A DNA stretch of 64,000 nt, taken from NCBI GenBank assembly GCA_964016885.1, contig OZ024752.1:9176001-9240000 (forward strand). Reading direction: 5' to 3'. The notes below the pieces were generated by a model. It did not search any database and was not told the DNA's origin. It saw only the letters and a list, made by a program, of their open reading frames with translations. The position numbers and the translations under genes are program-made. Source of the DNA: Eledone cirrhosa. Lineage: Eukaryota. Shown here piece after piece: positions 1 to 64,000 of this stretch (position 1 is the stretch's first letter; the number at the start of each line of letters is the position of its first letter).

Positions 1-47
1 CCCCACCCCATCCACACCGCCCCTTTCAATGTAAAGTTATGTTGGTG

Positions 48-834
48 CCATATATATCCAATGAGGATATCTTCAACCAAGCGGCAGATTACTACAATAG
101 GGCCCTGATAAGCGCCGGCTTTAACCGAGGAATTTCCTACATCCCTAACCACCCCCCTCATAAAACAAACGTTATAGTAAGCCATACCTATAACCGATCA
201 TGCGGCGACCTCGTTGAAGTCGGATATAATAGAATAGATAACCGCACCAAAGATCACGACCCCGGCGACGGTGACCACTGTAGATTACTCAAACTATTCC
301 CCTATTACAAAACCAACAAAGGCGACGGCCTACTACCAACGCCTTCCAACCAACATCTTCATGTACATAAACATGGAAGAGGTAGCAAGAGTGCACCCGA
401 GCATAAAGTGAAAGGGGCACCGAACGGGCGACTGCGCATTAACACACATAACAGCGGTCACCTAGATGGAACCATCCGGCGGGCAGGCGCTGCAAAATAA
501 CACCCAGGAAACAATCCTTGCATACCAGACCCAGCCTCAGACAAACAGATGCGGCTAAAAAAAAATAAAAAAAAAATTTTGCCCGGGAAAGACTGCCCTA
601 ACACCGGCCAGAGTTACCACCCTTGACCTGCTGCAAAATCAAAACAAGATATTTTTGCGAGCAATGAAGCTTGATGTGGATTTAATCCCAAAAACTCTTT
701 CCGAGCAATATAAGGAACATTTGTGATTATTTATACCCTTGAGAAGCCCAACTGGGCGAAACGTACGTAGGTGCTGTTTTAAATAAACATGTTTTAACGG
801 TCTATTCTCCGATTTTTTACTTTCCCACGTGCAT

Positions 835-838
<4 letters not shown>
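48..838 (+). mobile_element. Penelope-like element remnant with hammerhead-bearing 3' end
   Basis: SNEDIFNQAADYYNRALISAGF resembles the PLE post-RT linker, and a minimal hammerhead follows. Near-identical copies at 15465-16020 and 34035-34820. Confidence 0.55.
735..773 (+). ncRNA. Minimal type I hammerhead ribozyme, U3-A8 core variant
   Basis: CC-TTGAGAA-GCCC/aact/GGGC-GAAA-CGTACG-TA-GG. Palindromic stem III, short stem I. Confidence 0.6.
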
Positions 839-888
<50 letters not shown>

Positions 889-892
889 GTAC

Positions 893-924
<32 letters not shown>

Positions 925-1055
925 GCAAAAGTTTTATTTAAAATTGTTGGGTTACAACAAGTAAATATTTTATAACTGATATAAAGCACTCGACAAGTTT
1001 TTGGAGTAGATATACGATATTAAACAAATGGAAACTATATTTATAAAACCATATT

Positions 1056-1121
1056 TATTTCATTATACATATTTCAGGGATACCATATTAAAAATATGGC
1101 ATGCCTTCGTCAGATAAAATA
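1056..1121 (-). ncRNA. Type I hammerhead ribozyme (mirror copy in palindrome)
   Basis: Reverse complement of the 1268-1333 motif. Confidence 0.75.
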
Positions 1122-1267
1122 CAATATATAAACAGTTTTATAAATAATTTTGACGTACCATAATATAAGCGACCATTAAATTAGGAGACTGCCTTGGTAG
1201 CCTCCCAATTTAATGGTCGCTTATATTATGGTACGTCAAAATTATTTATAAAACTGTTTATATATTG

Positions 1268-1333
1268 TATTTTATCTGACGAAGGCATGTCATATTTTTA
1301 ATATGGTATCCCTGAAATATGTATAATGAAATA
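1268..1333 (+). ncRNA. Type I hammerhead ribozyme
   Basis: TATTTTAT-CTGACGA-stem II (agg..catatt/aatatg..cct)-GAAA-TATGTA-TA-ATGAAATA. Stem I pairs with one G-U. Confidence 0.75.
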
Positions 1334-1380
1334 AATATGGTTTTATAAATATAGTTTCCATTTGTTTAATATCGTATATC

Positions 1381-2950
1381 ATCATCATCATCATCACCGT
1401 TTTACGTCCGTTCTTCCACGCTAGCATGGGTTAGACGGGTTGTCCTGTTGTGGGCAGTGTCTGGTCGGCTGACCATGCCTTGCTCATACAGGAACTGATT
1501 TGGCTTGGTATCTACAGCTGGATGCCCTTCCTAACACCAACCTCATTTACAGTGAGTGCTGGGTACTTTTTTCGTGGCGCCTACACGTCCATATTATTGT
1601 TACACATCCATCGGAGCATGCAGGCTTCGTTTCTCTCTAATCTACGTAAGTCTTCCACCTTCAGCGCCCAGGTCTCGCTACCATGCAACATCGCTGTTCG
1701 GATACACGCATCATACAGTCTGCCTTTCATTCTGAGAGAGAAGCCTTTTGCAGCTAGCAGTGGTAGTAGTTCCCTAAACTTCTTCCATCCCGTTCTTACC
1801 CTAGTTATTGCACTTTCTGAACACCCACCTCCGTTGCTAATTCGGTCACCTAGGTAGCAGAAGCTGTCAACTGTTTCTACAGGGCCCTCCCAGAGATTGG
1901 TGGTACTTGTTTCCTGTGGCTGTTTGCTGTTTGCTGTCTCAGCACAGCTGCTGCATATGAATCCTACATTCTTAATTAAGCTTCCTGAGATCCCGCTACA
2001 TCTCTTGTGTACCCATTGTTTGCATTTGGGGCAGAGAATGGAGTTCCTACCTACATCTTTCCTACATACTGAGCAAGGCCATTTCCCTGAGGGGATCTGG
2101 GTTCTGTTTTCTCGTCTACTTACAAGGACCTTAGTCTTTGTCATGTTGACTTTGAGACCCTTTCTTTTGGAAACCAGGTTTGGAATTTATTCGCTAGTTC
2201 TACCATAGATTCAGCTATGAGTGCGAGGTCATCAGCATACAGAAGTTCCCATGGGCATCCGGTCTTAAACCCCTCCGTTATTGCCTGCAGGACTATGATG
2301 AACAGGAGAGGGCTAAGAACAGAGCCCTGGTGGACCCCAACCTGTACGCTAAATTCCTCGCTATACTCATTGCTAATCCTAACTTTGCTGACTGCTCATG
2401 GCTTGTACCGCTTTCACAAGCCATTCATCTACTCCTAGTTTTCTAAGAGCCCACCAGATTACAACGCGTGGAACTCTGTCAAAGGCTTTCTCAAGGTCGA
2501 CAAATGCCAAGTAGAGTGGCTTAATTTTAGCTAGGTACTTTTCCTGTAATTGCCTCACAAGGAAGAGGGCATAAGTGGTGCCTCTTCCTGGTACAAACCC
2601 AAATTGCATCTCGTCTATTTTCACCCGGTCCCTAATCAGCTGTGCTATAACTCTTTCTGTTACTTTCATGACCTGGTCCATCAACTTTATACCTCTATAG
2701 TTTCCTCTATCTAGTGCATCGCCTTTACCTTTGTAGCAGTTGACAATGATGCTACTGCACCAATCTTTTGGTATGGCCCCTTCTAGTATTACCTGGTTAA
2801 CGATACGTGTGGTTATAGTGTGACCTACAGACCCAGATGCCTTCAGCATCTCGGCAGCTATACCCGATGGACCGGTTGCCTTCCCCATCTTCATATCTCT
2901 GATTGCTTTACTTACTATGCTGCCGCTGATTGTACTGCTGGTCCCTCTCT
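1381..2950 (-). mobile_element. Decayed RTE-clade LINE (family B), 5'-truncated with internal deletions
   Basis: RT motifs [18 protein letters not shown] and the CSVC..CPKC..HKRC finger; (GAT)n tail at 1381. Positional paralog of 20608-23490. Confidence 0.9.
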
Positions 2951-2951
2951 C

Positions 2952-2989
<38 letters not shown>

Positions 2990-3500
2990 CATATATATAT
3001 ACACACAAACATACATATACACACAAACATATATATACACACAAACATATATATACACACAAACATATATATACACACAAACATATATATACACACAAAC
3101 ATATATATACACACAAACATATATATACACATAACCATATATACACACAAACATATATATACATATATATAAGTACACATATATAAACATACATAATATA
3201 TACATACATATATATAAACATACATATATAAACATACATATATATAAACATACATATATATAAACATACATATATATACATACATACATATATAAACATA
3301 CATAATATATACATACATATATATAAACATACATATATAAACATACATATATACACATACATATATATAAACATACATATATATACATACATACATATAC
3401 ACATACATACATATATATACATAAACACACACATATATACCTATACATATATACCCACACACACACACACACACAGATATTCATATACACCCACATATAT
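2951..3500. repeat. (TA/CA)n compound microsatellite
   Basis: Low-complexity TATACA repeats. Confidence 0.95.
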
Positions 3501-3519
3501 ATTTTTAAAATTAACTTAC

Positions 3520-3831
3520 CATATACTGTGATGTGGTACTTGCTAACATGTAGATTAGATCTGCAAATAATACTCATGTTGTCTTCCTGTATACTTATAT
3601 TAATGATAGTCAATGTACAGATAGTATTTTGACAACTAGTTATTTGACGGTTGCCAAAATATTTATCATTGCCTTCGTCAACCAATCCATTATATCCAGC
3701 AATAAGTGATCCATCTCCAGTATACCAAGTTGTAATATCTCCCCTCTTTCTTACACATTTCAATGTGAAGTTTTTATCTTTTATAGCATTTGGTGTTTCA
3801 GAACTTGGGTAAAGATTCTTCCCAGTCTCAT
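3520..3831 (-). CDS. Ig-like domain exon A, copy 1
   Basis: Canonical AG/GT boundaries, 312 nt, phase 1-1. Reads ETGKNLY...FTLKC...WY...IICRS...ITVY. Confidence 0.85.
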
Positions 3832-4103
3832 CTAAAAACACAAATTAAGACGAGATAAAATAAGAATTAATCCAAAATTTAAGAGAAATTTTAACAATAA
3901 ATTGAAACAAGCCTAATAGTTCATATTCCATTTGTGTGAAGACAGGCAGGGCTGTGCTGTTTAGCCCATGGAAGCAGGGAAAGCAGATGTAAAGTATGTT
4001 GATGATGATGATGATGATAGTGATGATGAGCATAGTATTAGGGGGAGTGGGGTGTTATATGGAATTGACTTAGATTTTTAGTTTTTTCTTATGTTACATC
4101 ACC

Positions 4104-4672
4104 AGTAGCAGCAGCAGCAGCACCACAACCCCCCAACATCATCATCATCATCATCACTACTACTACCACCACCACCAGCATCATCACCACCACCACATTC
4201 ATAGCCATCACTACCACCATCACCACCACAACCATCATAACCACCACCACCACCAGCACCAGCATCAACATCACCACAACCATCATAACCAACACCACCA
4301 CCACCACCACCACCATTGCCACCACCACCACCACCACCACAACCGTCATAACCGCCACCACCACCAGCATCAACATCACCACCACCACAACCACCAACAT
4401 CATAATCATCACTAAAACCATCATAACCAACACCACCACCACCATCACTGCCACCACCACCAGCATCATCACCACCACCACCATTGCCACCACCACCACC
4501 ACCACCACAACCATCGCCACCACCACCACCACCATCACTGCCACCAGCACCAGCATCAACATCACCACCACCAACATCATCATCATCACCACCACCACCA
4601 TCACCACCACCACCACAACCATCATAACCACCACCACCACCATCACTGCCACTGCCAACAACACCATCATCA
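4104..4672. repeat. (CAC/CAT)n trinucleotide array
   Basis: Degenerate CAC/CAT/CAA repeats. Paralog at 24483-25069; deleted in unit 3. Confidence 0.95.
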
Positions 4673-5509
4673 TAAATAATACAAAAAATAAATTATATTC
4701 AGATATAAGATAAATCTAAATGTGCTAAACATGTCACAAAAGAGATTTTATGGAGGGAAGAGTAAATGGAATGATTCTGAGCAAGAATCATGAGATACAA
4801 AATTCAAGTTCAATTTATGTCACATTAATAGATTTAATAAATGATTTTAATGACAATATATAGAGGGCTGATAACTTATTAATATAACTGTTTCTTGTAA
4901 AAATATTATGCTCTTACCAATATACAATAAAATTGTGGTATTAGATAATAATCAAACTGTAATATCCTGTATCTGTGTGTAGACATACAAAATATATTGT
5001 AATACTTTATAAGATCTACAAAATCAGTGTTGCTTTATAAGAGAAAGGCAACTTTCTAACAATAGGAAATTGAGGAAACAGTGTTAGTTTTTTCAACATT
5101 GTTGCTGATATTGTGAGAAATAGCAGCCAAATCTCACCTTACTGTTTTTCAGATCATTGTTTAAATCTAGTGACATGAAAATAATATATTAGATAAGGGT
5201 CATCTTAACTAAACTGTATTCCTTATAGGTTTGCTTGATTAAGGATGACTTAGGAATACATAACAACAAATAGGGAGAGGAAAAACAGATTTTATCAAAG
5301 AACAAATGAATAATTGAGTAGTTTCTACTGTGTTTTCGGATGAACCAATTAACTTCAACTGTAAACATTATTTTTAGTTGTTTTACTTCTTTTACATCTA
5401 AAATTGAGTTTATGCATTGAATTCTTCAAATCCAGAATTATTCAGGAATAATGTACCTGGTGACAATCAAAACTTTAATCTATTTATATTCTAAAGATCA
5501 GTTTGATAT

Positions 5510-5716
5510 TGGTTTCTGCTTTAGGCACAAGGCCAACAATTTTGGGGGAAGGGAAAGTCGATTAAATTGACCCCAGTGAATTACCAGTACTTATTTTTTT
5601 TATCCCATAAGGATGAAAGGCAAAGCTAACCTCAGCAGGATTTGAACTCAGAACGTAACTCTATGCCACTATGTATGTTATCTGACGCTCTACCGATTCT
5701 GCCAAATCACCACCCT
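5510..5716 (-). mobile_element. tRNA-derived SINE
   Basis: Minus strand has A-box-like TGGCAGAATCGG, B-box GTTCAAATCC and the ctttcatcct...aagtactgg core. Multiple copies in the window. Confidence 0.75.
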
Positions 5717-5796
5717 AAAGAAGAGTTGAATATTAAACAGAAGTGTTTATTTTAATTTAAAAAAAAACCTCTCATGATAAATATTTAAATTATTAC

Positions 5797-6298
5797 TTTG
5801 CACTTGATAGGTTTGATGCTAAGTGCTGCATGGCTGCAATGAAAATCAGTGCTGCAGAAACTGAGACACTTGTCCTCTTAAGGAAGCCTGCGCAATGCAC
5901 TCTATACGTGAGTGGAGTTCCACTGAAGCAGATGGAGAAGTTCAAGTATCTCAGAGCCATGTTCACAAGTGATGGAAGGCAGGTGGCAGAATTAAGTAAT
6001 ACATCAGCTTCAGCATTTGGTAATCAAAAGAAGCGAGGTAGGTGTAAAAGCCAAACTCACTATCTTCAATTTGGTATTCATGCCAACCCTTATCTATGGC
6101 CATAAATCTTGGCAAATACAAGTGGCCGAAATGGGGTTCCTCTGAAGGGTCTCTGGACTAACATTACTCGATAGAGTGTATAGCTCGGAGATCAGAGAGT
6201 CACTCCAGGTAGAACTGCTACTTCTCCAGATTGAGAGATCACAGCTCTGATAATATGGGCATATGGTTAGAATGTCTCAGGGAAGAATTGGTGAGCAA
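5797..6298 (+). mobile_element. Old RTE-like LINE fragment
   Basis: EKFKYL, PTLIYGHKSW, AEMGFL, YGHMVRM with stops and frameshifts. Paralog at 26195-26718. Confidence 0.7.
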
Positions 6299-6573
6299 GA
6301 AGGAGGAGGAGGAGGAGGAGGAAAGGGAGGAGGAGAAGAAGAAGGAGAAATATATATATATATGTGTGTGTGTGTGTATGTGTTGATTTTTGACAGCTAT
6401 GGTATAAATGTCTGTAATTTCAAGCTATCTATATTGTCAGGATATTTGTTAGGGAAATAATGCGAAATGTGTTATTATGTAAACATTATTTATTTCAATA
6501 TAATAGAGAAATATTATTAGAAAAATGAAAATACAAATATAAATGATATAAATAATTATTATTTAGTACTTAC

Positions 6574-6852
6574 TAAATAATGGAACAACTATAAATTTTG
6601 TGAACGCAGTCTTGTTGAAACAGGAAATGTCTACGTTAAAGGTGGAAAGAAGGGTGAAGTGTAAAATATTTGGTTTACTGGACTCCACAGATGCGTTAAA
6701 CTTATTATGTACAATAGGCTTCCAATTAGGACTATTAGTGTACACAGCTCCCACCTTCCAGGATGTAATTGTCTCTGGATCATCAACAGGACATTGGAAA
6801 ATTAGGTTTTCATTTACCCTGTGAAATTTTGTACCACCTTCTGTGATAGGAA
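6574..6852 (-). CDS. Ig-like domain exon B, copy 1
   Basis: Canonical AG/GT boundaries, 279 nt, phase 1-1. Reads PITEGG...LIFQCPVDDPETITSWKV...DISCFNK. Confidence 0.75.
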
Positions 6853-7142
6853 CTGAAAAAGAACAAAACAAAATATATATATATATACAATTGATTACGT
6901 TCTTTAATTTTTCTAATGGAAGAGGAACAATTTGAAATAAATTAAAATATCATGGATTACACAGAATTAATTGGAAAATAAATGTTTTATGTATATTTTA
7001 AAGCTAAATACAGATATAGTTATTGAGGACTAATGGAATGGAATAAAGTATGAATGTCAGGTTGAAATCCTGCCAATATTTCACAATGGATATCGAAAAT
7101 ATCACATTGGTGTGAAAGACTAAAAAACTATAATGACATCTA

Positions 7143-7306
7143 CTTTAGGCACAGTGCATTACTGGTACTTTATTTTATCGACCCCGTAAGGATGAAAGGC
7201 AAAGTCAACCTCGGCGGGATTTAAACTCAGATCGTAAAGGGACGTAACTATGCTGGAAAGCATGGCGTCCGACCCTCCACCGATACTGCCAATCCACCGC
7301 CCTGTA
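7143..7306 (-). mobile_element. tRNA-derived SINE, unit-1-specific insertion with TSD
   Basis: Flanked by AATGACATCTA direct repeats (7132-7142, 7307-7317); the paralogous site near 27575 is empty. Confidence 0.8.
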
Positions 7307-7714
7307 AATGACATCTAGTGATAATAGGAAACAATGTTTGTAAAATAAATGGAAATATCAGCCTGAAAGCAGACATTCGAATATTAAAGGACATACAACT
7401 GCTGAACTGGGCATAATTTTGGTCAGAACTGGGCACCCATAAGATGGTCATCCTGGTGACATAAGAAAAAAGCACCCAGTCCATCATGTAACATGGATGT
7501 GCTGGTGACATAAAAAAGGTATCCAGTCTGCCCTGTAAGATGGTTGTGCTGGTGACATGATGAAAAAGCACTAGGTTCAACCTGTTAGATGACCTTTCTG
7601 GTGCCACAATAAAAGCACCCAGTCCACACTGTAACGGGTTTGGCCTTAGAAAGATCATCCAGATGAAGAAACCAAACCAAAATACAAATACAAGACATGG
7701 TCACTTTATATAAT

Positions 7715-9246
7715 AAACTACTGGATGTTGGAGGAAACAGTGTGATATTTCACACACTCCACCTTATACAATAAACTACTGGATGTTGGAGGAAACAGTG
7801 TGACATTTCACACACTCCACCTTATACAATAAACTACTGGATGTTGGAGGAAACTGTGTGATATTTCACAAATTCCACCTTATACAATAAACTACTGGAT
7901 GTTGGAGGAAACAGTGTGATATTTCACACACTCCACCTTATACAATAAACTACTGGATATTGGAGGAAACAGTGTGATATTTCACACACTCCACCTTATA
8001 CGATAAACTACTGGATACTGGAGGAAACAGTGTGATATTTCACACACTCCACCTTATACAATAAACTACTGGATATTGGAGGAAACAGTGTGATATTTCA
8101 CACACTCCACCTTATACAATAAACTACTGGATATTGGAGGAAACAGTGTGATATTTCACACATTCCACCTTATACAATAAACTACTGGATATTGGAGGAA
8201 ACAGTGTGATATTTCACACACTCCACCTTATACAATAAACTACTGGATATTGGAGGAAACAGTGTGATATTTCACACACTCCACCTTATACAATAAACTA
8301 CTGGATATTGGAGGAAAGCGTGATATTTCACACATTCCACCTTATACAATAAACTACTGGATATTGGAGGAAACAGTGTGATATTTCACACATTCCACCT
8401 TATACAATAAACTACTGGATATTGGAGGAAACAGTGTGATATTCCACACACTCCACCTTATACAATAAATTACTGGATATTGGAGGAAACAGTGTGATAT
8501 TTCACACATTCCACTTTATACAATAAACTACTGGATATTGGAGGAAACAGTGTGATATTTCACACATTCCACTTTATACAATAAATTACTGGATATTGGA
8601 GGAAACAGTGTGATATTTCACACATTCCACCTTATACAATAAACTACTGGATATTGGAGGAAACAGTGTGATATTTCACACACTCCACCTTATACAATAA
8701 ACTACTGGATATTGGAGGAAACAGTGTGATATTTCACACATTCCACCTTATACAATAAACTACTGGATGTTGGAGGAAACAGTGTGATATTTCACACACT
8801 CCACCTTATACAATAAACTACTGGATATTGGAGGAAACAGTGTGATATTTCACACATTCCACTTTATACAATAAACTACTGGATATTGGAGGAAACAGTG
8901 TGATATTTCACACATTCCACCTTATACAATAAACTACTGGATATTGGAGGAAACAGTGTGATATTTCACACATTCCACCTTATACAATAAACTACTGGAT
9001 ATTGGAGGAAACAGTGTGATAATTCATACACTCCACCTTATACAATAAACTACTGGATATTGGAGGAAACAGTGTGATATTTCACACATTCCACTTTATA
9101 CAATATACTGGATATTGGAGGAAACAGTGTGATATTTCACACACTCCACCTTATACAATAAACTACTGGATATTGGAGGAAACAGTGTGATATTTCATAC
9201 ACTCCACCTTATACAATAAACTACTGGATATTGGAGGAAACAGTGC
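7715..9246. repeat. 58-bp minisatellite (~26 units)
   Basis: Unit aaactactggatattggaggaaacagtgtgatatttcacacattccaccttatacaat. Confidence 0.95.
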
Positions 9247-9786
9247 GCATGTGAGTGATGTTGAGGTCCTTGAGAGAAGTGAGTGTTGGAGCATTGAGAG
9301 TATCATCCACCAACGGCGTTTGTGATGGACTGGACACCTCTGAAGAATGGAGGATGATCGAATCCCAAAATAACTCTTGTATTGCGAGCTTTGTGAGGGT
9401 AAGAGACCACCTCACAAGCCAAGGCTCCGATTCAAGGACTCATTGAAAAAAACTGATTTGATGATGGCTGACTGAGAGATAGAAGCTCTTGAAAGAGAAA
9501 CTTGGCGTGGAATGGTGAATGATGGGGTTCATAATCTTGAGGACAGACGCATAGAGTACGAGAAGATCAAACGGGATGTGCTTAAGCAATGCCCTAGAGT
9601 ATCTCTCGAAATGATCAGTCTCTCCATTAAATAGAAGTGCCCTGAGTGTGGAAAGATTTGCTTGAGCAAATCTGGTCTCAGGAGCCACATTCGCAGCCAT
9701 GTTCAAAGAGAACCAGTGAACTATGATCTCCACGGTGTTGTGAGGGTTCATGGGCAACCTGATGCAGGACCTCAAGTCAGGGAGAT
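9247..9786 (+). mobile_element. RTE/BovB-like LINE 3' fragment
   Basis: WTGHL*RMEDDRIPK...RLRFKD and terminal C2H2 [21 protein letters not shown]. Paralog at 28909-29450. Confidence 0.75.
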
Positions 9787-9836
9787 ACATATATACATAT
9801 ATATATATATTTATATTTACATATATACATATGTAC

Positions 9837-9867
<31 letters not shown>

Positions 9868-9871
9868 AATT

Positions 9872-9917
<46 letters not shown>

Positions 9918-9921
<4 letters not shown>

Positions 9922-12283
9922 GAAGACGTCGCATCTCAGAGTTGCAACACTTAATGTTGGCACTCTCAGAGGTAGATCTGCTGAAATAGAGGAGATGCTG
10001 GAGAGAAGGCATGTGTGGATGTGTGTTGCGTGCAAGAGGTGAGATGGAGAGGTGCCTCTGCGAGACTAGTCGTAGGCAAACGTCTTAGCTATAAGCTATT
10101 CTGGGTAGGTAAGGATGATGGGTTAGGGGGAGTAGGCATTTTCCTGGCTGAGAAATGGATCAATAAGACAATAGAGGTAGTTCAAGTTAGTAATCGAATA
10201 ATTAAGCTTAGTTTAGTTGTAGGCAGGAGACTACTGACAATCATCTCGGTCTATGCTCCCCAAGCAGGCCTAGGCAAAGATGAGAAAGACTGCTTTTACG
10301 AGCAACTTTTACAAACAACCACAATGACAGAGGATGGAGACATCGTTATGCTAGCAGGAGACTTCAATGCTCATGTTGGACAGCTCCAGGATGGTTACAC
10401 TGGGGTACATGGTGAGCACAGTTACGGCTCAAGAAATGAAGAAAGAGTAAGACTTCTTGAATTTTGTGCTGCAGGTACATTGACTATTTGCAACACAAAC
10501 TTCCAGAAACCTGCCAATCACCTAATAACCTACAAATCTGGTGAGCACATAAGCCAGATTGACTTCTTACTAGTTAGGCAGCAGGACAGGCAGATAGTGT
10601 CTAATACCAAGGCATACCCTGGGGAAGAATGTACCCCACAGCATAGGTTAGTCGTTAGTGATATCTCAGTAAGCAAGAGATAGAATGAGACATACAGGAA
10701 GGTGTGGAGAAGAAAGGTCTGGAAGCTAAAAGACCTTTCACTAAAATACAAATTTAGGAAAGCCCTTCAAGATGTATATGACGAAAAAGAAGTCGATTTA
10801 GAGACGTATGACATAGATAATAACTGGAATTTCTTATGTGACAACTTGCTGGAGGCTACTGATGAAACTTGTGGCTAGAGCAGAGCTCCAACCAGACAGA
10901 GTGACCTGGTAGTGGAACAGCACAGTAGATAAGGCCATTAGAGACAAAAGACTAGCATGGAAGGCTTGGAAAAAGGGTGGGAGTAGGGAAGAATATACAG
11001 CCACTAAGAGAGAAGCTAGACGTCAGGTGTACTTAGCACGCAGGGAGGCGGAGAGTAGGAGGTTTGCCAATGTTCTGAGATTGGAAGAGCAGAGGCGTGC
11101 GGTATTCCACATTGCAAGGCAGTGTGTCAATGCAAATCAGGATGTTGTTGGAGATAAATGTGTCCGGGATGATGCCGGTGTACTTAGTGTCACGAATGAT
11201 CAGAAAAAGGAGGCCTGGAAATGTCATTATGAGAGACTGATGAATGTGGAGAACGAATGGGAGAGAGAGAAATTACCCTTAGTAGATCCGACAGAGGGAC
11301 CAGCTATTGAGATTGACGAATATAGGGTCCAAGAGGCGATTAGGGAAATGAAAAATGGTAAGGCTGCTGGACCATCGGGAATAGTTGCTGAGATGCTGAA
11401 GGCATCAGGGGACGTAGGCACTAAACTGGTTGCACGCATCATCAATCAGGCTATATATGGTGGTGTCATACCCAAAGACTGGTGCAGCAGTATTCTCATA
11501 AATTGCTACAAAGGTAAAGGGGATCCTGGGTACACAAGAGATGTAGCAGGATAGCAGGCAAACTAACAGGTAGGGAGAAATATGTATGCAGGAGATGTAC
11601 AGGGAAATTAGACAGTAGAAGTCGCATTGATAGACACATTTTTCAGATGCAGGAGAGCGCTATAGAAGTGGAGGATAGCTTCCGGTACCTAGGAGATCAG
11701 ATTAGCATGGGAGGAGGGTGTTCTGAGGCCATAGTATCTAGAATAAGGACGGGTGGAAGAAGTTTAGGGAGCTGCTTCCTCTGTTGACGAAAAAGGGTTT
11801 CTCACTGCGTACGAAAGGCTGGTTGTATGATGCCTGTGTGAGGAGCGCGATGCTGCATGATAGTGAGACATGGGCAGCAACTGCAGAGGATATGCGATGG
11901 CTGGAGAGAAATGAGGCAAGCATGCTCCATTGGATGTGCAGTGTAAATGTGCGTGAACGACCCAGCATAAATGTGTTGAAAGAGAAACTGTGTTTGAGAG
12001 GGATAGAATGTAGTGTACGGGAGAGGAGACTGAGGTGGTATGGACATGTGATGCGCATGGAGGATGACCGATGGGTGAAGAAGTGCCAGGAAATGCCACT
12101 TGAAGGAAGACGTGGTAGAGGTAGACCACGAAAAACATGGGCAGAGGTGGTGAGACCAGACCTCAGATCATTGAAGCTCACGGTGGAGATGATGAAGGAC
12201 CGTGACGAGTGAAGAGATGCTGTGCTGAATAAGACCCGTCCCACCATTGCAAGCAGGGAAAAGCGGACGTAAAATGATGATGA
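9918..12283 (+). mobile_element. Decayed RTE LINE (family C); RT core deleted
   Basis: APE motifs (LNVGTL, CVQEVRW, GDFNAH) with stops. CYKGKGD is joined directly to the zinc-finger region near 11525. (GAT)n tail. Confidence 0.9.
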
Positions 12284-12304
12284 TACATACATATATATAT
12301 AAAT

Positions 12305-13849
12305 GTAAGTAAGCCACTCTACTTGGCATTTGTCGACCTTGAGAAAGCTTTTGACAGAGTTCCATGTGCTGTAATCTGGTGGGCTCTTAGAAAACTAGGA
12401 GTAGATGAATGGCTTGTGAAAGCGGTACCAGCCATGTATAGGGGAGCAGTCAGCAAAGTTAGGATTAGCAATGAGTATAGCTAGGAATTTAGCGTACAGG
12501 TTGGGGTCCACCAGGGCTCTGTTCTTAGCCCCCTCCTGTTCATCATAGTCCTGCAGGCAATAACGGAGGAGTTTAAGACTGGATGAACCATGGGAACTCC
12601 TGTATGCTGATGACCTCGCACTTATAGCTGAATCTATGGTAGAACTAGAGAATAAATTCCAAACTTGGAAGCAGGGACTAGAAAGAAAGGGCCGCAAAGT
12701 CAACATGACAAAGACTAAGGTCCTTTTAAGTAAAACAGAACCCAGATCCCCTCAGGGAAATGGCCTTGCTCAGTATATAGGAAAGGTGTAGGTAGGAACT
12801 CCATTCTCTGCTCCAAATGCAAACAATGGGTACACAAGAGATGTAGTAGGATCTCAGGAAGCTTAATTAAGAATGTAGGCTTCACATGCAGCAGCTGTGC
12901 TGGGACAGCAAGCAGCAAACAGCCACAGGAAACAAGTACCACCAATCTCTAGGAGGGCTCTGTAGAAACAGTAGACAGCTTCTGCTACCTAGGTGACCGA
13001 ATTAGCAGCGGAGGTGGGTGTTCAGAAAGTACAATAACTAGGGTAAAAACGGGATGGAAGAAGTTTAGGGAACTACTACTACTGCTAGCTGCAAAAGACT
13101 TCTCCCTCAGAATGAAAGCAGACTGCATGATGCGTGTATCCGAAAAGCAATGTTGCATGGTATTGAGACCTGGGCGCTGAAGGTGGAACACTTACGTAGA
13201 TTAGAGAGAAACGAGGCCTGCATGCTCCGATGGATGTGTAACAGTAATATACGTGAACGACAAAGCATAAATGCATTGAGAGAGAGACTGAGCACAAGAA
13301 GAATCAAATGCTGTGTGCAGGAGAGGTGGTTGTGCTGGTATGGACATGTGATGACAGCTGCATAAAAAGGTGCAGAGCACTAGAAGTCGATAGAAACGCG
13401 GAGTGGGGAGACCCAAGAAGACCCAAGAAGGTGATAAAAGCCGACCTTACCCAATTACACCTCTCAAAGGCAATGACACACGACCGTGACCTCCGGCGTC
13501 ACGCAGTAATACAGAGTACCCGACCTCCCATGGGTACAAACTGAAGCATATAAACAATAAGACCCCACACCCCCCACCACAAGGTGGTCGTGGAGGTGCC
13601 ACGGCAAAAAAGCACCCAGCCCACACTGTAAAGTGGACGTGTAGGCGCCACGAAAAAGCACCCAGCACTCACTGTAAATGAGGTTGGTGTTAGGAAGGGC
13701 ATCCAGCTGTAGAAATCAAGCCAAATCAGTTCCTGTATGAGCAAGGCATGTTCAGCCGACCAGACACTGCCCACAACAGGACAACCCGTCTAACCCATGC
13801 TAGCGTGGAAGAACGGACGTAAAACGGTGATGATGTTGATGATGATGAT
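12305..13849 (+). mobile_element. 5'-truncated RTE LINE (family B), decayed
   Basis: [24 protein letters not shown], zinc finger, 3' UTR and (GAT)n tail. Confidence 0.9.
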
Positions 13850-13997
13850 AAATATATATATACATACATACATATATAAATATATATATACATACATATA
13901 TAAATATATATATACATACATACATATATAAATATATAAATACATACATACATATATAAATATATATATACATACATATATAAATATATATGTATGT

Positions 13998-15462
13998 ATA
14001 CAACTAATCAGAGAGAGAATTGATCTAGATGAAATGCAGTTCGGGTTTGTGTCAGGCAAAAGTACCACAGACGCTCTTTTCATTGTACGACAACTACAGG
14101 AGAAGTACCTAGCTAAAAGTAAACCCCTATACTTAGCTTTCGTCGACTTGGAGAAAGCCTTCAACAGAGTCCCCCGTTCCATTATCTGGTGGGCTCTTAG
14201 AAAACTAGGTGTTGACGAATGGCTTGTGAGAGCTATACAAGCCATGTATAAAGAAATAGTCAGCAAGGTTAGAATTAACAACGAATATAGTGAAGAGTTT
14301 AGCTTAAAAGTTGGTGTTCATCAGGGCTCTGTTCTTAGCCACGTACTATTTATTATTGCCCTTCAGGCTATAACAGTGGAGTTCAAGACCGGCTGCCCAT
14401 GGGAACTCCTATACGCAGATGATCTAACGCTCATAGCTGAATCAATGGCCGAGTTAGAGAAGAAATTCCAAACATGGAAGCACGGCCTAGAATCAAAAGG
14501 CCTTAAAATTAACCTGGTTAAGACTAAAGTTCTAGTTTGTAGGAAAGAAAATAAGGCGCCGGTCCCTTCCGGGAAATGGCCATGCTCAGTGTGTAGGAAA
14601 GGCGTAGGTAGAAACTCCATTTTATGTCCCAAATGCAAAGTATGGGTGCATAAAAGATGTAGTGGGATCACAGGTAAGCTAACTAAGAACATAGATTTTA
14701 CATGTGGCTGGTGCTCTGATGCAATAAGTAGCAGCAAGTGCCCACAGAATACTAGCTCTTTCAATTGCGCAGAGGGTTCTATAGAAATAGTGGACAGCTT
14801 CCGTTACCTGGGTGACAAAATCAGCAGTGGGGGAGGGTGCTCTGAAAGTACAGTAGCTAGAGTCAGAACTGGATGAAAAAAGTTCAGATAGCTTATACCA
14901 CTATTAGCCGCTAAAGGGTTCTCCCTAAAAATGAAAGGCAGGCTGTATGACGCCTGCATACGAACAGCAATGTTGCCTGGCAGTGAGACCTAGGCATTGT
15001 GTGCAGAGGATATACGCAGACTAGAGAGGGACGAAGCTTGCATGCTCCGCTGGATGTGTTATAGTAATATACGTGAACGGCAAAGCATAAACGAACTAAG
15101 GGAAAAATTAGAAATAAGAGGGATCAGATGTTGTTTACTCGAGAGAAGGCTACGTTGGTATGGTCACGTGATGCGCACGAAAGACAACAGCTGTATAACA
15201 AAGTGCAGGGCAATAAAAATAGACGGTAGCCACGGAGTAGGCAGACCCAGAAAAACCTGGGACGACCTGATAAATTCCGACCTCACACACTTACACCTCT
15301 CCAAGACAATGTCACTGGACCGAGATCTTTGGCGGTACTCAGTAATAGAGAAGACCCGCCTTACCTAAATACAAAGTAAAACCTACTACAGTCAGTAGGC
15401 ATCTCTAACAAAATACACCCCCACCCCATCCACACCGCCCCTTTCAATGTAAAGTTACGTTG
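13998..15462 (+). mobile_element. 5'-truncated RTE LINE (family A), with stops
   Basis: ORF 14034-14876 is nearly identical to the RT of the intact element; premature TGA and TAG. Confidence 0.9.
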
Positions 15463-15464
15463 GT

Positions 15465-16020
15465 GCCATATATATCCAATGAGGATATCTTCAACCAAGC
15501 GGTAGATTACTACAATAGGGTCCTGATAAGCGCCGGCTTTAACCGAGGAATTTCCTACATGCCTAACGCTAGCTCTAGAAACCACCCCCCTCATAAAACA
15601 AACGTTATAGTAAGCCATACCTATAACCGATCATGCGGCGACCTCGTTGAAGTCGGATATAATAGAATAGATAACCGCACCAAAGATCACGACCCCGGCG
15701 ACGGTGACCACTGTAGATTACTCGAACTATTCCCCTATTACAAAACCAACAAAGGCGACGGCCTACTACCAACGCCTTCCAACCAACATCTTCATGTACA
15801 TAAACATGGAAGAGGTAGCAAGAGTGCACCCGAGCATAAAGTGAAAGGGGCATAAAGTGAAAGGATTTAACCCCAAAAACTCTTTCCGAGCAATATAAGG
15901 AACACTTGTGATTATTTATACCCTTGAGAAGCCCAACTGGGCGAAACGTACGTAGGTGCTGTTTTAAATAAACATGTTTTAACGGTCTATTCTCCGATTT
16001 TTTACTTTCCCACGTGCATA
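15465..16020 (+). mobile_element. Penelope-like remnant (paralog of 48-838, internally deleted)
   Basis: Same peptide and hammerhead as 48-838. Confidence 0.55.
15920..15958 (+). ncRNA. Minimal hammerhead ribozyme, U3-A8 variant
   Basis: Identical to 735-773. Confidence 0.6.
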
Positions 16021-16069
16021 TACATACATACATATATATATACATACATACATACATATACATACATAC

Positions 16070-16143
<74 letters not shown>

Positions 16144-16297
16144 ATACATATATATATATATATGTACATACATATATATATATGTACATATATATATATA
16201 TATATACATATATACATACTGCCAAATCAACTTTTCAAATACAAGTCGATGTTGAACGGTATGTCAAATCTATTTATCTATAAAACTGTCTATATTG

Positions 16298-16363
16298 TAT
16301 TTTGTCTGAGGAAGGCATAGCATATTGTTAATATGATATCCCTGAAATATATATAATGAAATA
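16298..16363 (+). ncRNA. Type I hammerhead ribozyme (diverged relative of 1268-1333)
   Basis: TATTTTGT-CTGAGGA-stem II-GAAA-TATATA-TA-ATGAAATA. Confidence 0.65.
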
Positions 16364-16859
16364 AATATGGTTTTATAAATATAGTTTCCATTTATAAACT
16401 CTTAACCTCTGTTCCATCCCATCTTCTACCCCCTACCCATACATCATGCTGGTTCCTGCCCCCCCCTCTCTATACATATAAGATAAAACCCTACCAAAAT
16501 TAATCAAAATCGCCAACTCGCTATTTCTGGGATGGCTGTTCCTTCGGTATAAAGTAACGTTCAAATTTTTCTCGATTCTTCTCTCCATTCGAACCCATTC
16601 ATTCAATCACTTCTATGTCCTAATTTCACACTATATCATATTTTCACCATTCTATATCATATCTTTTCTCTAAAAATCATATTTTCCCTATCACCGCATT
16701 TTCTCTATCGTATTTTCTTAAACAAAACAAATCTTGTATTTCCGTTTATTGTTAAATTATGCCCAAAATACGGCGATCTTATCTTAAACCTTACATTCTC
16801 GCTAACAACCCATCATCCCTCCCTCCCGCCCCCACGCACCACCATTATTACGTGGACCA

Positions 16860-19800
16860 ATCATAAGTCAGAGGCCCATACTATCGCTTAACTGGTTGCT
16901 TTTCGATATGATGGATGGACTACGGAATTCTGGAGAGTTGAAGAGAGAAAAATGTGGACGCTCAGCGACAATGCCAAAGATAAAGCCAAATTCACCTCGT
17001 GGACGAGAATGCAAGCACTCCTCCTTGTTTCGGCCCAGGATGGCTAACATAACCCCATCCCCCACCGCTCCCCACCGCTCCCACCCTCCAAACGCAATCC
17101 AAAACTTCAGAGTTGGTACCATGAATGTAGGCACCTTAAAGGGTCGCTCTAACGAGGTTGTAGAAATGCTTGAACGTAAGGAGGTCGATGTTTGTTGTAT
17201 TCAAGAGACCAGGTGGAGGGGAGGGTCGGCTAGATTCATCGTGGGTAAAGAACGATGCTATAAGCTTTTCTGGGTGGGAAATGACAATGGGTTGGGTGGG
17301 GTAGGAATCATGGTAGCAGAAAAGTGGGCAGATAAGATAATAGACGTAAATAGAGTGAACGACAGAATAATTAAAATAAGACTTGTCCTCAATAAAACTA
17401 CGGTGACAGTAATATCTGCGTACGCACCCCAATCCGGACTGCCCGGCGCTATAAAAGACAGATTCTACGAGACACTGATGCTCGCTACCTCCCAAATAAC
17501 CGACAGTGACTATATAGTTATTGCAGGCGACCTAAATGGTCACGTTGGACAACATTGTGACGGCTATGACGGAATCCATGGAGGCTATGGATTCGGTACT
17601 AGAAATGAGGAAGGCTCCAGAATCCTGGAATTCTGCGACGCAAATAACTTAACTATCTGTAACACTAACTTCAAAAAACGAGACAATCACTTGATCACCT
17701 ATAGATCGGGGGAACACACAAGCCAGGTAGATTATATCCTTACCAGAAGACGTGACAGAGTGTCTGTTGTTAACACTAAATCCCACCCCCATGAAGAATT
17801 CACCTCCCAACATAGACTGATAATTAGCGACCTCATAGTCAGGACGAGACGTACTAGACAGCGGAAGAGGACTATCCTCAGGAGAAAAATATGGAAGCTA
17901 AAGGACCCCATAGCCAGAAATAAATTTCAAAGCATATTACTTGACGCTTTCGACAGTAAGGAAGAGCAATTAGAGTCGTATAATATAGAGGAACAGTGGG
18001 AATTCCTGAGAGCAAACCTGCTGACGGCGGCAGACGAAACCTGTGGCTGGAGCAGGCCTGTAGGTAGGAGGAGAGTAACATGGTGGTGGAACAGTAAGGT
18101 GGAGGAGTCAATTAAGGCCAAAAAGCAGGCTTGGAAAGTATGGCGGGATGGGGGAAGTAGAGAAGACTATCAAGTGGCCAGGAGGGAAGCTAGGAGACAA
18201 GTGTACTTCGCAAGAAGGGAAGCAGAGGAAAGAAAGTTCAAGCATGTTCTACAACGTGAGGACCAAAAACGTGAGGTGTTCAGGATTGCCAGGCAATGTG
18301 TCAAGGAAAACCGTGATATTGTCGGGGAGAAGTGTGTACTTAACGATGATGGCATACTTGCCATCACCGACGCTGATAAGAAGGTAGCTTGGAAGTGTCA
18401 CTACGAAAGGCTTCTAAATGAGGAGAACAAATGGGAGAAAGACAGTCTCCCCCAGATCGATCCAATAGAGGGACCAGCAGTGTTAGTCGAGGGGAGTATA
18501 ATAAGTAAGGCAATCAAAGATATGAAGACGGGTAAGGCGGCTGGGCCTTCGGAAATAGTTGCTGAGATGCTGAAGGCATCTGGTTCGGTGGGACACACCA
18601 TGGTCACCCGGATAGTTAACCAAGTCGTACAGAATGGGGTTGTTCCGAAGGAATGGCGTAGCAGCATCATCGTTAACTGCTATAAGGGAAAAGGAGATGC
18701 CCTAGATAGGAGTAACTATAGAGGCATTAAATTAATCGACCAGGTCATGAAGGTCACGGAAAAAGTAATAGCGCAACTAATCAGAGAGAGAATTGATCTA
18801 GATGAAATGCAGTTCGGGTTTGTGTCAGGCAAAAGTACCACAGACGCTCTTTTCATTGTACGACAACTACAGGAGAAGTACCTAGCTAAAAGTAAACCCC
18901 TATACTTAGCTTTCGTCGACTTGGAGAAAGCCTTCGACAGAGTCCCCCGTTCCATTATCTGGTGGTCTCTTAGAAAACTAGGTGTTGACGAATGGCTTGT
19001 GAGAGCTATACAAGCCATGTATAAAGAAACAGTCAGTAAGGTTAGAATTAACAACGAATATAGTGAAGAGTTTAGCGTAAAAGTTGGTGTCCATCAGGGC
19101 TCTGTTCTTAGCCCCCTACTATTTATTATTGCCCTTCAGGCTATAACAGAGGAGTTCAAGACCGGCTGCCCATGGGAACTCCTATACGCAGATGATCTAA
19201 CGCTCATAGCTGAATCAATGACCGAACTAGAGAAGAAATTCCAAACATGGAAGCACGGCCTAGAATCAAAAGGCCTTAAAATTAACCTGGCTAAGACTAA
19301 AGTTCTAGTTTGTAGGAAAGAAAATAAGGCGGCGGTCCCATCTGGGAAATGGCCATGCTCAGTGTGTAGGAAAGGCGTAGGTAGAAACTCCATTTTATGT
19401 CCCAAATGCAAAGTATGGGTGCATAAAAGATGTAGTGGGATCACAGGTAAGCTAACTAAGAACATAGATTTTACATGTGGCCGGTGCTCTGGTGCAATAA
19501 GTAGCAGCAAGTGCCCACAAAATACTAGCTCCTTCAACTGCGCAGAGGGTTCTATAGAAATAGTGGACAGCTTCCGTTATATGAGTGACAAAATCAGCAG
19601 TGGGGGAGGGTGCTCTGAAAGTACAGTAGCTAGAGTCAGAACTGGATGGAAAAAGTTCAGAGAGCTTATACCACTATTAGCCGCTAGAGGGTTCTCCCTA
19701 AAAATGAAAGGCAGGTTATACGATGCCTGCATACGAACAGCAATGCTGCATGGCAGTGAGACCTGGGCATTGTGTGCAGATGATATACGCAGACTAGAGA

Positions 19801-20537
19801 GGAACGAAGCTTGCATGCTCCGCTGGATGTGCAATAGTAATATACGTGAACGGCAAAGCATAAACGAACTAAGGAAAAAATTAGAAATAAGAGGGATCAG
19901 ATGTTGTTTACTCGAGAGAAGGCTACGTTGGTATGGTCACGTGATGCGCACGAAAGACAACAGCTGTATAACAAAGTGCAGGGCAATAAAAATAGACGGT
20001 AGCCACGGAGTAGGCAGACCCAGAAAAACATGGGACGAGCTGATAAATTCCGACCTCACACGCTTACACCTCTCCAAGACAATGTCACTGGACCGAGACC
20101 TTTGGCGGTACTCAGTAATAGAGAAGACCCGCCTTATCTAAATACAAAGTAAAAACCTACTACAGTCAGTAGGCATCTCTATCAAAACACACCCCCGTCC
20201 CACCACCTCCACCCCACCCACACCGCCCCTTTCAATGTAAAGTTATGTTGGTCCCACAACATCCAGGCCGAAACAAATGAGATCGTGTAGGTGTCACGAC
20301 AAAAAACACACAGTCCACGCTGTAAATGTGGCCGTGTAGGCAACACGGTAAAAACCTCCCAGCCCCACACTGTAAATGTGGTTGGTGTTAGGAAGGGCAT
20401 CCAGCTGTAGAAAACCCGCCAGACAGTCCTATGCGAGCAAGACAACCACTCTTGCCTCAAGTGGGAAAACCCCCGTCCAAACCCATGCAAGCGTGGAACA
20501 CGGACGCTAAACCTGATGATGATGATGATGATGATGA
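16860..20537 (+). mobile_element. Apparently full-length RTE-clade LINE (family A); 5' boundary approximate
   Basis: Single uninterrupted APE-RT ORF, about 390-nt 3' UTR, (GAT)n tail. Confidence 0.92.
16908..20141 (+). CDS. RTE LINE ORF: APE endonuclease + reverse transcriptase + Cys/His zinc finger (1077 aa from first ATG)
   Basis: MNVGTL, CIQETRW, GDLNGH, SQVDYI (APE); [34 protein letters not shown] (RT); CSVC..CPKC..HKRC..CGRC; WYGHVMR...GRPRKTW. Confidence 0.95.
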   Translation: MMDGLRNSGELKREKCGRSATMPKIKPNSPRGRECKHSSLFRPRMANITPSPTAPHRSHPPNAIQNFRVGTMNVGTLKGRSNEVVEMLERKEVDVCCIQETRWRGGSARFIVGKERCYKLFWVGNDNGLGGVGIMVAEKWADKIIDVNRVNDRIIKIRLVLNKTTVTVISAYAPQSGLPGAIKDRFYETLMLATSQITDSDYIVIAGDLNGHVGQHCDGYDGIHGGYGFGTRNEEGSRILEFCDANNLTICNTNFKKRDNHLITYRSGEHTSQVDYILTRRRDRVSVVNTKSHPHEEFTSQHRLIISDLIVRTRRTRQRKRTILRRKIWKLKDPIARNKFQSILLDAFDSKEEQLESYNIEEQWEFLRANLLTAADETCGWSRPVGRRRVTWWWNSKVEESIKAKKQAWKVWRDGGSREDYQVARREARRQVYFARREAEERKFKHVLQREDQKREVFRIARQCVKENRDIVGEKCVLNDDGILAITDADKKVAWKCHYERLLNEENKWEKDSLPQIDPIEGPAVLVEGSIISKAIKDMKTGKAAGPSEIVAEMLKASGSVGHTMVTRIVNQVVQNGVVPKEWRSSIIVNCYKGKGDALDRSNYRGIKLIDQVMKVTEKVIAQLIRERIDLDEMQFGFVSGKSTTDALFIVRQLQEKYLAKSKPLYLAFVDLEKAFDRVPRSIIWWSLRKLGVDEWLVRAIQAMYKETVSKVRINNEYSEEFSVKVGVHQGSVLSPLLFIIALQAITEEFKTGCPWELLYADDLTLIAESMTELEKKFQTWKHGLESKGLKINLAKTKVLVCRKENKAAVPSGKWPCSVCRKGVGRNSILCPKCKVWVHKRCSGITGKLTKNIDFTCGRCSGAISSSKCPQNTSSFNCAEGSIEIVDSFRYMSDKISSGGGCSESTVARVRTGWKKFRELIPLLAARGFSLKMKGRLYDACIRTAMLHGSETWALCADDIRRLERNEACMLRWMCNSNIRERQSINELRKKLEIRGIRCCLLERRLRWYGHVMRTKDNSCITKCRAIKIDGSHGVGRPRKTWDELINSDLTRLHLSKTMSLDRDLWRYSVIEKTRLI

Positions 20538-20607
20538 CATATATATATATACATACATATATATACATACACATATATATATATGTACATACATATATAT
20601 ATATATA

Positions 20608-23490
20608 CATCATCATCATCATCATCATCACCGTTTTACGTCCGTTCTTCCACGCTAGCATGGGTTAGACGGGTTGTCCTGTTGTGGGCAGTGTCTGGTC
20701 GGCTGACCATGCCTTGCTCATACAGGAACTGATCTGGCTTGATTTCTACAGCTGGATGCCCTTCCTAACACCAACCTCATTTACAGTGAGTGCTGGGTGC
20801 TTTTTCGTGGCGCCTACACGTCCACTTTACAGTGTGGGCTGGGTGCTTTTTTGCCGTGGCACCTCCACGACCACCTTGCAGTGGGGGGAGTGGGGGCATA
20901 TTGTTTATATGCTTCAGCATGTACCCATGGGAGGTCGGGTACCCTGTATTACTGCGTGACGCCAGAAGTCACGGTCGTGTGTCATTGACTTTGAGAGGTG
21001 TAGTTGGGTAAGGTCGGCTTTTATCACCTCATCCCAAGTCATCTTGGGTCTCCCCACTCCGCGGTTTCCATCAACTTCTAGTGCTCTGCACCTTTTTATG
21101 CAGCTGTCATCCTTCATACGCATCACATGTCCATACCAGCGTAACCGCCTCTCCTGCACGCAGCATTTGATTCCTCTTATGCTCAGTCTCTCTCTCAATT
21201 CCTTTATGCTTTGTCGTTCACGTATATTACTGTTACACATCCATCGGAGCATGCAGGCTTCGTTTCTGTCTAATCTACGTAAGTCTTCCACCTTCAGCGC
21301 CCAGGTCTCACTACCATGCAACATCCCGTTCTTACCCTAGTTATTGTACTTTCTGAGCACCCACCTCCGTTGCTAATTCGGTCACCTAGGTAGCAGAAGC
21401 TGTCTACTGTTTCTACAGGGCCCTCCCAGAGATTGGTGGTACTAAATTCCTCGCTATACTCATTGCTAATCCTAACTTTGCTGACTGCTCCCCTATACAT
21501 GGCTTGTACCGCTTTCACAAGCCATTCATCTACTCCTAGTTTTCTAAGAGCCCACCAGATTACTGCACGTGGAACTCTGTCAAAGGCTTTCTCAAGGTCG
21601 ACAAATGCCAAGTAGAGTGGCTTACTTTTAGCTAGGTACTTTTCCTGTAATTGCCTCACAAGGAAGAGGGCATCAGTTGTGCCTTTCCCTGGTACAAACC
21701 CAAATTGCATCTCGTCTATATTCACCCGGTCCCTAATCAGCTGTGCTATAACTCTTTCTGTTACTTTCATGACCTGGTCCATCAACTTTATACCTCTATA
21801 GTTTCCTCTATCTAGTGCATCGCCTTTACCTTTGTAGCAGTTGACAATGATGCTACTGCACCAATCTTTTGGTATGGCCCCCTCTAGTATTACCTGGTTA
21901 ACGATACGTGTGGTTATAGTGTGACCTACAGACCCAGATGCCTTCAGCATCTCGACAGCTATACCCGATGGACCGGTTGCCTTCCCTATCTTCATATCTC
22001 TGATTGCCTTACTTACTACGCTGCCGCTGACTTGTACTGCTGGTCCCTCTATAGGGTCTACGTGGGGTAGGGTCTCTTCTTCCCATGCATTCTCCTCATT
22101 TAGTAATCTATCATAATGACTCTTCCATGCATCTTTCTTCTCAGCACTTGTGAGGGCAAGCTCACCTTTATCATTCCGGATACACTTCTCTCCAATGACA
22201 TCACCACTATCTCTGACACACTGCCTCACAATCTTGAATACCTCCTGTTTCTGGTCCTCACGTTGTAAAACATGCTTGAATTTTCTATCCTCTGCTTCCC
22301 TCCTAGCTAAGTATACTTGTCGCCTAGCTTCCCTCTTGGTCTCTATGTAATGTACCCTGCTCCCCCCGTTCTTCCATTCTTTCCATGCCTGTCTCTTGGC
22401 CTTGACTGCTTCATCTACCTTATTGTTCCACCACCAAGTCACTCTCCTCCTGCTTGAGGTCTTACTCCAGCCACAAACCTCATCCGTCGCCTCTAGTAAG
22501 TTATTTTTTAGGAACTCCCAGTTCTCTTCTACGTTAAATGTCTCTATCTGTTCTTCTTTACTGTCGTAGGCGTTGAGTAAAATATCTTTAAATCTGTTAC
22601 TGGTTGAGGGGACTTTCAGCTTCCAGATCTTTCTTCTCCAGGTTGGCCTCTGTTTCAGGGCTCGTCTAGTTCTGACCGTGAGGTCGCTGACAACTAAGCT
22701 ATGTTGGGATGTACATTCCTCACTAGGGAAGGCTTTTGTGTTTACGACCGTCCATCTGTCACGTCCTCTGATGAGGATAAAATCTAACTGACTAGAGTGC
22801 TCCCCTGATCTATAGGTGATCAGGTGGTTGTCGGGTTTTTTAAAGTTTGTGTTACATATCGACATGTCATTGGCGTCGCAGAATTCTAGAAGTCTGAATC
22901 CTTCCTCATTCCTTGTGCCAACTCCATGGCCTCCATGTACTCTATTGAAGCCGTCGCAGTGTTTACCTACGTGTCCGTTAAAATCTCCTGCAATGATTAG
23001 GAAGTCCTTGTCGTCTGTTAGAGCAGTAGTGTGTATTAGGGACTCGTAAAACCTATCCTTAAGTTCGTCTGGCAGCCCCGATTGGGGTGCGTAAGCTGAT
23101 ATTATTGTGGTAATTGTCTTATTCAGGACTAGTCTGAGTTTAATGATTCTTGCATTTACCCTGTACACTGAGATTACTTTATCTACCCACTTGTCAGCTA
23201 ATAGTATACCTACACCACCCATCCCATCGTCATTTCCCACCCAGAAAAATTTGTAGCACTGGCTTTTTCCTACAAGGACTCTAGCAGACCCTCCTCTCCA
23301 TCTAGTCTCTTGCACACAGCATACATCAACTTACTTTCGCTCTAGCATTTCTACGATTTCTCCTGCTCTTCCTTTCATTGAGCCTACATTGATGGTACCA
23401 ACTCGGAGTTTTGGGCATTTTTCGACACTCGTAGGGGAGGGTCTCTGGGTTGGCGCTTCACGTGGGTGCTTGGTAGCTCGCAGATTCATA
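20608..23490 (-). mobile_element. Near-full-length RTE LINE (family B) with internal deletions removing YADD
   Basis: ORF 21294-23315 carries APE and the N-terminal RT, then jumps EEFS->TTNLWEG. A second deletion lies near 21325. (GAT)n tail at 20608. Confidence 0.9.
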
Positions 23491-23535
23491 TTTCATCTAT
23501 TGATTCATATATATATATATATTCATACATATATA

Positions 23536-23576
<41 letters not shown>

Positions 23577-23898
23577 AGATATATATATATACATACATAT
23601 ATATACACACAAACATACATATACACACAAACATATATATACACACAACCATATATACACACAAACATATATATACATATATATAAGTACACATATATAA
23701 ACATACATAATATATACATACATATATATATAAATACATATATATACATACATACATATATATATATACATATATATACACATACATATATATATATATA
23801 CATACATATATATACATAAACACACACACACACACACATATATACCCACACACACATATTCATATACACCCACATATATATTTTTAAAATTAACTTAC

Positions 23899-24210
23899 CA
23901 TATACTGTGATGTTGTACATGCTACCATGTACAAGAGATCTGCAAATAATACTCATGTTGTCTTCCTGTATAGTTATATTAATGATAGTCAATGTACAGA
24001 TAGTATTTTGGCAACTAGTTATTTGACGGTTGCCAAAATATTTATCATTGCCTTCGTCAACCAATCCATTATATCCAGCAATAAGTGATCCATCTCCAGT
24101 ATACCAAGTTGTAATATCTCCCCTCTTTCTTACACATTTCAATGTGAAGTTTTTATCTTTTATAGCATTTGGTGTTTCAGAACTTGGGTAAAGATTCTTC
24201 CCAGTCTCAT
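23899..24210 (-). CDS. Ig-like domain exon A, copy 2
   Basis: Same splice sites and 312-nt open frame as copy 3; Ig Cys/Trp motifs. Confidence 0.85.
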
Positions 24211-24482
24211 CTAAAAACACAAATTAAGACGAGATAAAATAAGAATTAATCCAAAATTTAAGAGAAATTTTAACAATAAATTGAAACAAGCCTAATAGTT
24301 CATATTCCATTTGTGTGAAGACAGGCAGGGCTGTGCTGTTTAGCCCATGGAAGCAGGGAAAGCAGATGTAAAGTATGTTGATGATGATGATGATGATAGT
24401 GATGATGAGCATAGTATTAGGGGGAGTGGGGTGTTATATGGAATTGACTTAGATTTTTAGTTTTTTCTTATGTTACATCACC

Positions 24483-25069
24483 AGTAGCAGCAGCAGCAGC
24501 ACCACAACCCCCCAACATCATCATCATCATCACTACTACTACCACCACCACCACCAGCATCATCACCACCACCACATTCATAGCCATCACTACCACCATC
24601 ACCACCACAACCATCATAACCACCACCACCACCATCACTGCCACCAGCACCAGCATCAACATCACCACAACCATCATAACCAACACCACCACCACCACCA
24701 CCACCATTGCCACCACCACCACCACCACCACAACCGTCATAACCGCCACCACCACCAGCATCAACATCACCACCACCACAACCACCAACATCATAATCAT
24801 CACTAAAACCATCATAACCAACACCACCACCACCATCACTGCCACCACCACCAGCATCATCACCACCACCACCATTGCCACCACCACCACCACCACCACA
24901 ACCATCGCCACCACCACCACCACCATCACTGCCACCAGCACCAGCATCAACATCACCACCACCACAACCAACATCATCATCATCACCACCACCACCATTG
25001 CCACCACCACCACAACCATCATAACCACCACCACCACCATCACTGCCACTGCCAACAACACCATCATCA
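24483..25069. repeat. (CAC/CAT)n trinucleotide array
   Basis: Paralog of 4104-4672. Confidence 0.95.
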
Positions 25070-25907
25070 TAAATAATACAAAAAATAAATTATATTCAGA
25101 TATAAGGTAAATCTAAATGTGCTAAACATGTCACAAAAGAGATTTTATGGAGGGAAGAGTAAATGGAATGATTCTGAGCAAGAATCATCAGATACAAAAT
25201 TCAAGTTCAATTTATGTCACATTAATAGATTTAATAAATGATGTTAATGACAATATATAGAGGGCTGATAACTTATTAATATAACTGTTTCTTGTAAAAA
25301 TATTATGCTCTTACCAATATACAATAAAATTGTGGTATTAGATAATAATCAAACTGTAATATCCTGTATCTGTGTGTAGACATACAAAATATATTGTAAT
25401 ACTTTATAAGATCTACAAAATCATTGTTGCTTTATAAGAGAAAGGCAACTTTCTAACAATAGGAAGTTGAGGAAACAGTGTTAGTTTTTTCAACATTGTT
25501 GCTGATATTGTGAGAAATAGCAGCCAAATCTCACCTTACTGTTTTTCAGATCATTGTTTAAATCTAGTGACATGAAAATAATATATTAGATAAGGGTCAT
25601 CTTAACTAAACTGTAATCCTTATAGGTTTGCTTCATTAGGGATGACTTAGGAATACATAACAACAAATAGGGAGAGGGAAAACAGATTTTATCAAAGAAC
25701 AAATGAATAATTGAGTAGTTTCTACTGTGTTTTCGGATGAACCAATTAACTTCAACTGTAAACATTATTTTTAGTTGTTTTACTTCTTTTACATCTAAAA
25801 TTGAGTTTATGCATTGAATTCTTCAAATCCAGAATTATTCAGGAATAATGTACCTGGTGACAATCAAAACTTTAATCTATTTATATTCTAAAGATCAGTT
25901 TGATATT

Positions 25908-26113
25908 GGTTTCTGCTTTAGGCACAAGGCCAACAATTTTGGGGGAAGGGAAAGTCGATTAAATTGACCCCAGTGCATTACCAGTACTTATTTTTTTTAT
26001 CCCATAAGGATGAAAGGCAAAGCTAACCTCAGCAGGATTTGAACTCAGAACGTAACTCTATGCCACTATGTATGTTATCTGACGCTCTACCGATTCTGCC
26101 AAATCACCACCCT
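25908..26113 (-). mobile_element. tRNA-derived SINE
   Basis: Paralog of 5510-5716. Confidence 0.75.
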
Positions 26114-26194
26114 AAAGAAGAGTTGAATATTAAACAGAAGTGTTTATTTTAATTTTAAAAAAAACCTCTCATGGTAAATATTTAAATTATTACT

Positions 26195-26718
26195 TTGCAC
26201 TTGATAGGTTTGATGCTAAGTGCTGCATGGCTGCAATGAAAATCAGTGCTGCAGAAACTGAGACACTTGTCCTCTTAAGGCAGCCTGCGCAATGTATTCT
26301 ATATGTGAGTGGAGTTCCACTGAAGCAGATGGAGAAGTTCAAGTATCTCAGAGCCATGTTCACAAGTGATGGAAGGCAGGTGGCTGAATTAAGTGCAACA
26401 ATTGCAGGAGCTGAAACTGTAATACATCAGCTTCAGAATTTGGTAATCAAAAGAAGCGAGGTAGGTGTAAAAGCCAAACTCACTATCTTCAATTTGGTAT
26501 TCATGCCAACCCTTATCTATGGCCATAAATCTTGGCAAATACAAGTGGCCGAAATGGGGTTCCTCTGAAGGGTCTCTGGAGTAACATTACTCGATAGAGT
26601 GTATAGCTCGGAGATCAGAGTCACTCCAGGTAGAACTGCTACTTCTCCAGATTGAGAGATCACAGCTCTGATAATATGGGCATATGGTTAGAATGTCTCA
26701 GGGAAGAATTGGTGAGCA
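26195..26718 (+). mobile_element. Old RTE-like LINE fragment
   Basis: ORF 26140-26568 contains EKFKYL and PTLIYGHKSW. Confidence 0.7.
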
Positions 26719-26771
26719 AGAAGAAGGAGGAGGAGGAGGAGGAGGAAAGGGAGGAGGAGAAGAAGAAGGAG

Positions 26772-26817
<46 letters not shown>

Positions 26818-27013
26818 ATGTGTTGATTTTTGACAGCTATGGTATAAATGTCTGTAATTTCAAGCTATCTATATTGTCAGGATATTTGTTAGGGAAATAA
26901 TGCGAAATGTGTTATTATGTAAACATTATTTATTTCAATATAATAAAGAAATATTATTAGAAAGATGAAAATACAAATATAAATGATATAAATAATTATT
27001 ATTTAGTACTTAC

Positions 27014-27292
27014 TAAATAATGGAACAACTATAAATTTTGTGAACGCAGTCTTGTTGAAACAGGAAATGTCTACGTTAAAGGTGGAAAGAAGGGTGAAGT
27101 GTAAAATATTTGGTTTACTGGACTCCACAGATGCGTGAAACTTATTATGTACAATAGGCTTCCAATTAGGACTATTAGTGTTCACAGCTCCCACCTTCCA
27201 GGATGTAATTGTCTCTGGATCATCAACAGGACATTGGAAAATTAGGTTTTCATTTACCCTGTGAAATTTTGTACCACCTTCTGTGATAGGAA
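27014..27292 (-). CDS. Ig-like domain exon B, copy 2
   Basis: ttttgttctttttcag acceptor, A|gtaagt donor, 279 nt, phase 1-1. Has the LIFQC...SW...DISC Cys-Trp-Cys pattern. Confidence 0.75.
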
Positions 27293-27957
27293 CTGAAAAA
27301 GAACAAAACAAAATATATATATATATACAATTGATTACGTTCTTTAATTTTTCTAATGGAAGAGGAACAATTTGAAATAAATTAAAATATTATGGATTAC
27401 ACAGAATTAATTGGAAAATAAATGTTTTATGTATATTTTAAAGCTAAATACAGATATAGTTATTGAGGACTAATGGAATGGAATAAAATATGAATGTCAG
27501 GTTGAAATCCTGCCAATATTTCACAATGGATATCGAAAATATCACATTGGTGTGAAAGACTAAAAAACTATAATGACATCTACTGATAATAGGAAACACT
27601 GTTTGTAAAATAAATGGAAATATCAGCCTGAAAGCAGACATTCGAATATTAAAGGACATACAACTGCTGAACTGGGCATCCCATAAGATGGTCATCCTGG
27701 TGACATAAGAAAAAAGCACCCAGTCCATCATGTAACATGGATGTGCTGGTGACACCAAAAAGGTATCCAGTCTGCCCTGTAAGATGGTTGTGCTGGTGAC
27801 ATGATGAAAAAGCACTAAGTTCAACCTGTTAGATGACCTTTCTGGTGCCACAATAAAAGCACCCAGTCCACACTGTAACGGGTTTGGCCTTAGAAAGATC
27901 ATCCAGATGAAGAAACCAAACCAAAATACAAATACAAGACATGGTCACTTTATATAA

Positions 27958-28908
27958 TAAACTACTGGATATTGGAGGAAACAGTTTGGTCTTTCACACA
28001 CTCCACCTTATACTATAAACTACTGGATGTTGGAGGAAGCAGTGTGATATTTCACAAATTCCACCTTATACAATAAACTACTGGATATTGGAGGAAACAG
28101 TGTGATATTTCACACATTCCACCTTATACGATAAACTACTGGATATTGGAGGAAACAGTGTGATATTTCACACACTCCACCTTATACAATAAACTACTGG
28201 ATATTGGAGGAAACAGTGTGATATTTCACACACTCCACCTTATACAATAAACTACTGGATATTGGAGGAAACAGTGTGATATTTCACACATTCCACATTA
28301 TACAATAAACTACTGGTTATTGGAGGAAACAGTGTGATATTTCACACACTCCACCTTATACAATAAACTACTGGATATTGGAGGAAAGTTTGATATTTCA
28401 CACATCCCACTTTATACAATAAACTACTGGATATTGGGGGAAACAGTGTGATATTTCACACATTCCACCTTATACAATAAACTACTGGATATTGGAGGAA
28501 ACAGTGTGATATTTCATACACTCCACCTTATACAATAAACTACTGGATATTGGAGGAAACAGTGTGATACTTAACACATTCCACCTTATACAATAAACTA
28601 CTGGATATTGGAGGAAATAGTGTGATATTTCACACATTCCACCTTATACAATAAACTACTGGATATTGGAGGAAACAGTGTGATATTTCACACATTCCAC
28701 CTTATACAATAAACTACTGGATATTGGAGGAAACAGTGTGATATTTCACACATTCCACCTTATACAATAAACTACTGGATATTGGAGGAAACAGTGTGAT
28801 ATTTCACACATTCCACCTTATACAATAAACTACTGGATATTGGAGAAAACAGTGTGATATTTCATACACTCCACCTTATACAATATACTGGATATTGGAG
28901 GAAACATT
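27958..28908. repeat. 58-bp minisatellite (~16 units)
   Basis: Same unit as 7715-9246. Confidence 0.95.
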
Positions 28909-29450
28909 GTGCATGTGAGTGATGTTGAGGTCCTTGAGAGAAGTGAGTGTTGGAGCATTGAGAGTATGATCCACCAACGGCGTTTGTGATGGACTGGACA
29001 CCTCTGCAGAATGGAGGATGATCGAATCCCAAAACAACTCTTGTATTGCGAGCTTTGTGAGGGTAAGAGACCACCTCACAAGCCAAGGCTCCGATTCAAG
29101 GACTCATTGAAAAAAACTGATTTGATGATGGCTGACTGAGAGATAGAAGCTCTAGAAAGAGAAACTTGGCGTGGAATGGTGAATGATGGGGTCCATAATC
29201 TTGAGGACAGACGCATAGAGTACGAGAAGATCAAACGGGATGTGCATAAGCAATGGCCTAGAGTATTTCTCGAAATGATCAGTCTCTCCATTAAATAGAA
29301 GTGCCCTGAGTGTGGAAAGATTTGCTTGAGCAAATCTGGTCTCAGGAGCCACATTCGCAGCCATGTTCAAAGAGAACCAGTGAACTATGATCTCCACGGT
29401 GTTGTGAGGGTTCATGGGCAACCTGATTTAGGACCTCAAGTCAGGGAGAT
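28909..29450 (+). mobile_element. RTE/BovB-like LINE 3' fragment
   Basis: Paralog of 9247-9786. Confidence 0.75.
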
Positions 29451-29482
29451 ACATATATACATATATATATATTTATATTTAC

Positions 29483-29517
<35 letters not shown>

Positions 29518-29521
29518 AATT

Positions 29522-29577
<56 letters not shown>

Positions 29578-29578
<1 letters not shown>

Positions 29579-32396
29579 CATGAAGACATCGCATCTCAGA
29601 GTTGCAACACTTAATGTTGGCACTCTCAGAAGTAGATCTGCTGAAATAGAGGAGATGCTGGAGAGAAGGCATGTGTGGATGTGTGTTGCATGCAAGAGGT
29701 GAGATGGGGAGGTGCCTCTGCGAGACTAGTCGTAGGCAAACGTCTTAGCTATAAGCTATTCTGGGTAGGTAAGGATGATGGGTTAGGGGGAGTAGGCATT
29801 TTCCTGGCTGAGAAATGGATCAATAAGACAATAGAGGTAGTTCGAGTTAGTAATTGAATAATTAAGCTTAGTTTAGTTGTAGGCAGGAGACTACTGACAA
29901 TCATCTCGGCCTATGCTCCTAAAGCAGGCCTAGGCAAAGATGAGAAAGACTGCTTTTACGAGCAACTTTTACAAACAACCGCAATGACAGAGGATGGAGA
30001 CATCGTTATGCTAGCAGGAGACTTCAATGCTCATGTTGGACAGCTCCAGGATGGTTACACTGGGGTACATGGTGAGCACGGTTACGGCTCAAGAAATGAA
30101 GAAAGAGTGAGACTTCTTGAATTTTGTGATGCAGGTACATTGACTATTTGCAACACAAACTTCCAGAAACCTGCCAATCACCTAATAACCTACAAATCTG
30201 GTGAGCACATAAGCCAGATTGACTTCTTACTAGTTAGGCAGCAGGACAGACAGATAGTGTCTAATACCAAGGCATACCCTGGGGAAGAATGTACCCCACA
30301 GCATAGGTTAGTCGTTAGTGATATCTCAGTAAGCAAGAGATAGAATGAGACATACAGGAAGGTGTGGAGAAGAAAGGTCTGGAAGCTAAAAGACCTTTCA
30401 CTAAAATACAAATTTAGGAAAGCCCTTCAAGATGTATATGACGAAAAAGAAGTCGATTTAGAGACGTATGACATAGATAATAACTGGAATTTCTTATGTG
30501 ACAACTTGCTGGAGGCTACTGATGAAACTTGTGGCTAGAGCAGAGCTCCAACCAGACAGAGAGTGACCTGGTGGTGGAACAGCACAGTAGATAAGGCCAT
30601 TAGAGACAAAAGACTAGCATGGAAGGCTTGGAAAAAGGGTGGGAGTAGGGAAGAATATACAGCCACTAAGAGAGAAGCTAGACGTCAGGTGTACTTAGCA
30701 CGCAGGGAGGCGGAGAGTAGGAGGTTTGCCAATGTTCTGAGATGGGAAGAGCAGAGGCGTGCAGTATTCCACATTGCAAGGCAGTGTGTCAATGCAAATC
30801 AGGATGTTGTTGGAGATAAATGTGTCCGGGATGATGCCGGTGTACTTAGTGTCACGAATGATCAGAAAAAGGAGGCCTGGAAATGTCATTATGAGAGACT
30901 GATGAATGTGGAGAACGAATGGGAGAGAGAGAAATTACCCTTAGTAGATCCGACAGAGGGACCAGCTATTGAGATTGACGAATATAGGGTCCAAGAAGCG
31001 ATTAGGAAAATGAAAAATGGTAAGGCTGCTGGACCATCGGGAATAGTTGCTGAGATGCTGAAGGCATCAGGGGACGTAGGCACTAAACTGGTTGCACGCA
31101 TCATCAATCAGGCTATATATGGTGGTGTCATACCCAAAGACTGGTGCAGCAGTATTCTCATAAATTGCTACAAAGGTAAAGGGGATGCTCTGGAGAGGAG
31201 CAATTATAGGGGTATAAAACTGATGGATCAGCCGCAAAGTCAACATGACAATGACTAAGGTCCTTTTAAGTAGACGAGAAAACAGAACCCAGATCCCCTC
31301 AGGGAAATGGCCTTGCTCAGTATGTAGGAAAGGTGTAGGTAGGAACTCCATTCTCTGCTCCAAATGCAAACAATGGGTACACAAGAGATGTAGCGGGATC
31401 TCAGGAAGCTTAATTAAGAATGTAGGCTTCACATGTAGCAGCTGTGCTGGGACAGCAAGCAGCAAACAGCCACAGGAAACAAGTACCACCAATCTCTAGG
31501 AGGGCTCTGTAGAAACATTAGACAGCTTCTGCTACCTAGGTGACCGAATTAGCAGCGGAGGTGGGTGTTCAGAAAGTAAAATAACTAGGGTAAGAACGGG
31601 ATGGAAGAAGTTTAGGGAACTACTACCACTGCTAGCTGCAAAAGACTTCTCCCTCAGAATGAAAGCAGACTGCATGATGCGTGTATCCGAAAAGCAATGT
31701 TGCATGGTAGTGAGACCTGAGTGCTGAAGGTGGAAGACTTACGCAGATTAGAGAGAAACGAAGCCTGCATGCTCCGATGGATGTGTAACAGTAATATACG
31801 TGAACGACAAAGCATAAATGCATTGAGAGAGAGACTGAGCATAAGAAGAATCAAATGCTGCGTGCAGGAGAGGCGGTTGTGCTGGTATGGACATGTGATG
31901 ACAGCTGCATAAAAAGGTGCAGAGCACTAGAAGTCGATAGAAACGCGGAGTGCGGAGACCCAAGAAGACCTGGGATGAGGTGATAAAAGCCGACCTTACC
32001 CAATTACACCTCTCAAAGGCAATGACACACGACCGTGACCTCTGCGTCACGCAGTAATACAGAGTACCCGACCTCCCATGGGTACAAACTGAAGCATATA
32101 AACAATAAGTCCCCACACCCCCCACCACAAGGTGGTCGTGGAGGTGCCACGGCAAAGAAGCACCCAGCCCACACTGTAAAGTGGACGTGTAGGCGCCACG
32201 AAAAAGCACCCAGCACTCACTGTAAATGAGGTTGGTGTTAGGAAGGGCATCCAGCTGTAGAAATCAAGCCAAATCAGTTCCTGTATGAGCAAGGCATGGT
32301 CAGCCGACCAGACACTGCCCACAACAGGACAACCCGTCTAACCCATGCTAGCATGGAAGAACGGACGTAAAACGGTGATGATGATGATGATGATGA
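29578..32396 (+). mobile_element. Chimeric RTE: family C 5' part fused by deletion to family B 3' part
   Basis: Family C sequence runs to ...AAACTGATGGATCA (about 31230) and continues directly with GCCGCAAAGTCAACATG, which matches about 12691 in family B. Confidence 0.85.
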
Positions 32397-32566
32397 TAAA
32401 TATATACATACATACATACATATATAAATATATATATACATACATATATAAATATATATATACATATATAAATATATATATACATACAGACATATATAAA
32501 TATATATATACATACATACATATATAAATATATATATACATACATATATAAATATATATGTATGTA

Positions 32567-34032
32567 TACAACTAATCAGAGAGAGAATTGATCTAGATGA
32601 AATGCAGTTCGGGTTTGTGTCAGGCAAAAGTACCACAGACGCTCTTTTCATTGTACGACAACTACAGGAGAAGTACCTAGCTAAAAGTAAACCCCTATAC
32701 TTAGCTTTTGTCGACTTGGAGAAAGCCTTCAACAGAGTCCTCCGTTCCATTATCTGGTGGGCTCTTAGAAAACTAGGTGTTGATGAATGGCTTGTGAGAG
32801 CTATACAAGCCATGTATAAAGAAACAGTGAGCAAGGTTAGAATTAACAACGAATATAGTGAAGAGTTTAGCGTAAAAGTTGGTGTTCATCAGGGCTCTGT
32901 TCTTAGCCACGTACTATTTATTATTGCCCTTCAGGCTATAACAGTGGAGTTCAAGACCGGCTGCCCATGGGAACTCCTATATGCAGATGATCTAATGCTC
33001 ATAGCTGAATCAATGGCCGAGTTAGAGAAGAAATTCCAAACATGGAAGCACGGCCTAGAATCAAAAGGCCTTAAAATTAACCTGGCTAAGACTAAAGTTC
33101 TAGTTTGTAGGAAAGAAAATAAGGCGCCGGTCCTTTCTGGGAAATGGCCATGCTCAGTGTGTAGGAAAGGCGTAGGTAGAAACTCCATTTTATGTCCCAA
33201 ATGCAAAGTATGGGTGCATAAAAGATGTAGTGGGATCACAGGTAAGCTAACTAAGAACATAGATTTTACATGTGGCCGGTGCTCTGGTGCAATAAGTAGC
33301 AGCAAGTGCCCACAGAATACTAGCTCCTTCAATTGCGCAGAGGGTTCTATAGAAATAGTGGACAGCTTCCGTTACCTGGGTGACAAAATCAGCAGTGGGG
33401 AAGGGTGCTCTGAAAGTACAGTAGCTAGAGTCAGAACTGGATGAAAAAAGTTCAGATAGCTTATACCACTATTAGCCGCTAAAGGGTTCTCCCTAAAAAT
33501 GAAAGGCAGGCTGTATGACGCCTGCATACGAACAGCAATGTTGCCTGGCAGTGAGACCTAGGCATTGTGTGCAGAGGATATACGCAGACTAGAGAGGGAC
33601 GAAGCTTGCATGCTCCGCTGGATGTGTTATAGTAATATACGTGAACGGTAAAGCATAAACGAACTAAGGGAAAAATTAGAAATAAGAGGGATCAGATGTT
33701 GTTTACTCGAGAGAAGGCTACGTTGGTATGGTCACGTGATGCGCACGAAAGACAACAGCTGTATAACAAAGTGCAGGGCAATAAAAATAGACGGTAGCCA
33801 CGGAGTAGGCAGACCCAGAAAAACCTGGGACGACCTGATAAATTCCGACCTCACACACTTACACCTCTCCAAGACAATGTCACTGGACCGAGATCTTTGG
33901 CGGTACTCAGTTATAGAGAAGACCCGCCTTACCTAAATACAAAGTAAAACCTACTACAGTCAGTAGGCATCTCTAACAAAATACACCCCCACCCCATCCA
34001 CACCGCCCCTTTCAATGTAAAGTTATGTTGGT
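32567..34032 (+). mobile_element. 5'-truncated RTE LINE (family A), with stops
   Basis: Paralog of 13998-15462 with the same premature stops. Confidence 0.9.
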
Positions 34033-34034
34033 GC

Positions 34035-34820
34035 CATATATATCCAATGAGGATATCTTCAACCAAGCGGCAGATTACTACAATAGGGCCCCGATAAGCG
34101 CCGGCTTTAACCGAGGAATTTCCTACATCCCTAACCACCCCCCTCATAAAACAAACGTTATAGTAAGCCATACCTATAACCGATCATGCGGCGACCTCGT
34201 TGAAGTCGGATATAATAGAATAGATAACCGCACCAAAGATCACGACCCCGGCGACGGTGACCACTGTAGATTACTCAAACTATTCCCCTATTACAAAACC
34301 AACAAAGGCGACGGCCTACTACCAACGCCTTCCAACCAACATCTTCGTGTACATAAACATGGAAGAGGTAGCAAGAGTGCACCTGAGCATAAATAGAAAG
34401 GGGCACCGAACGGGCGACTGCGCATTAACACACATAAGAGCGGTCACCTAGATGGAACCACCCGGCGGGCAGGCGCTGCAAAATAACACCCAGGAAACAA
34501 TCCTTGCATACCAGACCCAGCCTCAGACAAACAGATGCGGCTAAAAAAAAAAAAAAAAACAAATTTGCCCGGGAAAGACTGCCCTAACACCGGCCAGAGT
34601 TACCACCCTTGACCTGCTGCAAAATCAAAACAATATATATTTGCGAGCAATGAACCTTGATGTGGATTTAACCCCCAAAACTCTTTCCGAGCAATATAAG
34701 GAACATTTGTGATTATTTATACCCTTGAGAAGCCCAACTGGGCGAAACGTACGTAGGTGCTGTTTTAAATAAACATGTTTTAACGGTCTATTCTCCGATT
34801 TTTTACTTTCCCACGTGCAT
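34035..34820 (+). mobile_element. Penelope-like remnant (paralog of 48-838)
   Basis: Near-identical to the start of the window. Confidence 0.55.
34721..34759 (+). ncRNA. Minimal hammerhead ribozyme, U3-A8 variant
   Basis: Identical to 735-773. Confidence 0.6.
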
Positions 34821-34900
34821 ATACATACATATATATATATACATACATATACATACATACATATATATATACATACATATATATATACATACATATATAT

Positions 34901-34943
<43 letters not shown>

Positions 34944-34995
34944 CATATATATATATATATGTACATACATATATATATATATATGTACATATATA

Positions 34996-35050
<55 letters not shown>

Positions 35051-35319
35051 ATACATACATATATATATATACATACATACATATACATACATATATATAC
35101 ACACAAACATACATATACACACAACCATATATACACACAAACATATATATACATATATATAAGTACACATATATAAACATACATAATATATACATACATA
35201 TATATATACACATACATATATATAAACATACATATATAAACATACATATATACACATACATATATATAAACATACATATATACAAACATACATATATATA
35301 CATACATACATATATATAC

Positions 35320-35350
<31 letters not shown>

Positions 35351-35468
35351 CACATACATATATTTATATATACATACATATATATACATAAACACACACA
35401 CACACATATATACCCACACACACAGATATTCATATACACCCACATATATATTTTTAAAATTAACTTAC

Positions 35469-35780
35469 CATATACTGTGATGTGGTACTTGCTAACATGT
35501 ACAAGAGATCTGCAAATAATACTCATGTTGTCTTCCTGTAGAGTTATATTAATGATAGTCAATGTACAGATAGTATTTTGACAACTAGTTATTTGACGGT
35601 TGCCAAAATATTTATCATTGCCTTGGTCATTCAATCCCAGATATCTAGCAATCATTGATCCATCTTCAGTATACCATATTGTAAAATCTCTCCTGTTTCT
35701 TACACATTTCAATGTGAAGTTTTTATCTTCTATAGCATTTGGTGTTTCAGAACTTGGGTAAAGATTCTTCCCAGTCTCAT
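35469..35780 (-). CDS. Ig-like (V/I-set-like) domain exon A, copy 3
   Basis: tgtttttag acceptor, G|gtaagt donor, 312 nt, phase 1-1, no stops. Has FTLKC, WY and [17 protein letters not shown] Ig signature motifs. Confidence 0.85.
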
Positions 35781-36299
35781 CTAAAAACACAAATTAAGAC
35801 GAGATAAAATAAGAATTAATCCAAAATTTAAGAGAAATTTTAACAATAAATTGAAACAAGCCTAATAGTTCATATTCCATTTGTGTGAAGACAGGCAGGG
35901 CTGTGCTGTTTAGCCCATGAAAGCAGGGAAAGCAGATGTAAAGTATGTTGATGATGATGATGATGATAGTGATGATGAGCATAGTATTAGGGGGAGTGGG
36001 GTGTTATATGGAATTGACTTAGATTTTTAGTTGTTTCTTATGTTACATCACCAGATGTATAACAACAAATAGGGAGAGGATAAACAGATTTTATCAAAGA
36101 ACAAATGAATAATTGAGTAGTTTCTACTGTGAACCAATTAACTTCAACTGTAAACATTATTTTTAGTTGTTTTACTTCTTTTACATCTAAAATTGAGTTT
36201 ATGCATTGAATTCTTCAAATCCAGAATTATTCAGGAATAATGGACCTGGTGACAATCAAAACTTTAATCTATTTATGTTCTAAAGATCAGTTTGATATT

Positions 36300-36505
36300 G
36301 GTTTCTGCTTTAGGCACAAGGCCAACAATTTTGGAGGAAGGGAAAGTCGATTAAATTGACCCCAGTGCATTACCAGTACTTATTTTTTTTATCCCATAAG
36401 GATGAAAGGCAAAGCTAACCTCAGCGGGATTTGAACTCAGAACGTAACTCTATGCCACTATGTATGTTATCTGACGCTCTACCGATTCTGCCAAATCACC
36501 ACCCT
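36300..36505 (-). mobile_element. tRNA-derived SINE
   Basis: Third paralog of 5510-5716. Confidence 0.75.
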
Positions 36506-36577
36506 AAAGAAGAGTTGAATATTAAACAGAAGTGTTTATTTTAATTAAAAAAAAAACCTCTCATGATAAATATTTCA

Positions 36578-36777
36578 NNNNNNNNNNNNNNNNNNNNNNN
36601 NNNNNNNNNNNNNNNNNNNNNNNNNNNNNNNNNNNNNNNNNNNNNNNNNNNNNNNNNNNNNNNNNNNNNNNNNNNNNNNNNNNNNNNNNNNNNNNNNNNN
36701 NNNNNNNNNNNNNNNNNNNNNNNNNNNNNNNNNNNNNNNNNNNNNNNNNNNNNNNNNNNNNNNNNNNNNNNNNNNNN
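36578..36777. other. Assembly gap (200 N)
   Basis: Run of N. Confidence 1.
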
Positions 36778-37662
36778 AACTACTGGATGTTGGAGGAAAC
36801 AGTGTGATATTTCACACATTCCACCTTATACAATAAACTACTGGATATTGGAGGAAACAATGTGATATTTCACACATTCCACCTTATATAATAAACTACT
36901 GGATATTGGAGGGAAACAGTGTGATATTTCACACATTCCACCTTATACAATAAACTACTGGATGTTGGAGGAAACAATGTGATATTTCACACATTCCACC
37001 TTATACAATAAACTACTGTATGTTGGAGGAAACAATGTGATATTTCACACATTCACCTTATACAATAAATTACTGAATGTTGGAGGAAACAACGTGATAT
37101 TTCACACATTCCACCTTATACAATAAACTACTGGATGTTGGAGGAAACAGTGTGATATTTCACACATTCCACCTTATACAATAAACTACTGGATATTGGA
37201 GGAAACAATGTGATATTTCACACATTCCACCTTATATAATAAACTACTGGATATTGGAGGAAACAGTGTGATATTTCACACATTCCACCTTATACAATAA
37301 ACTACTGGATGTTGGAGGAAACAATGTGATATTTCACACATTCCACCTTATACAATAAACTACTGTATGTTGGAGGAAACAATGTGATATTTCACACATT
37401 CCACCTTATACAAATAAATTACTGAATGTTGGAGGAAACAACGTGATATTTCACACATTCCACCTTATACAATAAACTACTGGATGTTGGAGGAAACAGT
37501 GTGATATTTCACACATTCCACCTTATACAATAAACTACTGGATATTGGAGGGAAACAATGTGATATTTCACACACTCCACCTTATACAATAAACTACTGG
37601 ATGTTGGAGGAAACAGTGTGATATTTCACACATTCCACCTTATACAATAAACTACTGGATGG
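36778..37662. repeat. 58-bp minisatellite
   Basis: Same unit; interrupted by the Gypsy element. Confidence 0.95.
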
Positions 37663-37669
37663 TGTTGTT

Positions 37670-39742
37670 ATATGCACCATTTTGTAATTTTGTCGTGCGT
37701 AATGCTAAGAGCGCTAATTGAGGTTCTTCGCCACTTTTGAATGCCTTTTTTATTGTCTGTATATTTCTCTCAACCATGCCATTTGCTTGATGATAATGTG
37801 GGCTTGTTTTCCCTGTGATAAAAATGCCAATTTTTTGCAAACTTTTTAAATTCAGCCGAATTGAATTCTGGACCGTTGTCACTGACAACTGTTTGTGGAA
37901 TGCCGAATTTGGCAAAAGTTTCTTTTATTCTTTTGATTACAGTTTTTGACTGGCAATCATTTATTTCGTGTAAATCAAAAAATCTTGTTGTATAGTCAAT
38001 GATTGTGACATACGAATTTCCAGACAGGTGAAATATGTTTGTACCTACTTTGGTCCATGGTGTAGTAGGTATTTCATGATTTATTAGTGGTTCGGCTGGT
38101 TGTTGATTTTTCTAATCGATGCAGTATGAGCATGTGTTAATCATGTCTTTGATTTGAGCGTTAATGCCGGGCCAGTATATACATTCCTTGGCTCGCTCTG
38201 TGCATTTTTCAATACCCATGTGTCCGGTATGTATTTCCTGTAGAGCTTCTCTACGTAATGACTTAGGTACAATGATTCTTGGACCTTTTAGAACGAGGCC
38301 ATTGACGATCGATATTTCATCACGAACAGAGACGAATGGTTTAATGTTTGTTGGTATTTTGTCTTTTGGGGGCCATTCTGTTCTTGTATATGTGATGACT
38401 GTCTGTAGTGACGAGTCGTGTGCAGTGGCTTCTTTGTACTCGTTTAATTTAGTGTCGGTTATGGGGTAATTTTTTTATTACTGCATGTATGTGCGATTTC
38501 ATATCTTCGTCTGATACTTCTGGAGTATTTTGTTCAAGGTATGCACGTGATAGAGTATCTGCAACAACTGATTCTTTACCAGGTATGTAGTTTAGGTCAA
38601 AATCGTATCTTTGTAATGCTAGTAGAAATCTTTGGATTCCGGGGGGGGGGGGGGGGGGGGGGGCATTTAGTGATCGATTTTTTGAATATTTGCTTCAACG
38701 GTTTATGGTCGTTTTCGATTCTGAAATGAGTTCCGTATATAAAGTGATGAAATTTCTTGCATGCGAAAACTAAACTGAGAGCTTCGCTCTCTATCGGACA
38801 GTAGTTTTGTTCCGCTTGAGTTGTTGCACGAGATGTAAACGAAACAGGTAGCCATCTTTCGTTGTGTTTCTGCTCAAGTATAGCTCCGAGCCCATGCTTA
38901 CTAGCATCTGTAGTTATTTTTACTGGTTGATCTGGATCATAAAATTGTAGCACTGGTTTTCTGGTAATCATTTCTTTTAGCTTTTTTATTGCTTCGATTT
39001 GAGGTTTGTCGAGTGACCATAACGTGTCACTCTGTAGAAGCTGGCGTAATGGTGCTGTAACTTCGGAGTAGTTTGGTAAAAATTTACATAGGTAATTTGT
39101 CATACCTAGGAATCTTTGTAATTCTTTTTTGCCTGTAGGTAGTGGCATGTGAATGATTGCTTGCACTTTGGTTGGATCTTGTTTTATCCCTTCGCTGGTT
39201 AATAGATGCCCAAGCTACGTTATTTGTGATGCATTGAAGATACACTTTGATTTATTTAACTTTAATCCGTGCTTTCGGATTCGTTCGAAAACTTGTTGTA
39301 ATCTATTTGTGTGTTCTTCTAAAGTGCTGGACCAGATTATAATGTCATCCTGTGAATTTCTTGCTCCTTCTATGCCATCTATTATTTTTGCGATTTCTTT
39401 TTGGAAAACTTCACTGGCGCTGTGAATTCCATAGGGCAGTCGTGTGAAGCGATATCTTCCAAAAGGTGTGTTGAACGTTAACAGGTGGGAGCTTTCTTCG
39501 TCAACTGGAATTTGCCAGTATCCATTAGATGCATCGAGTTTCGAGAAATATTTTGGTTTATGCATTTGTGCAAAAATGTCCTCCGCTGGAGGGAGTTTTA
39601 AATGTTGCCTTTTTATGGCTTTGTTTAGATTCTTGGGGTCCAAACAGAGTCGGAGTTTTCCGTTGGCTTTTTCAACGATGACTAGGGAATTTACCCAGTC
39701 TGTAGGTTCACTAACGGGTTTTATGATTCCTAATTCTGTCAT
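37670..39742 (-). pseudogene. Gypsy pol: RT, RNase H, integrase (disrupted)
   Basis: LRLCLDPKNLN, LDASNGYWQ, RLPYG, SQDDII; TDASKHGLGA, ENDHKPL; NGMVERNIQT. Frameshifts and a poly-G run at 38641-38663. Confidence 0.9.
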
Positions 39743-41201
39743 TTTTTTGAGTTCTTTTTTTGAGTTTTTCTTTTATAGAAAAAGGAACCGATCTTGGTGG
39801 ATGAATTACAGGAGTTATTTGTGGATCCACTGTGATATGATGTGTTATTGGCAGAGTGCCGATTTCTCCGAAACAGTCTTCATATTTTTCTGTTATGTCG
39901 TTTGCGTTCGACGAATTTATTTTTAAAATTCTCTGAATTAAGTTCAGATCTTGTGCTGTCTTTGCATCTATAACTGCGTGCGAGTTTGTTTTTGCAACAA
40001 TGAATTTTGTTTGTTTTGATACTTTTTTGTATTTAACGACTGCTGTGCATTTTCCTAGCACTTTTATAGCTGTGTTATTGTAGGCTGATAATCGAGTTGA
40101 GGATTTTTGCAGTTGGGGTTTTGGAATAATATTTTTATATTCTCTGAATGGCAGTACGGTCACGTCTGCTCCAGTATCAATTTTGAATGTTACATTCGAG
40201 TTATTCACTTTTAGTTCGACCGTCCAAATGTCTTTTGGAGTCTTGAACTTTTCGATTTTATGCACGCGGGATTTATTTAAAGTGATCACTTTGAGTGCAT
40301 GTATATCGTCATCTGATTCATCGTCGGAATGTGTCTCCACTTTATGTACAAATTTTCTTGATTTGCACATTTTTGCATAGTGTCCTTTTTTCTTGCATTT
40401 TTCACATATCTTGTGGAATGCTGGGCACTTATTTCTTTGGTGATCGTAACCTAAATAGTGACAGTTAGTGACGTATTGTTGACTTGGCGCTTGAAATTTC
40501 GCGGGCTTTCTATCACTTCCGCCTTGCCCGTTTTGACGTCTCGATTGCATATGGCGAGTTATCTGTGTTTTGGCGCCTTTTCTGTCGTGTTGACTATGTA
40601 TCGCCGAGATTTCGTTATCTCTTGTTTCGGATGTGGCATTCAGCATCCTTGATTGGCGTCGTGTTTGCTCTACACTCTGACCGGCTTGAATTGTTTTTTG
40701 TATGTCTAAATTTGGTTCTCTCAATAATCTTTCTCTTACTCTCATGTCTCTGATTCCACATATCAGAATATCTCTGGTGAGACTGTCTGTAAGGTCGCCG
40801 AATTCGCACTGTTGTGCCTTTTGGCGCAACTCTACCACGTACTCATCGAATTTTTGATGTTCCGCTTGTCCACATGTGAAGAATTTGTGTCTCAGGAAAG
40901 TTATGTTTTTTCTGGGTTCACAATATGCATCGAATTTTTCGATTACTGTTTGAAGGTTCATTTCTTCGTCGGGTGAATCGAAATCCAGAGTAGAATGGAT
41001 GTCTCGGCCTTTGGAACTGATGCAAGTTAAAAACATTGAAGTTTTTACTTTGTCTGGCTTTATGTCACTTTCTGATGCTATCAAAAAGAGATTGAATTCT
41101 TTTTTCCACTTTTTCCATGCAGCGGCTAGATTTTCTTGATTAAAATCTAGGTCTTTTGGATGCGGTAGATTTTCCATTTCGTCTTTGAAGTATGATTTCA
41201 A
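39711..41201 (-). pseudogene. Gypsy gag-protease (frameshifted before RT)
   Basis: CEKCKKKGHYAKMC zinc knuckle; FKIDTGADVT aspartic protease. Confidence 0.9.
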
Positions 41202-41244
41202 CTTCTTTTTTCTTTTCGTTTCTGTAGGATGGGTTCTTTTAGTA

Positions 41245-41255
41245 TTCTGACACCA
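41245..41255 (-). promoter_or_regulatory. Primer-binding site (probably tRNA-Leu)
   Basis: TGGTGTCAGAA immediately after the LTR's terminal CA. Confidence 0.75.
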
Positions 41256-41493
41256 TGTTGTTGTTATATAAATATATATAAGTTGTGTATGAAAGGAAAT
41301 AGTGAGTACTTAGTATGAAAGATCAAGAACGTGAGAGAGACTGAAAAGACGTGTAAACAATACGATATACTTTATTATACTGTGTCTATACAAGGTGTCT
41401 CCTCGGGCAGGAGATTTCCTTATTGTCTCTGTATCAAGGGAGATAATGGGCGACGTTAGTTGGTCTTGTCTATGATGATGCTTAACATGAACA

Positions 41494-44400
41494 GATGGTG
41501 GGGGAAGCAGTGTGATATTTCACACACTCCACCTTATACAATAAACTACTGGATATTGGAGGAAACAGTGTGATATTTCACACATTCCACTTTATACAAT
41601 AAACTACTGGATATTGGAGGAAACAGTGTGATATTTCACACATTCCACTTTATACAATAAACTACTGGATATTGGAGGAAACAGTGTGATATTTCACACA
41701 TTCCACCTTATACAATAAACTACTGAATGTTTGAGGAAACAGTGTGATATTTCACACATTCCACCTTATACAATAAACTACTGGATGTTGGAGGAAACAG
41801 TGTGATATTTCACACATTCCACCTTATACAATAAACTACTGGATGTTGGAGGAAACAGTGTGATATTTCACACATTCCACCTTATACAATAAACTACTGA
41901 ATGTTGGAGGAAACAGTGTGATATTTCACACATTCCACTTTATACAATAAACTACTGAATGTTGGAGGAAACAGTGTGATATTTCACACATTCCACCTTA
42001 TACAATAAACTACTGGATATTGGAGGAAACAGTGTGATATTTCACACATTCCACCTTATACAATAAACTACTGAATGTTGGAGGAAACAGTGTGATATTT
42101 CACACATTCCACCTTATACAATAAACTACTGGATATTGGAGAAAACAGTGTGACATTTCACACATTCCACCTTATACAATAAACTACTGAATGTTGGAGG
42201 AAACAGTGTGATATTTCACACATTCCACCTTATACAATAAATTACTGGATATTGGAGGAAACAGTGTGATATTTCACACATTCCACCTTATACAATAAAC
42301 TACTGGATATTGGAGGAAACAATGTGATATTTCACACTTGTGTATTATTCTATGTACTATATTGACGAGTTGTAGTGCACCTGAGCACTTTACACAATAA
42401 TTTCATTATTATTATATTCCACCTTATACAATAAACTACTGGATGTTGGAGGAAACAGTGTGATATTTCACACATTTCACCTTATACAATTAACTACTGG
42501 ATGTTGGAGGAAACAGTGTGATATTTCACACATTTCACCTTATACAATAAACTACTGGATATTGGAGGAAACAGTGTGATATTTCACACATTCCACTTTA
42601 TACAATAAACTACTGGATATTGGAGGAAACAGTGTGATATTTCACACATTCCACTTTATACAATAAACTACTGGATATTGGAGGAAACAGTGTGATATTT
42701 CACACATTCCACCTTATACAATAAACTACTGAATGTTGGAGGAAACAGTGTGATATTTCACACCTTCCACCTTATACAATAAACTACTGGATATTGGAGA
42801 AAACAGTGTGATATTTCACACATTCCACCTTATACAATAAATTACTGGATATTGGAGGAAACAGTGTGATATTTCACACATTCCACCTTATACAATAAAC
42901 TACTGGATATTGGAGTAAACAATGTGATATTTCACACATTTGTGTATTATTCTATGTACTATATTGACGAGTTGTAGTGCACCTGAGCACTTTACACAAT
43001 AATTTAATTATTATTATATTCCACCTTATACAATAAACTATTGGATGTTGGAGGAAACAGTGTGATATTTCACACATTCCACCTTATACAATAAACTACT
43101 GAATGTTGGAGGAAACAGTGTGATATTTCACACATTCCACTTTATACAATAAACTACTGAATGTTGGAGGAAACAGTGTGATATTTCACACATTCCACCT
43201 TATACAATAAACTACTGGATATTGGAGGAAACAGTGTGATATTTCACACATTCCACCTTATACAATAAACTACTGAATGTTGGAGGAAACAGTGTGATAT
43301 TTCACACATTCCACCTTATACAATAAACTACTGGATATTGGAGAAAACAGTGTGACATTTCACACATTCCACCTTATACAATAAACTACTGAATGTTGGA
43401 GGAAACAGTGTGATATTTCACACATTCCACCTTATACAATAAATTACTGGATATTGGAGGAAACAGTGTGATATTTCACACATTCCACCTTATACAATAA
43501 ACTACTGGATATTGGAGGAAACAATGTGATATTTCACACTTGTGTATTATTCTATGTACTATATTGACGAGTTGTAGTACACCTGAGCACTTTACACAAT
43601 AATTTCATTATTATTATATTCCACCTTATACAATAAACTACTGGATGTTGGAGGAAACAGTGTGATATTTCACACATTTCACCTTATACAATTAACTACT
43701 GGATGTTGGAGGAAACAGTGTGATATTTCACACATTTCACCTTATACAATAAACTACTGGATATTGGAGGAAACAGTGTGATATTTCACACATTCCACTT
43801 TATACAATAAACTACTGGATATTGGAGGAAACAGTGTGATATTTCACACATTCCACTTTATACAATAAACTACTGGATATTGGAGGAAACAGTGTGATAT
43901 TTCACACATTCCACCTTATACAATAAACTACTGAATGTTGGAGGAAACAGTGTGATATTTCACACCTTCCACCTTATACAATAAACTACTGGATATTGGA
44001 GAAAACAGTGTGATATTTCACACATTCCACCTTATACAATAAATTACTGGATATTGGAGGAAACAGTGTGATATTTCACACATTCCACCTTATACAATAA
44101 ACTACTGGATATTGGAGTAAACAATGTGATATTTCACACATTTGTGTATTATTCTATGTACTATATTGACGAGTTGTAGTGCACCTGAGCACTTTACACA
44201 ATAATTTAATTATTATTATATTCCACCTTATACAATAAACTATTGGATGTTGGAGGAAACAGTGTGATATTTCACACATTCCACCTTATACAATAAACTA
44301 CTGAATGTTGGAGGAAACAGTGTGATATTTCACACATTCCACTTTATACAATAAACTACTGAATGTTGGAGGAAACAGTGTGATATTTCACACATTCCAC

Positions 44401-45884
44401 CTTATACAATAAACTACTGGATATTGGAGGAAACAGTGTGATATTTCACACATTCCACCTTATACAATAAACTACTGAATGTTGGAGGAAACAGTGTGAT
44501 ATTTCACACATTCCACCTTATACAATAAACTACTGGATATTGGAGAAAACAGTGTGACATTTCACACATTCCACCTTATACAATAAACTACTGAATGTTG
44601 GAGGAAACAGTGTGATATTTCACACATTCCACCTTATACAATAAATTACTGGATATTGGAGGAAACAGTGTGATATTTCACACATTCCACCTTATACAAT
44701 AAACTACTGGATATTGGAGGAAACAATGTGATATTTCACACTTGTGTATTATTCTATGTACTATATTGACGAGTTGTAGTACACCTGAGCACTTTACACA
44801 ATAATTTCATTATTATTATATTCCACCTTATACAATAAACTACTGGATGTTGGAGGAAACAGTGTGATATTTCACACATTTCACCTTATACAATTAACTA
44901 CTGGATGTTGGAGGAAACAGTGTGATATTTCACACATTTCACCTTATACAATAAACTACTGGATATTGGAGGAAACAGTGTGATATTTCACACATTCCAC
45001 TTTATACAATAAACTACTGGATATTGGAGGAAACAGTGTGATATTTCACACATTCCACTTTATACAATAAACTACTGGATATTGGAGGAAACAGTGTGAT
45101 ATTTCACACATTCCACCTTATACAATAAACTACTGAATGTTGGAGGAAACAGTGTGATATTTCACACCTTCCACCTTATACAATAAACTACTGGATATTG
45201 GAGAAAACAGTGTGACATTTCACACATTCCACCTTATACAATAAACTACTGGATGTTGGAGGAAACAGTGTGATATTTCACACATTTGTGTATTATTCTA
45301 TGTACTATATTGACGAGTTGTAGTGCACCTGAGCACTTTACACAATAATTTAATTATTATTATATTCCACCTTATACAATAAACTATTGGATGTTGGAGG
45401 AAACAGTGTGATATTTCACACATTTCACCTTATACAATTAACTACTGGATGTTGGAGGAAACAGTGTGATATTTCACACATTCCACCTCATACAATAAAC
45501 TACTGGATGTTGGAGGAAACAGTGTGATATTTCACACATTTCACCTTATACAATAAACTACTGGATATTGGAGGAAACAGTGTGATATTTCACACATTCC
45601 ACCTTATACAATAAACTACTGGATATTGGAGGAAACAGTGTGATATTTCACACATTCCACCTTATACAATAAACTACTGGATGTTGGAGGAAACAGTGTG
45701 ATATTTGACACATTTCACCTTATACAATAAACTACTGTATGTTGGAGGAAACAGTGTGATATTTCACACATTCCACCTTATACAATAAACTACTGGATAT
45801 TGGAGGAAACTGTGTGATATTTCTCACATTCCACCTTATACAATAAACTACTGGATGTTGAAGGAAACAGTTTGGTCTTTCACA
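41494..45884. repeat. 58-bp minisatellite with 1202-bp higher-order repeat
   Basis: A ~78-bp foreign insert recurs at about 42338, 42940, 43540, 44142, 44742 and 45286. Confidence 0.95.
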
Positions 45885-46588
45885 AAGTGAAAGTAGAGTA
45901 TATTTGGAACAGATCTGTTAATTACATCAAGTCAATTAATTACCTACCTATACTGTATTGATAAAATTGTTAGCACATTTAAAATACCTGTAATAAGTAG
46001 TTACATTTCTTTTTCTACTAAGTTTATATTCTGTCATACTAACAATACATTCTGTGGTTGATCAACTAAAGTACCAGTCAAGTATTGGAGATCAATTTAA
46101 TATAACTAAAAGGCAACAATCTGTCCTGACAAATCTTTCCCATTACATTTGTATAGATGTGTTTTGATATATATTGTCATGTTTTTTCTACATTCTCTAT
46201 CTCACTTTTTAGATCTTTTTCTGTTTCCTTCTTTACAAATTCTGTGTTCAACCAACTGCATAATATCTAATTATATAATGGTTCACTTAATACAACCCGG
46301 AATCTATACAGTTGTTGTGATAACAGTTGTAAACAGTCAGGTTCAAATAACTATATAGTTGCCTAATCTGTAAGACATAGTAACAAAAGGAATCATGTGT
46401 GTGAGAAATAAAATACCCATGTCTGGAACAACATTAATCCTAGATATGTTTGATCAGTCTTAACTTTAGGATCAAATAACAGAATCACTGATGAGATTCT
46501 TAATTCTATCAACAAATGAGACTTTCTCATAAGTAATTGTTTTGAAAAATAAATTCGATCTTTATATTAGAAACATAATATTACCTAC

Positions 46589-46655
46589 CCCAGCTGTGTA
46601 ATTGTGAGATTTGTGTGATTAACAAAAGTTTCAAAAATAACAGATTCAATTCCAT
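46589..46655 (-). CDS. Putative first coding exon (signal peptide) of an Ig-superfamily gene
   Basis: Minus strand: acceptor ttttcttttatatacag, then ATA ATG, encoding MELNLLFLKLLLITQISQLHSW + G|gtaggt. Short hydrophobic N-terminus. The phase-1 donor fits the phase-1 acceptors of the Ig exons downstream. Confidence 0.65.
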
Positions 46656-46760
46656 TATCTGTATATAAAAGAAAAATGTTGATATGAATAACAATATTTT
46701 CTACAAATAAGGAACATGTAGTCAATGAAAGGACAATGTAAAGAATCATTTGACATTAAT

Positions 46761-46910
46761 GGTTTCTGATTTAGGCACAAGGTCAACAATTATGGGTGAG
46801 GGGAATATCAATTAAATCAATCTCAGTGCATTACTGGTACTTTATTTTGTTGACAATGTAAGGATGAAAGGCAAAGTTAACCTTGGTAGGATTTGAACTC
46901 AGAACATAGC
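46761..46910 (-). mobile_element. tRNA-derived SINE, partial
   Basis: ggcacaagg...tactggtact...ggatgaaaggcaaag...gatttgaactcagaac. Confidence 0.7.
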
Positions 46911-47039
46911 AGGCCATAATTATATGCCACAATAATTATATGCCACATAATTATATGACCCCCAAATACAGGTCCATAATCCATTACTGATATAAAAAGA
47001 TTATATTTTACAGGGTAACTCTTGTTGACATGTTAAAAA

Positions 47040-47560
47040 ATAATAATTGATTTATGTCTGGACTATATGAAGGTGTCTGACTGCCACTCATGGATACTAG
47101 AGTCACTATGCCTTGTTAAATTTCCATGACCATAGCTGAAGCCATTCAAAAACTGACTGTTATATGTCCACTCAGCTGTATTGAAAAACTACTTCAGTTT
47201 TAGTCACAGACAGAATTGGTGTATTGACAGGAATGTTTCATGGTGACAGCTTGTCTGTAATAATATTTGTGCTGACTGTGACTCTATTGTTCGCCCTGTT
47301 ACATGCTTGTCAGTATAGAAGACAGAAAGGTTAATATCACTCATATGTTTTTCATGATGTCCTTAAGTACCAAGAGAAAGTTACATCAGGTCACAGCATC
47401 TCACAGGTCATAATAACAGAAGTACAATAGATTTGGTAGTAAACTGTGGTAAATTGTCAAGAGGAGACTATGTATGTCAATGGCCTGTCTATTTCACCTA
47501 TCTCCAGTGGTGAATGCTACAAGTAACTTGGAATAGATGAGAATATTATATATGATGTTT
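47040..47560 (+). mobile_element. Highly degraded non-LTR RT fragment
   Basis: FHGDSLSVIIFVL (QGDSLSP-like) and YK*LGIDE (YKYLG-like) remnants. Confidence 0.4.
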
Positions 47561-48100
47561 GTTCCAAATGTAAAGGTACTGATGTTTCATTTAAATGTGT
47601 ATTAGACATATATGAAATTACAAGTTAGCTCCTTCAAAATACAGTAGTTCTAATATTTTCTCCATTGATCATAGCAGCCTGGAAGTAATTTTCTGTGAGT
47701 GTCCTTAGCTCATCAGTTTCAATTTTTTTTCAACAGTCCCAAAATGATGACCCTTTAGCTGCAATTTCAACTTAGGAAAGAGGTAGAAACCACACAGAGC
47801 TCAATCTGAGCTGTTGTAAAGATGTGGAATAGTGGGAATGTTTTTCTTTGCTAGAAATTCTCAAATTGAAAATGCTGTGTTTGGGCACTACCTTTGCACA
47901 AATTTTTCACATGTGCAAATGGTGTGTTAAAATTCTGTGAACTCCATTTTTATCCAAGCACATAATCAGCAATCTTTCCTCATCACCCCTCATACTACTT
48001 CTACATTGTGTTCATTTGTTGACGAGATTGACCTTCCAGAATGAGATCAGTCTTCAACATTTTCCTGGGCCTGTTTGAAAGCTTTGTACCTCTTAAAAAC

Positions 48101-48556
48101 TTTAGGAGATTAGTATCGGTGTACATATAACATAAAATAAAAGACAATAAATACCGGTGTGTGTTGTAATAATGTTTTACTTCATAGAAGTCAAAGGTAT
48201 TAAATATTAAGGATTCGTTACCCGATGGTCACAACTCCAGGCTGAAGTTGGTAGAGAAAAGAAGAGATCTTTTCTAGCTGGTATTAACATGTTAGGCTCT
48301 CAGGCTGCAAGTTGCATTGTTCTTGGTAGCGAAGGATTATCAAAAAGGAATCATCTCAAGCTAAGGTCGCAGGTGTTACCACTTCGGAAATCAGGAGGCA
48401 AGAGGGAGATATCATGGTGACCTGTTCCTTTTATAGGAGGTGACCGGAAGTGACCAACAGGGAGTCTGTCAATCCCAAAGGGAAGCAACTCCAGCTACTT
48501 CCTGTCTAGAGAGCGGTGATGAGATTGTCATGACCAGGGAGGCAACTCTTGCTACA
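48101..48556. mobile_element. Possible solo LTR
   Basis: Imperfect inverted termini tttaggaga.../...tcttgctaca flanked by AAAC direct repeats. Confidence 0.35.
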
Positions 48557-49878
48557 AAACCTTACTTTCCAATAGAGTGGCATCTTCATAATCTTGTGTT
48601 AAAGAATTATATGTTTCAATGGAATATTTGTTGAGTTTCACATAAAATTTGATTGCGTTCTATTATTTGATTTTTTTCCTGCATCGCAAACGTAACAGAC
48701 ATTATAAACACATCTGTACATAAACATCAATAATTCCTGATTGGTTTAATTAATCATGTTGAAACAAGTATGCATGTGTAGCCAAGGTCATAACCAACAC
48801 ACTTATATACATAACTGAGGTGCTGTATTACCGTGTTAAACATATAAAAACCAGTAGTTTTGTGATAAGCCTCATATGTTGGCGTTGTGAATAAAGTCAG
48901 AATGACCAAGAAATACCTCAGTGGACATAAAATATTATAAATGTCAGAGTTGTTTATATTCAATGAGACACAACTCATATTGCTGGTATGGATGTGTGGT
49001 ACATATGAAAGAGAGCTGAATAAAATAGTGCAGGGAAAATATAGAGAATTAGACTAAAGAAAATTTGGGATGTAATGGTAATGGCTGCCCTCACAAAGCT
49101 GAACCTTATGAAGGATATGATACAGGATCAAGTTATCTGGAAATATGTGATGCTGCAGAAGACTAAACTTCCCACATGAACAGGATAGAACGTGTAAGGA
49201 GAGAGTGGTGGTACAAGCGTAGGCTGACTATAAAGGAATGGTCCTAGGGCTGTGAAATCTTGCATGCATTAATTTCAACTTTTCTTATTCACAACTGCAT
49301 TGTTTCTTTCCATGGAATATGTTGAAAAATTAACCTCTTTTGGTCATTCTATGAGAGTATCTTGGTCAGACAATGAATTTTTCTCCTGGCCCTCATAATA
49401 GCAGAAGGTACGATATTTAGATCTCTACCCACCTGCTAAATATGTCCTTGACATTTCCATACCTCATCCACCTAGCTATCCCCATCACATATAATCTTAC
49501 CCCCCCCCCCACACACACACATTCCATTTCACCACCTGAGTCTTCCCACTCATCCCACAACTTTGATTCCTCCTTTCTTGTTCAATCCACGCCAGCAGGG
49601 AAAGATGGATGTACTTCCCTGACACAGTGTACTGTCAAATGTCATTTCTTCACATTCTCACTCAATGGTACATACCTCTCCCCACTACCAATATTCCCCC
49701 TCCATCTCTTCCCCTAGGTCACTACCAAACCTCCCTGTCTTTCCCCCCTCTTCTCAAACTCTTTCTCTGCCACCTTAGTAATCCCATCCTCCTTGATCCT
49801 CAGTTTTTAGTCCAACTATGCCAGCATGGAGAGGCGTATGTACTCACTCCACAATGCACTGTCAGACATCACTCTTAA

Positions 49879-50097
49879 CCCTTTAACATTTACATTGCTC
49901 CTATATTTACTATTATAATTTTGTGGTAAAGGCTTTACCTCATGTAGTTATCTCACATAATATTGAATCTATGAGATTTTGATATTTATTTTGAGAACAA
50001 TACCTTGATATCAGTATGAGTGGCCTGTTACGACTGGTTTGAACAGAAAGAGGTGAGAGACTTCTGGCCAGATATGGTCGGTATAAATGCTAAAGGG
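49879..50097. mobile_element. piggyBac-like MITE
   Basis: TTAA-CCCTTTAACATTT ... AAATGCTAAAGGG-TTAA. Confidence 0.7.
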
Positions 50098-50227
50098 TTA
50101 AGGCCACCTTTACACCTCCCTCCTCCTTCATCAAGAAACATGAGGCTCTTTATTCTTGCACCTCTCCCAACCCTATCACAAACTCTACATCCTAGCCAAG
50201 GACCCAACAACAGGCACTCTCATCTGG

Positions 50228-51303
50228 AAAATGGTAGTGCTGGTGTGACAGTAAAATGTACTCAGTCCACACTGTAAAGTGGTAGTGCTGGTGTCACAGT
50301 AAAATGTACACTGTCCACACTGTAAAGTGGTAGTGCTGGTGTCACAGTAAAATGTACACTGTCCACACTGTAAAGTGGTAGTGCTGGTGTCACAGTAAAA
50401 TGTACTCAGTCCACACTGTAAAGCGGTAGTGCCGGTGTCACAGTAAAATGTACTCAGTCCACACTGTAAAGTGGTAGTGCTGGTGTCACAGTAAAATGTA
50501 CTCAGTCCAAACTGTAAAGTGGTAGTGCTGGTGTGACAGTAAAATGTACTCAGTCCATACTGTAAAGTGGTAGTGCTGGTGTCACAGTAAAATGTACTCA
50601 GTCCACACTGTAAAGTGGTAGTGCTGGTGTCACAGTAAAATGTACTCAGTCCACACTGTAAAGTGGTAGTGATGGTGTCACAGTAAAATGTACTCAGTCC
50701 ACACTATAAAGTGGTAGTGATGGTGTCACAATAAAATCTACTGTAAAGTGTTAGTGATGGTGTCACAATAAAATCTACTGTAAAGTGGTAGTGATGGTGT
50801 CACAATAAAATCTACTGTAAAGTGGTAGTGATGGTGTCACAATAAAATCTACTGTAAAGTGTTAGTGATGTTGTCACAATAAAATCTACTGTAAAGTGTT
50901 AGTGATGGTGTCACAATAAAATCTACTGTAAAGTGGTAGTGATGGTGTCACAATAAAATCTACTGTAAAGTGGTAGTGATGGTGTCAATAAAATCTACTG
51001 TAAAGTAGTAGTGATGGTGTCAACAAAATCTACTGTAAAGTGGTAGTGATGGTGTCAATAAAATCTACTGTAAAGTGGTAGTGCTGGTATCAGAGTAAAA
51101 TCTACTGTAAAGTGGTAGTGATGGTGTCACAATAAAATCTACTGGAAAGTAGTAGTGATGGTGTCACAATAAAATCTACTGTAAAATGGTAGTGATGGTG
51201 TCACAATAAAATCTACTGTAAAATGTTAGTGATGGTGTCACAATAAAATCTACTGGAAAGTATTAGTGATGGTGTCACAATAAAATCTACTCACCCAACA
51301 CTG
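50228..51303. repeat. 48-bp minisatellite switching to a 37-bp deletion variant
   Basis: aagtggtagtgctggtgtcacagtaaaatgtactcagtccacactgta to about 50710, then aagtggtagtgatggtgtcacaataaaatctactgta. Confidence 0.9.
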
Positions 51304-51906
51304 TTTAGTTGTTGATTGTCTTGAAAGCTCTTTTGTCACACATTCTGTAACTGCTTTTGTTATTTTGCATCTCTCCTTTGATCTGTCTTACACCATCTTG
51401 TTTTTGAGAGCTGTGTACTTGGGCTGTGCATGCATTATATCCGGGTTTGTGTGTGAGTGAGTGTTTTTTAATAGTTTTAAAAATATATTTATTTGTTTAT
51501 TTATATGTTTATCTATTTATTTATTTTCTCTCTGTCCTACTTCTTACTAGTTGGTTACTTGTTCTATTTGTGGGTGTCTGGTTTATGTTGGTTTAGTTTT
51601 GGTGTGCCTCTGTATGTTTTTATATTATCATTAGTTACTCAATTGTGAGGTTGTTGCTATTCCATTCATGTTTTTAATTTAGTTTTGGTCAGAGTTCGTT
51701 CATGTTTGTCACTCCCATAATCTGTTTGAGCATTGTGTTTGTTCTGTGTGTGGATATCAGTTTTATCTCGATGTTCTCTAGTGAGCCCCATCTTCTATTC
51801 TGGCATGTTGGTGGAGTACTGATGAGTTTTTCTCATCTTGAAGTTCACACCAGTGTTCATTTCACATTTCTTCTATGCTCCAGGCTCACCTATGTATGCC
51901 ATGTTC

Positions 51907-51982
51907 CTATTCCTGACGATGTCACTAAGGTCTTACATCATGATCGGATGATGTAATGTGACCATTGAAATATGTATAGTGC
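51907..51982 (+). ncRNA. Degenerate hammerhead-like motif
   Basis: CTGACGA, long stem II (gtcac..ttacatcat/atgatgtaa..gtgac), GAAA-TATGTA-TA; stem I is weak. Confidence 0.4.
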
Positions 51983-52669
51983 TTTTTGCAACATTAAAAT
52001 TTTAAAAGGATATTTCAAGTCCGGCCTTCTGTTGTTTTAAATAAATATTTTACTCTGTTCCTGAACCAGCCATGGCATTTAACATCTATGATAGATGAGT
52101 TACATAACGTAGAGTGCTTTTCTTCATGGTTTACTAACCAGAATGACCTATTTGACCAATTGGTAAACTATACAACACAAATGGAATACAGCTCCTGTTG
52201 CAGTCGAGTGCTTTGTGATGTAATGCGGAACCAAATGCCCTGACCGCAATATTGGAGGAACTACCACTCCAGGCCAAGGTAACTTACTAAAACTAAGTCT
52301 ATCTCAAAGTCTGGACATGACTATATATGGCTACATCCACCCATATGGATCAACAAAATATTTGACGGGCTCTCAAAATTGTTTGATGCACCTGCATGAT
52401 CCTTTCTGATTCAATTCGACTTTATATATCTTGTGCTGAATTTTTACCTTTATATATTAGTTTTATCAGGTATTTATATTGGATGCTGGCTCTTACATTT
52501 TATAACCTACATTACATGATTTTTATTTTATTTTATTCTATTTTGTTGTATTTGATTTTAATTTTTATCATATTTATTATATTTTATATTTGAAATATAC
52601 ATTGTGTACACCTTACCCTACAACTTACTAGTCATTTCATACTTCATGTGGGATATAAATTTCTAATAC

Positions 52670-53696
52670 CAGTCCACACTGTAAAGTGGTCATGTAGGAG
52701 TCAGGACAAAAAGCACCAAGCGCACACTGTAAAGTGGTCGTGTAGCTGTCAGGACAAAAAGCACCCAGCCCACACTGTAAAGTAGTTGTGTAGGTGTCAG
52801 GACAAAAAGCACCCAGCCCACACTGTAAAGTGGTCATGTAGGTGTCAGGACAAAAAGCACCCAGCCCACACTGTAAAGTGGTCATGTAGGTGTCACGACA
52901 AAAAGCACCCAACTCCCACTGTAAAGTGGTCATGTAGGTGTCAGGACAAAAAGCACCCAGCCCACACTGTAAAGTGGTCATGTAGGTGTCAGGACAAAAA
53001 GCACCCAGCCCACACTGTAAAGTGGTCATGTAGGTGTCAGGACAAAAAACACCCAGCCCACACTGTAAAGTGGTCATGTAGGTGTCAGGACAAAAAGCAC
53101 CCAGCCCACACTGTAAAGTGGTCGTGTAGGTGTCACGACAAAAAACACCCAGCCCACACTGTAAAGTGGTCATGTAGGTGTCAGGACAAAAAGCACCCAG
53201 TCTACACTGTAAAGTGGTCATGTAGGTGTCAGGACAAAAAGCACCCAGCCCACACTGTAAAGTGGTCATGTAGGTGTCATGACAAAAAGCACCCAGTCCA
53301 CACTGTAAAGTGGTCATGTAGGTGTCAGGACAAAAAGCACCCAGCCCACACTGTAAAGAGGTAGTGTAGGTGTCAGGACAAAAAGCACCCAGCCCACACT
53401 ATAAAGTGGTCGTGTAGGTGCCACGACAAAAAGCACCCAACTCACACTGTAAAGAGGTCGTGTAGGTATCATGGCAAAAAAGCACCCAGCCCACACTGTA
53501 AAGAGGTCGTGTAGGTATCATGGCTAAAAAGCACCCAACATACACTGTAAATGTGGTTGGCGTTAGAAAGGGCATGCAGCCATAGAAAACCAGCCAGAAG
53601 CAGTCCTATATGAGCAACCCAACTTGCCTCTGATGGAACAAAACAGTCTAACCCATGCTAGCATGGAAAATATATGTTAAATGATGATGATGATGA
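52670..53696 (+). mobile_element. RTE 3'-UTR/SINE-like tail with 48-bp motif expanded about 18 times
   Basis: Tandem cacactgtaaagtggtcatgtaggtgtcaggacaaaaagcacccagcc, then the RTE tail tggttggcgttag...aacccatgctagcatgg...(GAT)n. Confidence 0.85.
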
Positions 53697-54163
53697 ATAC
53701 CATGTCTCAGTAGGGTATCCAATCCAATAGTTTCAATTTGATATTAATTATCAAAAATTTTTTTTTATATTACTTAAAAAATGTAAAATAGATGTTTATT
53801 GTCAATACATGTGTTTCACTCCCAAAGTTGGCTTAAACATCATTGATACGTAAATATGAAAATAATAGATAAAAACAAAATAAAAAAATGAGAAAAAGTG
53901 GAAGAGGTAAAGAAGGGCAGATGTGGCTGTATGGGAATGTAGCAGAAAGGACTCTAAATGCCATAAATGAAAGGAAAAGCATGGTAAAAGCAAGAACTCT
54001 TGGGTCACAGAAGAAAGGGAGGGAGAAAAGGAGAGGGTGATGGGCTCTGAGCTTAGGGCACAGTTTGGGCTGCACCCTGTGGACTCACTATCTCTTTTAC
54101 TTCTTTACTATTAAATAATTAAATATTTATTTATCCTTCCCCTACAATTTACTTACCCCTTAA

Positions 54164-54384
54164 CCCTTTAGCATTTAAACCGGCCGTATCTAGCCAGAAC
54201 ATTCTCACCTCTTTCTGTTCAGACTGGCTGTAAATGACAGCTCATACCTACATTAAGGATTTGTTCTCAAAATAAATAACATCAAAATCTTGTGGATTTG
54301 ATATTACAGGAGATAATTATGTAAGATAAAGCCTTTACTGCGAAAATACAATAGTAAATATAGAATAATGTAAATGCTAAAGGG
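54164..54384. mobile_element. piggyBac-like MITE (same family as 49879-50097, opposite orientation)
   Basis: TTAA-CCCTTTAGCATTTA ... TAAATGCTAAAGGG. Confidence 0.7.
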
Positions 54385-54694
54385 TGAACATTTAATATAG
54401 TTCTTCTGAATTATAATAATTACGCGAGGTACATACTTACTACATATTGTAAATTTTACTCTTACTCGACATCTTATTTTTTTATAATTTTATATTTTCC
54501 CTATGTATCATATTTTATCTTATAGTATATCATTTTATAGTTATTTGATACTCCATATGTAATCTGATATTAAGCAACCCATTCAACTTAACATTAGCGA
54601 CTCACTTAATTTAATTTATCTTCAATTTTACCTTCAGCTGTGTACATGCATTTTTTTATCTACACTATGTAATTTTATCACCATTATCATTCAA

Positions 54695-55095
54695 TATCGG
54701 TAGGACGTCAGACGCCATGCTTTGCAGCATAGTTATGGCCCTTTACGTTCTGAGGTGAAATCTCACTGAGGTTAACTTTGCCTTTCATCCTTAGAGGGTC
54801 GATAAAATAAAGCACCAGTAATGCACTGGGGTCCATTTAATTAAACGCCCCCCCCCCCGCATTGCTGACCTTGTACCTAGAGTAGAAATCATTATAATTA
54901 CTTTGCGGTGGATTGGCAGTATCGGTAGAGGGTCGGACGCCATGCTTTGTAGCACAGTTACATCCCTTTACGAACTGAGTTCAAATCCCGCCGAGGTTAA
55001 CTTTACTTTTCATCCTTACAGGGTCGATAAAATAAAGTACCAGTAATACACTGGGATAATTGCTGGCCTTGTGCCAAAAGTAGAAACAATTATAA
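54695..55095 (+). mobile_element. Two tandem tRNA-derived SINEs
   Basis: TGGCAGTATCGGTAGAG, GAGTTCAAATCC and ctttcatcct..gggtcgataaaataaagtaccagt motifs. Confidence 0.75.
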
Positions 55096-55319
55096 TTACT
55101 TTGTAATATTTATATTCATATTTCTTCTTAATTTATTGCGGTGGATTGGCAGTATTGGTAGAGGCATCAGGAGTAAACCCCGAGGATAAATCCAGCTGCT
55201 GAAGAACTGTGCAGAGCCATTTATAGCTTGCCTGCTGGAAAGGCACCAGGAATGGAAGGCATCCTCTCAGAGGTCATCAGGTGTGCAAAGGGAGTGCTAC
55301 TTAGCGGGAGAGTTGGATG

Positions 55320-56230
55320 AGCAGCCTCCACATATGCCAGGCTGACGAAGAAGAGTCTGAGAGAACAGAAAACTAACTACAAACACCAAGATTACTGTCT
55401 ACAAGGCGTGTGTCCTCAGCACACTACCTTATAACAGTGAGACATGAAGCCTCTACACCTGACATGATTGGTGTCTCAATGTCTTACACCTTTGTAGCCT
55501 GAGACACATTCTGGATATCAAGTAGACTGACCGGGTCATGAACATTGAGGTCCTCAACTACGCCAAGATACTCAGCATATACACCCTGCTCCAACAGTGC
55601 CTTCTGCACTGGCTCGATCATGTGCATTACATGCTGGACAGGAGGATCCCCAAACACCTACCATTTGGGGAACTGGCCACTGGCACAAGAACAAGAGAAC
55701 GACTTCATTTTCGCTTCAAAGACATCTACAGGAGGGATATGAAGTTGATAGAACTGGACACCCAGAGATGGGAGGAAGTCGCTAGTGACACCTACAGGAG
55801 GGATATGAAGTTGATAGAACTGGACACCCAGAGATGGGAGGAAGTCGCTAGTGACACCTACAGGAGGGATATGAAGTTGATAGATCTAGACACCCAGAGA
55901 TGGGAGGAAGTCACTAGTGACATCTACAGGAGGGATATGAAGTTGATAGAACTGGACACCCAGAGATGGGAGGAAGTGGATAGTGACATCTACAGGAGAG
56001 ATATGAAGTTGATAGAACTGGACACCCAGAGATGGGAGGAAGTCGCTAGTGACATCTACAGGAGAGATATGAAGTTGATAGAACTGGACACCCAGAGATG
56101 GGAGGAAGTCGATAGTGATCGGCCACAATGGAGACGAGTACTACACAAAGGGGTGGAGTGAGAGGAGGAGAAATTGAAACTTGCCTCCGAAGAAAAGCTT
56201 GCTCGAAAAAAGAACACAGTTGCACCAGAA
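55320..56230 (+). mobile_element. RTE/BovB-like LINE 3' fragment with an internal 63-bp tandem repeat
   Basis: TKITVYKACVLSTL, WLDHVHYMLDRRIPK, RFKD, then (YRRDMKLIELDTQRWEEVASD) about six times. Confidence 0.8.
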
Positions 56231-56679
56231 GAGAGCAGCCTCTAGCCTGCCAAATCTCTGTCCTTGATAACCTGTCCTTCCCATACCAACATTGAAAGCA
56301 GACGTAAAATGACAATGTCTGCTTATGTCTAACGAAACCATTGGTAACGTATGAATAAATCAAATTGTTAATACAAATGTGAGTGTGTGTGTGTTTGTGT
56401 ATACATATATAGGAATATATACAAAAAGAAAAGAGAGAATATAAAACAAGATCAAAACAAAATGAAGACACAGGGTAAGAAGAAAAGCCACTGAGAAGGT
56501 CACAAGACGTGGATTAGGTAGATAATAAAACTGAAGTGAAACTAAACAGGTACGTGTGTTATATTGACAGCATGGCCCTCCCAAAGTATCGCTATATATA
56601 TATATACACATACGTACATATATACATACATATTGGCAAAATGACTCTCCCAAAGTATAACTATATATACACACACATC

Positions 56680-56870
56680 TGTACATCCAGCCTGTAGCTT
56701 TCGAGACGTTAGGGGGAGTCGGGCCGCTGACTACGAGTTTCCTCTCTTCACTGGCGGCTCGCCTAATAGAGGTAACTGGCGAATCTCGCGAGGGCGCTTG
56801 GCTGTTTCAGCGCATTAGCCTCGCCATCACCCGAGGCAACGCTGCTAGTGTGCTGGCTTGCCTAAAAAAT
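56680..56870 (+). mobile_element. CRE-like (restriction-like endonuclease) retrotransposon C-terminal fragment
   Basis: Translates QPVAFETLGGVGP..FLSSLAARLIEVTGESREGAWLFQRISLAITRGNAASVL. Confidence 0.7.
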
Positions 56871-57099
56871 CATTAGAGAGGTTGCCCAGTACTCCTAGCG
56901 ACGCTGCTGTCTTTTGCTCTGGTGTTGGCTCCGTTGTTCACCCCTTCCTTTACATTAAAGGAATATATCCTTCTGAAAGGATCGCGAGCAATTTATGTCA
57001 TTTAAGCATTTGTAAGGTTATTTATATATATATATTTAAAACATATTTGTTATGTTATTCTACTCTAAATTTATTTATATGCTTTGTATATATCATATG

Positions 57100-57345
57100 T
57101 AAACATACATATTGGCCAAATGACTCTCCCAAAGTATAACTATATATACACATATGCGTACATATATACATACCTATTGGCAAAATGACTCTCCCAAAGT
57201 ATAACTATATATACACATATACGTACATATATACATACCTATTGGCAAAATGACTCTCCGAAAGTATAACTATATATACACATATGCGTACATATATACA
57301 TACCTATTGGCAAAATGACTCTCCCAAAGTATAACTATATACACA
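57100..57345. repeat. 65-bp tandem repeat (~4 units)
   Basis: attggcaaaatgactctcccaaagtataactatatatacac...; single copies near 56565, 56632 and 63074. Confidence 0.8.
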
Positions 57346-57994
57346 CCCATACAAACACAATAATTTTCATTATTATCATAATATATACATGTTATGGTAT
57401 GCTTCCGTAACTCTTGATGGAGTCGTAGGGGTGCCGTAGTGACATACGGCTTTTCTTGGGCATCTTAAGCCTGGCGGAGACCTTCCCTCTCCAGGAATAC
57501 ATACATACGTACATACATACATAGGTATTTATATACATACACACAGTGTGTATATATATATCCTTTTATGCTTTCGTGTGGAACGAGTTTATGGAAGTAC
57601 GTAAGAGTACTTCAGAGAAATATGAATTTAAACTTTTCAAGCTAGACATTAAAAATCACAAATAAAGTTAACCTTTCTTGAATTTAAGTTTTACGACAAT
57701 ATTAAACAATGTTTACTCACCATTAACAACAAGCTTACATTTGTGTTATATGTGTAAATGCGGATGTAAAACTGTTCAAAACTTAAGTACTTTAGTTGGT
57801 TTATCTACTGATATAAATAATATAAGTGTCAGTCACAGACAGACACACCTATAATGGCGGGGAAGATTAGAAACCGAATCTGAGCTTTCCCGCCTCTGGG
57901 ACAAGCCGTGGTAACTTGTTTACGATCAGGAGACTAACCCCTTGGGAGAGGCTAAACACAGGTCAGAGGTGTTTATGCCTGACAGAAAATAGGT

Positions 57995-58132
57995 CAGACG
58001 TAGCTCGACCACTATTCAACGCTTGCCCTGTAAAACATGATGTCACACACCACATAAAAAACCACGGTCCACCTGTCGCTGTACGACCTAGAAGGCTACC
58101 ACCAGACCGGCTGAAGTCCGTCAAACAAGAAT
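57995..58132 (+). mobile_element. Short Gypsy pol fragment
   Basis: [35 protein letters not shown], the pre-RT linker motif. Confidence 0.65.
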
Positions 58133-58173
58133 TATATATACATATATATATATATATATACATATATATATAC

Positions 58174-58204
<31 letters not shown>

Positions 58205-58293
58205 CATATATATATACATATACATATATATATACATATACATATATATATACATATATATACATATATATATACATATATATATATACATAC

Positions 58294-58324
<31 letters not shown>

Positions 58325-58672
58325 CATATATATATACATATACATATATATATACATATACATATATATATACATATATATACATATATATATACATATA
58401 TATACATATATATATATACATATACATATATATATATACATATATATACATACACATATATATATACATATACATATATATATATATATACATATATATA
58501 CATATATATATATAAATATATATATATACATATATATACATATATATATACATATATATACATATATATATATAAATATATATATATACATATATATACA
58601 TATATATATATGTATATGTATGTATATGTATATATATATATATATGTATATATATGTATACATATACATATA

Positions 58673-58706
<34 letters not shown>

Positions 58707-59249
58707 CACATATATATACATATATATATATACATACATATATATACATATATATATACATACATATATATACATATATATATACATACATATATACATA
58801 CATATATATACATATATATATACATACATATATATACATATATATATACATATACATATATATATACATATACATATATATACATATATATATACATATA
58901 CATATATATATACATATACATATATATATATACATATATATACATATATATACATATATATATATACATATATATATACATATACATATATATATACATA
59001 TACATATATATACATATATATATACATATACATATATATATACATATATATATACATATACATATATATATATATACATATATATACATATATATATACA
59101 TATATATACATATATATATACATATATATATATATACATATATATACATATATATATACATATATATATATATACATATATATACATATATATATATGTA
59201 TATGTATATATATGTATATATATATATATATATGTATATATATGTATAC

Positions 59250-59348
<99 letters not shown>

Positions 59349-59365
59349 CACATATATATACATAT
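58133..59365. repeat. Long (TA/TACA)n microsatellite
   Basis: Low complexity. Confidence 0.97.
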
Positions 59366-59405
59366 ATAATATAAGATCAAAAGATGGTTAAAGGAGTTCA
59401 ATATA

Positions 59406-59472
59406 TTTTATTATGCGCATTTCAAAAACAAACATCATCAAACAATAATATTTGTGTTTTCATCAGATAAAA
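59406..59472 (-). ncRNA. Type I hammerhead ribozyme (mirror copy)
   Basis: Reverse complement of 62080-62146. Confidence 0.85.
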
Positions 59473-62079
59473 CAGGAGAACATGATATGAAGGCTAAAAA
59501 AACACTTGTTGATAGTGCAGTTTTAAATCAACATATGAAAAGTGGTTTTAGATTGATGTGTGATATTGGGAAAAATATTTTATTTAGAGAGGGGGGGAGA
59601 GAAAAGGATGAAAAGGGAAGGAGATGAGAGGGAGAGATGGGTGATAGAGAGAAAGAGATAGTTTTTATAACAGAGAGGAGATATATTTTATATAGAGGGG
59701 TTGAAAACCGTTGGAAGATACTGTATAAATTAAAAATTTTGAAAATTAACGAAGGGAGGATATGTGCGAGGAAAAAATATATTATATTTAGGGAGGGGTG
59801 GGGGTGGAAAGGATGAAAAAAAGGGGAGGAGATGAGAGTGAAGGTGGAAAGGGAGAGATGGGTGATAGAGAGAAAGAGATAGTTTTTATAACTGAGAAAA
59901 AGATATAATGTTTTAATATAGAGAGGTTGGGAACCGTTGGAAGATAATGTATAAATTAAAGGAATTTGAAAATTAACGAAGGGAAATTATGTATGGAGAT
60001 AGAGAGAAAAAAATAACGAAGGGAGATTATGTATGGAGATAGAGAGAAAAAAAATAATAATTGTGGGTGAATATTCAAAAGGAGAAATGTAGGAATTTTA
60101 AAATTAGCAAAGAGAAAAAGTTTATGTATAGGATTTGAGAAAAATAATGTGAAGTTAAAGTTTTTATATTGAATTCATATGTATTAATAATGAGTTCGTT
60201 GATGGGGAGAAAAAAATAATAATAAATTAAGGATGAAATTGAGATTAAAAAGATTTATGATAGAGAGAAAAAATAATAATGATTGCGGATGAATACTCAA
60301 AATGTCAAAAACAAATGTTATTGTTTTACGAGGAGATATAATGAGGGTGATGAGTAAACGGGTATTATAGAGTGTATAATGCCCTTTAAAGTAAGGTAGA
60401 TGGGTATATTTTAAAGAATATATGAGTATATATTAAAAAAAATATATAATAATAAATTAAGGATGAAATTGAGATTAAAAAGATTTATGATAGAGGGAAA
60501 AAAAAATAATAATGATTGCGGATGAATATTCAAAATGTCAAAAACAAATGTTATTGTTTTACGAGAAGATAGGATGAGGTAAATGAGTAAACGAGTACTA
60601 TAGAGTGTATAATGCCCTTTAAAGTAAGGTAGATGGGTATATTTTAAAGAGGTGTATGTATATGTGCCTTTGAGAAAAGATTCTAAATTGATAAAGAATT
60701 GAATATTAACTGTATACTTTGTGAAAAGTTCTATGGAATTTATGCAGGCAGATGGAAAACAAATCCGAGCGTCTATTTATTATGGATTCTAGGTTAGAGA
60801 TAATGGTAAATTTTTCATTTAGGCAGAGATTACAGATTTTAGATAGAGAACTGTTCAAGTACGAGGATGCAGAAGAAATCTTTTGGAAAAAGATTTCTTC
60901 TGCATCCTCGTACTTGAACAGTTCTCTATCTAAATTCTGTAATCTCTGCCTAAATGAAAAATTTACCATTATCTCTAACCTAGAATCCATAATAAATAGA
61001 CGCTCGGATTTGTTTTCCATCTGCCTGCATAAATTCCATAGAACTTTTCACAAAGTATACAGTTAATATTCAATTCTTTATCAATTTAGAATCTTTTCTC
61101 AAAGGCACATATACATACACCTCTTTAAAATATACCCATCTACCTTACTTTAAAGGGCATTATACACTCTATAGTACTCGTTTACTCATTTACCTCATCC
61201 TATCTTCTCGTAAAACAATAACATTTGTTTTTTGACATTTTGAATATTCATCCGCAATCATTATTATTTTTTTTCCCTCTATCATAAATCTTTTTAATCT
61301 CAATTTCATCCTTAATTTATTATTATATATTTTTTTTAATATATACTCATATATTCTTTAAAATATACCCATCTACCTTACTTTAAAGGGCATTATACAC
61401 TCTATAATACCCGTTTACTCATCACCCTCATTATATCTCCTCGTAAAACAATAACATTTGTTTTTGACATTTTGAGTATTCATCCGCAATCATTATTATT
61501 TTTTCTCTCTATCATAAATCTTTTTAATCTCAATTTCATCCTTAATTTATTATTATTTTTTTCTCCCCATCAACGAACTCATTATTAATACATATGAATT
61601 CAATATAAAAACTTTAACTTCACATTATTTTTCTCAAATCCTATACATAAACTTTTTCTCTTTGCTAATTTTAAAATTCCTACATTTCTCCTTTTGAATA
61701 TTCACCCACAATTATTATTTTTTTTCTCTCTATCTCCATACATAATCTCCCTTCGTTATTTTTTTCTCTCTATCTCCATACATAATTTCCCTTCGTTAAT
61801 TTTCAAATTCCTTTAATTTATACATTATCTTCCAACGGTTCCCAACCTCTCTATATTAAAACATTATATCTTTTTCTCAGTTATAAAAACTATCTCTTTC
61901 TCTCTATCACCCATCTCTCCCTCTCATCTCCTTCCCTTTTCATCCTTTTCTCTCCCCCCCCTCTCTAAATAAAATATTTTTCCCAATATCACACATCAAT
62001 CTAAAACCACTTTTCATATGTTGATTTAAAACTGCACTATCAACAAGTGTTTTTTTAGCCTTCATATCATGTTCTCCTG

Positions 62080-62146
62080 TTTTATCTGATGAAAACACAA
62101 ATATTATTGTTTGATGATGTTTGTTTTTGAAATGCGCATAATAAAA
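62080..62146 (+). ncRNA. Type I hammerhead ribozyme
   Basis: TTTTAT-CTGATGA-stem II (acaaatattatt/gatgatgtttgt)-GAAA-TGCGCA-TA-ATAAAA. Perfect 6-bp stem I and palindromic stem III. Confidence 0.85.
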
Positions 62147-62269
62147 TATATTGAACTCCTTTAACCATCTTTTGATCTTATATTATGCATACTCCAGTCC
62201 AACAAACTGTAGAGTGCTTCTTATCCGATATCTGCATTGCTTTATTGTACTACAATAAAACTCACCTCC

Positions 62270-62412
62270 TACATATACATATATATATATATACATATAT
62301 ATACATATATATATACATACATATATATACATATATATATACATACATATATATACATATATATATACATACATATATATACATATATATATATATACAT
62401 ACATATATATAC

Positions 62413-62503
<91 letters not shown>

Positions 62504-62576
62504 TATACATATATACATATATATACATATATATATTCATATATATATACATATCTATATATATATATACATATAT
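62270..62576. repeat. (TA/TACA)n microsatellite
   Basis: Low complexity. Confidence 0.95.
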
Positions 62577-63104
62577 TAGAATTGGAGCTCTGAAATAGCA
62601 ATATATATATGGATGTATATATAATGTATTTTGCAATACACTTTATGCTTAATTAAAAGCATTTTGAAGACCGTAAGCTATTGTTTTAAAGTAGTGACAA
62701 ATTCATTCACTTTGATCTCAGCAAACAGGGGAGATAAGCCGACAAGACTTGTTTCGCTTTGGTTGAAGCTTATCAAGGCCAACTACCCCACCTGTCTACT
62801 GAGATCATATATGGATGTGGCGCATGCGCAGACTGAGCACACAACACACACACAGAAACAAAATGGCGTAGGACAGAACAATGAGAGGCACAGAAAAAAA
62901 GAAAGGAATACCCAGTCACTGAAGAGGTCACAGAGTGTGTGACGAAAGAACTATGACAATATATAAACAACTATCTGGTTGTGGAACCAACCAACCAACC
63001 AGAAATTTATAAATTTATAAATTTATAGATATATAATAAATTGAAATGAAAGCAACTGGTGCGTGTGTTTCTTATTGGCAACATGACCCTCCCAAAGTAT
63101 AACA

Positions 63105-64000
<896 letters not shown>

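What the first reader, a model, noticed from the sequence alone, without database searches (positions are those of the whole stretch)
3520..46655. Ig-superfamily gene with one signal exon and a tandem array of duplicated two-exon Ig cassettes
Seen: on the minus strand the order is signal exon, gap, A3, B2, A2, B1, A1. All Ig exons are phase 1-1 with intact splice sites and no stops. I find no signal exon inside the duplicated units. The window start (RTE 3' end plus PLE remnant) matches about 33989 onward, so another unit probably continues to the left. Known: symmetric phase-1 exons can be chained, skipped or used mutually exclusively, as in arthropod Dscam, and variable Ig arrays underlie invertebrate recognition systems such as Hydractinia Alr. 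Inference: this is either an elongating (B-A)n ectodomain or an array of alternative ectodomain cassettes in an undescribed invertebrate recognition or immune receptor.
Basis: partly seen in the sequence, partly recalled or inferred. Interest (0 to 1): 0.9.

Follow-up and report, generated by a model that had tools for sequence, protein, structure and literature searches.

The report
Octopod receptor with tripled Ig pair
This gene of an uncharacterised octopus-type cell-surface receptor family has its first two immunoglobulin-like exons copied in tandem after most of the stalk exons were lost, and it likely makes one long chain of fast-diverging recognition domains rather than a Dscam-style choice of one cassette.

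Summary
The exons are real: signal exon, scaffold gap, A3, B2, A2, B1, A1, all phase 1-1, open, with GT-AG sites. Both exon types fold as Ig domains; A is V-set-like. No further unit lies to the left. The gene continues there with one constant Ig exon, a transmembrane exon and predicted tyrosine-motif tail exons, two matching the ITIM consensus. It belongs to the octopod LOC106869178/LOC106874069 family, whose 15 examined gene models carry at most one B-A pair. The genome holds three paralogues on one scaffold: one full-length (B-A-C3..C8) and two sisters that lost the stalk and then tripled B-A independently, at different junctions. Copies diverge about 5-7 times faster in exons than in adjacent introns, mostly non-synonymously, on the C-C'-F-G face. 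No per-cassette leader exon and no docking-site signal were found. One spliced contig shows B-to-A splicing in the sister gene; where it ends hints at A-to-B chaining. No RNA shows the window's own copies. Best reading: a chained ectodomain of a diversifying recognition receptor (0.5); cassette skipping or choice stays open (0.25).

The parts
46589..46658 (-). Signal-peptide exon (ATG at 46655, 22 codons plus 1 nt, phase-1 donor)
   Evidence: aligns by eye with the N-termini of P0001/P0002; single copy in this locus
36578..36777 (.). Scaffold gap at the expected place of a third B exon (B3, predicted; further units could be hidden)
   Evidence: N run; flanks equal the B-A intron block and the 58-bp satellite, which lie 1.8-1.9 kb apart around B in units 1 and 2
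35469..35780 (-). Exon A3, V-set-like Ig domain, phase 1-1
   Evidence: 21 of 312 nt differ from A1
27014..27292 (-). Exon B2, Ig-like domain, phase 1-1
   Evidence: 2 of 279 nt differ from B1
23899..24210 (-). Exon A2, V-set-like Ig domain, phase 1-1
   Evidence: 8 of 312 nt differ from A1
6574..6852 (-). Exon B1, Ig-like domain, phase 1-1
   Evidence: (pLDDT 94.7)
3520..3831 (-). Exon A1, V-set-like Ig domain, phase 1-1; followed outside the window by C3 (C12:9168561-9168235), TM (9164134-9164030) and tail exons
   Evidence: (pLDDT 90.6)
9245..9247 (.). Duplication junction 1: 58-bp satellite joined to sequence from 1.4 kb before C3
28911..28912 (.). Duplication junction 2, same breakpoint as junction 1
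7702..9245 (.). 58-bp satellite upstream of B1 (further arrays at 27946-28911, 36778-37661, 41494-45884); marks the unit start
1584..2526 (.). RTE-derived arm of a long inverted repeat; partners at 12307-13255 (92%, brackets B1-A1) and 31235-31802 (95%, brackets B2 to A1)
   Evidence: a role in skipping is untested

Best explanation
The window holds the 5' part of a type-I Ig-superfamily receptor gene whose B-A exon pair is tandemly repeated, and the repeats are likely spliced in series into one ectodomain, signal-(B-A)x3-C3-TM, ahead of a predicted tyrosine-motif tail that likely signals after ligand binding. Shown: exon anatomy, Ig folds (predicted structures), family membership, loss of stalk exons C4-C8 shared with a sister gene, independent triplication in the two sisters, excess amino-acid change. 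Inferred: B3 in the gap; chained splicing; the tail exons; binding through the C-C'-F-G face; a recognition role (pathogen or self/non-self), in which the chain would rebuild reach (7 Ig domains against 8 in the full-length paralogue) while showing three different binding faces on one molecule.
For: Homologues P0001/P0002 map exon by exon, B 31% and A 50-62% identical. Three TM loci only: R1 (window), R2 (5.41-5.44 Mb), R3 (39.24-39.29 Mb). R1 and R2 share one C4-C8 deletion junction; their triplication junctions differ. All cassette splice sites are canonical and identical, frames are compatible, and A-to-B introns are 8-17 kb, so nothing structural forces exclusion. No leader exon in any unit. 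Docking-selector scan: top scores 31-33 against shuffled tops of 29-40 in 4 of 4 comparisons; positive control 409. Run X4 gave one spliced 421-nt contig equal to the last B-A of R2 at 18 of 18 differences from A1. It stops one base past exon A, as expected if A forks to TM (begins TA) or B (begins TT); only the last two A copies of R2 share that 30-nt end, and R2 has no C3. Exon against intron divergence: A1-A3 21/312 vs 9/787 (p=2e-6), B1 vs R2's last B 31/279 vs 7/470 (p=1e-8). Non-synonymous to synonymous changes: 38:4 over six A copies (p=0.03), 39:5 over five B copies (p=0.05). 18 of 21 variable A residues lie in C-C'-C''/F-G and their loops, 0 of 21 in strands A, B, D, E. Tail exons with two ITIM-consensus and one YxN motif in R1.
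Against: No contig of X4 carried the window's own A copies (1 contig laid, from R2), and no A-to-B junction was read directly. That contig matches only the last cassette, which also fits preferential use of it. The fork could instead be A-to-C3 from an unassembled allele or paralogue, or a back-splice; the contig's start 108 nt into B matches a merge with R3's B, and a fourth signal exon without a body exists. 0 of 15 homologous gene models have a repeated B-A. Within the window's three A copies alone the excess is not significant (21:4, p=0.33); only 7 of 25 non-independent pairwise tests reach p<0.05; B1 and B2 differ at 2 nt only. The face regions were drawn after seeing the alignment. No terminal coding exon was identified for R1. 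No ligand or tissue data.
Confidence: 0.5

Rival explanations
1. Cassettes are used alternatively: the signal exon splices to any B, and/or any A splices to C3, giving isoforms with one to three B-A pairs or one chosen pair; long RTE inverted repeats could loop out B1-A1 or B2-A2-B1-A1.
For: All exons are phase 1-1. Every examined homologue has a one-pair N-terminus. Copies differ on the likely binding face. Inverted repeats of 571-959 nt at 92-95% bracket the cassettes. The X4 contig matches one cassette only. PMC6071210 (abstract) argues that tandem duplication often yields mutually exclusive exons.
Against: No docking-selector signal above shuffles outside masked tandem repeats. No long inverted repeat at all in sister R2. 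No promoter-leader unit per cassette. Strict exclusion predicts that the contig runs on into TM; it stops at +1.
Confidence: 0.25
2. The window's gene is silent or decaying, or only its last cassette is used; the triplication is a neutral product of unequal crossing-over at the 58-bp satellite and the amino-acid differences were imported by gene conversion from paralogues.
For: No R1 contig in X4. Junctions sit at a satellite. No terminal exon found, and a candidate late acceptor of R3 is altered in R1. Copies look mosaic at the 3' end of A.
Against: All five Ig exons, C3, TM and nine tail exons are open with intact sites. Triplication happened twice independently after stalk loss. The sister is transcribed and spliced. 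Contigs drop rarer variants, so the blank is not evidence of silence.
Confidence: 0.15
3. Assembly artefact: the units are haplotypes or collapsed paralogues placed in tandem, or the signal exon beyond the gap belongs to another gene.
For: Gap between the signal exon and A3. R1 and R2 flanks are 98-99% alike. A fourth signal exon ends at another gap. DNA contigs hold A variants absent from the 7 assembled copies.
Against: A3 through TM and tail is gap-free. Two identical novel junctions and unit-specific insertions. R1 and R2 have non-homologous flanks for 40 kb or more on both sides. DNA contigs of one sample show more A-end variants than two alleles of one exon allow. The signal-exon contig and the body are both closest to R2.
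Confidence: 0.1

Closest known systems
Octopod uncharacterised IgSF receptors LOC106869178, LOC106874069 (Octopus bimaculoides), LOC115212116/LOC115212114 (O. sinensis, O. vulgaris, Argonauta)
   Same: Signal-B-A-C3 order, TM, tail of repeated short tyrosine exons (YLEL, YxN); stalk length varies among members.
   Different: 15 of 15 examined models have at most one B-A; here it is repeated and C4-C8 are deleted.
CEACAM/PSG family (vertebrates); rodent PSGs with several N domains
   Same: Works like it: recent exon duplication lengthens a chain of V-type domains, and N-domain positive selection is linked to pathogen binding (PMC10440875, passages).
   Different: No homology shown beyond the Ig fold; the repeated unit here is a two-exon pair; the protein is membrane-bound, whereas PSGs are secreted (recalled).
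Chelicerate sDscam-beta
   Same: Tandem 5' cassettes coding two Ig domains before constant exons, after loss of other ectodomain exons (PMC4835542, passages).
   Different: sDscam cassettes carry their own promoter and first exon; here one signal exon serves all. Three units, not up to 13 (40 in sDscam-alpha). Not a Dscam homologue.
Insect Dscam1 mutually exclusive arrays
   Same: Tandem variant Ig exons of one phase.
   Different: Alternating two-exon units with 8-17 kb introns; no docking-selector signal; no FnIII hits in homologues.
Hydractinia Alr proteins
   Same: Divergent V-set-like domains that HMMs miss, single-pass, ITIM/ITAM tails, paralogue clusters (PMC9546547, passages).
   Different: Alr arrays are whole genes with an Fn3-like extracellular spacer; no homology or allorecognition role shown here.

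Membership tests
Octopod LOC106869178-like IgSF receptors | Homologous B, A and C3 domains in order after a signal exon | tested here: met
Octopod LOC106869178-like IgSF receptors | Homologous transmembrane exon | tested here: met
   63% identity to P0001 TM, E 2e-7
Octopod LOC106869178-like IgSF receptors | Tail of repeated short tyrosine-motif exons | tested here: inconclusive
   Predicted 36-nt and 57-nt exons conserved in 3 of 3 loci with family-like motifs; tblastn with homologue tails did not find them; no RNA
Ig superfamily | Ig beta-sandwich with B-strand Cys, C-strand Trp, F-strand Cys | tested here: met
   Invariant C/W/C; A best matches TCR and antibody V domains, E 2e-5, TM up to 0.78; B best matches nectin-1 D1, CD244, CD58, E 1.6e-3 and weaker
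Insect Dscam1-type array | Homology to Dscam (Ig plus FnIII architecture) | tested here: not met
   No FnIII family in P0001/P0002; Dscam chains match only the stalk part of the profile, E 0.005 and weaker
Insect Dscam1-type array | Docking site complementary to a selector in each unit | tested here: not met
   4 of 4 scans within shuffled range; tandem repeats masked, ungapped helices only
Insect Dscam1-type array | One variant per mRNA | tested here: inconclusive
   One RNA contig, from the sister gene; its end argues weakly against exclusion
Chelicerate sDscam / clustered Pcdh-type array | Own promoter and leader exon in each cassette | tested here: not met
   One signal exon per locus; promoters themselves not tested
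Hydractinia Alr | V-set, I-set, Fn3-like spacer, TM, ITAM/ITIM tail | tested here: not met
   V-like domain, TM and ITIM consensus present; no Fn3-like segment between C3 and TM exons
Hydractinia Alr | Allele-specific homophilic binding and allorecognition phenotype | not testable with these tools
   needs binding assays and population data
CEACAM/PSG | Sequence homology to CEA-family N domains | tested here: not met
   No CEACAM chain among the 60 of 98 profile matches shown or the fold matches shown; analogy only

The most novel reading that the evidence does not exclude
Octopods have a fast-evolving Ig receptor family in which two sister genes independently built arrays of two-domain recognition cassettes that are chosen or skipped by splicing, giving cell-to-cell variable receptors with inhibitory tails: a young, cephalopod counterpart of Dscam diversity caught as it arises.
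Probability: 0.2. Interest if true: 0.85.

Novelty: new variant of a known kind. Interest (0 to 1): 0.52.

Why it matters
Cephalopods have few described variable recognition receptors. This family shows the marks of one: paralogue turnover, changing stalk length, amino-acid change concentrated on one Ig face, and tyrosine-motif tails. Two sister genes that each lost the stalk and then independently tripled the same two exons make a natural test of what happens right after exon duplication: chaining or exclusion. One long-read cDNA experiment decides it, because each A copy has its own 3'-end variants next to the junction. Four LOC identifiers of the family occur in 0 papers of the library, and listings showed no paper on it; subscription journals are mostly not covered.

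Tried and rejected
A further unit left of the window: none. Pfam on the exons: no Ig hit in 3 of 3. Run search: no RNA holder listed among 4 runs; X4 proved to hold a spliced contig, and the lack of window-copy contigs in it is no evidence of silence. Copy number from DNA contig depth: variants at depth 3-13 against shared pieces at 28-47 fit both 8 and 14 copies, so it was not used. Docking-selector searches: blank. Terminal exon of R1: not found. Homologue search with alignment A2 looked only at proteins of 2136-5000 aa and gave one unrelated hit. ESM Atlas on B: top clusters unnamed, commonest phylum Mollusca, some V-set, recognition 2212 below threshold, so a lead only. Downstream-intron counts for B between R1 and R2 were ungapped and misaligned; the aligned values are used. 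One search timed out and was redone. Earlier scan findings: none. R1 and R2 as alleles: rejected on non-homologous flanks. No complex prediction was run, as no partner is known. Papers seen: PMC9546547, PMC4835542, PMC10440875 as passages; PMC6071210, PMC6994640 as abstract and outline; all others as search listings only; no supplements opened.

Full report
OBSERVATION. The window is G000:C12:9176001-9240000 of a 3.0-Gb genome; the homologues place it among octopods. On the minus strand lie a signal exon (46658-46589), a 200-N gap (36578-36777), A3, B2, A2, B1 and A1. A exons are 312 nt and B exons 279 nt; all are open, phase 1-1, with identical acceptor and donor context. Pfam gave no Ig match for the three exons scanned, but AlphaFold2 models are confident (A pLDDT 90.6, B 94.7). 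A matches V domains of TCRs and antibodies (E about 2e-5). B matches nectin-1 D1, CD244 and CD58 more weakly (E 1.6e-3 at best). The gap sits between the B-A intron block and the 58-bp satellite, which in units 1 and 2 lie 1.8-1.9 kb apart with B between them, so B3 is predicted to be in the gap. No third window-type B is found elsewhere in the assembly (6 matches from 8 candidates).

THE REST OF THE GENE. The left flank holds no more units. It holds one constant Ig exon C3 (C12:9168561-9168235), a TM exon (9164134-9164030) and predicted tail exons: one 57-nt exon, then four 36-nt and four 57-nt tyrosine exons in a second tandem array. Two of the four 36-nt copies match the ITIM consensus given in PMC9546547 (passage); none forms an ITAM. 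One of the four 57-nt copies has YxN. These tail exons rest on splice consensus and conservation in 3 of 3 loci, not on RNA, and no terminal exon was found.

FAMILY. The closest proteins are uncharacterised Octopus and Argonauta receptors with signal-B-A-C3-C4-C5-C6-C7-C8-TM and tails of repeated tyrosine exons. Of 15 gene models examined, 14 have one B-A, one lacks B, none repeats the pair, and stalk length varies. More distant octopus proteins have other B/A orders (P0057 with two A-like domains, P0151 A then B), with a counterpart at C1:171.63 Mb.

HISTORY IN THIS GENOME. Three TM loci exist, all on C12. R3 (39.24-39.29 Mb) is full length. R1 (the window) and R2 (5.41-5.44 Mb) share one deletion junction removing C4-C8; R2 also lacks C3. 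Both then tripled B-A. In R1 the satellite is joined to sequence 1.4 kb before C3, identically at 9245 and 28911 (units of 15-20 kb). In R2 the junction lies 112 bp beyond the satellite and joins other sequence (units of 6-8 kb). So the triplications are independent. R1 and R2 are 98-99% alike in the block they share but have unrelated flanks for 40 kb or more on both sides, and R2 has no gap over 199 kb; they are paralogues, not alleles. A fourth signal exon ends at a gap below R3, and DNA contigs show A variants not in the 7 assembled copies, so the family is incompletely assembled or polymorphic.

SELECTION. Exons diverge faster than adjacent introns: A1-A3 6.7% vs 1.1%, A2-A3 6.7% vs 1.4%, A1-A2 2.6% vs 0.5%, B1 vs last B of R2 11.1% vs 1.5%; TM exons of R1 and R2 differ at 1 of 105 nt. 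Over the R1 and R2 copies (R3 left out for its indels), changes are 38 non-synonymous to 4 synonymous in A (p=0.03) and 39 to 5 in B (p=0.05); within R1's three A copies alone 21 to 4 (p=0.33). pN exceeds pS in 25 of 25 pairs, 7 at p<0.05, and pairs are not independent. With strands assigned by me from DSSP and the canonical Cys and Trp, 18 of 21 variable A residues fall in C-C'-C''/F-G and their loops (42 of 103 positions), none in A, B, D, E; 1 of 26 variable B residues falls in B, D, E. The regions were drawn after seeing the data. That this face binds ligand in CEACAM, nectin and CD2-type receptors is recalled knowledge. Gene conversion can inflate exon divergence and was not modelled.

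SPLICING. No listed run is on record as RNA. Laid on exon A1, run X4 gave one 421-nt contig at depth 147 that covers the exon exactly and continues into the 3' end of a B exon, so B-to-A splicing is real. It equals the last cassette of R2 at 18 of 18 differences and at 30 of 30 loose-end letters. It is not from the window's gene. It ends one base after exon A. B and C3 begin TT and TM begins TA, so a fork after one shared T fits A being joined both to TM and to B or C3. The same 30-nt A end occurs only in the last two copies of R2, which has no C3. This is what chaining predicts and strict exclusion does not. It is indirect reasoning about assembly graphs. An unassembled allele joined to C3, or a back-splice, would explain it too, and the contig's start 108 nt into B coincides with a merge with R3's B. 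The known routes to exclusive choice are missing: no leader exon per cassette as in sDscam (PMC4835542, passages) and no docking-selector pairing above shuffles (PMC6071210, abstract). Long RTE inverted repeats do bracket cassettes in R1, but not in R2; they could promote skipping and are untested.

MECHANISM. Most likely (0.5): after the stalk was deleted, a misplaced crossover or repair event at the 58-bp satellite duplicated B-A with its introns, and unequal crossing-over made three copies. All copies are spliced in series, giving 7 Ig domains in R1 and 6 in R2 against 8 in R3. Each A presents a different C-C'-F-G face; ligand binding would lead to tail phosphorylation and SH2-protein recruitment. 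The ligand is unknown; the selection pattern favours pathogen or self/non-self recognition, and an ITAM-bearing Ig receptor that binds bacteria is reported in oyster (PMC6994640, abstract), with no homology tested. Rivals: alternative use or skipping of cassettes (0.25), a silent or last-cassette-only gene (0.15), assembly artefact (0.1).

COMPARISON AND VERDICT. It is a member of the octopod LOC106869178-like family. It works most like CEACAM/PSG-type exon multiplication (PMC10440875, passages). It fails the tested defining features of Dscam1, sDscam and Alr. The family identifiers occur in no paper of the library, and searches listed none on it. Verdict: real, a new architectural variant of a known kind of receptor, interest 0.52; the bold reading of spliced cassette choice has probability 0.2 and would deserve 0.85.

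Noticed in passing
G000:C12:9126851-9155503 (L002-L005), left of the window: A second tandem array in the same gene repeats a 36-nt and a 57-nt tyrosine-motif tail exon four times each; R3 has three sets, R2 one of each.
   Followed up: partly
G000:C12:5413555-5442900 (L014-L017): Sister gene with signal-(B-A)x3-TM and no constant Ig exon; its last cassette is spliced in run X4.
   Followed up: yes
G000:C12:39187389-39187529 (L044): A fourth signal-exon copy about 2.9 kb from a scaffold gap, with no body in the assembly.
   Followed up: partly
G000:C1:171631600-171634500 (L031): Distant relative with B-like, A, B-like exons, matching O. bimaculoides LOC106876419.
   Followed up: partly
window 16806-20141 (+): Uninterrupted 1111-aa RTE-type LINE reading frame, antisense in the A2-B1 intron and absent from the other units (class recalled from its motifs).
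   Followed up: no
window 37652-41309 (-): Ty3/gypsy-like remnant in several broken frames in the first intron; the part at 37662-40582 is shared with R2 (class recalled from its motifs).
   Followed up: no
window 41494-45884: 58-bp satellite with a higher-order repeat of about 600 bp.
   Followed up: no
window 58950-62629: Very AT-rich nested inverted repeat around 60.9 kb, with 233-bp duplications and short Penelope-endonuclease-like frames on both strands (class recalled); similar structures recur in the right flank.
   Followed up: no
window 55721-56118: 66-bp tandem repeat, six copies, in frame within a LINE-like fragment.
   Followed up: no
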